A stretch of 59,387 nt of DNA, from NCBI GenBank assembly GCA_905331295.1, contig CAJNYD010000201.1, positions 62,001 to 121,387 on the forward strand, written 5' to 3'. Under the pieces are notes generated by a model, which worked only from the letters and a program-made list of their open reading frames with translations, was not told where the DNA came from and did not search any database. Source of the stretch: Rotaria socialis (taxonomy: Eukaryota). The translations under genes and the position numbers were made by a program. This document shows positions 1-59,387 of the stretch, one piece after another. Each line of letters starts with the position of its first letter. Positions within the stretch are counted from its first letter, which is position 1.

Positions 1-630
1 GGTATCGTATCTACAGCTCAACTGTATCCGGTGCTTTCTGATAATGGACATCACGATTTGGCACTTGAATTGATATCATCAACAACATATCCTTCATACG
101 GCTATATGTTTACAAATCCTTATGAAAATGCTACTACTATATGGGAACTTTGGAATGCACCACTTGCAGGACCTGGCATGAATTCTCGTAATCATATTAT
201 GTATGGTAGTGTTGGTGCTTGGTTTTATTCACATCTAGCAGGGATTGATGTTTCATCCAATATGATCACTATTCGACCTCGAATGGCTTCCGAAGCTAAA
301 AAATATCTTTTATCAAAATTAGATTGCCAATTGAGTACATTATACGGTCTGATTCATATTTCCTATACGCGTGATGAGCATGATACGATTTCTAATTCAA
401 TTTTGCTTCATATTACTGTACCAACAAATACACAAGCTCGTATAATATTGGAGCCATTACTAATCGGTGGACGATGTAAAACATTAATTGAAGGCCATAA
501 TATTATATGGTCATCGGACATCGGCAACCGATATGTTGAAGGATTTGATATTGAAAAAGATTCAATAACAGGTTTTATGACAGTGTATATTGGTTCAGGT
601 CAATATGAGTTTCAAGCGATATGGCAATAG
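1..630 (+). CDS. Alpha-L-rhamnosidase (GH78), C-terminal part; 5'-truncated by the window edge
   Basis: The frame is open from base 1 (GIVSTAQLYPVLSDNGHHDLA). The motifs YPSYGYM..NATTIWELW..GMNSRNHIMYGSVGAWFYSHLAGI match the GH78 catalytic barrel end, followed by a C-terminal beta domain (TLYGLIHISY, VPTNTQA, IGSGQYEF). Confidence 0.9.
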   Translation, partial: GIVSTAQLYPVLSDNGHHDLALELISSTTYPSYGYMFTNPYENATTIWELWNAPLAGPGMNSRNHIMYGSVGAWFYSHLAGIDVSSNMITIRPRMASEAKKYLLSKLDCQLSTLYGLIHISYTRDEHDTISNSILLHITVPTNTQARIILEPLLIGGRCKTLIEGHNIIWSSDIGNRYVEGFDIEKDSITGFMTVYIGSGQYEFQAIWQ

Positions 631-904
631 ATAAAAGTTTAGTTTTGAGCGAACCGATTTAAGTTACCTTTTCTGTATTTTTATTATTTTTCTTTAGATG
701 ATAATCAATGATTTCAAATATAACTTACATAAATAAAAGAGACGTACTAATAGTAAGCTACGTTAGAAGCATCATACAAATCCGTCCATTCCTTAATGAG
801 GAAACTGAATACTTGCTATTAAAAATTGCATATGTATATTGAATAAAATGGTCATTGCAAAAATAATATTTACGTTGAATATTCTGAATGTAATGTCACT
901 GGAC

Positions 905-1030
905 CAGGGTTGCCAACCGACCACAAAAATTGAGGTACAGTCTGTCACACATCCATTCGAATGTCTTAGAGTGTTCGAATATTACGTCAGCAAAATGTAC
1001 CCCACTTTTTGGGGTCGGTTGGCAGCCCTG
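905..1030. mobile_element. MITE, 126 bp, with CAGGG termini (possibly hAT-derived)
   Basis: Left end CAGGGTTGCCAACCGACCACAAAAATTGAGGTACA versus reverse complement of the right end CAGGGCTGCCAACCGACCCCAAAAAGTGGGGTACA: a 35-bp TIR with 4 mismatches. The flanking 8-mers cactggac/aattgaac match only 5/8. Confidence 0.75.
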
Positions 1031-2829
1031 AATTGAACTTACACGTACAGAAATTATGCTGTTTTTAGAATAAAAGCTGATAATTATTCAGCCGTGTTCA
1101 GATTTGCAAAAAAAGGAAATTATGGAAATTTCTGTTGTTTCCTTTTTCGGAAATCTGTACATACCTCAATATCTGATGGTCACATGCAGCTCCGGCAAGC
1201 GTATATATCCTGATTGACAATACTATCACTTGAATAAAAGTTATTTTCTTCTTCAAAGCGATGACACAGACTCAAAATGAATTGTTTTTCCTTTGATGTA
1301 AGACAAAGTGAAAAAAATAGCGGTCAATACTAATGAAGACTGACAGTTATTAAGAACGTTTATTAAAATTATTTGAGATGGGTATGAATTGCAAGTGTAG
1401 TCATTAGTACCTGTTATTTTAACTAAATATCCATCTTAAACCAGTTCTACTCTAATTATAGAACAAATATATGACTGTACAGTAAAGGTAAGAATCTGAA
1501 ATCCGTGCTGATCATTACTTTTCAGAGTGATTAAATAACAACACTAGGGCTCGTCGGGTTCAGCTTCGACTTTGGGTCTTAAAATCATTTTTTTCGGACT
1601 CTCGATCGGGTTTCGGGTTCAGAAGTCTTGGATTTGATCGACTCTAGCAATGAAGATGATCTAGCAAATATGTGTTGGAGTTCATCCTCCAGAACGAAAT
1701 TGGAGAATAAGCGGTCTTTATCTTCGAATCGACTATCGAATTCCTATTAGATTACTTAACTAATAGTATAAAACAGCGTTTCGATAGAATATCCGAACCG
1801 GATTATTGTTTTTACCCGGTCTGCGTTCGATTTCACATGTAGAAATCTTGGATCCAACGGACTTTAAACAACAAACAACAGATCGATTAATATGTTGAGG
1901 ACAGTTTTTCGAAAATTGAATACAAAAAAGAATGGCAATTTACAAAAATCATAAACGTATGCGAAAGATTACCTACCGTCATCAACATCTAATCTTTTAA
2001 TTTATTTTATTTTTATTTAAGTATAATTCACATTTATAAAGAGAAGTACAAATAACTTTTTACGTGTACATCAAAATCACTTTCAAATAATGAACTCAGA
2101 AGGAAAATCCATGAACATATGAAAGTATTTTATAGCCAAAATAAAAATTGTTCCTTAAGAAAAAACTATAAAACTAACATCCATCGATATTTATTGAAGC
2201 GTGCTTTTTTCCATCATGTGCTTGTTCAAAACGATAATTAATTTGAAATTTTCTTTTATGATCAGTTTGTCTACCTCGCACAATTGAGACTTTTTCTTCA
2301 AATAACGTAAGTTTTTTTCATTGATCTTCAAATTATTTTCCCCATTCTTTGTTGCTGAGTTGAAGTTCGTCTTAAAGACCATTAACTTCTTTCGGAGTAA
2401 TTATATATATATATATATTCTAAAATTAGAAAGAGAGTTTGTTTTTGTTTGTATTAGTTTCAAATGAATCAGGTTAATTGATATTCATTAATCTTATCTC
2501 ACGAGTGCTTCTAGTTCAATTATTACTAGAAACAAGAGACATGTGTATCAAGATATAATATTGATGATTAACAATAAATTCGCAAAAACAACTAGAACCA
2601 TTCTCTTAATTATGTTATTAAAAAATATATATGCTAATAATATTACGAATGATTGTACGGAATTGGAAATATGGCCGGTGATAGCATCATCAACATTTTG
2701 ACTCATTCACTGCCAGTGGATAGGTGTACATTTAGTCGAGTTATCTGTTTTATGAAAGAAGATATCGAAAACTTCATTGCTTTCAGGCTAACTTCTTAGG
2801 ATCCTAAGAACAGCATTATTGTCTACTTC

Positions 2830-2969
2830 CCAAGTCGAGGTTTACTGCGCCCATATACGGTCATATTTCATCGTATACGACACGGAGATATACGATCGTA
2901 ATACTGAGATATGTATTTCGCCGAATTTCTCTGTATACGGCCGTAAACGATCGTGTCTGTTCGACCTGG
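2830..2969. mobile_element. Degenerate MITE-like palindromic repeat
   Basis: CCAAGTCGA...TCGACCTGG ends, with inner inverted segments (GTTTAC..TATACG / GTATACGGCCGTAAAC) and repeated ATACGA/TCGTA motifs. GC-richer than its flanks. Confidence 0.5.
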
Positions 2970-5088
2970 ATCGAGTAAAAAACCAAAACAGATTTAACTC
3001 GTAAAACTTTTTATCAACACAATGCCTTCTAACCAAAAAGAAAAAATCTCTGATAAAAGATTGATAGACTAGGGTCAAACAATGAAGAGGTATCTCAAAT
3101 AAACCAAAATGTAAAGGATTTTAAAACGATCGACCAAAACTAAATAGCAGACAGATGATTCATACTATCATTTTGTAACACTGTGAGTTTCTATCAGACT
3201 TCTATGATGATATGCAGGTAGTTTTGCATCATAGGTTGAGACGCTACAGCATTCGTTCATTTTGAGAACTCTCACAGATGAGTGATCTCCCGTCATTAGT
3301 AATTTTATTTTCAAATTTATTTGTTGAGCTAAGGAAATATTTTAAACGTATAATAACACGATCAGTGTGAGAAAGAATCTCTATAAAGAAAATTTATTTT
3401 TAGCACAAATTCCATAGCTTTATAACAATCGAAAGTTGATCGAGCAGATCCAGAAAATGATCACATCTGCTTTGAACACGCTAATAATCGATTCAACGTT
3501 CAGTGGAAATTACATTGAATATAAATATCATGAATACCTACGTAAACACTTATGGTCATCTCTGTTTATCAACACATTTAAACAAGGAAACAATGGATAT
3601 GTGCTTCACCAATGATTTACTCTTCTATGCTGATCAATTCATTTCCTTTTGCAAAACATTTTCATGTTTCGTAAAGTGCTTTATTTGTATCTGCTTCATT
3701 TTTTTATTGAGCAGGTCTTGACTGAACAAATCGTCTAGAAATATGATCAACTAATGCATAATTCTTCGACGCTAACTTTTCAAATCTATGGGGACATGAT
3801 TTATGTATAATTATTCATGGATAAGACTAGATCTTACCAAAGTTAAGTTATGAAGAAAGATAAACGAAATTCAATCATTCGCAAAAGAATCTGCTATAAA
3901 ATAAGTTCAATACTGTTTTGGCCAGAGAGTTCCACAGGACGATCCAAAAGCCACACGGCATCATTCTCTCATGCGTATGTAACTTTTTTCAGGTGTGTGA
4001 ATGTGGATCTTTTCATTAAAACAATTCATACGCTAAAAATCATGGCTATGTTGCCTTCTCGTTTAGTAACTGTCATTGCACTGTGACTTGTAATTACGAA
4101 AAAGCCCAAGAAAATAGTAGTTACAGCTTGACTACGCCACAGTTCAGTCCCAATCAAACCTATAGACCGACTACAAATTGTAGCCTACAATTTTCGATCG
4201 ATTGTATACTGTTGAAAGAATTACTCTAGTTATGGTATATATGCACAATAGTTTCTTTCCTTTTCATCAAAACATATTTGACTAAACAATACCAATATTC
4301 CAAGTCTCATATAAGAATTGACCACAATTTCTATCAAGAAATGAAGTGAATAAGTATTGAATTTTGACATGATTAAAATAAAATGTTTGCTTAAATTTTC
4401 ATAGAAGCTATAAAAATAACAATTAATATTTTATTCATGATATGTGACTGTACTTTAAACAGTAAATTGCAGATTCAGAGTAGATATAACTTATGTATCT
4501 TTTGATATGGTTTTTTTCAAAAATAATCCGTTCATATTACCTGAAAAATTCTACTCTTATCATATTTTATCTGACACAGATGGTTAATTAATCTGAGAAA
4601 CAAATTTTTCGTTTTTGTCGAAAAATAGAATTTTCATCTTGTGATGTGCCTAAACTTTGAAAGATAAAATTCGTAATTGCAATACACCATAATAATTTGT
4701 ACAAGAATTTATAGTTGACAGTTAAAATACGATGAAACCATAGACTAAAATTATTGCAAACTATTGATCATACGTATATAAAATGAGAATCTATCTGAAG
4801 CAAGAATGTTTTTAGTTTCATTCTACTCCAGAAAATAAAAATTTCATAGGCGGGCAACAATAAACACAAAATGTGAGTGTCTGTACTTAGTTGGCTCTTA
4901 AATAGACACATGCACGACAAAGTTACACGACGTCAATATGATAAAATTTTGCCTTCTTCCTTATGATGCGACGTATATCTCAGTTAGTTTTAGATTATTT
5001 TCGTGTAGAAAATGAAGTCATTTATAGTATTCGTATATGAAACAAAGAACACTAGCGTCGATATTTAATAACATAATATATTACAGCA

Positions 5089-6760
5089 ATGCGTTGTTCT
5101 ATTATCTTTTTTCTTCTAATATTAGTAACTTTGTTTGAAGTCGTGAATGGATTCATGAACTTGCATGAGTATAATTTTACAGTCGCCTATGCTGGCAATT
5201 CAACGTCTGTTTTATTGATTAATAATCAATTTCCAGGGCCAACAATTAGAGCTAATCTTAACGATACCATAATTGTTCATGTTCATAATGCTCTTCACAC
5301 AATGGAAGAAGTTACTATTCATTTTCATGGTATTCTTCAGCAGCAAACCCCGCAAATGGATGGCGTCGGATTTGTTACACAAATGCCAATTCCCAATGGA
5401 CGAACATTTACACATGCTTTTCGTGCAAATCCAGCTGGTACACATATGTATCATTCACATGCAGGGTTACAGGCTGTGACAGTATTTGGTACAATAATCA
5501 TTGATGATCCATTACGACGATGGGAAGCAGCAGAAATACCATCAGGCCCAATTATGTTTTCTGATCACTGGGAAGGAGTTGATCGTCTTGAACAAGAAGC
5601 TGGTTTACTTGAGTCACCATTTAAATGGGAAGGAGAACCATCCAATTTGTATATGAATGGTCAACGAAACTTTTTGTTGACGCTAGATCCAGGAGAGATT
5701 TATTTGCTACGATTAATTGGTGCTACAAGTTTGTCTACGATTGTATTTGGCATAACGGAACATCCGATGACTGTTGTCGAGGTCGACGGAAAACTAGTGA
5801 TACCAAAACCTAATATAACATCAATCGAAATTGCTTCTGGACAAAGATATGCGGTACTGATCGAGACAAAAAGTCAATATAGCGGTGTTTTTGCTATGCA
5901 AGCAGCTATTCGATGGCGAATAGCAGCAGCTAACTCGAGGTTTATACAATACGTTTTCTTTTATATAAATTACTTTCTACTCTAAAAACGATTCTAACTA
6001 TTTTTCTAGTTGTATTGGAATCTTACGATATGGCGTACAATCTTCACTTTCTACGAATTTAACATCATTAGAACTTCCATCATTATTTAATGAGACTGAA
6101 TTATTCTTATTTGCATTTCGTGAGCGATATCAAACATTACTTAAATCAGAAAGAATGCCGCCAGGCCATGAAGGTCGTGCTGATACTGAATTCATTTTAC
6201 ATACTGGTCAAGAATATACACCCGATGGAAAAGGTATTCGTTGGTTAACCAACAATGCAACATTCGATATGCTTCGTTTAAAAAATCTTACTACATCTCT
6301 TCTGATGGATTTGTATCATGGAAATGAACAAAATCTCCCACATGACGTTGTTTATACTTTAGAACATGATCAATTAGTTGATATTGTGGTTCAAAATACG
6401 GTTGCACTCAATGGTATATGTGAATCACATCCAATGCATATGCATGGACATAAATTTTGGATACATTCGTATGGAACTGGTATGTACAATGCTGTACATA
6501 ATATCTGGCCTGATAGACACGACCCAGTACTACGTGATTCGTTAATGATTTATGCCAGCTCTTATGCTTATTATTCACCGAATCGAAATGTTTCCAATCA
6601 TCGGATGCCATGCGGATGGACAAAATTACGCATGATCGCGAATAATCCAGGTTTGTGGATGTTTCATTGTCATATTGGTGCACATTCATTTATGGGTATG
6701 AACGTTCTTCTCAAAGAAGACATCGAAAATTTATCAATGATTTATTTAAAACAAAATTAA
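5089..6760 (+). CDS. Secreted multicopper oxidase (ascorbate oxidase/laccase-like); exons 5089-5939 and 6010-6760
   Basis: Signal peptide plus all four Cu-binding motifs: HFHG, YHSH, HPMHMHG and WMFHCHIGAHSFMGM (Met axial ligand). A 70-nt GT-AG intron (5940-6009) joins the two ORFs in frame (..ANSSCIGILRY..). Confidence 0.93.
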
Positions 6761-7682
6761 ATTCTTATATTTCATTTACAATTTGTAATTAATTAAATAA
6801 TAATTCAAAAGAGCTTTTGATGAAATGAACTTATTTCTACCCTTCATAACTTTGATCTGTTTGTAATTGAGTTAAATAAAGATATGTATACATGCACAAT
6901 ATAAATGGTATTCTGCTTCTTTTTCATTCAGCAGAAAAGACGACATCATTCAATATTATGATGAATTTACGATCAAGGTCTGAGTATGATTTCCGCTTTA
7001 ATCAGTTAAAAACTTCACATCAAATATATTTATGATGTGAAAATTGAAAGAAAATCCCTATTAATATTCTATATAATAGGTTAATTAAATCAAGTAAGTA
7101 GCTAATTGGAATAAAACTAGTAAATCACCTGTATTCAGATTCACGAAATCGCTGACAAAAGATTCTTCAATGAAACTATGTTTTCTTTTTCAACATGCTT
7201 CCTCTTTTTATGAGTTATTGTACGGTATTAGTAACTTGAATCGTCGGTTTAAGCTCACGTCAGTGAAATAACGAGAGGCCCAACAATTATTATGCTGTTA
7301 GTATTTTCAAAAATGTCTCAATAATTTACATATGATCCATGTAGTGCTTTTAAATTCTGCACTAACTGATATGCTTTATTCAATGAATATAATTTCAATT
7401 AAAACCACATACAAATCATCTCTGTTATTGTAATATGTACATATACTTACTATACGAAAATTTCTGTTTCGTTTTTGTGCTGAAAAATGATTTAAAAAGT
7501 GACTATTGTATTCTTGATCTCCAAATTGCGTTTTCCTATCAACAATATTCGATTATGAATTCAGTTTGTATTTATTAGTTTCTTTTCTATGTGTAAGAGG
7601 TTATCAGGAGGCAATTATATGTGAGATCAGAATCCTTTTATTGGTTTCATTCAACCAAAGTTTGAACTTCCGATTAGGATAA

Positions 7683-10255
7683 TCATTGTTCTCGTTCGGA
7701 CCATATTATGCCTAGATAAGCAATCCATTTACACAGGCATGTAATAAACTTCGCTGCATAGACATGTTGAACCCATCTAATTGGTAATTTTTTATAACCG
7801 TAACAAGCACCAGCTAATTGTCCATAAATAGCTGCGGTCGTATCAGTATCATCACCGAGATTGACTGCAGCCAAAGCACCTTTCTCAAATGAATCCTCAT
7901 CGGACCAAAATGCCCATAGAGCAGCTTCTAAACTGTTAAGAACAAATCCTTTACCTCGAATACCAGCTTTATAGCCGTCTTTGTGTTTATAAGATCCCTC
8001 AGCAATTTTCCTAACATCTTCATGAAGTGGTTCATCACCAAACCAATCTTTATGGATTTTGTAGAAATTACTATCTAATAAATGTGCCTTTGATGCTCCT
8101 TGAACAGCAGCTACAATCAAAGCGCCATAAAAGCGGCATGCATCAGAAGCTTTGGGATCTCCGTGAGTTGTTTTAGTACTTAGGCCTGAATATTCAACAG
8201 CTTTCTTCGGATCTTGATGGAAGAAGAGTGGTACTGGTGCAAGACGCATAAGACCTCCGTTGCCAGCTGCATCTATTTTGCCACAATACACATCAAAATT
8301 ATGTAAAATCTCCGTGTCAGTTTGAAAATCTAAAGTTTCCACAGGGATATCATTTTTCTTAGCAAAATGACGTTGACGGTATTCAAATTCATTTAATGAT
8401 TGTCTAGTTGCTGACCCAATATCAAAGCATTGTCCTGTAGAGGACATATAGCCTTTTCTGTACCAATATTTGTAAAAAACTAATTGATTGTATGGGTTAA
8501 ATTCGCCTTCAGTTATTAATGAAATAGCTAAACAAAGTGCCATAGAAGTGTCGTCAGTAAACTAAATCATAAAGGTTTCAAATTGCTTAACTTTAGATCT
8601 TGGGTTCTCTAAATTGATTACCTGTCCTTTTTTAAGACCCCAAGTACCTCCTTGTTCAAGTTCTTCGACTGGATGTTCAAGCATGTACTGATGAGGTCTA
8701 AATTCAACATGAGCACCAAGAGCGTCGCCTAGAGCTAGACCGAAAATGGAACCTCGAATAGAATTAAGTAGTTTAGTGTCAATAGTTGAAGGCGGGTTGC
8801 GCAAGAATGATTCAAGCTCATGAGGTCTGAAGATAGTTTGTTGATTGTCGTCATGATATTTAGGATAAAGCCAACGTAGATCTAAATATCTAAATATCTA
8901 AATATTGAATTCTTATCCATAATCAATCAAACTGGAATACAGACGTTTATTACAAGAAGAAAAAAATGATGTTATTCTCTTAGTTTATATTTCTTGACAT
9001 TTATGCAAAATAACTAAAAATGAATTGAAAAAAATAAAATTTGAAATGTTAGATTGTTTTATTAATCCATTAAGTCGACCTTAGACTAGAAGCCTTTGTA
9101 GGAAACAAGCATTCAGATTGCATATAGTTTTTATGAAATAAAGCATTTCCTTTATAAAGTGATAAGAACAAGATTTTTTTAATACATTATTTCTACTCAA
9201 TCTTCTAGTCTTTTTAATGTCGCCGTGCGAAATAGCTTTTCCATATTATCAGAATTAGCATAAAGAATCTAACCAGAATGTGAATGTAGTTGTTCTTCTA
9301 TCAAAATAAACCGTTACTAATAATATTGTTACAAAGTTTGATTATGAAATCTTGTTTACTTCTCAGTAAATAACGAAAAATAAATACAGTAAAAGCTAAT
9401 AGTGTTTTTCATAATCAAATTCGACAAATCAAAATTAATATTCGCTTATATTCATACGTGTTAATTTGGAAAGATAAATATTAAATGGTATCTTTCAAGA
9501 TACCTGTCACACGATGCTGATTTTTTTTCCAATAATTTCAGCATTTTATTAGTGAGTTACTCATGAAAAAAACAATCTCTTCTCATTCATCGAAGATTAC
9601 CGAATTCATATGTTAATTTTCAACTTTGATTTATTAGCCTTTTAACTATCATGATCTTGCTTGTGAGAAAAGTTCCCGCAAGAATTGTAGCGCAATCATA
9701 GGTACGGGAGCGGATGCTGGTAGTCCAAAACTTGTCTACTCATAAAAATTCTTTATTTTTTCTGAAAAGGGCTCAAGCTCCTTGTTTGTATTCTATTCCA
9801 CGAACAATATTCTTTCCATATCTGGACTATTTCAGGCTGTCAGTAACACCAAGCTTATTATCCGAGTAACATCCGTCGGGTCACTGTCAGAAGACTATGT
9901 ATAAAAAAAAACGGCAGGTTTTCTAATATTTTCTGACTCTTTTTGTTCTACAATATAGTTAAAACAATTGAAATCTATGACAGAATAAATGATTTTCCCA
10001 TGAAATATAGCTTTTATAAGAAATACAGGTCGAATAGCATCACAGTGATTAACTTAATTATTCGCTAAAGAAAAATGTTGGTACATTACCTTTTTCAGAG
10101 CCAGCTACAGGATTAATTACTGGTGAAATTCGAGATTCTAAAATGAAAAATTAGAGTAAAGACTGATGCTTGATAAAAGGCAAGGAATATTCAGTTAAAA
10201 TGAAAGTATTAGTATTTTGCGACATGTTATAAAAATTCTTACGTCCACATCCCAT
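7683..10255 (-). CDS. ADP-ribosylglycohydrolase (DraG/ARH family); exons 10255-10243, 10137-10090, 8881-8622, 8561-7683
   Basis: Motifs GSIFGLALGDALGAHVEF, GQFTDDTSMALCLA (joined across intron 8562-8621), CFDIG, AGNGGLMRLAP, TTHG and AVNLGDDTDTTAAIYGQLAGA. Two small upstream exons with GT/AG sites and matching phases give MGCGQSRISPVINPVAGSEKDLRWLY. The core (7683-8881) is firm; the upstream exons are less certain. Confidence 0.9.
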
Positions 10256-10877
10256 GATATTGCCAATGTTATAATTAATTTCGGAATTGTCGGCAGTCGA
10301 CAAATTTTGAATTATTCCAATATTCAATATTTATCCAACTTAAAATAAATAATTCAACAATTCTACAAGAACAAACTGATCTGTATAATGACTAAATAAT
10401 CGATCTTGTTAGACGCATAATAGTTGCAAGTAATAAAAACCTAGTAAAATAGTATTAAGTAGTTCTACTTCAGATATTTTATTACATCATTGGAAAATTT
10501 TCGCAATTCTTTCAATATTCAACTTTAAAAACAATCAAAAAACTGTGCCTTTCAGTGAAAAATTGAGATAGCTGAAAGGAAGTGTTGCCAGTTAACATAA
10601 TGCATTTTTTTATAAGCTCTATTATTGTGACTCATTGTGTTTTTCGTTCTTTACAGTGGTGAAATTAAAAACAGTGACGACTCATTTATTTTTATTATCT
10701 TGTTGCTAAGAAATGAATTATACAAGAGAAATATTGCAAGATCGTTTTTGTACTTCAACTTGTAGACACTTAACATGTGATAATTGTCTGGAATGTTTGT
10801 TACGTTTATTGAGGTAAAAAATCATAACTGAGAAAAGTCAAATTGTTTGGATGACTGTAGTTGAAATGTACATAATA

Positions 10878-11525
10878 CGAGGAGAAGAGTGACATCTTTC
10901 GATAACGATAACTTGAAATGAATGGTTGTATTTTACGGTGTTGAAAAGTTTCAACATATGAAATATATTGACAATACAGATTCCATAGTATTTCATCTAA
11001 TAACTAATAAGTAAAGGAAGATTTTTCCGAACTAACTAAGAAATTTGATCAAATATGTTATGTTTTAGTTTATAAAAACATAATATCTATACAAGTATAG
11101 TTAACGTGACCGAAAAAACTATATTAGTCGTAACGTTTGATAACGTTTATATTCGGAATATCTCAAAAACTTTGCTATGCGCAACAATCACAATCAGTAT
11201 GTGTACTTGTGTCAGGAAAAGAATCCTTAGTGAACACAAATATTTGTATTTGACAGGCATTTCGTTTTCCTAAAGAATTGCCGTCAGTGACCTTTCTTAA
11301 AAAACTGAATGAACAATATAGAATTCTGTTTGAACATTTTAAAATGTTTCTGAATTCAAGAAAATTATCATAAAGAAAATTTTAAAATATTTATAACATT
11401 TAATTCCCTGATGAAAAATATGAATTTTTCTTAGAAATTTAATTCATTTCAAATGTCTGTGCTTATCTTCATTATGTCGAATGGTTTTTTTTGCATCGTT
11501 TAATCCTAGTATGTGTCTCTCCTCG
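10878..11525. mobile_element. Possible decayed Tc1/mariner-type non-autonomous element
   Basis: TA|CGAGGAGA at the left and TCTCCTCG|CA at the right form a short imperfect TIR. There is no coding capacity. Confidence 0.3.
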
Positions 11526-12698
11526 CATAGATAGGATTTATTTCTCTAAGATGATGGAATGCCACTTTATTAAAATATAGATTATACGATTATTTCAATC
11601 GTAGCTAGCGGGTTTGCTCTATGATTTTTCGCTTAGTTTAATCTTGAAAGCAACAGAAGATAAAGGTGACAATTGAATTTAACACTGCTAGAAAATATTT
11701 TATTAGACAATATTAAAATTTTATGAATACTTTATAACTCGTCATTTCTCTATGGATAAAAATTATATTTTCTTACTAGAATTTAGGCTTATGTAATAAG
11801 ATATATGTGATAAGAAATGTGAAATGAAAACGTCGATATTCCTTTCTTCTAACATATAGAATATTTCATATGTATTTTCTCTATTGTTGTATAACTTTTT
11901 AGATTCAAAGGTAAAAATTTTCATTCTTTATAGTGACTCATAATATAGCATCGTGACACAAGAATAAAGCATTTACATTATTCTTCACTCAAATACACTT
12001 CTGTTTTGTTGATTATTTCATTGAACTTACAGTTTATTTGTTTTATTTCTTGATATCATGTAATCAGTACACTTGCTTCTTAGTTTAGACGTAGTTACAA
12101 CTTCGGATTCCGATTGGTCAAGTGGCTGTTAATCCATTGGTTATTAAATCATCTGTATCACTGATATAATTGATTTTTAGCTAATGAAGACAACTTATAG
12201 TCAATGATTTTGAAGCAGCTACAGTTTTGTTCCATTGTAAATTACTGATTGCTTACTTTTATCGGAAAAAATATTCATAAACATGAATGTAATTAGACGT
12301 TGAATCAAGTGAACAATTTGGAATCATGAGATAATGATGATAAATGTAACCTAGGGAAACATCCTAATGTGAGCTCAAATTTACTCATTGGTTATGATTA
12401 GATTGCTAAAAGAAGTACTAGAACTGAATGAATCATACACTTGTATGAGTATAATACTTCCAATAGACCATCAATTATTTGACAGATATATTTAATAACT
12501 TGATTTTATAATTCTATTTAAGCTATTTCATTTGTCTTTTTATTCTATGTTAATTAATATTGTGGATCAATAGTCGCATAATAATTATAAAAATGCATCT
12601 ATTACTTCAATGCTGAGTTTTGATTTATTAAGCATGAAACAGTGGCTCGTACAATGACAACTATCATCTAAATTTCAAATTAAGAAAAAGGAGATTGT

Positions 12699-13702
12699 TC
12701 AATGAAATTTATAATCGACGTGGCATCGAGGTTTTCGTAAAACTATTGTATTTCGAAATCTTTTAAACACGCGCGGATTTCGTTTAACGGATATAAATCG
12801 AATAATTTCGCCATTTGATGAAAGAAATAAAACAATTGGTGAATTTAATTTGATACATGAGCAATTTTTAATTGGAAAATCAAATTTCATTTCATTGTTA
12901 TCTAATCGTTTAAAATATCGAACTTTATACTTATTTGCAAATATGAAATTATTTTCTGATATTGATGACATTTTAATTGGACGAGTACGAACCACAATCG
13001 ATGAACGGCAATAGTCATTAAGTAAATCACTTACAGTGGCTTGTGATTGACACATGAAACATAAATGGGCCTTTGAAATCATTGGAGATTTGAATGTACT
13101 AGTGGTTGATGGTAATGTACTAGTTGTTGATGATGAAGAATGAGACACACATAGATCTGTTTCTTCTGGATATTGATCACAGGCAACTAAAATATTATTT
13201 TAAATTATAGATTATGTTACGTTTCGTTTGAGTTCGATGATTAAGTCTTACTTGTATTTGGCCATTTATATCCAAATTGTTTTATCATTTTTGGTTCACA
13301 ACTTTGTTTGACTGATTCACAAAGTGTACGACAAGGATATAGAAATTTTCGATTTTCATGTGTCATTAAAAGTCTCGAATCTTGATTATTATCAAATGAA
13401 ACAAGTGTTCGTCTTTCTGATATTTGCTGAAGACATACCGGTGCTAATATCGAACAGAGCAATAATCGAGAATTTGTATGACACTCTAAATCGAGAAGTG
13501 ATTGCCATAAAGGTAATTCATGTTCAATTTCATTTATAGTTTCATAGTGAAGCAAATTCGGTAAATGCATTTGTGTATAACCAAGGCCATAACATAAAGA
13601 AAAATTCGATGGAATTGGTAGACAACGATTAATACTTGATGGGAAAAAATTATCCGCTGTACTCAATGAACAGACATACAAGAAGAATACAGCAAACAAC
13701 AT
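12699..13702 (-). CDS. SFRP: Secreted frizzled-related protein (Fz cysteine-rich domain + NTR-like domain); exons 13702-13252 and 13186-12699
   Basis: Signal peptide; a 10-Cys CRD (CLPIPSNFSLCYGLGYTQMHLPNLL..CSILAPVC..PCRTLCESVKQSCEP..WPNTIACDQYP..LC) completed across intron 13187-13251; a Ser/Thr linker; and a basic C-terminal domain with CxxC..YC..CSC..C. No transmembrane helices are seen. Confidence 0.88.
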
Positions 13703-15744
13703 TGTATCAACGAATAAATGAATATAAGAATGAAGCGAAGAAGAAAATGTATGTTAATTGAACGGCATAGAACTCAACTTCAATCGACAAGACAAATGTC
13801 TATCGTTCTTTTTTCTTCTTCTTTCTTTGTATACTCGACCGAATAGCCTCAGCGCCTAATTTTTTCTCTCTTAAGAAATCAGTCAGTTGTTAATAGAAAA
13901 AAAAATTTTCTCGCATCGTATGATAATAAATGACATCGTTTCCTTAGTTTATTTAAGCAGTTAATGACCTGAATGCAAACGATTAGTCATGCGTTAGATC
14001 TTCTTAACGAATAAATGTAGTAACAAATAATAACATCTAACTGAGATAGAAAGTTTATGTGTATACTTCATTGAATATCATCTGATCAGCTGATAATTAA
14101 TCATCAAAGAAAGCAAGATTGATGTATTTGTAATTGAAAAATAAAAATAAAAATAACAGATTGTTCGTCTATACCGTTAGCTCTTTCCTCTTGCTCACAT
14201 TTGTACAAGTCTTTGTTATAGTATTTGTTTATGAATTCGATCATCTTAGTTTTTGAAAACTCAAGTAGAAACAGTGTAGTTTCTTCGCGATTGTTCAACA
14301 CATGAAATAGTGTAAAAGTTCTTTTTTTTTTTCGTTTGATTGATTCAAGTTGTTAAAAAAATTCTAACTGATAACACATCGAAAAGTTAGCAACGATTAT
14401 GAAAAATTAGCTTGTGGTTTCAGGAGATTTCTTCGCTAGAACAAAAGTTCAATAGTGGAAAATCTTCTTGCTAAATCAGTAGATTTGACAGCAGTATTTT
14501 CTATATGGATATTTTCATCTAAATATCTTATCAATCAAATGATAAACATAAAAAACAATTCGAGTCACATATGGCTATTCGTTAGTGTAATGAACAAAAT
14601 TTAGTTGTATAAAAAACATGCTTATATCTGTCAAAGATCTAGTTCGATATCATACTTATTCGACTGTCAACTAGTTATTTGTAGTTAATCGATAATGACG
14701 GCATTGATAAAACTTTCGATATATATGATGATTCAGTCTAGAAATCTAGAATTTACGAAACGAGGCCATGAGTTCGTAAGTGAATATAAGGAATGAGATG
14801 ATGCACATAATCTACGTGAATATCATCATTAATGCCGACGCTAGCTTGCACACTAGTGACGAATCTAGACGTTTATGATTGGTAACGATAAAGTGAAGAT
14901 CAGAGAAACTACTGTGGAGACTAGAAGTGTTCGTGATCATAAAAATATCTTGAGGGTTATCATGAGTGATATCAGCTGAGTCTTTTTTGCTAGGAAAATT
15001 ACAATCCTTTTTTCCGAAAATTAAACTATTATCCCTCAGTACTTTTTTCTCGAAAATCCACCACTGATTGTTCATGAAATAACAAATCACAATAGAAACT
15101 GGCAAGGTAAATGACGATATTGTTTGGCGGAATTCACTATGATATTAGCTATCCCAGATAAGTCGCATTTATTTAAAAACAAAAAGATTAGGAAATCATA
15201 ACCATGCTCGACAAAAAACAAACACACACACACATATATTTAATGTTATGATATACAAGAAAATTTGTAATTCTTTGAATAAGAAAAAAGTCAAATGAAT
15301 GTTAAATCTCGCACGAAGCTATTGATCGGTATGCTTATTTAAAATTTATTGGTTTTCAAATATAGCACAGATAGCGTGATATCTTAAGTAAACATATTAA
15401 AGTGGCATAGAATAAACGATCAATCAGTTGTTAAAATTTAGGCAGTATACTGAAATAAATTATGGTAAAATTTTTTTTGATTTGACTAAAACGAGAAATT
15501 CCTAATTTAAATGATAATGAAAAATAACTTTATCAATAAAATTTTCATTTTTAAATCATCGCTCATATAAGACTAGTCAGGTACTATTTGATAAAAAAAT
15601 GACATACAAATGTAACTGTATTACATAATAATGCAAGACACTGCAGAATGTTGTTTTCTTTTACAGCACACATGACCATGATTATAAAACAAATATGGTA
15701 TAGATAAAACATTTACATTTACTTTTTTTATTATATCTCATAGG

Positions 15745-17054
15745 ATGCAACTTTATCAGTTTATTACTCTTGTGAGTACTTTAACTTGTCCTTTATTGAC
15801 AAAAAGTGAGATCTCACCAGTTCTTATAAATAAATTCGAATTAGCTCATCCTGGCTTTTTAACGCTTCTTCGTACATGGACATTAAATTCAACATCATGG
15901 GGTTTATTTATTTCTTGTTTCAATGCAATTCCAGAAACTACAGACTCTGTTTACAGTGTACCTAATATAGGACAACAATTAACAACACAGATTATACCAA
16001 CACGTATAACCAGTCAAATAACATGGCCGAACGGTATCGTATCAGCAGATCCATTAGTAGAATATTCTATGATTGTTCCAAGTGGTTTTCTTGTGCCTGG
16101 TAAAACTAACGGAAATCTTTATTTCATCTCTGAAACTACTATAACACCGTTAGTACCAAGTGATAAAACAAATTGGTTCTATCATGATGCTGAATTCAAA
16201 GATATGGACGGAGATGGCTTTATTGACATAATAGCGGGACGTGCAAATGTTCCATTAATCGGTGCACCTAGAACTCAATTAATTTGGCTGAAAAATCCAG
16301 GAAATCGAACGATAACTGGTCCTTGGAAACTTAACTATTTACTATCGGATGGTGGACCAGAAATTCAAGTACAATTTGCCATAGTTGATTCCTTACAAGT
16401 ATGATCTGTTGGTGCTGAAAAAAATTTGAAAATTCTTTATTTTTATTATTTTAGGTTCTTTTTGCGAATTCATTTTTTGAAAGGAAACTTCAAATGTTTT
16501 GGTCTGATTCAGATCCATTTTGGAATGATACTACTAAATTACATGTACGTCATATTGACTATGAACCACTTCCATATGCATACGTGCAATTAACCGTAGA
16601 TCTTAATGGTGATAATAAACCTGATCTACTTGTTACTGTCAATGATGAATTTAATGGTTCACTCATTGCTTATGAACTTCCACCTTCAGGTGAAATTCGT
16701 ACGGGAAACTTCGTAAAACATATTCTTGCAAGTGGATTTAAACCACTAACACAAGCCAAAGGTCGAGGAGCACCAGGAGAAGGCATTGCAATTCAATTTT
16801 ATTCTCTTGCTATTCGGAAGAAACCAATTTTAATATTGTCTGGTGATGATGATGGTTGTGTCTATTTGTTAGAAGCGATTCATGATAATGATCCATCGAA
16901 TTGGGAATATTCAACAACAATAATTCATAAATCTGAAAAATCAACGATTGGTCAAGTTACTGTTGAAGACGTTGACAACGATGGATATCTAGAAATGTTT
17001 GTACCTGCTTATAATGAAAACATAGTATACATTTACCGATTGATGGAAAAATAA
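15745..17054 (+). CDS. Secreted FG-GAP/VCBS-repeat (beta-propeller-like) protein; exons 15745-16398 and 16455-17054
   Basis: Signal peptide and Ca-binding repeats DMDGDGFIDII, DLNGDNKPDLLV and DVDNDGYLEMFV. Intron 16399-16454 (GTATGA..TTTTAG) joins the ORFs in frame. Confidence 0.85.
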
Positions 17055-17270
17055 TAAAACAAGTCTTTTCGTATGATTTAGTTTTCATTTCTATTCGATA
17101 TTTTTACATCAATATCTAATTTAATTATAAGAATAAAAATATTTATTATATTTAAAGTTTTTTATGCACGAAAATGACTGAATATCACGTGGCAAACATC
17201 ATTTTTTGTAATGAAATTTCTTTTATTTGATAAAAATCTTAACTATGAAGAGTACACAAAAATGAAATTG

Positions 17271-20200
17271 CTATTTTATGTGATGCGCCTCGGATGATTT
17301 TGTTTCGAAGTAGAAGACTATTGTCGGATTTTTCCATGTTGTTGATGGTATTTTTGTATCAAAAACTCCATTCCAAGGAAATTTTAATGGAAGCTCAGTA
17401 CTATTGTTTGTTTTTATCGTTTTAAATGATTCGATTGTTACAGTTGAAAATGGACATGGGCCAAATATAGCTGTTGAACATTTATTTATGTTTTGTTTGG
17501 ACGATGAACATAATGAATGTTTATAATTTTCACAGAACTTTTCAAATTCATACTCATTCGTTTTCATTCGTTCAGCAAATTTGAATTTAAAGTCTAACAG
17601 TTCTTTTTCTGTTAAAGACGCTTTTGCGGGACATTGTTTAAGCACAATGAGTTGCTGTTTACAAGTTTTCTTAAAATCTTGTTTCATCTTTCTACTGTTT
17701 TTTGACATGTTTTTATTGTTAGAAAAACAAACTAGTGAAGTGCTTTTTCGAATTGATGTTGTTTGAGAATCAATATCATTTAGATTTAAGTTTTTACAAG
17801 TCATTTCTTCTTGATGTTTTAATATCATTAACGATCTCTTTTTTAATGAGCCGCTTATAGTACGATTATTATTCTGTTCAGCAAGATTATTGAATTCTTT
17901 TTCTATCGGATAATGCTTTCGTAAGGATAATAATAAATATGAATTTCGTAAAACTTCATTCAACATAGGGAAAATCGCTTTATTAACATCACCAGTATAT
18001 GTAAATGGTGCAATATTTAATGTTGTTTTAAAATTTTCTATTTTGTTTAACCATTGTTTGTAAGATAGGATTCCAATATTAAACCATACGCATTGCTTGA
18101 TTTTATCTTTTTTTTGTTGCTTCTCTGGACTATCTAGAGTTTGTAAATCTATCAAGAAAGAAAATATGAGAAATAAGTTGTAAAATCAATGGATACACAC
18201 AGCAATACCACTTATTTTCATACAAATACTTTCTGCATTGATTTTCTTTTGCATGAATAATATCTTGTATTTTTTCTGTCAGGTTGTTTTTATCATTGTC
18301 AGTTATTTTTCCTTTTTCTGATTTAGCTAAATTTTGAATATAATTTTCATACTTGACTTTGTTTTGGTCTGGTGTTAGTAGAAAGTCAAATTCTTTATTA
18401 GTTCCTACACATTTGATAGGACCATTCGCCTGTAAAACATTCGATTGATCAGATGCTTGCTTAAATGAGTGGATATAACTGTTTGCTATACATTGGAACT
18501 GAAATCAAAATTGATTAAACATCAATTGAAGATGGTGTTTTCTTTTTTCAATCATGTAGCTAAGTAACTTCATATGAAATCATTTTCAAATGATATCGAT
18601 TAAAAGTGAAGAGCGTAACATAAAAAAAAGGGTGGATCGAAGTGAATAGCTAGCTAGTTAAACAACGATGTTTTTTTTTTATCGAAAAATGGAAATTGGA
18701 CATCCAACTTTAAGACAAGAGAAAATATCTTACATGTTACATAAATCAACTGTTTGATCAGAACATGATGGAAAAAAAAAAGAATTTTGTACTCAATTTA
18801 TTTTATCTATGTTTATGGCAATACGTCCATGTACCACTAGACTTGATAGCTTTGTAGAGATTTTCAAATATATATACATATATCCAGTTTTCTTGCTTTT
18901 TAAAATTTGCTAGTCAACAGACGATTTGGCTGCGTTTCACTAAGATATAAAATGTAAGAAAAAATATCTTCTGTAAGAGAGAAAGTTTTATTATCGATTT
19001 ATTTCAACAGGAGAATGTAAGTAAAATACATTAGATGAATTTTAAGGCGACAAAATTTAGCCCACAAGTTACTTGAATGCTTATTAAAGATAGAAAAAAT
19101 AATATTTTCTTGCAGTTTATTAAAGACTCATATATCTTACAATGAATGATATGAATCTTGTTCAATTTAGAAAATTTTAAAAACAGCCCGTATTGAAATG
19201 CATTAAAATCTGTGATTAAGCCATAAAATTAAAGTTAAAAATGATGCGATAAATATTAATATTCAAATTTAACCTCGATTAATTATTCTCTTGATTTTAA
19301 CAATCAACTCAAGTAAATAAGTAGTTTTACATGATATGAAAAACTAATTTTCTATAATTCAAGTGAATTCGATATATTGCTTTCGTTTTGATAAATGTCA
19401 AACAAACTTACAAGTTTCAATAATAATTTATCATATTCTAAGTTAAAATGATTTTCTGATCCAAATAATTGAAAGTATGATTCTTTTTCAATTAACTTTT
19501 CTAACCATTCGATTGGTTCATAATTTTGAACTTTTACAGGAATAATGCATTTTCCTATTTGATTTGCATATTTTGCTTCTTGTTCACATAATTTATCATG
19601 AAAATAATTTTTACTTATGCAAAGAATAATACAATAAGATTTGTTTACCATTTCAAAATGTTCTTCATTGTTTCTTGATTGATTTAAATTTAACCATACA
19701 GAAAAACCTTCGTCAATAAGAAAATTAGCTAAACGTTGTGATACTATTGAATCATCTGGTGAATAACTCAACATAATAGTATAGTCAACAAATAATGTTT
19801 CAGTTGAAAATAATGATAATAAATTTGTTTTTTCTTGAGCTAATGTTTTTATCAAAGCATATTTTTGTTTAACTTCATAAACACTGTTTATCGGGCCATG
19901 TAATACAACTTTTTCATCGTTATCTAATTTAGGTAAAGTACATCTATCTATAGAATATTTATAAAAAGCATTGATCATGTCTTGATTCCAATTTTCAAAT
20001 CCATCTAAGTTTATTTTAAAAATTGATCGGTTTAAATAATTATTTATTCTTTTTTTACATTGCTTTAAATTATCTACATTTGAACATGCAAGAGTTATTT
20101 GAATAGCTAGAAAAATAGACAGAATATATTTAAATAGAATTTTTTAAACGATAAAACATAATTTGAACATAAAAAACTTACACTCTAGAAAAGTCAAATT

Positions 20201-23200
20201 AAAATTAAGAAAGAACCATAATTGTAGGAAGATAAAGATAAAGTCTTTGCTTTTTGGCACTCTATATTAGTCATCATAAAGTTTGTTAAATTTCTTGATT
20301 TGAATTAGAGACATGCACAGGACAACTTTTGCTGTCTTGTCGTGCTAGCACCCATGTCCAGGCGGGCAGCAGGACAGGGCGAAATTTGAACTTGCGTTCT
20401 ATCTCGTTCTGCCCTAGGCACGTCTCTGATTTGCATCAATTTTTATAAATGCACAAAAAGTTAAAAAAAGAAAATTAGTCCAAGATCAATGTACTAAAAT
20501 GCGAATATAGCTTCAATATTAACTTAGCTTAGCCTAGCTAATTTGATGTAGCCGATAGTGTGAAACATTTATATATATATATATACTCTCTCTCAGCTAA
20601 CGTCATGTAAACTTAGAGGAGGAGTCTTCCGTATAATGGAATATTTTATTGTTAATATCTGTAATCCAGTCATATACTTGTGTTGGTTAAATCTGAAAAG
20701 AACACATACACTGGCTACTACGATCAGTATTGTTTCTCACATTTAACTAGCGTAATCTCTCATTAGTCAATAATTGATATAATGAAGAAAAGAGTGGGAT
20801 TTTGCAAAATTTTGCCTTTAAATGTATCCTTATCATTTGTTCGAAAATGTATGTCAGTTTTACAATATTATTTTTTAAGATAAGTAATTTTCGGAAAATG
20901 TTTTGTGAAACACGATCTGAAAGGAGTGCTGAAGTATATAGGGTAGACATTTGGGCCCATCGCCCGCCCCCCCCCCTCCCACAGACCGTTACAGAGAAAT
21001 TAATGAATTCTTTTCTCTGTAACGGTCTGTGGCAGTTTCTAGAGACTCGATACATCATAGTACAGACCGTGACAGAGAAGCTTCACAGACTATCACTGAC
21101 CGTTATAGACGGATTCCAGAAAAAGAGTTTCATCGTGTTTCACATTTTAATCCCACAGGAATTGTACTAACAGCTTTTAACATCTAGTTTACATCATAAA
21201 GATTATAAACAGTCTTATTTCAAAATATATGATAATTTTTACGGTTCAGGAAAGTAATGATAATGTTTCAATTTATGAAATAATAAAATATGAGTTTATC
21301 AATACTGTTTTTATTATTCTGTATATATGTAATAATTACTATTGCAATCCTATCAATTCGATTGATCATTCAAATTGAACAGATTTCCTATAATTTGTTG
21401 GTTCTTAATATAAATTACGTAAAATCTTACTTGTTGCGGGACATAAAAAAATGTCACAACAATCTTTTCCTGTTTGTATTGTTTGAATAATATTTAAAAA
21501 TAGTTGATGTAACGTCTGCTGATCTGGTAATAAAACGAACGATACTTTTAATGAGACAACTTTTGCCAAATTAATTTGATTGATTGTTTCTTCAATCATT
21601 TCTTCTGCTAAAATTTGTTCGTGTTTACATGAGTCGGGAACTGCAAATGCAATTGTTTGTGTGGTTAAATTTGCTCGCTCACATTCCTTGATAACATAAC
21701 GAATCGATTTCGAAATATATAATTGAATTAAATCACTCAAATAGTCTTCATCGAATATTATAGTTGGTAATGACCAATTCACAAATAAAATTTTTCGGCA
21801 ATTTAAATGTCCACCAGTTGTTTCCGTAATAAATGGAATTGAACTCAATCTATTGTCTTGTTGATACGTTTGACTTGATGGTTGTTGTTCAATTATTTCA
21901 CCTGCTCGTTCAATTAAACTTTCTTTTAATCCGAATGATGTAGATGAAATAATAATAATGTCGACCTAGAATTATCATCAAAATTAACATTTCGATAAAT
22001 TTAAAACTTACGTTTTGTAAAGCGATGTCACCCATAACAATTTCAATTGAACCATTAGTTAATTTCGTTTGAGAAAAAACTAGTGGAGATGAACAAAATG
22101 ACTTTGATTGTTCTATTATTGATTTTGATACCAATGATGAATTTTTATTAGATCTTGGTATTCGATAAGATTTACTTTTGCTTTTTAATGCTAATTCACA
22201 ATAGCAACGGTTTTGTTGAGCAAGTTTTTTTATATGCAAATATAATTTTTCAGCAATATCATAATGTAATTCTTTACTTTTGAATGTACTTGTTTTCAAA
22301 TTAGATAATAAATTTAAGATAGAATTTTCTATTTTATTTTTTAAATAGTGTGGAGCATAAAATTGATTTTCTCGAATATTTAATTTTATATAATCATTAT
22401 GAAATTCTCTTGCAATATCATGTAATTGTTCGATACAAAAATTTGCAAGATATTCAAGCTGTTTTTTAAGAAAACAAAATCAATGAATATTTAAAGAAAA
22501 TAATAAATCATAAAAATATTGCTTTTTGTTTTGTTTTAGTTAATAATTAGTATAGTAGCATGGATAATGAATCTTATAAAATAAAAAGTGAATGAATCGT
22601 TCTCAACTGTTTACAAACAGTAAAATGAAAGAAATCACACATTGAATTCTGGATAATTCAAAATCTTTATAAATATATTTAACACGGAATCTATGATTAG
22701 GAAGCATTGAAAATGATGCAAATAAAATCAAGAAACAAATATTTTTATCTTGTTTTAGCAAAAGAAAAACTTCGAATGATTTCTGTATGTTAAGTAAAAA
22801 ATACTTTAACAAACGTGATGCTCATCAGTAACGTGTAAGTATCAATTGAATCGAATCTATGTTTTTGCTTAAAATATTAGATTCCTATCTAACAGGGAAG
22901 AGCTATAAATAAAACAGGGACATACTTGTTCAGATGAAATTTGGCCAAATTTATATTTTCTCAATCGATATTTATCAAATAAATTTTTGAACTTTTGAAA
23001 AACTTCATTCACAAGTTTTTGATAACCAAATATTTTAATGATATGTTTTGTTTTATTTCGATTTTTAATATATGGATTTCGTGTAACAGATATTAACATA
23101 TGATCTTGTTCATATTGATTCATATTTTCATTGAATTCTTCATCATATTGTTTTGTTGAACTAATTTCAAATTTTGATAAAATTTCATTTGTATGCAGAT

Positions 23201-25371
23201 GTATAAATTCAATAATTTGAGTTGATTTATTTGTTGAAACAAGAATATTTAGCTGTAAAATATGATTGTGAATAATATCATCAATATCAATAAGATTTTG
23301 AAAAGAATTAAATTTTTCATCATCGAAATAATAAACTTCTAAGATTTTACTATTCAATCTATTCCATTGGCATACAGTAAATAGATGAGTTTTATCATCT
23401 AAGATATTTTGAACAATACCAATTGATGTTATGTTAAATAGCCATGTTTTAACAATATTTTGATGATATATTTTCGATTTTATTGACTTGAATAAGTTTT
23501 TGACAAAATTTCGAACAACTCGATTTTGTTTTTTTCTTCCAATGAATTTTATTGTATAATCAAATACTGATTCTTCATCGTTTGAATGCACTTGTTTTAT
23601 TTCAATTTCAATTGCGAATGTTTCTTGTTTTATATAATTAATTAAATGTGAAATAAATTGAGGTTTTTTGAAAAATTCAATTTGAATTTCATCATCAATT
23701 AAGTAAGTTGTTTCACATATTGAAGTATTCGAGTTTTTCTTTGTAGATTTTTTAGAAACAATGTCCAGTTGGCGTTTATCCTGAGAAATAAAATAAATTC
23801 AATCGATGATATAGCAGAATCTGTATATAGTAGTAATAAAACAAATTTTGATCGATACTTCTTGTATGGCTTTAACCAGTCGATATATCTTTGAATTCTA
23901 TATGTGGTTGGATTTAATGATCGACTTGTTTTCAAAAAGTTCACCTTGCATCAAGTATATGGAATGAATACGAAACTCTCGCTATATATTACAACTTCAG
24001 TGAATAGTCTATGCTAAAATGTTCATCTTAATTTACCGAGATGTTAGATGGAGATTCAGCAAAAGAAAAGTGACTAATACTCATTTTGAACAATCGAAAT
24101 TCTGTATCTAATCCTCATTCTAATATAGTATGAATGCTCATGTTTTGTTCCATAATAATTGACAATGGCATTTCTTTTCTTAAATTTTTATTGTTGACGA
24201 TAAAGACAAAATGATGATGACTTCACTAATTCAGATAAATTTAAAAAACTGTTCATCTTTATTTTGAAATGCTTTTCTTTAGAGCAATAAAAACTGACCA
24301 AAAATAAACCAACTCAGACGATTAATACGACTTCTAGATGTTCCTGTAGAAAAATAAAGCAAAAACTCGGTATGATGAAACTCCATAGATAATTCAGCAA
24401 AAAAAAATGACCAAAATGCATAGCTTTTAGATGTTTTAGAAGTTACAGAAAGTATGAAAATCATCAATAAAAAACGAGATAAACTATAAAGAAAAACTGT
24501 GTTATCTTAGAACTATAAAATCTCATACTGGCATCTCATATATTTGTCTTAGTATTTGATCTTATTAACTCGTTCTTTTTTTTAAAGAATGAAATCCTGG
24601 AAATATAAGTCAAAATATCTCTAAATATGCGTCTGAAGAAAATACTGATCTTGTGAACAACTAATGACTTGTTTTAAAGTAAAGATCGAATAATGATTAA
24701 TGTTCTAAGTAGTTTAGAGCATATTTTAACCAAACTTCATATAATGAGGCGATTATGACTGTAAAAAAGCTATCATCAATATTCAGTGCCTGTTGAATTC
24801 CTTTTCAATTCAAAATACTGAATGGAAGATTATCGATAACTAGAAAACAGGAACAATGTGTCTTGATAAAAATCTCTTCTAAAATAAATTTCTAACTTTT
24901 ATTTAGTAATTCATCATTCCCAATATTTACCGCATTGAAATCTGTTCTATGAACCATAGTTGATGGAACGAATTCAGATGAAACATTGTCAACTCTAAAT
25001 AACATTAAAACATATTAAAATCGAGATAATCTTCATCGAAAATTTTCTTCCTCAATATGATTATTCTGATTTTTTTGTTGTATCTCCATCTTCAATTGCA
25101 TTAATTTTGTTTTAAATCTACTTGTTGCCCCAATAGTCGATTTTTCTATCGATCCATCTGCGTTGATTTCCAAAATGAGTTGCGTTATATCAGCATCGGT
25201 TAGTTTCATTAGAGATAACCCGTCTATGTTCCTATCTAACACAATAAGAAAAGAGATTTACCATTAATGTGTAGTGCTATAGAAATGACTACCTTTGAAT
25301 ATTTTCGCCTGCTTTTTAAAACCATTTGCTTTCAACCAATCAGTAACCTTCTTCACTGTCCAATTTGCCAT
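17271..25371 (-). CDS. SAM - KH-like repeats - Macro - TIR multidomain protein, copy A. Predicted exons 25371-25293, 25235-25052(?), 24994-24931, 23780-22926, 22458-22012, 21965-21431, 20106-19412, 18498-18201, 18148-17271
   Basis: SAM: MANWTVKKVTDWLKANGFKKQAKIFKDRNIDGLSLMKLTDADITQL. Macro: IEIVMGDIALQNVDIII..LIERAG..ETTGGHLNCRKILFV..TIAFAV. TIR_2: IMLSYSPDD..LANFLIDEGFSVWL..IILCISKNYFHDKLCEQEAKYA..IIPVKV..WL. Splice phases are consistent, except that the exon 2 donor reads GG instead of GT. The gene is colinear with the plus-strand paralogue. Confidence 0.78.
20306..20428. mobile_element. hAT-type MITE (123 bp) in an intron of TIR gene A
   Basis: TIR TAGAGACATGC versus reverse complement of the right end CAGAGACGTGC. 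Flanking 8-bp target-site duplication atttgaat / atttgcat (7/8 match). Confidence 0.72.
20979..21032. repeat. Perfect 21-bp inverted repeat (hairpin) with adjacent direct copies of the arm
   Basis: CCACAGACCGTTACAGAGAAA, a 12-nt spacer, then TTTCTCTGTAACGGTCTGTGG. It is preceded by a C-run, and related units ACAGACCGTGACAGAGAA (about 21062) and GACCGTTATAGA (about 21098) follow. Confidence 0.85.
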
Positions 25372-28264
25372 GAACTGCAAAATTAAGCATAGAATACGGT
25401 CACTGTCTTCAAAAAAAAAGACTATTGAACACTTTCAATGAATGAATGCTCTACAAAAAGTTCTTCACTTTGTTTTCAGCTCATATTAAGTCTATAAGCA
25501 TTTTTGACTGAGACTAGTACTTTTTTTTATGCAACCTTCGATCCAGTTTCGGATATATTTGGAAAATCTTAGATTAGAGCTTTGTTGCGAACTTTTACTC
25601 ATTGATAGAACAAATAATCAATGCAATATCCTTAACTTTTTCAATCAAAAATGATAGTATATTTCGTCACGATATTGAACGTTTAAAAACTAATTATTTG
25701 CCAGAAAGCAATGAGAAAAAAAAGAGTTTACTTGCATATTTATTATATTAATGTCATAGAAAAAATCGATGGCTTGGTTTTTTTGTGAAATATCGTTATT
25801 TTACTTATTTTATAAGATTTCACGAAATATTTCAAAATATAGATTATGAAACAACTGTTTGTTCCCCTGTGAACGATTCATAGGAGTTACTAGAAATCAT
25901 CCGTTGGGTAATTCTTTATTGTTTATCGATTCTCGCAATTTCATGTGTGAACGTTTTGTTTAGAATAAATCTAGATTAAATCAAAAATTGTATTGCGTGA
26001 CATAATTTTTTTTAATTTAGCGTTCAGGTATGATTTTTTTCTTTTGCAAACTTCCAATTTATGTTATACTAGTCTGTTTAGAATTCAGTATATCTCAGGA
26101 CTATTTAACTTACGTAATCAATCTGTATTGACTGCCGTCACTCGCATTCAGTGATTTCACACGAAGGATAAATTTCTACAGTGACATTCAATTTTCGCCC
26201 TGTCTTTTCTCGATAGTTGTTCACTGTCTAATGCCATTTTCTCAAAGAAAAGTAACAACTCAAGTACATAGAGAAAGAAAAGAAAAAAATCTCTGAGGCA
26301 AAATTCATTTTCTTTAATTGTCTTAGCACAAGGAATAGTAACTGTCGTATAACTTTGGTAAGTTTTGACTTTGTAATAATAATTAATAACATAACAGTTG
26401 TCTATAATAAAAAAAAGTATATCCCTCTAATAAACACTGCCATCGTTTTTATGGCTTTTGAAGATTTTTCTTTTTTCTGGAACGTTAAGACAAATCATAT
26501 TTGTTTCAACGTAAATAGTTTCAAGATCTAACTTCATGATTATGCAATCATCGTTTATCAGTGTTATTTTTGGATAATTATAGAAAGATTTGTTTTTTTT
26601 TGCTATTTTCTATTGTCCAATAGAAATAATTAATGGCGACAAAAGAGAATATTTACGATAGTAAGTTTCATCAGTTTTTTTTTCTTACTCATAAGATAAT
26701 ACTCGATTATATAAGTTTCAATACGATGATAGATATTTCGAAAATAAATCAAGAATATTCATTCTTATTACCGACTGAAATCCGATCACAAATATTACTT
26801 CTGAAAAAGAATAATCGGTATTCTCTAGGAACAGCTTTCCTCTATTCTTGTTTTCTGCTTCGACAGGACTTTCAAATTTCCTTTTCTTTTTTTTCTATTT
26901 AACAAAATTTACTATTACCAGACACTAGATTCTATTCGTATCGCGATTTCTCCAGTGTGAGATGGCTCTAAGTATGTTTTAACAAAAACAAAATCGTCGA
27001 TTATTAATGCGGTAAAATTGATTGATGTTAACCAAATTCATTTTTTCATTAATTGAAGTTTAAAAGAAAAATTAGGAAAAGGCTGGCATACCAACAATAT
27101 CGATAGAAAAATAATAATCTTTTCGACGGTTGTAATAGTTTGATTTCTTTTTAATATAAAAAGAATTGTATGTTGTTTTTTCGAACTAAAAATTAATGTA
27201 AAATTCGGACTAATGTTGGGAAAACGTTTTGATTGTCGATAATATTTATTTGGTAACAGGTAGCACTTCCAGATGAGTATTGCATGATCAGAATGCATCG
27301 CAAGACACAGCCAAGAATATCATGTCTAGATTCTAGAGTATAAATTTCGACAAATTTCATTTACACAAAAATCTAAAGGACTAACGTTACTTTTCTTTCT
27401 ATTTCACATTTTTACCAAACTAATATTTGAACAGAAAGAAAATTAAAAATAAATAATTTTCTCACGTAGAATAATAGTAAAAAATAAAATACTTCTACAA
27501 TGATGAAAGGGTTGCCATAGAAAACGGAATTCATGATCACGTTAAACTCAAAGTTTGAAAAAGTGAAGTCGTGACTTGAACAATCGTATGAATCGAAGCA
27601 ATCAAGTTATAATGGTATTTTTTAGCATTACTGCATACTGAGAATTTCTTGTAATAAAGAGAATGTAAAATGTTGAACTTTATGGGCCTATATCATCGTT
27701 CAATCGAAAAGAAAGTTCAGGTCGATGTAATATTCAACAATTAAGCAATGAATTACAACATTTTTTTAAAGACTTCCAGATGGATTATTGTTGACAAAAA
27801 AATATTTATTAATTATAAATAGGTACTTTATCGAAATATTTATATTTATGTAAAGACAATCGAAACGACTTTTTCGTCGGTCTACTTTGTTGCTATCGTT
27901 TTCTTTCGCAAAGTCTTCACGAGAATTTTCATTCTTGACTTTCTCACGGCCAGGATCACAAAACATGAGTATTTAGAGCATTATTAACTACTAGATTTCT
28001 ATATTACATTTCTCTATAATTGGAAGGAAACTGGTGAACTGATATAATCTGAAATGTTACTCATGATTTTTTTCCAAACCAACTAGAGTTATAATACACT
28101 CTGGAGAGTACTACTATCTATTCAATTCATAATAATAATTGACTTATCATGAAGATTAGTTGACAAGTTTTAAAACTAGGTGGCATATTTGTCGCACTAC
28201 TATTTAAGTTATCCCTTTTATCTAGACTATGTAATATGCAATCACAATCTATTTAGACACATCA

Positions 28265-31200
28265 ATGGCTAATTGGACAGTCGATCAAGTTGGAAACTGG
28301 CTAAGAACCAATAATTTAGAGAGATATATCGAAAACTTCAAAAGTAAGAAATACTCTCATTGATTTCTTGGTCATGATTTAGTTATACATATGTACAATA
28401 GATGAAGATATCGATGGTATTGCTCTGATCGGTTTAAATGAAAATGATATTTTAAAATTATTATCTACAATCGATGAAGATGGAACAATAAAGAACTCTA
28501 CAATGAGAACACAGCGTAAATTTAAGGCAGCATTAGAACAGTATAGAAAGTTTGTAACACAGGAGAGAAAGAAACTTGGGAGAAGACGGTAATTCTAATC
28601 GTCATTTCTTGTCGTGAAATTTTCTTTCTTTTTTAGTTCAATAGAAAATAAAGAGCTTGATGCAAGTATACACGATGGTACAAAAAAGTAAATAAGAAAA
28701 GAAAAAGGAATATTCGGTAATTCTCTAAAAATCTTTGATTTTTATTACTCAGTGTATTGATGAAACCTTCAAGAAATATATTTCATACAATCGATAATGT
28801 AGGAACATACTCAAGATTATATACTGTTGAACCAATGAATATTAGTATGAAATTCTTCACCAGTGAATCAATTAGTTCATACTTAACAAAATATTATCTA
28901 AAAAAGTATAACGTTAGATGTTATATACCAATGCAACATCAATTTCATACACAAGTTTCACTATCCATTAAATTATCGGGAATCAAAGAGAATGTCAAAA
29001 GTGTTCACCATGATCTGCAATCATTATTTGAAACAATTAAAACAAAAATTTTCAATGATGAAGATAAAGATAAAAAAAGTAAAAGAAAAACGGAAATTAT
29101 TTTCATCACTATTTGTCTCTGGCTTGCGAAAATAAATTTTCATTTGTTTTTAGTTGTGCGGTGGTCTCGATATATCTATTCAGATTCTATTCTTACAGTT
29201 TTACAAAAAATCTTTGTCGATAAGAAAAAATTAACAGTCTGGGAAAAAACAAGTATATTATCCGGATTCTACATCGTTCATTATACTAGTGGCCAACATA
29301 TGTTTAGTGTTTCAGAAGAATTTATTAATCAAACACTTAATAATGAGATATCTTATGTTAAAGATATTGTTATAGAGAATATGGAAAGTATTCAACCGAA
29401 ATTTCGAAAAGAATTAAAAGAATTAATTAATGAAAAAAAACAACATCAACTACAAAATCCAACAATGTCTATTATTTATTGTCAATATCCTTCTCAAACG
29501 GATATGAAAATAAGCTTTTTTGGATTAAGAAATCATGTTGACCTTGCTAAAAAGCAGATTAAACTGTTGATTAACAAACATCGAATGAGAACAATATGGA
29601 TTGGACTTGATTCAAAACAAGTATGAAAAAGATTAGTTAGCCCGTTACTTAAAGGTTTCTTATACATATTTCGATATTCTAGATAAGGTAGTTATATTTT
29701 TAAAGTTAACCAACTGATTCTGTTCGAATTTTTTCGATTTCCAAATAATATACAACTGATATATTTGAAATTTGCGCCACAATTAGAGCATCTCAAATGT
29801 GTAATGAATGACTCGGAAAAAAAACGTTTTTTGTACAAATTTTCTGGCATTTTCTCGTAGAATCCGTAACTACATGTTAAACTACATCAGATAAACCCCA
29901 AGGAAATAGTTCCTGTTTCTAGTTGTGTTTGATGGTATTTGAAATGTTTTTGAAAATGCCTCGAACTTTGTTTCAAACGTCTTGTTTGCTTTTCTTTCAT
30001 AAGACAAATCTAAAATCAGCATATTAGCATCCATCATTTCATCAATTTAGATACAAAATTTACATAAACGAAAACTATCAATAGCATCGTTAAAAAGTAT
30101 TCCTAAATATCTATGATTGCAAGTTTACCGGATTGGATTATATTCTCAATGAGCAGAAAGTCGAGTAATTTAATAATATTCGTCTGACTATTGATACGAT
30201 TGAAATCAAAATTTTTACATAAAATATTTCGATTCAATGATAGAACAGTTTTATTTCTTGATTATTTTCTCATCAGATGATCACATAATTACCAACCATA
30301 GTTCGCAAATTGAAGATAAGATTTGTGTATATGATTCAAATCAAAATAGCTTCAGTATTTTTTCATTTTTAATATGAATTTGAAACTCATTAACGTTATC
30401 ATTAGAGATACTGATGGTCACTGCCCTTTGGCCAAATGTTTTTAAAATAAGATCCGACAAAGAATGTTCTAAGAGGTCACGATTTTCTGCCATTTGATGC
30501 GACGCTTTGAAATGAAATTTTTCTTGTGAAATATAAACATCGCAAGAATTACTCCCACTAAAACTTTGTACATAAAAAATAATGTTTTCTAACAGACGCA
30601 ACTACATCATCTATTGATTTCGATTCTGTGTTTGACCAATGATTTCATCTTTACTTTATTCATCCGATCGATTGATCGTTAGCAACAAGCTTAGATTTTA
30701 CAGATAAGGTTGTGAGCATATTCTATTGAAGATAATTCTTACACTATTCAGAATTTTTCATTTACTTTGAAAAATATTTTCAGAAATTTGAAGAGAATTC
30801 TCAACAAATCTGTTAGATATAAAAATTGTTTTAATTATACATCAACTAATCTTTGGGTTTTAGCGTGACTTACTAGTAGATAACTATATGCATGAATTAA
30901 AAAATGTAGAATTCAATTATAAAGATGATAATCTTAAAATTAATATTCGTGAAAATATAATTACTGCTCCACAATATTTAATTATGAAAATAAAACAATT
31001 AGTTCAATCAATGATTTCTCCAACAATTACTCTGATTTATCGACACATTAAAAATTCTTGTACATTTACAGAAAAAGATCATTCGAAATTAAAAAATCTT
31101 GCTGAAAGTTATTTTTGTGAAATTGATAAAATCAATATAGAAACAAAGAAAGAACTTCTATTATTACCTAAAGGACAGGCAAAATCAACGTCAAAATTTA

Positions 31201-34200
31201 TTATTAAAGAATCAAGCCAATTCTATTCTTCCTTGTCAATATGGAGAAAACTCGCTGTATCAAATCATACAATAGAGATTCATAAATCATATTATTTTAA
31301 AGTTAAGTGAATAAATCAATTATTTTTATTTTATTATTATTTTACGATTTTCTAGGTTGATGTTACAATTATATCAACCGTAGTAGACGCCATTAAAGAA
31401 AAAATTGACCCAAAATATGGAAATGGTTATTTTGAATCTGATACTGGTAAAAGAGTTTTATTTATTGATTGGTCACCATGCATTTTACAAAAAGACAATC
31501 ATCAGATAAATGAATCAATAAAAAATTTCATTTCTACATCAATTCAACAAATAGATAGACTCTGTACAAATGTTGTCGAAACAATTGGATTCGCAACAAC
31601 AGATTGGGAAAACTATAACAATAGAAAACAATTAATAGAAAATATTCTGCATGAAATGATAAAGCAACTTTCAATTCGCGACTTTTCTAATCTTTCATGG
31701 AAAATAGTATTTCTATTTAATGATGAACAAAATGATCTTTTTAATGAATTTTCACAAGCTATTTTAGCATTACAAACAGATAGAGATAATTATGAACAAT
31801 TTTTTTATCCAATATCAAGTACGTCACAATTGAAATTAAGAAAATAAAGTTAAAGGAAATATAGCGTATAAAACAAAGATCTGATCTCACCGTAGATATT
31901 TTGTTCTAACATTAAAATAAAACTTAATCAAATGTCAAAAGAAAACATTAAAAAGTATCATAGTTTCATTTCCTTGGCTCCTATTGAATATTGTGAACAG
32001 ATTTCGATGATGAAACTGACAAAAAATAACTTTTTTCAAACTTAAACATATTTCATATTAGCCACACAGTAATTATGCATCTCACTATGACATATGTCAT
32101 ACTCTATGAAGGAGAAGTGATGATATTAAGAAGTTTTTTTCGGTCTTTGATTGACACTTGCTTCATAATTAAGAGGATGTATTAAGTTTTCACATGTATT
32201 TTTCAACAGTATTCAGATTTCTTTTCTACTATTAGAAGCATTCGAGCGTAAATTCTCGTATGTATTTTAGCTAGTAACATATCTATGAAAATTAAAAACA
32301 ATACTAATGTAACTTAAAAAATCTTGTTTAGTCAGTCGAGAGTCATGTTCGTGCTGTCCTAAAAAGTTTCCCAGATCTCTTGAAGTCACATGTGCTTCGT
32401 AGAACGAAAAGAAAACACGAAGATGTTATTATGTAGGAAAAGAAAAGACATCTTTCTTATATCCCCAATAGGACAAAAAACGTATTGAGACAATCGATAA
32501 ATAACTAAGTGTGGATTCATTTTCATAACTCTCACATCAGATAAGGAGATTCGGGTTAAAACATGCGAGTTTCACATGCCAATCCGTAATAAATGTTCTC
32601 TGAGCATATTGTGAAAGAAATTAGAAAATATTAAAATAAAAGAATTCATCAGTAGTCGAATGCAGAAGCACAAATAAGTTTTAATTCAAATTATTCAATA
32701 TTCTCACCAACGTCAAATAAAAAACATCAAACTAGTAGCAGCGGATCACTAAGTAGATAAGGAAATAATTGAGCAAGATGGTGACGATATTCATTTAAAA
32801 ATTAAGATACTTGCACTGAAAATAGAAGACAGATGCGCGGTATATTTAGTGAAGGAATTGAGAAAAGTTGGGGCCTGTCACCTTTCTCAAAATTTTCCGA
32901 TTTCAAACGTCATATCTCATTGTTTTTCCTGTTGTCTCGAACCCCAACATCGAATACCTCAGTATTTTCGAGACAATTCTGATTGTTTTATGGAATGGAG
33001 CAAACAAGACTTGTCGGGAGTCGGAACCACCTTGCAGGGCTCTGTTAATATCAAATAAAATCAAACACTATTATGTTTAAGTTTGATATTACGGACTCTT
33101 CATTTCTTTAATGGATTTAACTTGAATTAAATTCAAATGAAAATGTTTAAGATCACTATAACACTCTATTTTAAACTAGAAACTGATTACTTAGCCATTG
33201 AACATAACAAACTTTCTTTTATATAGCAAACAACCATTGATTGGAACTTAAAAACCTATCTTACTTCGTTTTCTCTTATCTAATTTTAGCTGCTTCCATT
33301 ATATTAAAAACGTCAAGCAATTCAAATATTTCCAAGTGTAAAAGATCAATCAATGATTATATGAACAAACATGTACTTACAAAAATCAAATTGAACTATC
33401 CGTTCTATGCTGAGATATGGAATAAAGACATGATTAATTCATATTACAAATATTGCCTTGAAAATTTTGTTTTGCCACAGATTATTCAAATCGATTTACA
33501 AAACGATCAACAGCAATCTTTAGATCTAATAGGGCCAATTTGTGCTGTTAATCAAGCTGTACAAAAATATGAGTTGATGTCAGATATTGAACGGCAACGT
33601 ATATTAATTTATACTGAAATATCAGAATCGATCGAACAATGCCCTATAAATCCAACTTCAGTATTAAACACAACAACTGATTCTTCCAATATTTTATTAA
33701 GTTGTTGTTTTGCTGATAATATCCTGTCACGCCACCTTACCAATCGTTTGATTGAGGAAGGCTATCAAGTATCACTTGACTATTCTGATAAGACATCGTC
33801 AAGTATCGTCTCAAAAATCAAGAAAACAGATATAATTGTTGTTTGCTTTAGTTCTAATTATTCAGAAAATGCTAATTGTACGAAAGCACTACATGCAATA
33901 AAATCGTCCGAAAAGAAATATATACCGATTATGTTAACGCGAAGTTCATTGAATCAAGAAGAGAATTGGCTTCAAGTAATGAACACCGAAGAGTTATATT
34001 ATGAATCATTTAATGAAGAAATAAAATTCAAGTTAAACGAAGATTTAGCCTTAGACTACGATAAATTATTGATTGAATTAGTAAGTTTTCTTTTTGACGT
34101 ACAGAAGAATGAGTTTCAATCGATTCATTCGTCTACCGTTTATTATGACAGATTCACTTTCAAGAAAGCATTTAGTTAAAGTACAAACTATACATTAAAT

Positions 34201-37200
34201 GCAATATCTTATTTTATTTTTGCTAAATATTTGTTTTCAGGAACTATGGAATTATTTTTGCGTATTAAAAATTGTACTAAATTAATAGCCACGTTAACTA
34301 AAACTTTGTTGAGTTTTTGTAAAATCAAGAATATTTCAATTGATGTCGGCACTTCATCTGCTTTAACATTTGAGAATACATCGACAGTAAAAGGAAGTTT
34401 AGTATTTTGTTGAAAATCTCTTGATAGGAATTCTCTGAAAATTTGTATGCCCATTAAAATCATTCATTAGGTTGTCATAAAAGAAATCAGCTTCATAGCT
34501 TTGTAGATTGATGTACTCATCATTGTCAAATCGAGAAATGCAGCGAGATCTTTCCGAATCTTAACTTATCTCTTTTGAATCATCTAACACATACTAAATT
34601 TTCTATCAACAATCTATATATATATACATACATATATATATAATGTTCAGTGTGTGTCTGTGTCGGGTCAAAGGTTAAAGGTCAAAGATATTTAGAATTT
34701 TCTAGACCTTTCTGGAACCATATGAAGTCAAGTAGACTTCTAGAAAATTCCATGACTTTCTGGAATGTTCTAAAATATCCTAGAATTTTCTCTGAACTAC
34801 GACACAATCAAGTGAAACGATGAAGGTTAAACTGAGTCGTGTTATGTTACCAGAAAATTTTAGAAAGGCGTAAACTTTTACCGAATATCCTAGGATCACC
34901 TAAAATTATCCTATCCTGACTGCACGGACTCTATCGGCAATTAACAAAGAGAATGAACATGGAGATAATTGCGATTATTCATTAGACACTAACGAAGATT
35001 TCATGAGCAATATGATACTATGAAATGAAATATTCTTTACTTTATGCATGTATATTTATAATCAGACTCAAATATTATACTTTAAAAGAAGAGAACTGGA
35101 TTCTTTTTTGAAATCTAAGTTGGACCTGGAGGAAACTAAATTTACGAACCAAAACGTGGTAGAATTCGAGTTCAGTCTGATAGGCTCTATCGTGCATACT
35201 GCACGGGACCTCGCTAGTATTCATAAAATACTAAGTTCTCAATGTTCTCGAATTCTTCACATTTTCAAACGCTGCAGTAAACTAAAAAAGATTTTTATAT
35301 TCATAGCTACATTATGCAAAACCTTGTGCAGTTGGTGCAATTTACATAATATCTAATAAAAACATTTTAAACAATGAGGAGCAAAAAGAAAAACATGATC
35401 AGTCAAATATAGTCACAACAATTACGCCAGAACAAAGTCAAGAACAAGAACAAATTTATCAAAAACGTATTGAACAAATTTTAGAGCGAGATCAAATTTC
35501 ACCAGATGAAATAGCAAACTTAATGCATTGTTTAAACATGATTCTTGAAGATTGTGCAAACGGAAAATGTTCAACTTCGTTAAACGAACAAGAACTAGGA
35601 CAATCTATTAGAAAATCTAGACGCATAACAACGGAAAACGAAGAAAAAATGCAACTTTATCAGAATGATTTTGAACAGAAGCAAGACAATGATCAAAATA
35701 AGCATGAAGAAAGTGAGTAGCACTTGTTCGCACGAATAATTTGATGAAATCATATTTTCTGCCAAGTATTTACTATTTAGGAGTTTATTGAAATCTTGAA
35801 ACATATTAGAATCTATTGTATAATCCGATAGAAACAACTAAGCTTTCAAAATAAAGTCATTAAGAAAAAAAGAGAACAATAATGTGTACGGGCAATTTAT
35901 CATAGTAAGGAGATTTCCAAAATAGTTGTTTTCACTAATTTTACATCTAGACAGAATTAGAATGCCTGTAAAATTAGATGTTGCAATGAACTCAAGGACA
36001 AACTGCTTTTTAATGATACTATACGTCCAGCAAAATATTGAATTCTGAGCACTTCTTTATTGCTAATAAAACATTTCCTAGTAAAATTCTACATTCGACT
36101 TCATGCTGTTCAATTTTTAGAAGTCTACGAGACTAGACTATATTTAAATGATCAATTAGTCGCATTAGAAAATTTTCGCGTAGTAATGCGAGTTGTATTA
36201 GCATTTCAATGTCCAACATGATATTCATGCAAAAAATAACAAGAAGGAATTATACTTTGCCGTTTTGTTCATAGATAAACTTGATGATAACTGGAATGTT
36301 TTAAAAAACTCAACCAGAACAGATACTTCTGTTCAGAAATATTCATACATGAAATGAAAGGCAATGTTTTACTTGTGATTCTCAGAACTCTTAAGAAACA
36401 AGTATCTGTTCTGTTTAAAACTTTCAAAAACATTAAACAGATTAACACCAGAGCAAACCAATTTAGAAGAGGTTCTTTTAATGTTTTTCTTTTCAGGTGT
36501 GACAAAGAATGTTTCAACTTATTTCAGTGCTTTTCTATCAATTGTTCAACATTGGTTAGAAAAAGCATCAAATGGTTCTGTCACTAAAGGCAATTTACCA
36601 CCGTTTAGTTTAACTGGCGATTTTAATGATGCTATATTTCGAACATCTTCGAAAGACAAAACTCCATGGTGGGTAACAAGTGCGAGCCAATATGATTTTA
36701 ATTGTTCATCGCTTGAGTTTCCCTTAGTTTCACGGTTAATGACTAGTTCGTTTTGTGATGGCGATGAAGCACATAGTTATTTCCGGAATTTGATCAATAG
36801 AGACATTCAATTTCTAGAATATAAAGAAAAGCAACATCAAATGAAGTCTAAGCGAGAACAAAAAAATCAAAATAGTATATTTAGTAGTGGTCCACATCAG
36901 TCGCATTTCAACACAAACATTAAAAAAGGTACTATTGTCTGGGATATTATTGAAGATAAAGAATTTCTACAAGAATATGAAAAAAGAAAATCGGGAAAGC
37001 TAATAAGAAATCCAAATAGACTCTCGATTGGTTGGAACCGCTTGTTGGATCGATCAGTACAATTAGTAGCAGACATTAAAGATGGTAAAATTAACATGGC
37101 ATCGAACGAGGTACAAGGCAAAATTGGCAAAGCACTCAAAACAATGAAAGAAATCAGAAAACTTAATGTGTTAGATGATGTAAATAATGAACTTTGGAGA

Positions 37201-37299
37201 AAAAAACGTTTTCCTCTTTGGCGACAACAATTTATTGAAATGAAAATATCCAATACGATTCAATGGCAAGAATTCTGTGCAGCACAAGAAAATCAGTAA
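28265..37299 (+). CDS. SAM - KH-like repeats - degenerate Macro - pseudo-TIR multidomain protein, copy B. Predicted exons 28265-28343, 28402-28588, 28637-28687, 28753-29078, 29154-29620, 30864-31301, 31356-31818, 33290-34080, 35307-35712, 36497-37299
   Basis: SAM: MANWTVDQVGNWLRTNNLERYIENFKNEDIDGIALIGLNENDILKL. Blocks shared with copy A include KINIREN..APQYL, RVLFIDWS, TIGFA, WNKDMINSYYKYC and PPFSLTGDFNDAIF. TIR: ILLSCCFADNILSRHLTNRLIEEGYQVSLD..IVVCFSSNYSENANCTKAL..YIPIML..WL. All junctions are GT-AG with consistent phases. Confidence 0.82.
34613..35217 (+). mobile_element. Non-autonomous Helitron in an intron of TIR gene B
   Basis: 5' A|TC followed by a (TA)n tract; internal TTCTAGA/TTCTGGA repeats; subterminal hairpin CGTGCA-TAC-TGCACG (35191-35205); and a 3' CTAG|T end. 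It is inserted between A and T with no TSD. Confidence 0.8.
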
Positions 37300-37923
37300 C
37301 GATGAATATCAAAATAAAAATCAACTAAGAAAAATTTTCATTGATTTTTATCCAAATTACACAATATATGAATAAATGAATTGAAATTTGGTTGACTTAC
37401 TTTTTGTCTTATAAAATCTATTATATCGTTAATAACACCAGATTAATGTCCTATACCAATTTCTATCGGTTGCATTTCTATACTGAAAATCTAATTCGAA
37501 TAATTCTAACCAATCATAAATTTGGATTTCTGTGAAATAAGAACTTTTCTTTAAACCGAGATTATTTCATCTATCTATATAAAATACGACGAAAATGATG
37601 ATTTCTGTGTATTTTGATGAAAAGAAAAGAGAATGAAACACGAGATGTACAGTACATTTTCAAGATCTATTTATTTCTTTATGAAATTCATTCGATGAGA
37701 TTTATAACTTATTGAATCGTGAAATGATTAGAAAATGCACTTTTCACTTAGACTAGTTATCAATTTCATCTTGTAATAGTTTGTTTATTTTGTTTTTCAC
37801 TCGATCACGTATGCTGTTATTTAATAGACTTGATTCATCTTCATTGAAACATTCATATACTTCAAGATTTTTCACTGTCTTCTTTTAGATATAAAAATTC
37901 TAAACAATTTACATATATATTTA

Positions 37924-40900
37924 ATGGATGTTTCACTTCAAAACCATCAGCCTGTCATTCGTCAACTACGTAAAATTGAATCGAATAGAGATGTAATAGC
38001 ATTGTTTAATGAAGTTATCTTAATTTTAAATAAAACAATACACAATCAAACTGATGGTTTTAAGATATTATCTACAATATGCTTTGAAATGGCAGGATTT
38101 ATTACACTTAAACCATTTAATAATCCGGAAATAATGAATCATGAATTTTTTATTATATTGAAACAAACGTTTCAAACATTATTAACTAAATTAACATTTA
38201 TTTCATTAGGAAAACAGGACGAACAATGTATTGATGGAATTAGTTTATTAATAGCCAATCTATGTTTATATAAAAACACAATATCAACATGTTTCTATAC
38301 TGATAATAACGAAGAACTAAATCCAATAAATGAAGAAAAATTTAGTTTTATATCATATGAAAAAATATTTTTCACAGACTCATTCCTTAAAAGATTTGTA
38401 AGAATTTTAGAAGATGATATAGCTGTACATAGTTATGACAAATATCATATTAAATATAAAATTGTTGATCGTTTACTTCGTCTTTGTATAAAGCTAAATG
38501 ATATTGACAAGAAAGTAATTATCGATTCTATTGTAAAATGTGTTGAATCAAAAACTTACATGAATTTATACCAAACCGTTGATCTTGGTCAACCAATATT
38601 AAGTCCGAAGGAATCATTCTTTTTGTTTCAATGCCCAAAATTTATTCGACTATGTAGTTTCGAACGACAAGATGAAATATCTAACAAATTATCAAAATCA
38701 ATAATAAAATATCATGGGAATATTTTTGAAAAAAATCTGTCAAATATTTTAATAGGCGAATTCGTCTTAAATTCAGCGATAGCTTCTTATGTCGAATTAT
38801 TAAATCATATTGCTTTAACATCAACAACAAGAGAGTTATTTATCAAAAGTAAGTTCAAATATATTTTCATAATGGATTCGTAGAAAAAGTATCACAGCAT
38901 AGCCTTTTCAACGTTCAGTGAACTTTTCAAATTTTTCAATGTATCATTACTTGTATACAAAATATTAGCGTTGAATCAGACGAAAATCATCGTTTAGAAA
39001 AATGAACAATATCTATTGCTACACAAGTTCTTTGAAATAATTTTAAAAGACTAACTATTTGTAGACTCATTAATTTCCAATTGTTGGTACGTGTTCTTAT
39101 TTTTATTAGACTTAGAGTATCAATAATCAAAGTGTTCTGTAGAAATTTTTGCCTATTACACATAGTTTCGAATAAGATAAACATACAGAAGATATTTTTT
39201 CTATTAACTTTCATAAAATAACCTACAATTTTTAAGACAATTAAGCATTTATTCAAGAGACGATCTTGAGTACTGCATGATATATAGACTTGCAGAAGAT
39301 CAGAATTCACTCACTACATAAGTTTCTTTTTAAAATGTTCCCATGTCTAATATACAAATATTTGTTCAGTTTCTTCTTAACATCTATTCGAATTTTGAAC
39401 ACTATTTTGCTTGTCATGAAATAAATCTATAATCATTATTCAGGTATATTCTTATCTGCATTATATAGTATTCTATTTATTTTTTTAGAATTTGATACAG
39501 ATAAAACTGTGGTAGATCAAATGATTGAAATATTAAAAGGATTATCATCAATAGAAAGTATTTATAGAAACACTAAATTATTCCATGCCGATGTTGCTCT
39601 TATGTCATATTCAATAGCTCTTTTGTATAACTTGACATTTGAGAGAAAAATTTTTTATGAACTAAGAACTCGAAATGTAAAAGATATTTGTAAAGAATTA
39701 TACAAAGCAAAAGATAAAACAATACAATTCGCATCTCGAACATTAGCTGTAATTTTAAACCAAGAAGATATTGATTCAATCGATAGTCCCTCAAAAGTAG
39801 CTAATTCTTATTTATATTTTATTGAAAATACAATTGACAATTCAACAGTTACCCATCATGGAATTAAATTAGATGGTGTCCTAATCAATCTTGAAGGTAT
39901 AATTTTCTTATTTTCAAAAATCTTTTCCTTTGCTGTTATTATTAAAATGAGCTTATGAAAACCGTGAAATATAAAATACTATATAACGATAATATTATTG
40001 TTATTTCTTTCGGGTAATGGTCATATATTGATATCATAAAAAAACAATCAAATAGACTTATTTAAACGACATTTTGTTAAAAAATAATATAAAAGCAAAT
40101 AAGCACAAGGCTACTTCCGTGAATAAAAAATAAGCTGAGTGGTAAATACTTCCTAAAAATAAAGAAATAAAATATTAGTAATTACTATGTATAGTATCTA
40201 GGGGCGAAAGAATCTTCCCTTAAAATATATTACCTTTGAGACATAATATTTCTTTAGATAGACCGATTAGAGACATTAGAAAAAAAACTTCAAAGAATTT
40301 ATATCCAAACACAACTTACTTCTTGGTGTATGGCCATTGTAGTAAATTATTCAATTAAATATCATAATCTTAGTTAAAATACGCAACTACTCTATCTGAA
40401 TCTATCAGACCTTCTGTCGAAATATAAGTAGAAGAGAAAATGACAATTAGAACATTTTGACTACGAACCAACATATCTTTAAAGCCTCGAAGCGAAAGAG
40501 AGAGAGAGAAAGAGAGAAAGAGAGATCTTCTCGATCTATTTTTGCATGCATAATCGAACTCTCAATTAGGTACAGCACAGATCAATAAAAAATACGTTGT
40601 CTCATGGAGAAACTCTTCCCCTACATTTCTACATATATCTCATTCAGAAATCAAACTCAGAAATTCAATAGTTTCCGACTGATTTACTCTCATTCCGTAC
40701 TAGATTCGTAAATTTTTTTAATTCAAAAATTGGTTTCAGCCAGATTCTCACATGTTGCGAAGAATTTGATTAGAATCGGTATAATTCTAAAAAGAAAACA
40801 TATCAAGATTAGTCTATTCAGGATTTTTCGGTTTTCAGTAAGTTCCAGTTAGAGATGTAAAATTTATTTCAAAAGAAATTGATCATTTGATGAAGATCTC

Positions 40901-41838
40901 TCATTGTGAAAATTTAACAATTATGGTGAAGTCGATTCCACCTTAACAAATTTTTGATATGAATTATAGCTAAGAATTTGAACACGTAATATTTTAATTC
41001 AATTTTAGTCATTATTCAAAGCGATGTGATCAAAGATGAAATTATTAATCATGACAATGGTATATTACTATTAGCACGATGTGCATATGAACCAAATCTA
41101 GATAATGAAACAATTCAACATCCAGCTCTTCGAATTATTGATGCAGTTTCATTCGGAAAAGATTCAGTTGTGAAACAGATAAAAGAAAACGATGCTCTCA
41201 TGAATCATATTAGAGAGTTATGTGATACAAATGATAAATATCAAGTAGTCACAGCTAAACGTATTCTATGGAAAGTAGATGAAGAATTAAAATTTGTGTC
41301 AACACAAGAACAACAAAAACAAAACGAAATAAAATTAATAAACGTTTTCGATGAAAAAAAAGCTATTTATCAGTATATACGAGGTGATCATTATTTTAGT
41401 TTAGAAGAGCATAAGAATTCAGGAAAATTTAACCTGATGATTAGTTATTGCCAAGAAGATAAAGATATTTGTCTTAAAATTTATAATCGTTTAACAACAT
41501 CAGATTGTTATAAAGTTGCATTCGATAAAGATAATTTACACACTGCAAATCCAAAAGCCATGGCAAAAACAGTTGAAAATTCATCGATTATTCTTATTTG
41601 TTTTTCAACAAAGTATCAAAATTCATATGCAAGTCGATTAGAAGCTGAATATACTATGAAACGAAATCGGCCTATTATTCCAATAAAAATCGATCATCAA
41701 TACAATTCAAGAGGCTGGTTAAAAGAAATTATTGACAAAGAAAAATATATTGACTTTACAAAATATGAGTTCAATACTTCATTTACGCAATTAATTGATC
41801 AAATCAATGAGCTACGTGAAAATCTTCGTAAATTATAG
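37924..41838 (+). CDS. Helical-repeat (ARM-like) + C-terminal TIR_2 protein; exons 37924-38848, 39489-39896, 41009-41838
   Basis: ARM-like segments (YSIALLYNLTF..KTIQFASRTLAVIL; GILLLARCA..ALRIIDAVSF..TAKRILW). TIR: FNLMISYCQEDKDICLKIYNRL..VAFDK..MAKTVENSSIILICFSTKYQNSYASRLEAEY..IIPIKI..GWL. Two phase-1 GT-AG introns join the three ORFs. Confidence 0.88.
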
Positions 41839-42988
41839 CAGTTGCAATTTATAAGAATACTTGTTTTTTACTTTTATATTCATTTTTTGTTTTAAATATC
41901 ATGTTTTTACGATGATTTGATGATTCAGTCCTACTTCATAGATCAATAAAATAAAAATATGACTTTTATAGAAAATTATATTTTTTTGCAAATGCATCAA
42001 TTAAAAGAAGTTCAAATATAATTATATTGAAAACAAAAGGACATTGATTTTCTCATCATTTTCATCAATTAAAATGTGTTTCTGTAATTTCAATCGCTAT
42101 TTTAACCGTAGAATAGGTAAACCAAGTATAATACGATGTTGTCTAAAATATAAGTATATTATGTAAGATACTTCTAAACTAATAGTGTAAATATTCTCTG
42201 TATATAATTTGAATTTTATTTGCCGATTGAACGTTTGTTGTGCAAAGTTTTAATGTTAAGTTAGCTTCTATGATGTCTTAACGTAAATGAAAAATATAAA
42301 TACATCAGCAGTATTTTTATCATACAGATGAATATAACAATTGATATAACTCATAGTTTTTATTTTCAAGTTTATAGGGTTTATTTTATCTTGATTCTTA
42401 TTATTCAAAAGAGATATGAATGTTCTCTAAAATTGTAGTGAATACTGAGTGATGAGCTGATTTTATTTTCATTGTCTCTTCGGACAAAACCAATTTATTC
42501 TATTTTTTTAGAACGTTTCTAATATAAAACCCGTAAAATGTGAATAAAAGTATATGAAAAAGTACCGAGTAATATCAATGAATATTTAAGTCTTAACAAA
42601 AATATGAACAGAACGAAGATGAAATAGTAAGAAAAAAGTCGAAGTAAGATCATGTTAAACTGGTAGTAACATATCGATCAATAGTGTGTTAGTTGGTAAC
42701 ATATATCAGTTAAAATAATTTGAAAATAATTTCTGAAGTATATGTTTACCTGTCTCTCAGCGACATCTTTTTATTGCTTTGATGTAATATGCGCGACGTA
42801 ACTGACTTGTATGTATGTGGCTAGAACTAAAACTATTGATTAAGCTGTGTGAAACAAAATCATCATTTTGACTTCTAGAATAAGTGTTACAAATTTTACT
42901 ACTGTCGATGAGCATAATAACGTGTGAAAAAATTCTGACAACAACTAGCATTCCTATTGAAGATTCTCCGAAACAGAAACAGACTCAA

Positions 42989-43704
42989 ATGATCGACCAT
43001 AGTTTCTTCCCGGATAATTCAAACGATCGAATTGATTCGGCTCGTGTTCGATATCCTCATTGTATTGTTTGGACGCCAATACCAGTTCTTACTTGGATTT
43101 TCCCATTTGTTGGTCATATGGGTATTGCTCGTACAGATGGCGTCATTCGAGATTTCGCTGGACCTTATTATGTATCAGTGAGTAGCAGTAAAACTTTATT
43201 TGTTGATATTGACATAATGATTTGAATACACAGGAAGATAATATGGCTTTTGGTCTACCAACACGGTATATTCAACTTGATCTAAATCGTGTTTCAAAAA
43301 CAGAAAATTCAAGTAATATACCTACTCTTTGGGATAACGCTGTTGAACAGGCATCAGATGAATATAAAAAGCGTATGGTAATTTCTATCAAATTCTTCTA
43401 CTTTTTTCGGCTATTTTTAATATTTAGCACAATCTATGTTGTGATAATTGCCATTCACATGTAGCTATGGCATTGAATATAATGGGTTATGATCGAAAAT
43501 ATACATATAATATGGTTTCACTTGCAATTTGGATGTTTTTCTGTGGAAAATTTGTTAGGTATACCAAGTATTAAAAGAACGTATTTCTTTTTCATGTATG
43601 TTTGTATTTTTAGTTTTCTTGATTTTCTTCGTTCTTGGATACCATTTCTTATTATCGCGTGTATAATTATTACTATCATTGTTGTTGTAAAATTTCACAC
43701 ATAA
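42989..43704 (+). CDS. TMEM222: Transmembrane protein 222 (RTE1-like); exons about 42989-43177, 43234-43377, 43428-43558, 43614-43704; start codon uncertain
   Basis: RYPHCIVWTPIPVLTWIFPFVGHMGI..GVIRDFAGPYYVSEDNMAFGLPTRY..WDNAV..YKKRMHNLCCDNCHSHVAMALN, followed by a C-terminal TM segment. Confidence 0.93.
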
Positions 43705-46361
43705 TTTTAAATCAGACAAAATAATTAATTTATGTTTATATTTTTATTTTACAGTTTGAATTTTATGAATATATGTAAAAAAATTAAAAAAACGAACAAA
43801 ATAATTCATCATAGTAGTCGATTCCCTTGTCTTGCAAAAAAACCTCTATGAATACCTTCGAATCTATTCATTAGTCACATTGATGGAATGTTCATCTAAT
43901 CGTAAATAATATAATGAGAATGTTACTATAGATTATTATGGAGAATATTTAAAAATATACTTGTGTTCAAGAAGTTTAAAGTAATGAATTTAAAATTTGC
44001 AGTGATTCAGTACAAAATAAAACGATGAAATTACAGTGTAAATTTGATAGGATATAACTTACGGTTATTCTGAAGCATCAAAATCGATCCTCTTCTGATT
44101 CGTTGGTTTTATCATTTTACTTGATAAATTGATGATAGCTTTTTAATTTTCAATAACTTAAAGGATTCTCAAGAAAGAAAAAAAATATAGAGTGACGATG
44201 AAAACTATTTGTGAACTGCATAACACGCATTTATTAGAATCAAAATTTACTCTTGTTCTCGTTGGTGACTCTTACTTTTTGTTTCTTTTCAGGATTTCAA
44301 CAGAACTTAATATTGTTTTTATGCATTCGAGTCAGCAAAATCTCCTTCTTAAGTCAATGTTACTTTTTGAAAATCATTTCGAAATTCTTGCTTTGTTAAT
44401 GTTTTCTTTTTTTTATATGAATAATTTCAATACCAAATAAAATTTTTGTAAGATATCTTACATATCTACATGAATATAAAATGCGATATTAAAAATATTT
44501 ACGCTTATATGCAGTTACACATTATATATTTCAAGATTTAGGCTTCATCATAAAACCCAATGAATCAAATTGAGTACATCTCATTGTGCACAGAACTCTA
44601 TTTAACGAATAGTTTCAGATTCTAATACAAATTTGAACTATGAAAAGCAATAAAAATGAACAGTAATATCCTCACTTGTAATCAAAATAATTTCCGGACT
44701 AATATTTATTGTTCATCTAATTTTTACAATTGTTAAAAACATCAACTTCTACTAGTAAATTTAGGAAAAAGTTTCACTCTTCCTCCGGGAAATTTCGGTT
44801 GAGTTCTAGCAAAATTGTAAAACATCAGAACACAAATATTTTCTCCTTCTCATGGTTGAAACATTTTATACATATATATATATGATGCAAGATAAATTGA
44901 GTTTGTTAAATTTATGTACTCATTCATAATCCATGATACAAATCAAACAGTTTTTTCTCTTGAACTCATATTTTTTGTTTCTTTCGAATGCATTTTTCTT
45001 ATTGAAATTTCTAGCACTTATTAAAATATTTATTTCAGTTCCTAGTTTCAATGCAGAAAAGATCGAATTGACAAGGAATACATTTCAGAAGAATATCTTG
45101 ACAAATAAAAGTGCACAAATACGGATTGAATTAGCAGCATTTTTATATAAATTTATTCCATCAATGAAAGTATATCAGTATATCAGTAAATCGTAATTTT
45201 TATTCAATTCATTCAGTTTATTATTAAAAAGCATTTAGCCATGATGAATAAATGGATTTCTTTCTTCTTGCTTAATAATATAAAAGATGTGAGTTGTTAT
45301 CATTATCATCAATTCACCTTATTTTCATGTCAATGGTGAATTTTAAAAAAGATGAGACAAATATTTTTAGATTTTTCTTGAAAAATTTCTAGCTAGTCGT
45401 TAATTCTTTCGATAAATGTGAAAGTGTGTGTAAATAAACAAAATGAATTTTCATCTACTAATCCACATCAAAAGGTCGCCGAAAATCCAACTCTTTCATA
45501 TTAAGAATCTATCACAATTAGAATAGATTATCTCAAGTAGGAAAAAAATGAATTTTCCCTTTTATTTTTTCAAATGCGAAACAAAGGAAGTCAGTGAATG
45601 TGTTCAAATTTCGATGTGAAAAATTGAATTGTTACATTGAGTTGATGTTGTATATGAGCAAGATAGTCAACTAGCTGTGAAATGAAAGATGAAGTACAAC
45701 ACGTGCTGTGGAGAAAGAGAAAGATAAAAGTTCTTTTATATGTGCACACATTTACATCGTCGATAGAAGATTAGACCAACACCACATACGAATTGTTCGA
45801 CAGGCGAAAAAGACGATGTAAGATGAAAGTTTATTGTTAGCTTTTTTTTTGAGTAAAATTTATTTTTCTCTAATATGAAGATAAATGAGATTAGTATTGA
45901 GCAGGTGTTTTTTTACATTGAACACACGTTCTTGTTTTGTTTTTCTAATACGTAAATGAATGAACAGAATGAAAAATGAGTTTTAATTTGTTTTTTTCTT
46001 ATCATAGAAATTGAAGATCGGTCAAATAAAAGCGAAGAGAATTGCTTTCGGAATATTCATTTATTCTTTTTTTGTTTGCTCTATGTCATCATGTGTATAT
46101 ATATACATTTCAAGTTAGTTTTTATCGTTGTTTAAAAGAAGAGAGACTACCTTATCTCTATCTCTCTCAATGTTGGCAAACGATGAAAAAAAAACTACAA
46201 GAGAAAGAATATAAGAGCACCTTTCCTTTTGTTTTACTGCCTTCTTTTGATTAATAAATAATCCTTCTTTCTTTTTTCTCAACACAGAATCGAAAAAAGG
46301 CAAGAACATATGGCTTGTATTTTTGTAAATTACAACATGATTTAGATGTTTTAGTTAATCA

Positions 46362-49300
46362 ATGGATCTTGAATCTTCGCCATCAAATACTGATGAACAA
46401 TCAACTAATAACAATACTTCAAATAGCATAAATGAAGAGTCATCAAGTTCTAATCTTTCACCATCAAATATAATAGGTACGCATCCAAATGAAATAATAA
46501 CAAGTATAAATCCTGATAATGGTTATCCTGTTCGACAAGAAAACGGCCAACGAAAAACGGGTCCACCACCTGATTGGCCAACAACTCGTCAACCACCAGG
46601 TCGTGGTTGTGAAGTATTTGTAGGCAAATTACCACGTGATTGTTTTGAATCGGAATTATTTCCATTGTTTGAACGATGTGGACAAATCTATGAAATGCGT
46701 TTAATGATGGACTTTTCAGGTTGTAATCGTGGTTATGCTTTTGTAACATATACAAATCGTGATGATGCCAAACGTTGTGTAAAAGAATTAAATAATTATG
46801 AAATGCGTTCAAATCATTTAATTGGCGTATGTCAATCTGTTGATAACTGTCGTTTATTTGTCGGCGGAATACCTAAAACAAAAAAACGTGAGGAAATACT
46901 TGAAGAAATGTGTAAAGTAACAGAAGGTGTTGTTGATGTTATTGTTTATCCAAGTGCAAATGATAAAACAAAAAATCGTGGCTTTGCTTTTGTTGAATAC
47001 GAAAGTCATCGATCAGCAGCTATGGCCAGAAGAAAATTATTACCAGGAAATATTCAATTATGGGGACAACAAATTGCTGTCGATTGGGCAGAACCAGAAA
47101 ATCAAGTTGACGAAGATATTATGGCAAATGTAATACTGAACATATTTATTAATTATTTACTTTTTTATGTTCATTTAAATTTAGGTTCGAGTTCTTTATG
47201 TACGAAACTTAATGATGGGTACAACGGAAGAACAAATAAAAGAAGTTTTTGAACGATTTAAACCAAATTCAATTGAACGTGTCAAGAAATTAAAAGATTA
47301 TGCATTTGTTCATTTTAAACAACGTGATGATGCTTTACACGCTATGAATCTTATGAATGGTATTAGTAGTTCTATTTTAAAATCTTTTTGAAACCGATTT
47401 TTATTTTAGGTTGTGAACTAGATGGATCAATTGTGGAAGTTACGTTAGCAAAACCAGTTGATAAAAATCAATATTTTAGATTTACACGTGGTGTAAGCCC
47501 ATCAGCATTAACTGCAAATTTGCCAGTAAATCTTTATTATGTTTCTTGTTTTCTGAAATTGTATCATTTCTTGATGTAGTTTGCTTTTCAAGCAGGTAGT
47601 CTAGGTCCAACCACTACATTTGATTTGTCAGCTATACCATATTTAGCTATTCCCACTACAAACACAACAACAATGCAAATGACAAATGGCACAACAGTCA
47701 TTCCGGTAGCCGTAAATCCTTTACAACAAAAGTAAGACTTTAATTAGTTAACGAAATAAAATTAAAATACAAGTCTCGAATTTTAGTAAAGCTATGTTGA
47801 GTGACTTTTGATTGGTTCTGTTTTAGAATATTAGAGTATTGGATCGAGACAACTCCAGAATATTGTATAGATCCTTCGATAATCTACAGATTCGAAAAAA
47901 TTACACTGTTTAAAATGATTCCACAGCTAATTTATATTACTTAGCGTAAAGTAAATAAAGGAAAAAAACTATTTGTTGATTGATTTATAGATGAAACAGT
48001 GACGATAATCATAGATTCAATCGTTGACTAATTCACGCGCCTGTATTTGCACAAATATAATACTGGATAAACTGTTATGCAGATGATAAAACTATGACGA
48101 TCTTCAGGTTTTTTTTGCTGGTAGAAAAGCCGATTTTTTATGTAAATTTCTCAACGTTTATAAAAAAAATGACTAAACTATGAGAGATAAGTTGTTGTCA
48201 AATAAGAAAATCGATTTTAAGAATTTCAATAAATTTTCTATAGACCTCGATTTCCTGAAGTCTGAAAATTCGTAAGTTATTTTCATAGAATTTAGTCATT
48301 TCGTTGAAAAAGCTACTTCAAGTGAAGAATTTGAAAACAATCCAAAAAATCATTTGTTTCATTGTATGTTCAACTTTTTTACCGTTAGTCTATACATCAA
48401 TGCTTAGGCTAATTTAAAGTTGTGCATAATATTGGTGCAGTACTGAAGCAGAGCAGCTTAGCTACGGTAAACTGCTGTCACAGATATTCAAACCCATCAA
48501 TTCATAATGCGCATCGGTTACTTGATTCAAAGATTCATTGATATATTATTGAGGAACTTGATGCTTATATTTATACAAATATTATATATATATATGAAGT
48601 AGTATAAAAATAGTTCTTGATTATAGATGTGAAAGGGACGATTTCTATTAGTACTTTGATTACTCTTAAATGATTTTCAGGGAGTGAAAAACAAAGATTT
48701 CTGTCATTATTTATTTAATGTAAACTGATTCGATACCAAGGTTTCCAGATTTAAAAGAACTTTACCAGGACGTACAGATATCCCACAACTATTTCAAAAC
48801 TGTTTTTCAATAGTCTTCTATCAATCACAAGAAGAAACATCGAATTTCACATGACCTTCCCCTGAAAAAAAAAGAAATAAAGACTGTACGTCCAAAACAT
48901 GAAAGAAACTATTTCAATCAAAAAATAACCTCACCTGGCTAGGTAGACGTCTAGTCATAATTCATAGTCCAAAATGAATAATTGTTCGAAAATTCAGTAG
49001 CAAAAAAAGAAATCAAGTAAAAGGATCAATGTTAGCTGTGATATATCATGCAGTACATATGCATCATATAGATCCATTCTATGTCTGTATAGCTAATGAA
49101 ATTTCACTAAATCAGTTTCATCATTAGCGCGTATTTTAACTATTTGTATAATTTATTTAATACCAACTCGCCCTTACGAATATCATAAGATTAGAAATTA
49201 AACTTGATGTCTCTATATAAACTAATCTCTTGCAAGCTAATTTCATCAAACAAATCTAGCTAATTAGATAAGATTCATGATTATAAACGATTAATAAAAA

Positions 49301-50449
49301 AAAAGAAATTGATTTTCTGTCTGTACTTAACGTTAAATAAGATTATCTAATAGGAATGTACGTCGATGTGTCAATGCCACCGGTCGTCTATCTACAAATG
49401 GAAACACCAGTCCACCATTATTAAGTCGAACTACTCCAACTGGTGTTCTTTCATCATCATCTCGTCCAAGTCAGCCGTCACCAAATATAGCTCATCACCG
49501 TGGTGCTTACTATACAATTCTTCGTCCAACATCACGTCGAACTGATGTAGGTTCTTTTGAATATAAGAAAAACAATAGCATATGCATGTTGTTTTGTTTT
49601 CTATTCTGTGTGATTTGAATGCTCCGCATGGCTTAATGGATTTTTTGTAATTTTCATCGTAGGAAAAGTGTCTCGAAGATCTCTACAAAGAGACTTACGA
49701 CGCGCTGTACAGCTCAGCTGCTAATACCACCGCTCCATCGATAATGATGATCGATCCGAATCAGCCTCAGTTTATTTTATCGGACCAGCAAACCCAGCAG
49801 CAGCAGTCAGAAGAGGTAATTATCTTACCAGGGTTTTGTTTTCTTCAATCGACGAATGCATAAAATTGTTTTCAGTATTTTACAGCTGCTTGAGGAGTAA
49901 GGAATGATTTTTATTATTCTAAATATTCTACTATTTTGTTGTCAGATTATACGAAAAATTTTCTCTATTGTTTTTTAATAATTGTTATGCATGTTAATCG
50001 AATCTTTTTTGCTCCAAGTCGAGTACAGCTGCATATATCCTATTTCACGATTCACTAATAAACTTTCAAATTAAAATTTGGGCTTTTTCTTTCTTTTTTT
50101 CTAACAAATATAGATTTCATTCACTCCAACAGCATTTGGTTTTCCGCCTGGAACTCCTCTCTTTCAACCAACTGCAATATATCCTCATCCACTTCTTACG
50201 GGACATCCAAATAGTGCTCAACCATTTCCTCAGCAATCATTTGTTTTTGCAACGACAGGCAACAATGGGCAAACTCAACAATTTTTTCATGCTCATCCTC
50301 AAGCTAATTTTTCTTTTCCATTTATTTTCACACCACCATTAGTAACACCGCAAACGCCAACATCAACTAATCCTGAAACATCAATTTATAGTTATGCAAC
50401 ACCAACATCATCAATTACAAATGCGGATAGTAGCACGTTTTCGGCCTAA
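46362..50449 (+). CDS. A1CF/RBM47: Three-RRM RNA-binding protein of the A1CF/RBM47/RBM46 (hnRNP R/Q-related) family; exons 46362-47129, 47185-47359, 47410-47525, 47580-47731, 49354-49546, 49663-49815, 50114-50449
   Basis: [137 protein letters not shown]; then a P/Q/S/T-rich tail. The 3' exons are less certain than the RRM exons. Confidence 0.9.
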
Positions 50450-52117
50450 TCAAAAAATACCATTATATTTGCATTTTATTCATTTTCTTTTTTTTCTTTT
50501 GGTATTTAATGAGAGTGCTACTCTTCTCTTTAAATATTGTTTTTTTTATATTCAGCATATGTTGACCACGGGATATCTGTGAGCCGTGTGACTTCTTTTT
50601 CTTATACACGTGTGCAATTATGAATAGGAAAAATGTGTTCAACAAAACTCTTTTTGGTTTAAAAAAGAAATGTACAGCTGGAGATAATATTTTTCTAAAT
50701 CGACATGACTTCAAATGCAAATGATATCAATAGTGAATTTTATGTTAAATCAAAGCTTGTCACTAACCGTACTTGAACAGTATAGCAAGCCATCATATAT
50801 AGATTAATTATGAACTAGAAAATTATTATAATTTCAAAGATATCATCGAAGAATACGCATAGTCAAAAACGAGAAACTAAATAAATTGCCTAATGAATAA
50901 ATGATAATCCTAAAATTAAAATATTTGAAAATCCAGAAAAAGGCCGATTTACTAAGAATACAATTCATTTGCGTAGAATGTTGAATTTCATAGATTTTGC
51001 TTGAAACAAGAAATTATCGGAAACAGTATTCTATGAAAATCGTCGGTAATTTGAATTTTGTTTTTGAAACAATTAGATACTACTAATTCTAAAAACTTAT
51101 CGTAGAAGAAAATGCCGAAGAGATATTGGAAAAGATTAAAAGTTGTGTGATTTTTTCTCATTGCTTGAAACTGTTATATGCTGTTCTTGTATGACCGCAA
51201 CTGAAGTGCTTGTTTTACATCAATGATTATGTGCGATAGTTTAACTGTTTTAACTTGCCAGCATAGAATTCATAGTTTTCTGTTTGTCCATGAACAGAAT
51301 TTTAAATAACAAATACCTTTCAACGAAATATCTTAACTTGTATCTTTACAAAAGTACGTGTTATTGTTCATGGTGCTTATTTCCACAATCATCAATAGCG
51401 TTTAGAAGACTTCGAACAAAGAAGCGCATTATTGATCTAATATGTATCAGGAGGAAAGATATATAAATGTCACTGTAGATTTATCTTATTTGGCAATTCC
51501 AAGACGAAAAAAATAGCGGGAAAGAAGAAAATTGACATGGCACAGGTTGTATACCGGATCCACTCGACAAATGTCATGTGGAAAAAGATAGAAGAACGAT
51601 TCAAGCTAATCTAATGATTGCTATGATAATAGATAAAAATCAGTCAATTTATTGTTCATAAAAAAGAAGAATTATTAGTGTGAAGAAAAAAAAAACTTCT
51701 TCTTCTATCTTATTTTTGTCCTAATAGTAAATGCAGAAGGCAACAAGCCGTCGCCATTAATGTCGCACATTGGCAGTCACAATAACAACATGTATTGCCA
51801 TTCGCGAGCAGTAGTAATACCAAGGCTTTCTGCGTGTTAGTGCTCTGTTCCATTCTTATTTTGCTATTTTGTACATGTAGCTTGATATTGCTGTGCTTAC
51901 TTCCATGCGCATGAAAGCAAAAGAATAAGAAGATATTTTTCTCGTCTTTCCATAGAGTCAATAAGAAAGAATTGCCGTTGCTTTTTGGTCCGAATGCATC
52001 TTGTTTTTTTTGGCTCCTTTCCTAGCAATGAGAAAACGAGATAGGATATTCTAAGTAGAGACACATACAAACACAACAACAACTGATTAAATTCTCGTTG
52101 TTAGTTTGAAGTAAGAC

Positions 52118-55100
52118 ATGAGTGTAACTCCAGGTCTTGGTGTTTTCAATAAAGATAAAGTAGCCAATAAATTTGGTATACAGTTAAAAGCTAAAGAAGT
52201 ATTACAACAGCCCTCAACTCCATTAACAGCAAAGAAAATAGCAACATCAAGAACATCCTGTGTGCCAAAAAATAAAACAATCAGTGACTTTCGTACAGAC
52301 AATAATGTCAATGAATTTCTATCCAATACAAACCCTACTTCGACATCGAGCATATCAGAAGCAACAAGAAAACATTCTGAAAAACCTACAACAAATAAAC
52401 CTAGCTTGGGACCTGTGAATACATCTGTACGCCATGAACAATCTCATTCTTTGAATACAAATACCAATCATTCCACTGAAAAATCAACAGAATCTTTACC
52501 AGCGAAGCCTTTCGAAATATCAAAAAAGAAAATGATCACATCAACTGAACAAGCTGTTTCACCGGCACTACCCGTTAAGCAATCATCTGTACTTGCAACA
52601 CATCAAAAAACGGAGGCTCAAATTCAACATCAAAAAGATCAACCATTATATAAAAGACAATTATCAAAAACATTAGACAATAATTCTTCGCCTATTAATA
52701 AGTCTACTACAGCAACAGCAGCAGCAGCAGCAGCAGCAACAACAACAAATGCATTAGCCACTTCATTGAAACGGTAAGAGAACAGAATATTTCTTTTTAA
52801 AGATTCTATAAATAGCAAATTCTTTTTGAAAATATGAAAAGGAATCTTATTGTTTTGTTTTCTTTCGTAAATGCTGTAATTGGATTGCACGGATTGCAAC
52901 ATTTTATTCTAAAATGCGTAAATTCATCTGTGCACATTGAAAAATTATCAATAGAAACGTGAACTTCGTAATTGAGATAGAAAAGAAAATATATATATAT
53001 ATATATATATATTCATCATACATCCACAATTATTCATCGCCATCTAACTTATATTTCGATCATGTGATTTGCTTTTATGCATTCCTAGAAAATCTATCCG
53101 TACGATATGTCCGTGTGTCTGTCGTCGATGTACATACAATACCCATATTCTCCTTCTGGTTCTTTTTCTTTGCATACGTGTAATATGATGCGATCTAACA
53201 TATTGTTTTTCTCTGATTTTTGTTTCTTCATCGCAATCAACTTGAAAAAGAAAAGAAAATGATAATTATAAGACGTCTCGACATGAGGGAAGAAATGAGC
53301 TTCATTCGATTGCTCGTCATAATTTTGAGAAAAGCCTTGGCCTTGGTGTACAATTTTTATATAATAATACGACCTTTATTGGCGAGCGCTTACCAGTACA
53401 CTTGCATCTAATGACTCACATTAGAGCAAATCTACGTTTCAAATGTACAAAAAGAAAAACTTGCGTCAAGAAGACAAAAAAAACCGAAGGACACACCTAG
53501 ACGTACTAAAAGGCTTTTACTTTAGACAAATCCAAATCAGCTGGTTTGATACAGAAATCATCTGCAATTTTTCAAATAAACAGTTTTGGCTATTATTAAA
53601 TTAAAGAACTTATTATTCTTTATCTACTAAATCAAATTAAGGGATCAATGTCTTATTTAATAATAATACTTCTCGCTTATTTACGTTCTGTTTTTGTAGA
53701 AAATTATCATCATTATCGAATTTTCTTTCTTTTTTTCTTCTTCTTCTATCGTTTCTTTCCGTTCTTCATCAAAACCTACGTATACGACTGATTTCTCCTT
53801 CAAATAAAACGGCAACTATACCTTTGTACAGTAAGCGTGTCAGGTTGAAGTTGAAATACATAGCCATACATGTGCATTATGTTACGTATCTTTTCGTTTT
53901 GATAATATTTTACTATTATTATTATTATTATTATTATTACTATTGTCGTCACATAGTTGATGATATTGGCTATTCAATCTGGTGCCTCATCTATTGTGGT
54001 TGTAAGGATTGTTTTCACTCTGTATTACGGATACAAACTTTTAAAAAAAGGACGGCTAGAAAATAGTTTTAGAAAATGTCATCATCAACGTTTACCCAAC
54101 AGAGATGGACATCCGTCGATGATTTGACGACGAAGGACAACAATAACAAAAATATGACTTCATTTTTTTTGCAAGCATCATTATTATCAGATTCCAATAC
54201 ATTTACATTTACATCTCGACCTTCACAATCATTAGTCTCACTAGTGAAACCATCATCATCATCATCATCATCTCCATCACCTTCATCTGGCTTTCATGAT
54301 AATGGTCGTTCTGAACAAACAAAACCAATTTCATCTCGTGTTGCTAATATTATTCATCAATTCGAAGCGCATAGTTTATCATCAATGAATCATAAGCCAA
54401 GTAAGCTATCGCCGCCAGCTCGTATTTCTGTAAAAAAACTATTCGAAGGAAATTCTTCACAAAATTCACCTGTTGTTATTGCTGCTGATGTGGAAACTTC
54501 TTCTACTTGCATTCCATTCAATTCTAAAAAAGCAAATAAACCACAACCAATCATCGTCTATGAAACAGTAGCCCATAATGATAGATCACATAATCCTGAA
54601 TCAAACTCTCCAGTCATTACTCCAGACAATTCTTCAAGGAAAATTTCTTCTCAAAATTTAACAATGTCTCAACAAAATATTGAAAGTGATACTGATTCTG
54701 CTATACATACAATGCCTGCTGTAATGAAAAACGATACGAATTATTCAGCTACAATATCACGTTCAAGTACAACTGATTCAACTTGCTCATCGTTGTCTTT
54801 ATCCGATTCTTCAAGTCGGCCACATTTTGATCTTTCTACTAGCTTTTCAGCAAAAAAACAGCATGATCTTGATTTAAATTTAAGATATTCTCAACAAGGC
54901 TGTTCTTTGTCACCATCACCTGCAAGAAGAACAACTTTCACAAAAATAATACCATCAGCAGTAACTTATGAAGACAATGAAAATCTTCAATCCTCAAAAT
55001 TACATTCACTCACTACACGTTTTTGTTCATCTGAACTAAACATAGCTGATCAATATCGTCAATTTTTATCTTCAGATACTATTCAATCAGATTTGAATTT

Positions 55101-55223
55101 ATCTGAAAATTCCACAAAAAAATTCTTCATTAATACAAATTTCCCACTAAAATACAAAAGGGATTCATTTATTCGACTATATGGGTAATCTATACATGTA
55201 CAACTAATATATTACTTTATTAA

Positions 55224-55266
<43 letters not shown>

Positions 55267-56914
55267 TATCAATTTTATCATTCTCTTTTATCTTGTTCAA
55301 GTCTTAGAAATTTTTGATTATTTCGAAAATATTTGATTAGAAAATATAATAATTCGTCCATTTATTATTTAGGCCTGATGCTTTACTAGAACATGGTCCC
55401 CATACATCTCATGATGTCGTACTTGAAGAAGGTATTTAAAAGGATTATCTTTAAAAATGTATTTTTTATTTAAATACTATTTATTTAAACACTATAGATA
55501 TTGATCCACCATTTAAACCACGTATTGTTACAGTACAAAAGAATAAATCCGTTACAGATCAATACGAACTTCTGGAATTTCTTGGAAGGTAATTTTAATT
55601 TTTTTCCCTTTATTACTAAAATTGGTCATGAAATTTAGAGGGAAATTTGGCGAAGTAAAAAAATGTCGCGAGCGATCAACAAAACATTTATTGGCTGCAA
55701 AATTTCTACAAATCAATCGAGAAACAGATCGCACTGAAGCATTTAATGAAATTGAAATAATGAAAGCCCTTCAACATCCACGACTTCTACAACTTTATGA
55801 TGCGTTTGAAACAAAATCAGATATTTGCCTTATTATGGAATTGTAAATATATATTCTTATATTTTTTTTAAGTAACAAGAACATTTTTCTTTCTTTTTCT
55901 CTGTTTAAGAATTACTGGTGGTGAATTATTTGAGCGTGTCATTGATGAAGATTTTATATTAACTGAACGTCTTTGTGAATTATATATGATGCAAATATGT
56001 GAAGGAGTCAATTTTATGCATTCATGTAATATTATTCATCTTGATATGAAGGTTGTAGAGTTCATTTTTTGTTTTATTTTTGAGGTTTATTAATTTTTAT
56101 ATTATTTAGCCGGAAAATGTTTTATGTTTAAATCGTGATGGTCACCGAATAAAAATCATTGATTTTGGACTTGCTCGAAAATTCGACCCAGATAAACAAC
56201 TTAAAGTACTATTTGGTACGCCTGAGTTTGTTGCACCAGAAGTTATTAATTTTGATCGAATCGGATTTGGCACTGATATGTGGTAAGTTATACAGTCAGC
56301 ACACGCTTTTTCAACTATTCGTTTTTACGTTCGTTTATTCTCAGGTCTGTTGGAGTAATTTGTTATGTTTTGTAAGTAATTGAATAAAAAAAATGGAAAA
56401 TTATGCAAAAAAAAGAAAAAATTCTATTTAGATTATCAGGCTTAAGTCCATTTATGGGCGAAAATGACAATGATACATACACAAATATAAATCGAGTTAA
56501 TTTTGATTTTGATGATGAAGCATTTACTGATATATCAGATGAAGCAAAAGATTTCATTTCAAAATTACTTCTAAAAAATAAAGAGTATCAATATTTTCAG
56601 GAAATATTGTCAGAAAATAAAAATATGTGTTTCTTTCTACTTTTCTATTGTATAGTGAACGTCTTCTAGCTAAAGATTGTCTTGCTCACCCCTGGTTAAC
56701 TCGTCGACCAAAATTAGCCTCAACTCCTAGTGATGAAGAAACAGCTGAAAAGAAATTATCAACAAAAAAGTTACGTAGATTTGTTATAAGACGACGTTGG
56801 CAGGTTAATAAATTTACGTTTACAAATATTAATTTTAATATAAACTTAAAACTTCCTATTTAGAAAGCGGTTAATGCTTTATTAGCATTGAAACGTATGG
56901 GAATGACATTATGA
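52118..56914 (+). CDS. MYLK: Myosin light chain kinase-like Ser/Thr kinase (CaMK group). Alternative first exons 52118-52773 or 54076-55184 splice to shared exons from 55373
   Basis: LGRGKFGEVKKC, LAAKF, NEIEIMKALQHPRLLQLYDAFE, ITGGELFERVIDEDFILTE, IIHLDMKPEN, IKIIDFGLARK, VLFGTPEFVAPEV, LLSGLSPFMGENDNDTY, and the calmodulin-binding tail KKLRRFVIRRRWQKAVNALLALKRM. Stop at 56912-56914. Confidence 0.92.
53911..53943. repeat. (TAT/TAC)n microsatellite
   Basis: Run of tactattattattattattattattattactat. Confidence 0.9.
55224..55265. repeat. (AAT)n microsatellite in an MLCK intron
   Basis: About 14 tandem AAT units. Confidence 0.92.
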
Positions 56915-58473
56915 AAATACCACGACTCAATTTACTATTTTTTACTCTCCTATTACTCGCACAATATTTTATATTCGAGTCGCGCGTCTTTCACAAAGAA
57001 ACATTGCTTTTCCTGTTTGTTTTTTTTATTTTTATTTTTATTATTATTTAATTTTTTTTTCGCTGTTACTACCTGTGGTTCAATTCAATTTGTACGCCTA
57101 GAGAGTAGTGCGTGTGTATGAGACAGCGAGAGTTCAATGTTCGTGTGTACATTATTATAACTATTCTTACTTCTGCTATCAGAAACAATGAAATATACGG
57201 GAAAAAAACGAAATCTAACCAGCCTTTTAAATATCTCATGTACTTCTTTTTCTTCATAAAATCAATAATTTCTAGAACTAACTGATGAATATACATGTAT
57301 ATTCAATTTTTTCAGCAAATTTCGCTCGAATAGTATTTCATATAGGAAATGCTTGCTCATATTTGGGAACTATACTTAAAACCATTTTACCTGATCGTGC
57401 AAATTTTATTACTTGCTTCATTAATATCTAATATTACAACAAGCAATCGATAATTACCGAATGATGCCATACATTTCAAGTTTCTAATTATTTATTAAGC
57501 AGAGTACTTTCAGAATAATTCGATATTGATATTGTTAGGTCCTTTCCCCGTTTTCTTTATTATTCTTATTCCTTTCTTTTCAAAACCAAACAAGCGAATG
57601 AATCTACAAACAAGAAAAACAACAAAGAATGTAATTCTCTCTCTGTCTCTTATTCCATTCTTTATCGTCCGTTATCCATGATGAAAGAGCCATTGAAAAA
57701 GAGGAGTAAGAATGCCATTGATGTACAGTGATGATATCATACCAGCATGGAGTCTCCTTATGTCAGGAGAGATATCTCCTGACATAACACTTCCCCCCGT
57801 CACAAGAATTGTATAGAAAATGAAGAAAATGTTGCACGAAGTTGAAGCAAAGATTCGATCAGCCTATTACTAATACGCTGTAATTGACGTAAATAGATGT
57901 TCATAAATGAAAAATGGAAAAAACAAAGTTGACCAAAGTAATGAATAAACGTTGTTGAAGGAAATCCAAGTGTTTAGAATTCTTGTGCATTTGGTAAAAT
58001 GAACAAAGCCACCATATCTGCTAGATTTTGATGGACATTCCAATAAAAAGATAGGCGAACGTCAATACAAATGAAGATGGGCGAATATTTTTTGTAAATA
58101 CCGTGTTCGAATTCCAATGGTCCGTTCCATTTGAGCAGGGAGAAATGTCATTCCACCTACTATACCGATGATTAACTTGGTTTATTAGGGTACAGCTAAA
58201 GTTCTTAACCAGTCAAAGTAATTCTTAGTATTTAGTCTCATATTATTAATTAAATAAGGAGTTTTTCTATGATAATAAAGAAGTATATAACGAACGATAC
58301 TTCTAAACACCATACTAAAAAATAGAAGAGTGATAAAATTTATGCCAGACGAGACTATTTGAGTAATATTGGATTGTAGTGAATGTTTTGAGTGAATTGT
58401 ATTTAGTTTTAGTGAAACGATTATAGTATCGAGCTGACTAGAGTCAGAATAAAAATCGACAATAATATTGTGC

Positions 58474-59271
58474 TTACACTACTTCTTCGTTGAATAATGG
58501 TTTCTGCTTCCGTAGTGTTTCGGGTTTACACATAGCTGTTTGCAAGAGCAATATCATTTCATTCGATTGGTGAACGAATAATGACGAGACACACTCACAG
58601 ACGCAGGACAGTTGTGGAGGCGAATCTTCGACAATGTTGAACGTCGAACTGGGTACCATTTTATTTTTCTTGAGTGCAATAAACTGATTGCATTGTGGCC
58701 GTTCATCATGTATGAACCACGATTCGTTACCTTCAGGCCACTCAGTTTCATAATTTTCATCAACATATTTCAGTAAAACAGTACTAAATAAAACATTTTC
58801 ATGCAATTCTATTAATTCTTCTTTACGTTTCTGATTTGCTATATAATCAAGTATATGTTGAGAATGAAGGCGACGATGGTTAAGTAAAAATGTCTCGTAA
58901 GATGGGCTATCTTCCGCTGGATAGATATCATCAAGTTCAATCATGACAGAATCATCATAACATGCTATCGTTTCAATCAGCACGGGCACACATTGATTTA
59001 CTTGAGACACAATATCTTCCGTGAGTAATGTTGGTGCAAACTCTTTTGTGAATTCTTGAATAAATACTGGCCATGAATCTAAGACGAACAAATTTTCGAA
59101 GAGCCATCTTCTCGCACAACCGTTTATAAACCCCGATATAATCAATATTTTGTGATCATCAGTGAATTCAGCACAATTTAAGCCATCTGTAATATCGGTC
59201 AGCCACTGAACAACGTCTTCGTTTTCGTTACCACTGAATGTTGGTAATGTTTTCAAATGATTTGAGAGCAT
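58474..59271 (-). CDS. gag: Retrotransposon Gag (capsid-like) protein with a divergent C-terminus
   Basis: LPTFSGNENEDVVQWL..D..KILIISGFINGCARRWL....SWPVFIQEFTKEF matches the Ty3/gypsy Gag capsid pattern (FSG..W; L.G.A..W; W..F...F...F). No CCHC knuckle, protease, RT or integrase is seen. Confidence 0.8.
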   Translation of the reverse strand: MLSNHLKTLPTFSGNENEDVVQWLTDITDGLNCAEFTDDHKILIISGFINGCARRWLFENLFVLDSWPVFIQEFTKEFAPTLLTEDIVSQVNQCVPVLIETIACYDDSVMIELDDIYPAEDSPSYETFLLNHRRLHSQHILDYIANQKRKEELIELHENVLFSTVLLKYVDENYETEWPEGNESWFIHDERPQCNQFIALKKNKMVPSSTFNIVEDSPPQLSCVCECVSSLFVHQSNEMILLLQTAMCKPETLRKQKPLFNEEVV

Positions 59272-59364
59272 ACTACCAATAAGTTTCTTAGTTATCTTCT
59301 TTTTTTTTCAATTTCAAAACGTTTAATTCGTCTATTTCTTTATAATTCATATACACAATCAACA

Positions 59365-59379
59365 CCGGCCAGTGCACCA
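59365..59379 (-). other. Primer-binding site complementary to the tRNA-Gly 3' end
   Basis: The plus strand reads CCGGCCAGTGCACCA, which closely resembles the animal tRNA-Gly(GCC) 3' end as I recall it (CCGGCCAATGCA-CCA). It lies 3 nt inside the LTR end. Confidence 0.8.
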
Positions 59380-59387
59380 AATTGTTA

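What the first reader, a model, noticed from the sequence alone, without database searches (positions are those of the whole stretch)
17271..41838. Candidate undescribed NAD+/ADP-ribose immune locus: a head-to-head pair of SAM-KH-Macro-TIR genes plus an ARM-TIR gene
Seen: about a dozen separate ORFs splice into only three genes, and all three carry TIR_2-type domains. Two are divergently transcribed paralogues (both start MANWTV..V..WL; ATGs 2.9 kb apart), and the third starts about 620 bp after the stop of the second. Known: TIR_2-type domains are NADases that make ADPR-derived signals (SARM1, plant TNLs, bacterial Thoeris ThsB), Macro domains bind ADPR (type II Thoeris ThsA, PARP9/14/15), and SAM domains oligomerise SARM1. 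Inference: the locus encodes a cytosolic sensing and signalling module in which ADPR-type signals are both produced (TIR) and read (Macro). I do not know of a described protein with this architecture.
Basis: partly seen in the sequence, partly recalled or inferred. Interest (0 to 1): 0.9.

Follow-up and report, generated by a model that had tools for sequence, protein, structure and literature searches.

The report
Rotifer PARP14-derived TIR pair, one dead
Two back-to-back rotifer genes carry the front end of an antiviral PARP14-type protein joined to a TIR immune domain in place of the PARP enzyme; one copy lacks the catalytic residue, a third TIR gene stays next to them in related rotifers, and together they likely form an untested paired NAD-cutting immune switch.

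Summary
The three genes are real and lie in a bdelloid rotifer (98-100% identical to Rotaria socialis models). B (+, 1336 aa) is SAM-KH-Macro-KH-TIR-tail; C (+, 720 aa) is a helical-repeat TIR protein. A (-) has the same layout, but its SAM exons join only through a GG donor; 0 of 20 public models of it carry SAM. Macro and TIR folds are recovered (Z 19.9, 15.3); KH only weakly (Z 7.4). The KH-Macro-KH scaffold is collinear with bdelloid macro-PARPs (27% over 661 columns), with TIR where WWE-ART sits. 'Made and read' is only half supported: the Macro lost its glycine-rich phosphate loop (0 of 38 family rows vs 9 of 11 PARP-type), and B's clade lacks the TIR glutamate (0 of 9), while A (13 of 20 A-type rows) and C (4 of 4 orthologues) keep it. 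Order A-B-C recurs in three Rotaria species and Adineta steineri. Best reading: a paired sensor/scaffold with a dead partner and NAD-cleaving output from A and/or C; no expression or activity shown. Not found in nine literature searches; earlier notes of this scan describe the same family.

The parts
17271..25371 (-). Gene A (A-type), 9 exons: 25371-25293, 25235-25052, 24994-24931, 23780-22926, 22458-22012, 21965-21431, 20106-19412, 18498-18201, 18148-17271; 1344 aa only if intron 2 is spliced
   Evidence: 1252 identities to P0001 (1260 aa, lacks SAM)
25052..25371 (-). A SAM exons 1-2, intact frame, 61-71% identical to SAM of Rotaria/Adineta orthologues
   Evidence: orthologues pass Pfam SAM
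24995..25051 (-). A intron 2 with GG in place of the GT donor; same position and phase (2) as B's GT intron 2
22054..23780 (-). A tandem KH-like units (four upstream units and first half of a split unit, read from secondary structure); no GxxG loop
   Evidence: only the first unit was tested by fold search
21471..22053 (-). A Macro domain (PARP9/14/15 type): adenine Asp kept, loop-2 GxG deleted
19412..19783 (-). A TIR_2 domain; catalytic Glu codon 19579-19577 present
17271..18498 (-). A C-terminal tail of no known family, shared with B; not an ART remnant
   Evidence: (HHalign 0.1%)
25372..28264 (.). Divergent spacer of 2.9 kb; no ORF of note, only short AT-rich repeats
28265..37299 (+). Gene B (B-type), 10 exons: 28265-28343, 28402-28588, 28637-28687, 28753-29078, 29154-29620, 30864-31301, 31356-31818, 33290-34080, 35307-35712, 36497-37299; 1336 aa
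   Evidence: 1335 of 1336 identical to P0030
28265..28588 (+). B SAM domain
   Evidence: SAM_2 E 3e-8, above cut-off
31266..31778 (+). B degenerate Macro: GD motif, part of the core and loop-2 GxG lost
33685..34080 (+). B pseudo-catalytic TIR; Ala codon 33886-33888 at the Glu position
37924..41838 (+). Gene C, 3 exons: 37924-38848, 39489-39896, 41009-41838; 720 aa, likely ARM-like helical repeats plus TIR
   Evidence: 718 of 720 to P0062
41437..41796 (+). C TIR_2 domain; catalytic Glu codon 41641-41643 present

Best explanation
A and B are ancient paralogues whose KH-Macro-KH scaffold is shared with PARP14-like macro-PARPs but ends in a TIR domain instead of WWE-ART, and they likely act as a paired intracellular sensor in which B, lacking the catalytic glutamate, would be the scaffold or regulator and the NAD+-cleaving output would come from A and/or the linked gene C. 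Shown: architecture, collinearity with bdelloid macro-PARPs, the A-type/B-type split, loss of the Glu in B's clade, loss of the Macro phosphate loop, conserved A-B-C order. Inferred: the KH/Macro front end recognises nucleic acid or a pathogen factor aimed at macro-PARPs (a decoy rather than an ADP-ribose reader); SAM and TIR-TIR contacts assemble the TIRs; Glu-bearing TIRs make cADPR or deplete NAD+; the divergent spacer co-regulates A and B. In this species A is probably made without SAM, so B would supply the only SAM.
For: Scaffold: R. sordida A orthologue vs bdelloid PARP P0189, 27% over 661 columns, E 1e-42; TIR begins at the column where WWE begins; of 45 of the 150 listed profile hits scanned, 19 carry TIR, 12 PARP, none both; model shows beta-alpha-beta / Macro / beta-alpha, then one more KH with a long helix, the PARP9/14 layout in PMC10450202 (passages). 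Tree: 38 TIR-family rows on one side of a 100* branch, split into A-type (22) and B-type (16) (quick tree). Glu: 0 of 9 in B's subclade, 13 of 20 A-type, 4 of 4 C orthologues. Order A-B-C by accession series and contig length in R. socialis, R. magnacalcarata, R. sordida, A. steineri. Two more A-type/B-type contig sharings in R. socialis (51,974 and 200,372 nt). A Rotaria sordida TIR makes cADPR and depletes NAD+, Glu-dependently (bioRxiv 10.64898/2026.04.20.719644, section 8; which protein is unknown to me).
Against: No expression, induction, binding or enzyme data. The executor role of A is not universal: A. steineri A has Ile and the P0015/20/25/154 group Thr at the Glu position, so one inferred pair has no Glu on either side; 4 of 4 examined B-type rows outside B's subclade keep Glu. 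A-type cluster P0163 shared no contig length with the two other B-type R. socialis clusters listed. R. magnacalcarata models of C lack the TIR exon. A's TIR lacks the usual Asp/Gly of the BB loop and the Trp before the Cys (motif recalled). KH units lack GxxG and score only Z 7.4. Linkage could be inherited block duplication without functional coupling; orientation in other species was not seen.
Confidence: 0.45

Rival explanations
1. Non-enzymatic adaptors: A and B are SAM/TIR scaffolds (MyD88/TLR-like TIR-TIR signalling) whose Glu is dispensable; C, if anything, is the only enzyme or is merely a neighbour.
For: Glu lost repeatedly in both types (7 of 20 A-type rows, 9 of 9 in B's subclade) while genes stay intact and linked; in A. 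steineri only C keeps Glu; nearest TIR folds include Hydra TRR-2, IL-1RAcPb and MyD88, tied with SARM1/TIR-1.
Against: Glu kept in A of four Rotaria species and A. vaga and in 4 of 4 C orthologues; it replaces another NAD-consuming module at the same place.
Confidence: 0.25
2. One reading: TIRs make an ADPR-type signal that the Macro of A or B binds, as in type II Thoeris.
For: Macro fold is solid (Z 19.9); adenine Asp kept in 22 of 22 A-type rows; Thoeris Macro binds His-ADPR (bioRxiv 10.1101/2024.01.03.573942, passages); an altered pocket might take a cyclic or modified ligand.
Against: Loop-2 GxG absent in 38 of 38 family rows, present in 9 of 11 PARP-type relatives; loop 1 shortened against PARP14/15; B's Macro has lost more; no effector domain for the Macro to switch other than the TIR.
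Confidence: 0.12
3. The same NAD-consuming module serves stress or genome maintenance (desiccation, DNA damage, RNA damage) rather than pathogen defence.
For: PARP14 also acts in replication stress and DNA repair (PMC13224862, abstract and passages); immunity here rests only on domain analogy; PMC11258130 has no mention of TIR, PARP or NAD.
Against: Multi-copy family with recurrent catalytic loss and 27-40% identity between paralogues resembles conflict genes.
Confidence: 0.12
4. The locus is decaying: A is becoming a pseudogene after losing a splice donor and B is a dead duplicate.
For: GG donor in A; TIR-less C models in R. magnacalcarata; B dead in both ligand domains.
Against: All frames are open over 1336-1344 and 720 codons; B orthologues are 58-75% identical per domain across Rotaria and Adineta; A's SAM shows no excess change (13:8, 9:11, 11:4, 8:7 vs 92:49, 71:51, 103:66, 83:65 for the rest).
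Confidence: 0.06

Closest known systems
Macro-PARPs PARP14/PARP9 and bdelloid KH-Macro-KH-WWE-PARP proteins (P0189, P0220, P0271)
   Same: Tandem type I KH-like units, Macro inserted in a split KH, one further KH with a long helix; sequence collinearity over 661 columns.
   Different: WWE-ART replaced by TIR plus an unknown tail; N-terminal SAM; one Macro, without loop-2 GxG.
SARM1 / C. elegans TIR-1 (ARM-SAM-SAM-TIR NADase)
   Same: SAM plus TIR_2-type TIR in A/B; helical repeats plus Glu-bearing TIR in C.
   Different: One SAM, 750 aa away from the TIR; C has no SAM; the SARM1 parts are spread over different genes; no orthology shown.
Plant paired TIR-NLRs RPS4/RRS1 (recalled; TIR heterodimer 4c6t is a row)
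   Same: Head-to-head paralogues, asymmetric TIR catalytic site, possible integrated decoy.
   Different: No NB-ARC or LRR; both partners carry the same domains; some pairs lack Glu on both sides.
Type II Thoeris (TIR ThsB + TM-Macro ThsA, His-ADPR)
   Same: TIR and Macro in one system.
   Different: Macro is PARP14-derived and has lost the phosphate loop; fused in one chain; no transmembrane effector; eukaryotic spliced genes.
Invertebrate ecTIR-DC proteins (Gerdol et al. 2017, not seen; cited through PMC6321704 passages)
   Same: Cytosolic invertebrate TIR proteins of untested function; C probably belongs to this broad class.
   Different: I saw no KH-Macro-TIR family among what I could read; family assignment of C was not tested.

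Membership tests
Macro-PARP (PARP14/9/15 clade) | Macro domain of PARP9/14/15 type | tested here: met
   Profile hits PARP15 MD2 E 9.8e-5, PARP14 MD3 E 1e-3; PARP9 MD2 Z 19.9, rmsd 3.0, 171 aligned
Macro-PARP (PARP14/9/15 clade) | Tandem type I KH domains with a split KH around the Macro | tested here: inconclusive
   First unit Z 7.4, 23 of 50 rows name KH; no Foldseek hit at E 0.001; split read from secondary structure only; collinear with bdelloid PARPs
Macro-PARP (PARP14/9/15 clade) | C-terminal ART (PARP catalytic) domain | tested here: not met
   No PARP Pfam hit in 21 members; tail vs ART HHalign probability 0.1%
ADP-ribose-reading Macro | Adenine-binding Asp (GD motif) | tested here: met
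   A and 22 of 22 A-type rows; absent in B
ADP-ribose-reading Macro | Gly-rich loop 2 holding the diphosphate | tested here: not met
   0 of 38 family rows vs 9 of 11 PARP-type
ADP-ribose-reading Macro | Measured ADP-ribose binding | not testable with these tools
   needs ITC or co-structure
TIR NADase | TIR fold | tested here: met
   Pfam TIR_2 above cut-off in A, B, C; Z 13-15 to TIRs
TIR NADase | Catalytic Glu on helix C in A and C | tested here: met
   Aligned to the Roq1 Glu
TIR NADase | Catalytic Glu on helix C in B | tested here: not met
   Ala; 0 of 9 in B's subclade
TIR NADase | NAD+ cleavage | not testable with these tools
   needs an assay
SARM1 family | ARM, two SAMs and TIR in one chain | tested here: not met
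   A/B have one SAM and no ARM; C has no SAM
Paired NLRs (RPS4/RRS1 type) | Divergent gene pair kept together | tested here: met
   Divergent in the window; adjacent models in five other species (orientation not seen there)
Paired NLRs (RPS4/RRS1 type) | NB-ARC/NACHT and LRR | tested here: not met
   No such Pfam hit in 21 members
Paired NLRs (RPS4/RRS1 type) | Partners form a complex | not tested
Type II Thoeris | Separate transmembrane-Macro effector | tested here: not met
   Macro is internal to a soluble KH scaffold

The most novel reading that the evidence does not exclude
An animal counterpart of plant paired immune receptors built from PARP14 parts: a head-to-head sensor/executor pair in which a pseudo-Macro/KH decoy detects pathogen factors aimed at macro-PARPs, a dead-TIR partner supplies the SAM, and a linked ARM-like TIR completes a SARM1-like NADase spread over three genes.
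Probability: 0.2. Interest if true: 0.85.

Novelty: new variant of a known kind. Interest (0 to 1): 0.62.

Why it matters
It shows one NAD-consuming effector (ART) exchanged for another (TIR) on the antiviral PARP14 chassis in an animal, and a paired live/dead TIR arrangement otherwise familiar from plants. Bdelloid innate immunity is almost unstudied at the level of native genes, and rotifer TIRs were just shown to make cADPR, so the three TIRs and two Macros give a small, directly testable set.

Tried and rejected
Complex prediction of A-TIR with B-TIR: tool not available, no verdict. Pfam Macro: no hit in the family. Foldseek on the KH exon: nothing at E 0.001. Tail as ART remnant, suggested by a MAFFT overlap: rejected (HHalign 0.1%); Atlas gave no usable hit for the tail and only leads of 0.78-0.82 to Macro/PARP14 clusters for the scaffold. 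AU test of one clade did not run (script error) and the tree is the quick one with a midpoint root, so direction PARP to TIR is inferred from the wider spread of PARP14, not tested. Fused B+C models (P0111, P0116, P0032, P0033) are taken as mis-joins that show adjacency, not as real fusions. B and C orthologues from A. vaga and A. ricciae were not among the 10 and 8 hits; these searches also missed the A. steineri C, so absence is not shown. Spacer repeats: chance-level. Nothing on GG donors in bdelloids in the listing. The ADP-ribosylglycohydrolase gene 8.4 kb away was not counted as part of the locus: two other genes intervene and synteny could not be checked.

Full report
Source. The window is AT-rich (GC 0.24-0.37) with short GT-AG introns. 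An exon of gene A is 99% identical to a Rotaria socialis model, and all named hits among the 29 are bdelloid rotifers.

Gene models. From the sequence I built three genes. B (+, 28265-37299, 10 exons, 9 of 9 introns GT-AG) is 1336 aa, 1335 identical to P0030; C (+, 37924-41838, 3 exons) is 720 aa, 718 identical to P0062. A (-, 25371-17271, 9 exons) reads 1344 aa without a stop only if the 57-nt intron 2 opens with GG. That site matches B's intron 2 in position and phase, and 7 of A's 8 introns share phase at equivalent places with B, the last in a poorly aligned part. Unspliced, the SAM frame ends at 93 aa. Of 20 R. socialis and R. magnacalcarata models of A, none has SAM, whereas orthologues from R. 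sordida, Rotaria sp. Silwood1/2, Adineta steineri and A. vaga, and a close A. ricciae relative, do. The SAM exons are 61-71% identical to those orthologues and show no excess change in a small relative-rate count, so a recent detachment and a working GG donor both remain open. RNA data did not decide it.

Domains. TIR_2 passes the Pfam cut-off in all three genes; 19 of 21 family members match TIR_2 and 16 of 21 SAM. Pfam does not see the Macro, but family profiles hit PARP15 MD2 and PARP14 MD3. An AlphaFold2 model of the R. sordida A orthologue P0055 (970 aa, pLDDT 74.6, pTM 0.47) matches macroH2A and PARP9/14/15 macrodomains at E 3e-7 to 8e-7; VIA gives PARP9 MD2 Z 19.9 (rmsd 3.0, 171 aligned, residues 521-716) and TIRs Z 13-15.3. 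A model of A's exon 4 (pLDDT 82.2) has no Foldseek hit at E 0.001; its first unit scores Z 7.4 to hnRNP K and N4BP1 KH, with 23 of 50 rows naming KH, a modest result. Neither A nor B has a GxxG loop in residues 110-830. C's helical part is only weakly ARM-like. The shared C-terminal tail has no family and is not an ART remnant.

Origin. A profile of eight TIR-less family pieces found 446 proteins at E 0.001 among 1.84 billion. I scanned 45 of the 150 listed: 19 with TIR, 12 with PARP, 7 with Macro but neither, 7 with no hit; none had both TIR and PARP. The ten looked up were all bdelloid. P0008 aligns with the R. socialis KH-Macro-WWE-PARP P0189 over 661 columns at 27%, E 1e-42, and the TIR starts where WWE starts. 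The model's order (beta-alpha-beta, Macro, beta-alpha, a further KH with a long helix) is the split-KH layout described for PARP9/14 in PMC10450202 (passages). In a quick tree of the scaffold, the 38 TIR-family rows lie on one side of a 100* branch from 12 PARP-type rows and split into A-type (22 rows, 93) and B-type (16 rows, 100*) (midpoint root, no AU test). A and B are 27-40% identical per domain.

Active sites. The Macro loop-2 GxG is in 0 of 38 family rows and 9 of 11 PARP-type rows; the adenine Asp is in 22 of 22 A-type rows and 3 of 16 B-type rows, where the alignment is unsure. PMC10221186 (passages) ties loop 1 and loop 2 residues to catalysis and notes that single substitutions often leave reading intact; that the loop holds the diphosphate is my own knowledge. 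A whole-loop deletion makes ADPR reading unlikely, not impossible. The TIR Glu, placed by alignment to Roq1, is present in A and C and is Ala in B; 0 of 9 rows in B's subclade, 4 of 4 other B-type rows examined, 13 of 20 A-type rows and 4 of 4 C orthologues have it. BioRxiv 10.64898/2026.04.20.719644 (part 1 of 6, section 8 and passages; supplements not seen) states the Glu is essential and that a R. sordida TIR makes cADPR and depletes NAD+.

Linkage. Accession series and contig lengths put A, B, C in order in R. socialis (CAF3480718/731/761), R. magnacalcarata (CAF1259090/107/126), R. sordida (CAF0985040/021/005) and A. steineri (CAF1104875/894/911; C orthologue 58% identical). Silwood1 and Silwood2 have adjacent A and B plus chimeric B/C models. 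Two more A-type/B-type pairs share a contig length in R. socialis: P0025 with P0304 (51,974) and P0026 with P0324 (200,372); the first has no Glu on either side, the second has it on the A side. A-type P0163 matched neither B-type cluster listed. Orientation outside the window was not seen.

Mechanism. I commit at 0.45 to a paired sensor: KH/pseudo-Macro front ends sense nucleic acid or act as decoys for factors aimed at macro-PARPs, SAM and TIR contacts assemble the TIRs, B is the dead partner, and A and/or C cleave NAD+. All of these steps are inferred. Rivals: non-enzymatic adaptors (0.25), make-and-read (0.12), stress role (0.12), decay (0.06).

Literature. Nine searches (listings and abstract starts only, except the papers named) showed no description of a SAM-KH-Macro-TIR protein or of this locus. 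PMC13224862 (passages) has no 'TIR'; PMC11258130 (passages) has no TIR, PARP or NAD; PMC6321704 (passages) describes ecTIR-DC proteins; Gerdol 2017 was not available. Public records call these proteins only 'SAM' or 'TIR domain-containing'. Earlier notes of this scan (some searches were empty) report the same family, pairing and losses in other genomes; one is marked as partly fallen. They were read after my analysis and are not independent support. New here are the conserved third gene C and A's detached SAM.

Verdict. Interest 0.62.

Noticed in passing
window 7683-8897 (-): ADP-ribosylglycohydrolase gene (Pfam E 1e-58), 8.4 kb from A's stop with two genes between; a further ADP-ribose gene near the locus, linkage elsewhere unknown.
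   Followed up: partly
window 5077-6760 (+): Multicopper oxidase with long exons; possibly horizontally acquired, not tested.
   Followed up: no
window 12699-13753 (-) and 15688-17054 (+): Frizzled-domain gene, and an FG-GAP repeat gene convergent with A whose stop is 216 nt from A's stop.
   Followed up: no
window 20976-21035: 29-nt palindrome (90%) with further partial copies in A intron 6, like a small transposon remnant.
   Followed up: partly
window 34114-34601: Exact X1 contigs lie in B intron 8 just behind the TIR exon; R. sordida A models P0055/P0058 also end after the TIR, so short tail-less isoforms are possible; X1 may be DNA.
   Followed up: no
P0084, P0085, P0091 (R. magnacalcarata gene C): Models end after exon 2 and lack the TIR exon: annotation gap or real loss.
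   Followed up: no
P0097 (R. sordida): Gene C model fused to an arginine ART-TPR protein, suggesting an ART gene next to C in that species; the window has an RTE1-like gene there (42884 on).
   Followed up: no
P0271, P0275, P0266, P0224: Related macro-PARPs carry varied N-termini (LIM, PDZ, CCCH finger, USP-type ARM), so this scaffold shuffles domains often.
   Followed up: no
window 58474-59307 (-): 277-codon frame that looks like a retrotransposon gag remnant by eye; no Pfam hit at E 0.01.
   Followed up: no

What the first reader, a model, noticed from the sequence alone, without database searches (positions are those of the whole stretch)
19412..23780. PARP14/PARP9-like chassis with the ADP-ribosyltransferase domain replaced by TIR
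Seen: repeated 'hydrophobic strand-G-x3-V-helix' units (IKFIGRKKQNRVV, IKIFGYQKLVNEV, VLHGPINSVYEV; in copy B IKLSGIKENVKSV, ISFFGLRNHVDLA, LDLIGPICAVNQA) flank a Macro domain. The TIR follows the last unit directly. Known: PARP14 and PARP9 have degenerate KH domains with Macro domains inserted in a split KH, then one more KH, then the catalytic region. Inference: domain shuffling swapped one NAD+-consuming effector (ART) for another (TIR) on an antiviral-type scaffold.
Basis: inference. Interest (0 to 1): 0.8.

Follow-up and report, generated by a model that had tools for sequence, protein, structure and literature searches.

The report
Rotifer PARP14 scaffold ending in TIR
Bdelloid rotifers carry a gene family in which the body of a PARP14-type immune enzyme ends in a TIR domain instead of its ADP-ribosylating end; here two copies sit head-to-head, one keeping and one lacking the catalytic glutamate, so they likely act as an NAD-cleaving enzyme and its inactive partner.

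Summary
The stretch is exons 4-7 of a 9-exon bdelloid rotifer gene (A, 1344 aa). A paralogue (B, 1336 aa, 25% identical) faces away from it 2.9 kb upstream. A profile of the KH/Macro body alone retrieves bdelloid proteins ending either in TIR or in WWE-PARP, never both. The PARP-ending class aligns colinearly with vertebrate PARP14. On a Macro-KH tree rooted on PARP14, TIR-ending proteins form one clade (100/99). The Macro has lost its diphosphate loop (0 of 23, against 36 of 36 PARP-ending rows). A keeps the TIR glutamate; B has lost it. A-type/B-type neighbours recur in five more cases in Adineta and Rotaria, judged from locus tags or contig lengths, and B lacks the glutamate in all six pairs. 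Enzyme activity, expression of A, A-B binding and an antiviral role are untested. My paper searches found no description, but three earlier notes of this scan report the same family in other genomes.

The parts
17271..25371 (-). Gene A, 9 exons (25371-25293, 25235-25052, 24994-24931, 23780-22926, 22458-22012, 21965-21431, 20106-19412, 18498-18201, 18148-17271), 1344 aa: SAM-KHx4-split KH(Macro)-KH-TIR-tail
   Evidence: Open frame with one terminal stop; aa 89-1344 are 99.6% identical to database protein P0001. Intron 2 needs a non-canonical GG donor.
25081..25371 (-). SAM domain of A (exons 1-2)
   Evidence: 60-71% identical to the first 78 aa of 5 orthologues, which carry Pfam SAM_1/SAM_2
25050..25051 (-). 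GG in place of GT at the donor of intron 2 (57 nt) of A
   Evidence: Chosen because it gives a 57-nt intron and the right phase into exon 3; no RNA shows the splice
22162..23720 (-). KH-like units 1-4 and first half of split unit 5 of A
   Evidence: Secondary structure of AF2 models; unit 1 matches type I KH; array homologous to bdelloid PARP-ending class, probability 99.9; unit 2 has pLDDT under 50 in the full model
21471..22092 (-). Single degenerate macrodomain of A; GDI motif kept, diphosphate loop replaced
   Evidence: fold and profile; motifs
19811..21452 (-). Second half of split KH and last KH (equivalent of PARP14 KH7b-KH8) of A
   Evidence: colinear with PARP14 in profile alignment; 133-bit match to P0025 ends here
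19412..19789 (-). TIR of A, catalytic-position glutamate present (codon within 19588-19577)
   Evidence: Pfam TIR_2 E 8e-14; aligned to the Roq1 TIR glutamate
17274..18498 (-). C-terminal ~390-aa tail of A, predicted mostly helical or disordered, with a conserved Pro-Phe...Gly-Asp..Asn motif
   Evidence: Conserved in the 21 family rows aligned; no Pfam hit; no atlas hit for the P0027 tail; no likeness to WWE-ART
25372..28264 (.). 2,893-bp region between the two start codons; candidate shared promoter
   Evidence: function inferred only
28265..37299 (+). Gene B, 10 exons (28265-28343, 28402-28588, 28637-28687, 28753-29078, 29154-29620, 30864-31301, 31356-31818, 33290-34080, 35307-35712, 36497-37299), 1336 aa, same architecture
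   Evidence: Open frame, all GT-AG; 25% identical to A; five introns at identical aligned positions and phases and a sixth one column off; nearest relative A. vaga I4U23_011938, 45.5%
31227..31778 (+). Macro of B, further eroded: no GD motif, core deletions, no diphosphate loop
33679..34080 (+). TIR of B, alanine at the catalytic position (33877-33888)
   Evidence: Pfam TIR_2 E 2e-8

Best explanation
These are two diverged copies of a bdelloid gene that shares its KH-Macro-KH body with PARP14-like enzymes but begins with SAM and ends in TIR, and they likely work as a pair in which A is an NAD+-cleaving TIR enzyme and the glutamate-less B is its sensor or brake. Shown here: the architecture, the shared body, the single TIR clade, the head-to-head layout in this window and the asymmetric loss of the glutamate. 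Inferred, origin: a duplicated one-macro PARP14-like gene lost WWE-ART and its N-terminal part, gained SAM and TIR plus a tail once, duplicated into A and B, and the A-B unit was then copied several times. Inferred, mechanism: A and B are co-expressed from the shared upstream region and co-assemble through SAM and KH-like surfaces. A trigger, probably a pathogen product, rearranges or releases the assembly so that A's TIRs cluster and turn NAD+ into cADPR/ADP-ribose. The Macro probably no longer binds ADP-ribose in the usual way and serves as an interaction surface or decoy. I put the origin at about 0.9, A being catalytic at about 0.6, and the paired mechanism at about 0.45.
For: Chassis-only profile against 1.84 billion proteins: 336 hits, best 150 listed. 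Of these 150, 40 carry TIR and/or the tail, 16 carry WWE/ART, 0 both, 94 neither (85 of those under 400 aa). Pfam on 59 chosen from the 150, mostly the longest: 24 TIR, 12 PARP, none both, no RING or DTC. Homology to P0025 stops at the last KH. The PARP-ending profile aligns from macro 3 to the C-terminus of 13 of 15 non-rotifer PARP14-like proteins in one piece. Tree of 59 rows: 23 TIR rows one clade 100/99, inside the bdelloid PARP class 98/99; unchanged after dropping 4 long outgroup rows. CxxE in 8 of 13 A-type and 0 of 10 B-type rows. Pairs: A. vaga tags 011937/011938, 012163/012164, 015440/015438; A. steineri P0028/P0056 with equal contig length and accessions 14-18 apart; Rotaria sp. 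Silwood2 P0017/P0105 with equal longest-contig length. Three A clades match three B clades pair by pair; the fourth pair (012163/012164) has only one B row. B lacks the glutamate in 6 of 6 pairs, A keeps it in 5 of 6. Rotifer TIRs made cADPR and a Rotaria sordida TIR depleted NAD+ in E. coli (bioRxiv 10.64898/2026.04.20.719644; which proteins is not stated in the parts I read). KH-like domains without GXXG bind partners in PARP9/DTX3L/PARP14 (PMC11080071).
Against: No activity, binding or co-expression was shown. Five of 13 A-type rows lack the glutamate, including the A. steineri orthologue of A (P0011) and the A partner of one pair (P0028), and 2 of 4 A-type metagenome exons have Gln there. 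Three of 10 B-type rows do have Glu at that column, without the Cys. A's TIR has Asn where many active TIRs have Asp after strand B (recalled). Orientation is known only in this window; adjacency elsewhere rests on tags, accessions and contig lengths, and one tag lies between 015438 and 015440. Nesting of the TIR clade inside the PARP class is not forced: AU p 0.23 and 0.058. The upstream KH array matches vertebrate PARP14 only weakly (probability 2.9, E 0.016). The SAM of A depends on a GG donor. Bdelloid TIR genes were mostly not induced by a fungal pathogen (bioRxiv 10.1101/2021.09.04.458992).
Confidence: 0.55

Rival explanations
1. Same origin, but both proteins are non-enzymatic scaffolds: the TIRs act as adaptors that recruit other TIR proteins, such as the ARM-TIR gene next door, and the glutamate is a relic.
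For: Glutamate in only 20 of 37 family TIRs; lost in A-type members of several lineages; an ARM-TIR gene with a related TIR (70 bits) follows B directly.
Against: CxxE is kept in A-type members of Rotaria and Adineta and in four A subclades while no B-type row keeps it.
Confidence: 0.25
2. A and B are independent immune genes that stay adjacent only because they arose by local inverted duplication; B is drifting or specialised on its own.
For: No binding evidence; local duplicates are adjacent by default; the pairs are copies of one ancestral pair, so they are not independent cases.
Against: The genes are only 25% identical yet remain neighbours in two genera; all six pairs are A+B; both frames are intact.
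Confidence: 0.15
3. The body comes from another KH-Macro-KH scaffold, such as a macro-bearing DTX3L-like gene, or the TIR was inserted ahead of a decayed ART rather than replacing it.
For: Earlier-branching DTX3L orthologues carry a macrodomain (bioRxiv 10.64898/2026.04.23.720386, section 5); I had no DTX3L rows in the tree.
Against: No RING/DTC among 59 scanned relatives; nearest non-TIR relatives are WWE-PARP proteins at up to 202 bits; the tail shows no likeness to WWE-ART (probability 0.2).
Confidence: 0.05

Closest known systems
PARP14 (macro-PARPs PARP9, PARP14, PARP15; architecture as in PMC10450202)
   Same: In-line type I KH-like array, Macro inside a split KH, one more KH with a long helix leading to the effector; colinear profile match over macro3-KH7b-KH8.
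   Different: SAM instead of RRMs; five KH units up to the split one by my count instead of seven; one Macro without its diphosphate loop instead of three; TIR plus unknown tail instead of WWE-ART.
Bdelloid one-macro PARP14-like proteins (e.g. R. socialis P0052, P0210, P0216; A. vaga I4U23_012418)
   Same: Whole KH-Macro-KH body homologous (probability 99.9 for the KH array; up to 202 bits).
   Different: They keep the Macro loop (23 of 23) and WWE-ART (2 of the 23 rows are cut before a Pfam PARP hit), have long N-termini, some with a weak PARP12-type CCCH hit, and none of 16 has this SAM.
PARP9-DTX3L pair
   Same: Bidirectional gene pair built on KH-like scaffolds, one partner catalytically inactive; shows that this scaffold already takes a second effector (RING-DTC).
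   Different: Here the two genes are paralogues of one architecture, the effector is TIR, and no complex is shown.
SARM1 / TIR-1 (architecture recalled)
   Same: SAM and TIR in one chain; SAM-driven clustering is a ready route to TIR activation.
   Different: One SAM, far from the TIR; no ARM domain; the TIR is closer to the neighbouring ARM-TIR gene (70 bits) than to any PDB TIR (22 bits at most).
Plant paired TIR-NLRs such as RPS4/RRS1 (recalled)
   Same: Head-to-head pair with unequal catalytic state.
   Different: No NB-ARC or LRR; an analogy, not homology beyond the TIR.

Membership tests
PARP14-type macro-PARP | Array of type I KH-like domains before a split KH | tested here: met
   Unit 1 by fold search; units 2-4 by predicted strand/helix order only; homologous to the bdelloid PARP class
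PARP14-type macro-PARP | Macro inserted in a split KH | tested here: met
   Strand-helix-strand, Macro, then strand-helix; second half colinear with PARP14 KH7b. Pairing of the halves in one sheet was not inspected (no coordinates).
PARP14-type macro-PARP | One further KH with a long helix before the effector | tested here: met
   E667-671, H679-691, E695-698, E704-708, H710-736
PARP14-type macro-PARP | C-terminal WWE and ART domains | tested here: not met
   No Pfam PARP or WWE in 11 family proteins; TIR region and tail unlike WWE-ART
PARP14-type macro-PARP | N-terminal RRMs and three Macros | tested here: not met
   SAM at the N-terminus, one Macro
ADP-ribose-binding macrodomain | Macro fold | tested here: met
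   Z 19.5, rmsd 2.9, 170 aligned to PARP14 4d86
ADP-ribose-binding macrodomain | Glycine-rich diphosphate loop (role recalled) | tested here: not met
   0 of 23 TIR rows, 23 of 23 bdelloid PARP rows, 13 of 13 PARP14 rows
Canonical RNA-binding KH | GXXG loop | tested here: not met
   Pattern found in 0 of 17 TIR-class arrays, but also 0 of 19 bdelloid PARP and 0 of 8 PARP14 arrays
Catalytic TIR (NADase/cADPR synthase) | Glutamate in helix C | tested here: met
   Met in A, not met in B
Catalytic TIR (NADase/cADPR synthase) | NAD+ cleavage | not testable with these tools
   Needs an assay
SARM1/TIR-1 | ARM-SAM-SAM-TIR order (recalled) | tested here: not met
   One SAM, no ARM hit, KH/Macro between SAM and TIR
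Paired sensor/executor immune genes | Conserved head-to-head linkage | tested here: inconclusive
   Head-to-head in the window; neighbours in 5 more cases by tag or contig length, orientation unknown; metagenome contigs too short
Paired sensor/executor immune genes | Physical complex and functional dependence | not tested

The most novel reading that the evidence does not exclude
Bdelloid rotifers turned a PARP14-like gene into an obligate two-gene immune switch: a glutamate-less partner with a decoy Macro holds or triggers a SAM-clustered TIR enzyme that makes a cADPR-type signal. It would be an animal counterpart of plant paired TIR receptors, built on an ADP-ribosylation scaffold, and copied as a unit at least four times.
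Probability: 0.3. Interest if true: 0.85.

Novelty: new variant of a known kind. Interest (0 to 1): 0.62.

Why it matters
The PARP14/PARP9/DTX3L scaffold is known with two outputs, ADP-ribosylation and ubiquitylation. This family adds a third, TIR, and with a traceable donor: the PARP-ending relatives are in the same species. It shows the KH-Macro-KH body is a reusable platform, and gives a natural test of what that body senses. What activates non-TLR animal TIR enzymes is an open question now that many are reported to make cADPR; a conserved active/inactive gene pair with a ready E. coli assay makes it directly testable. Little is known about rotifer immunity.

Tried and rejected
No whole genome was held for the window, so 'same genome' was tested at species level through named database proteins. 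Pfam missed the Macro and KH units in the window; only sub-threshold KH_PARP14 hits appeared (E 0.039 in B, 0.049 in P0024, 6.7e-5 in P0026). Foldseek on the exon-4 model gave no hit under E 0.001; KH domains had the best probability and target TM-score but ranked 27 and 49. The atlas gave leads only for the body (0.78-0.82, Macro/PARP14 clusters) and nothing usable for the tail. No RNA holder was listed for gene A; the one run laid (X1, contigs) covers no exon junction of A or B among the pieces shown, which is no evidence either way. Six metagenome loci were 1.2-2.3 kb, too short for pairs. The tail as a decayed ART was rejected. A Macro-only tree against macroH2A, MacroD or GDAP2 was not built, as I had no such sequences; by structure these families are tied. 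Bacterial origin of the TIR was not tested with a tree. A look-up of A. vaga tags in the supplements of PMC10809525 searched one small file and found nothing. No long repeats of note.
Full report
Setting. The window is AT-rich (GC 0.24-0.37) with short GT-AG introns. The last KH-TIR exon matches a Rotaria socialis protein at 99%, so this is a bdelloid rotifer. No whole genome was held.

Gene models. Gene A lies on the minus strand in 9 exons from 25371 to 17271 (1344 aa). Gene B lies on the plus strand in 10 exons from 28265 to 37299 (1336 aa). Both frames are open. They are 25% identical over about 1,110 residues and share five intron positions and phases exactly and a sixth within one column. 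The start codons are 2,893 bp apart and face away from each other. The finding covers exons 4-7 of A. Intron 2 of A needs a GG donor; the database proteins from R. socialis and R. magnacalcarata that I read (P0001, P0002, P0004, P0006, P0007) lack the SAM, four of them starting at an ATG inside that intron. The SAM exons are 60-71% identical to five orthologues, so they do not look decayed.

Domains. An AF2 model of the R. magnacalcarata orthologue P0002 (17-row alignment, mean pLDDT 55.7) gives four KH-type units (unit 2 under pLDDT 50), a half unit, a Macro, the closing strand and helix, one more KH ending in a 27-residue helix, the TIR, and a low-confidence tail. The Macro matches macrodomains at Z about 19 and the TIR matches ThsB, TIR-1, MyD88 and SARM1 TIRs at Z 8.6-8.8. 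A model of exon 4 alone (pLDDT 69) gave no Foldseek hit under E 0.001; with VIA, 16 of the top 20 rows are titled KH, covering mainly unit 1, best Z 7.6, a level that the tool warns is common. This order is the one described for PARP9/10/14: Macros inside a split KH, then one more KH with a long helix (PMC10450202, passages read).

Shared body, two endings. A search with the A. vaga body alone found 20 family proteins and one outsider, P0025, with Macro and WWE (E 4e-21). The family profile matches it at 133 bits up to the end of the last KH and no further. A profile of five body-only stretches found 336 proteins; of the 150 listed, 40 carry TIR and/or the tail, 16 WWE/ART, none both, 94 neither. 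All 30 proteins looked up by name are bdelloid; the other listed hits and the 186 unlisted ones are unnamed, so the range outside bdelloids is not settled. TIR-ending members were named from five Rotaria and three Adineta species; PARP-ending ones also from Didymodactylos. The PARP-ending class finds vertebrate and invertebrate PARP14 as next relatives and aligns with 13 of 15 of them from macro 3 to the end in one piece. The TIR-class Macro-KH-KH profile matches the PARP14 profile at probability 94.9 over 237 columns. The upstream array matches the bdelloid PARP class at 99.9 but vertebrate PARP14 only at 2.9 (reversed controls 0.2-1.2).

Direction. I built a tree of the Macro-to-last-KH block from 23 TIR, 23 bdelloid PARP and 13 other PARP14 rows, chosen by me from the longer hits; near-duplicates, fragments and 2 outgroup rows without a one-piece match were left out. 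The TIR rows form one clade (100/99) and group with three PARP rows (98/99); the same holds without four long outgroup rows. Holding all bdelloid PARP rows together is not rejected (AU p 0.23 and 0.058). Either way the outgroup ends in ART, so ART is the ancestral ending and TIR was gained once. The tail has no likeness to WWE-ART, so this is replacement, not insertion. The last KH and the TIR share one exon here and in 5 of 6 metagenome loci (the sixth is cut by its contig end), so no intron marks the fusion point. The TIR is nearer the ARM-TIR gene in this window (70 bits) than any PDB TIR (22 bits), which suggests a native source.

Signature residues. The glycine-rich Macro loop is absent in 23 of 23 TIR rows and present in all 36 PARP rows; the GD motif survives in 12 of 23 TIR rows, and B-type Macros also carry core deletions. 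The TIR glutamate is in 20 of 37 rows. As CxxE it is in 8 of 13 A-type and 0 of 10 B-type rows; 3 B-type rows have Glu without the Cys. No GXXG pattern was found in any array, PARP14 included; such KH-like domains bind partners in PARP9/DTX3L/PARP14 (PMC11080071, passages), though PARP14 KH fragments also bound RNA (PMC10450202).

Pairing. A. vaga has three A/B neighbour sets by locus tag (011937/011938, 012163/012164, 015440/015438). A. steineri P0028/P0056 and Rotaria sp. Silwood2 P0017/P0105 share contig lengths. On a tree of 29 KH-TIR-tail rows three A clades match three B clades pair by pair, and window B joins 011938 (97/96) while window A joins the clade of 011937 (96/98) (two rows were cut imprecisely before trimming). 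B lacks the glutamate in all six pairs; A keeps it in five. Orientation is known only here.

Mechanism. I infer that A is the enzyme and B its sensor or brake, assembled through SAM and KH-like surfaces (SAM-driven activation of SARM1 and plant paired receptors are recalled, not looked up). Rotifer TIRs are reported to make cADPR, and one from R. sordida depleted NAD+ (bioRxiv 10.64898/2026.04.20.719644; abstract, introduction, first results section, section 8 and passages read). Its main text has no mention of macro or PARP; its supplementary domain table, which I could not see, may list these proteins. Against an inducible antifungal role, few of the 120-133 Adineta TIR genes changed under a fungal pathogen and most went down (bioRxiv 10.1101/2021.09.04.458992, passages). 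Nothing here shows an antiviral role.

Novelty. Searches for bdelloid + TIR domain, PARP14 + KH domain + TIR + macrodomain (38), bdelloid + PARP (81), TIR + NADase + rotifer (105), and macrodomain + TIR domain + KH domains + invertebrate (128) listed no paper that describes this architecture; most were seen as listings only, and subscription journals are not covered. The PARP14 review PMC13224862 has no 'TIR' in its main text. Effector change on this scaffold has a precedent in macro-bearing DTX3L (bioRxiv 10.64898/2026.04.23.720386, section 5 read). Three earlier notes of this scan describe the same family and pairing in other genomes; I saw them after reaching these results. They are not independent support, and one is marked as partly fallen without saying which part. 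Verdict: real, a new variant of the macro-PARP scaffold, not a PARP14 member; interest 0.62.

Noticed in passing
window 34114-34601: Two exact-match contigs of run X1 (which shows spliced GT-AG joints elsewhere) lie in modelled intron 8 of gene B, just after the TIR exon; read-through meets a stop at 34177-34179. Possibly a short B isoform ending after the TIR, or pre-mRNA; strand unknown.
   Followed up: partly
window 25050-25051 (-): Non-canonical GG splice donor that decides whether gene A carries its SAM; database models from two sister species lack the SAM.
   Followed up: partly
window 37834-41838 (+): A third TIR gene (ARM-like repeats then TIR_2, E 5e-18, glutamate present) directly after gene B; its TIR scores 70 bits on the family profile.
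   Followed up: partly
window 7683-8561 (-): ADP-ribosylglycohydrolase gene (Pfam E 1e-58), 9 kb from gene A; any link is untested.
   Followed up: no
P0210, P0216, P0219, P0180: Bdelloid PARP14-like proteins have one Macro and, in 4 of 8 scanned, a sub-threshold PARP12-type CCCH hit at the N-terminus: a possible PARP12/PARP14 hybrid.
   Followed up: partly
P0096, P0101, P0138, P0075, P0147, P0151: Other front ends on Macro/PARP modules among the hits: USP24/USP9-type ARM, PDZ, LIM and TPR.
   Followed up: no
window 1-630, 5077-6760 (+): Bacterial-type alpha-L-rhamnosidase end and a multicopper oxidase; candidates for horizontally acquired genes, untested.
   Followed up: no
window 12699-13753 (-), 15688-17054 (+), 46359-47252 (+): Frizzled-domain gene, FG-GAP repeat gene (poly-A seen at 17267 in X1) and an RRM gene.
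   Followed up: no
window 20976-21035: 29-bp inverted repeat (90%) in intron 6 of gene A, in a stretch with diverged matches in X1; possibly a small mobile element.
   Followed up: no
window 58474-59307 (-): 277-codon frame that looks by eye like a retrotransposon gag fragment; no Pfam hit.
   Followed up: no
window 42846-43427 (+): Spliced transcript in X1 (depth 37) in a region without a long ORF in my lists.
   Followed up: no

Follow-up and report, generated by a model that had tools for sequence, protein, structure and literature searches.

A conserved three-gene TIR cassette of bdelloid rotifers that includes a Glu-less TIR protein

Genes and domains in the window

The window analyzed here is a stretch of 59,387 nt from Rotaria socialis (contig CAJNYD010000201.1, positions 62,001 to 121,387 of the forward strand). 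It contains three neighboring genes that encode TIR domains: A and B, which lie head to head, and a third gene, ARM-TIR, downstream of B (Table 1). Gene B matches a 1336-aa R. socialis protein (P0001) at 99% across 10 exons, which bears out the claim of an earlier note on this DNA that its reading frame is intact. Gene A matches a 1260-aa R. socialis protein and ARM-TIR a 720-aa protein of the same species; A orthologues of 1283 to 1351 aa carry SAM and TIR_2. The intergenic region between A and B is likely to serve as their shared divergent promoter.

Table 1. Coordinates of the three TIR genes and their principal features in the window
Feature	Position	Strand	Content	Basis
Gene A	17271..25371	-	SAM, KH-like repeats, macro (GDI kept), KH-like linker, TIR (Glu), C-terminal region	exon map to P0009
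A TIR	19406..19777	-	Glu codon at 19579-19577; Asn replaces the usual beta-B Asp	
A SAM exons	25371-25293 + 25235-25052	-		sequence
Divergent intergenic region	25372..28264	.	between the start codons of A and B; 2.9 kb long in the window, 274 bp long at L002	
Gene B	28265..37299	+	SAM, KH-like repeats, degenerate macro, KH-like linker, pseudo-TIR, C-terminal helical region; 1336 aa, intact	
B macro-fold domain	31240..31817 (start approximate; one intron inside)	+	lacks GDI motif; ~20-residue deletion	
B pseudo-TIR	33691..34080	+	beta-A motif at 33700-33708; Ala codon at 33886-33888	alignment, Pfam TIR_2, model
Third gene, ARM-TIR	37924..41838	+	helical-repeat (ARM-like) region, TIR; 720 aa; Glu codon at 41641-41643	P0323 exon map

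A and B are paralogues with approximately 25% identity. Their domains align one for one, their N-terminal SAM domains are 44% alike, and their C-termini differ. The C-terminal regions of A (17274-18498) and B (35307-37296) share a conserved PPF-x-x-x-G-D-x-N-x-A-x-F motif. A Pfam search of 12 full-length A and B proteins recovered SAM and TIR only, and NB-ARC and LRR were not found; the family SAM profile matches the SARM1 SAM. A structural model of B residues 379-1336 contains macro, KH-like, TIR, and helical parts. Domain alignment revealed no domain in B that is absent from A, with the C-terminal 400 aa of B modeled at low confidence. The KH-like modules match Pfam KH_PARP14_2 weakly (E 0.039), and the GxxG motif is absent from the first 800 residues of the six proteins checked. 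Querying a structure atlas with B yielded nothing usable. For the third gene, the ARM-like assignment is a lead only, based on Pfam ARMC9_ARM (E 0.025) and on atlas neighbors with Arm and SARM1 at 0.86 to 0.91. TIR_2 is the sole Pfam domain of the ARM-TIR protein P0323 and no SAM was found in it, so it has no tandem SAMs between ARM and TIR. Among the named minority of 119 representative matches, all relatives of A and B are bdelloid.

The macro domains of A and B differ at a G-D-I motif, which follows macro strand 2 and is a feature of ADP-ribose binding. The A macro has a profile match to the PARP14/PARP15 macro (E 7e-4), and a Foldseek search with the B model retrieved the macro folds of PARP9, PARP14, and macroH2A. 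Aligned to the GDI of the PARP14 macro, the D-I of the motif is kept in all 14 A-type proteins, and GDI is absent from all 17 B-type proteins. As judged from this motif, the B macro has lost its ADP-ribose feature, and A retains what is expected of an ADP-ribose-binding macro. Because B-type proteins that still carry the catalytic Glu of the TIR also lack GDI, the macro asymmetry predates the loss of Glu described below.

The exon structure of A is unusual at its 5' end. Joining the A SAM to the rest of the gene requires the removal of 57 nt (24995..25051, minus strand) that start with GG, not GT or GC, and include a TGA at 25035-25033. The apparent intron is GG..AG, and an unspliced A SAM exon meets the stop codon. 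The SAM is missing from the NCBI gene models for A of both R. socialis and R. magnacalcarata; the A SAM exons are still 72% identical to A of R. sordida. Either the splice is non-canonical or the SAM may have become uncoupled from A in this lineage.

Catalytic residues, selection, and linkage

The Glu of helix alpha-C is needed for TIR NADase activity. The earlier note had read Ala at this position in B and Glu in A and ARM-TIR, and the codons are as claimed: GCA (Ala) within NCTKALHAI in B, GAA (Glu) within LCEQEAKYA in A, and GAA (Glu) within ASRLEAEYT in ARM-TIR. All three fall into a single alignment column, in which the B Ala stands opposite the Glu of RPS4 WCVRELE. The note's description of this residue as a Glu after an alpha-C Cys is correct for the Glu of ARM-TIR but not for the Cys, because the residue three positions before it is Ser. 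Its reading of the B beta-A motif as S-C-C in place of the usual SY(S/C) was also right. In the B TIR, the catalytic Glu is replaced by Ala, the beta-A Tyr by Cys, and the beta-B Trp by Ser. The domain is otherwise recognizable as a TIR, with a Pfam TIR_2 E value of 2.4e-8 and an AlphaFold model of the TIR exon (pLDDT 90) that has a complete TIR fold and places the Ala (residue 203) in a helix at 198-209, alpha-C. In fold comparisons the model has a Z score of 12.4 to RPS4 and 12.3 to SARM1, and Z scores of 12 to 14 across TIR structures. By alignment of 23 clade members, we found no conserved substitute near the site in helix alpha-C.

We rejected an assembly error at the B site. Contigs of three DNA runs span it and list no alternative letter, which rules out an assembly slip but no more than that, because the window itself may derive from these runs.

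The absence of Glu from B is old. At the catalytic column, Glu occurs in none of the 15 proteins of the B orthologue clade and in none of the eight of its sister clade, as opposed to 45 of 46 TIRs from outside the family, the single exception being a probable alignment shift. The B clade and its sister clade form one group with 99% support in a 91-row tree, from which nine near-duplicates were dropped and to which seven outgroup TIRs were added; all trees used here are quick or FastTree trees and are unrooted. The 23 Glu-less proteins of this group reflect one ancestral loss rather than 23 events. The B orthologues have Ala in R. socialis, R. magnacalcarata, R. sordida, and A. vaga, Ser in Silwood1 and Silwood2, Asn in A. 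steineri, and Val in A. ricciae, and the sister clade has Gln or His. Since the replacements include A, S, N, V, Y, Q, and H, what has been preserved is that Glu is missing, rather than any particular replacement. Further pocket positions have changed in the B clade, with the beta-A Tyr present in only 1 of 15 proteins (versus 43 of 46 non-family TIRs) and the beta-B Trp in none; the beta-B Asp is present in 12 of 15. Structural positions are fixed (alpha-A Asp, beta-D Pro, and alpha-D Trp, each 15 of 15). Equated by motif, the beta-A Tyr corresponds to SARM1 Y568 and the beta-B Asp to SARM1 D594, and both Y568A and D594A reduce SARM1 activity (PMC8266388, in part). In sequence and model, B appears to be a non-catalytic TIR, as the note had proposed. 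Its phrase "active/inactive" fits less well, as B lacks the Glu but A can only be called Glu-positive.

The window and L002, a metagenome locus, gave NG86 dN/dS values of 0.46/1.30 = 0.35 for B, 0.43/1.24 = 0.35 for A, and 0.53/1.54 = 0.34 for ARM-TIR, and a comparison of B with L001 over 63 codons gave 0.16/0.59 = 0.28; these figures are rough because dS is near saturation. TIR identity between R. socialis and R. sordida is 70% for B, 74% for A, and 71% for ARM-TIR, and between R. socialis and A. vaga it is 48%, 53%, and 52%, respectively. The interspecies identity of the B TIR is therefore at the level of the other B domains and of the Glu-bearing TIRs. The neutral evolution of B that the earlier note had named as a possibility is not borne out by a dN/dS of approximately 0.3 for its TIR, like that of the Glu-bearing TIRs, which indicates purifying selection. 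Fast evolution of B was likewise rejected, its identity between species being similar to that of A. Whatever its role, B is very probably a pseudo-TIR maintained by selection.

Across the wider family, Glu is kept in 27 of 38 proteins on the A side and in 14 of 42 on the B side. All 14 belong to the 19 B-type proteins outside B's own clade. The ancestor of the pair thus had two Glu-bearing TIRs, and because Glu-bearing B-type paralogues exist, the A/B asymmetry does not hold for the family in general. We also examined an apparent reciprocal case, a Glu-less A-type protein (P0073) paired with Glu-bearing B-types (P0079), and rejected it because the contigs differ in size.

A and B are neighbors in 12 pairs in which both sites are known, from Rotaria, Adineta, and one metagenome contig. 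Head-to-head orientation is directly visible in two of these loci, the window and L002, and adjacency in the 10 others. L002, one of two loci obtained from 439 candidates in a metagenome scan, has the order A(-), 274 bp, B(+), approximately 60 bp, ARM-TIR(+). In A. vaga the three genes have consecutive tags (011937 for A, 011938 for B, and 011939 for ARM-TIR), and there are further A-B pairs at 012163/012164 and 015440/015438. Adjacency in R. sordida, Silwood1, R. magnacalcarata, A. ricciae, and A. steineri (two pairs) was taken from neighboring accessions on contigs of equal size, and the Silwood2 pair was joined by equal contig size alone. At least four paralogous copies hold A next to B, the A-side and B-side trees mirror one another, and the ARM-TIR clades track three paralogue groups; the A-B(-ARM-TIR) block has evidently been duplicated as a unit. 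A Didymodactylos gene model fuses a B-type protein to an ARM region, so the adjacency of B and ARM-TIR is old. The head-to-head linkage has been conserved and has undergone repeated duplication, which matches the plant pairs with which the earlier note had compared it. ARM-TIR, which the note had used as a comparison only, instead belongs to the locus as its conserved third gene, linked to A and B in other species.

Within the 12 linked pairs, B lacks Glu in all 12 and A has Glu in nine. The Glu-less A proteins have Ile in A. steineri (where the Tyr is lost too) and Gln both in L002 and in the second A. steineri pair. The A clade has Glu in nine of 12 proteins and lacks the beta-B Asp (0 of 12; Asn in 11 and Lys in one), which is present in 44 of 46 non-family TIRs. 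ARM-TIR keeps its Glu in all five complete trios (the window, R. sordida, A. vaga, A. steineri, and L002). In four cases the losses are complementary: A lacks and ARM-TIR has Glu in A. steineri, L002, and a Silwood1 paralogue (A with Thr), and the reverse holds for an R. magnacalcarata paralogue, in which ARM-TIR has Ala and the linked A has Glu. Both genes of the second A. steineri pair have Gln. We found no ARM-TIR for that pair, and Rotaria ARM-TIRs of the same paralogue group have Ala, so this cassette may be devoid of Glu and could depart from the pattern. Glu by itself is no proof of activity, as TLR2 and IL-1R9/10 illustrate. One Rotaria sordida TIR, not necessarily a member of this cassette, is reported to make cADPR and deplete NAD+ (10.64898/2026.04.20.719644, in part).

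Possible roles of B and comparison with known systems

The reading we tentatively favor, and which we rate as somewhat short of probable, is that B is a non-catalytic scaffold subunit of a three-protein NAD+-cleaving TIR complex in which A, ARM-TIR, or both would perform catalysis. A and B would be coexpressed from their shared divergent promoter, and their N-terminal SAMs would co-assemble and cluster the TIR domains, as the SAMs do in SARM1. The SAM-less ARM-TIR would dock on this A/B platform through TIR-TIR contacts. NAD+ would be converted to ADPR or cADPR by whichever of A and ARM-TIR has Glu; either of them, seldom both, may lose it. The intact macro of A would recognize ADP-ribose, either for feedback from the reaction product or to register infection, and B would contribute surface but neither chemistry nor ligand sensing. 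A complex prediction for the TIR-plus-C-terminal halves of A. vaga A and B, run without alignments and with the partner fold uncertain, scored 0.00, which speaks neither for nor against a complex.

The earlier note had suggested that B may be an inhibitor of A. As a dominant-negative brake, the dead TIR would cap or dilute filaments of A or ARM-TIR until removed by a trigger, in the manner of RRS1 or STM1. The consistent lack of Glu in linked B proteins agrees with this, as do the beta-B Asp and fold that B keeps and that are required to join a TIR assembly; in plants, Glu-less sensors repress their executors (PMC13725568, in part). The view of A as an obligate executor is weakened by its loss of Glu in three of 12 pairs in which B is retained and by the missing beta-B Asp. 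Since B persists beside a Glu-less A (A. steineri twice, and L002), restraining an A NADase is not its only job, and restraint of ARM-TIR is still possible. On balance we regard a brake as rather unlikely. We also consider it unlikely that B is an ordinary subfunctionalized paralogue, that is, the product of an inverted duplication that lost catalysis, took on a separate adaptor role, and stays beside A because they share a promoter and rearrangement is slow, without forming a complex. Loss of Glu is common in the family, the low identity and unlike C-termini of A and B fit such a history, and an FG-GAP gene to the left of A also matches beside A in L002; part of the synteny is therefore background, and neighbors can travel without shared function. 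Against this reading, the right-hand flanks differ between the window and L002, and there are at least four paralogous copies with A beside B, mirrored trees, and three ARM-TIR clades that follow them.

A sensor or decoy role, also raised in the earlier note, would have the KH-like, pseudo-macro, or C-terminal region of B bind an effector or nucleic acid and thereby switch A on. The KH-macro layout of the PARP9/14 kind is typical of immune ADP-ribose proteins, and the B C-terminus is type-specific. Plant sensor NLRs offer an analogy (PMC13725568, in part). Against this role, domain alignment showed no extra integrated domain in B, the ligand motif is lost in the B macro and kept in that of A, and GxxG is absent from the residues checked. 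Decoys often evolve fast, and B is not evolving faster than A. The sensor claim thus found no footing, and we consider it improbable. That B is a decaying pseudogene or carries a recent neutral substitution would suit the variable residue at its catalytic site; given full-length frames in both Rotaria and Adineta, a dN/dS of approximately 0.3, and identity like that of A, we find this extremely improbable.

The closest parallels are the plant paired TIR-NLRs (RPS4/RRS1, CSA1/CHS3, and STM2/STM1), which are likewise head to head, combine one TIR with Glu and one without, and are duplicated as pairs; the RRS1 TIR lacks the catalytic Glu (PMC13725568, in part). The rotifer locus differs in having SAM, KH-like, and macro domains instead of NB-ARC and LRR, and is therefore not an NLR pair. 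It also differs in its third linked TIR gene, in the dispensability of the A Glu in some lineages, and in that we found no integrated decoy in B. By its domain content, the locus is a convergent animal variant of the plant pairs, homologous to them in the TIR only.

SARM1 is a homo-oligomer and is not known to have a pseudo-enzyme partner. The elements of SARM1/TIR-1 (an ARM-SAM-SAM-TIR NADase) are spread over the rotifer locus as ARM-like, SAM, and TIR_2 regions, and the B TIR model resembles the SARM1 TIR in fold; in contrast to SARM1, ARM and SAM lie in separate proteins, with a single N-terminal SAM distant from the TIR. It is possible, but in our view doubtful, that bdelloids, independently of plants, evolved a linked enzyme/pseudo-enzyme TIR immune module. 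In such a "split SARM1," the oligomerizing platform and the ADP-ribose readout would come from a SAM-KH-macro-TIR heteropair, ARM-TIR would do the sensing, and the Glu would be mobile among the three subunits so long as one keeps it. A and B resemble PARP9, PARP14, and PARP15 in a macro fold flanked by KH-like modules, and differ from them in having a TIR in place of the ART domain and one macro only, which is degenerate in B. Type II (TM-macro) Thoeris also combines a TIR enzyme with a macro domain, one that binds an ADPR-type product and oligomerizes (PMC11204291, in part); that system is bacterial, has its macro on a membrane effector, and has no pseudo-TIR, whereas the rotifer macro and TIR share one chain and product binding is putative. 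FAM118A/FAM118B, two animal sirtuin paralogues, process NAD+ weakly on their own and actively in combination (PMC12700824, in part), and they illustrate how B might activate a partner. They have a sirtuin fold rather than a TIR, and such synergy would be hypothetical for the rotifer pair.

The three-gene cassette is real and conserved, and apparently undescribed. Within the portions of the literature covered by our search, we found no animal head-to-head TIR pair and no description of this rotifer family, and among the supplements of PMC11258130, 12 of 16 files and part of file 13 had no TIR-annotated rows. Pairs of one active and one dead TIR gene are characteristic of plant immunity, and the locus provides an apparent animal counterpart at a time when animal TIR catalysis is only beginning to be surveyed (10.64898/2026.04.20.719644, in part). 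Its natural variants carry Glu in A alone, in ARM-TIR alone, in both, or in B-type paralogues as well. With three small domains, the role of a dead TIR within a TIR assembly (to activate, cap, or scaffold) becomes directly testable.

Neighboring genes and other features

In L002, an ADP-ribosyltransferase-TPR gene (14128-15723) follows ARM-TIR; nothing in the window matches it. In R. sordida, two gene models of ARM-TIR (P0321 and P0328) extend into a protein related to it, and a fourth, NAD+-using member of the cassette is possible on the basis of this arrangement. The window contains an ADP-ribosylglycohydrolase gene (7683-8897, minus strand; Pfam E 1e-58) 8 kb from A.

All three TIR genes of the window (17271-41838) have several introns of 0.8 to 1.5 kb in addition to the 2.9-kb spacer, and L002 is compact; relative to L002, the window locus has been enlarged by insertions in this lineage. 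One A intron holds a very high-copy short interspersed element of approximately 280 bp (20899-21179), with a summed depth of 8,500 to 18,500 versus 20 to 50. A B intron holds a 101-codon open frame without a Pfam match (32753-33058), possibly a mobile-element remnant. At 5077-6760 lies an intron-poor multicopper-oxidase-like gene with copper-binding His motifs recognized by eye, a candidate for horizontal acquisition.
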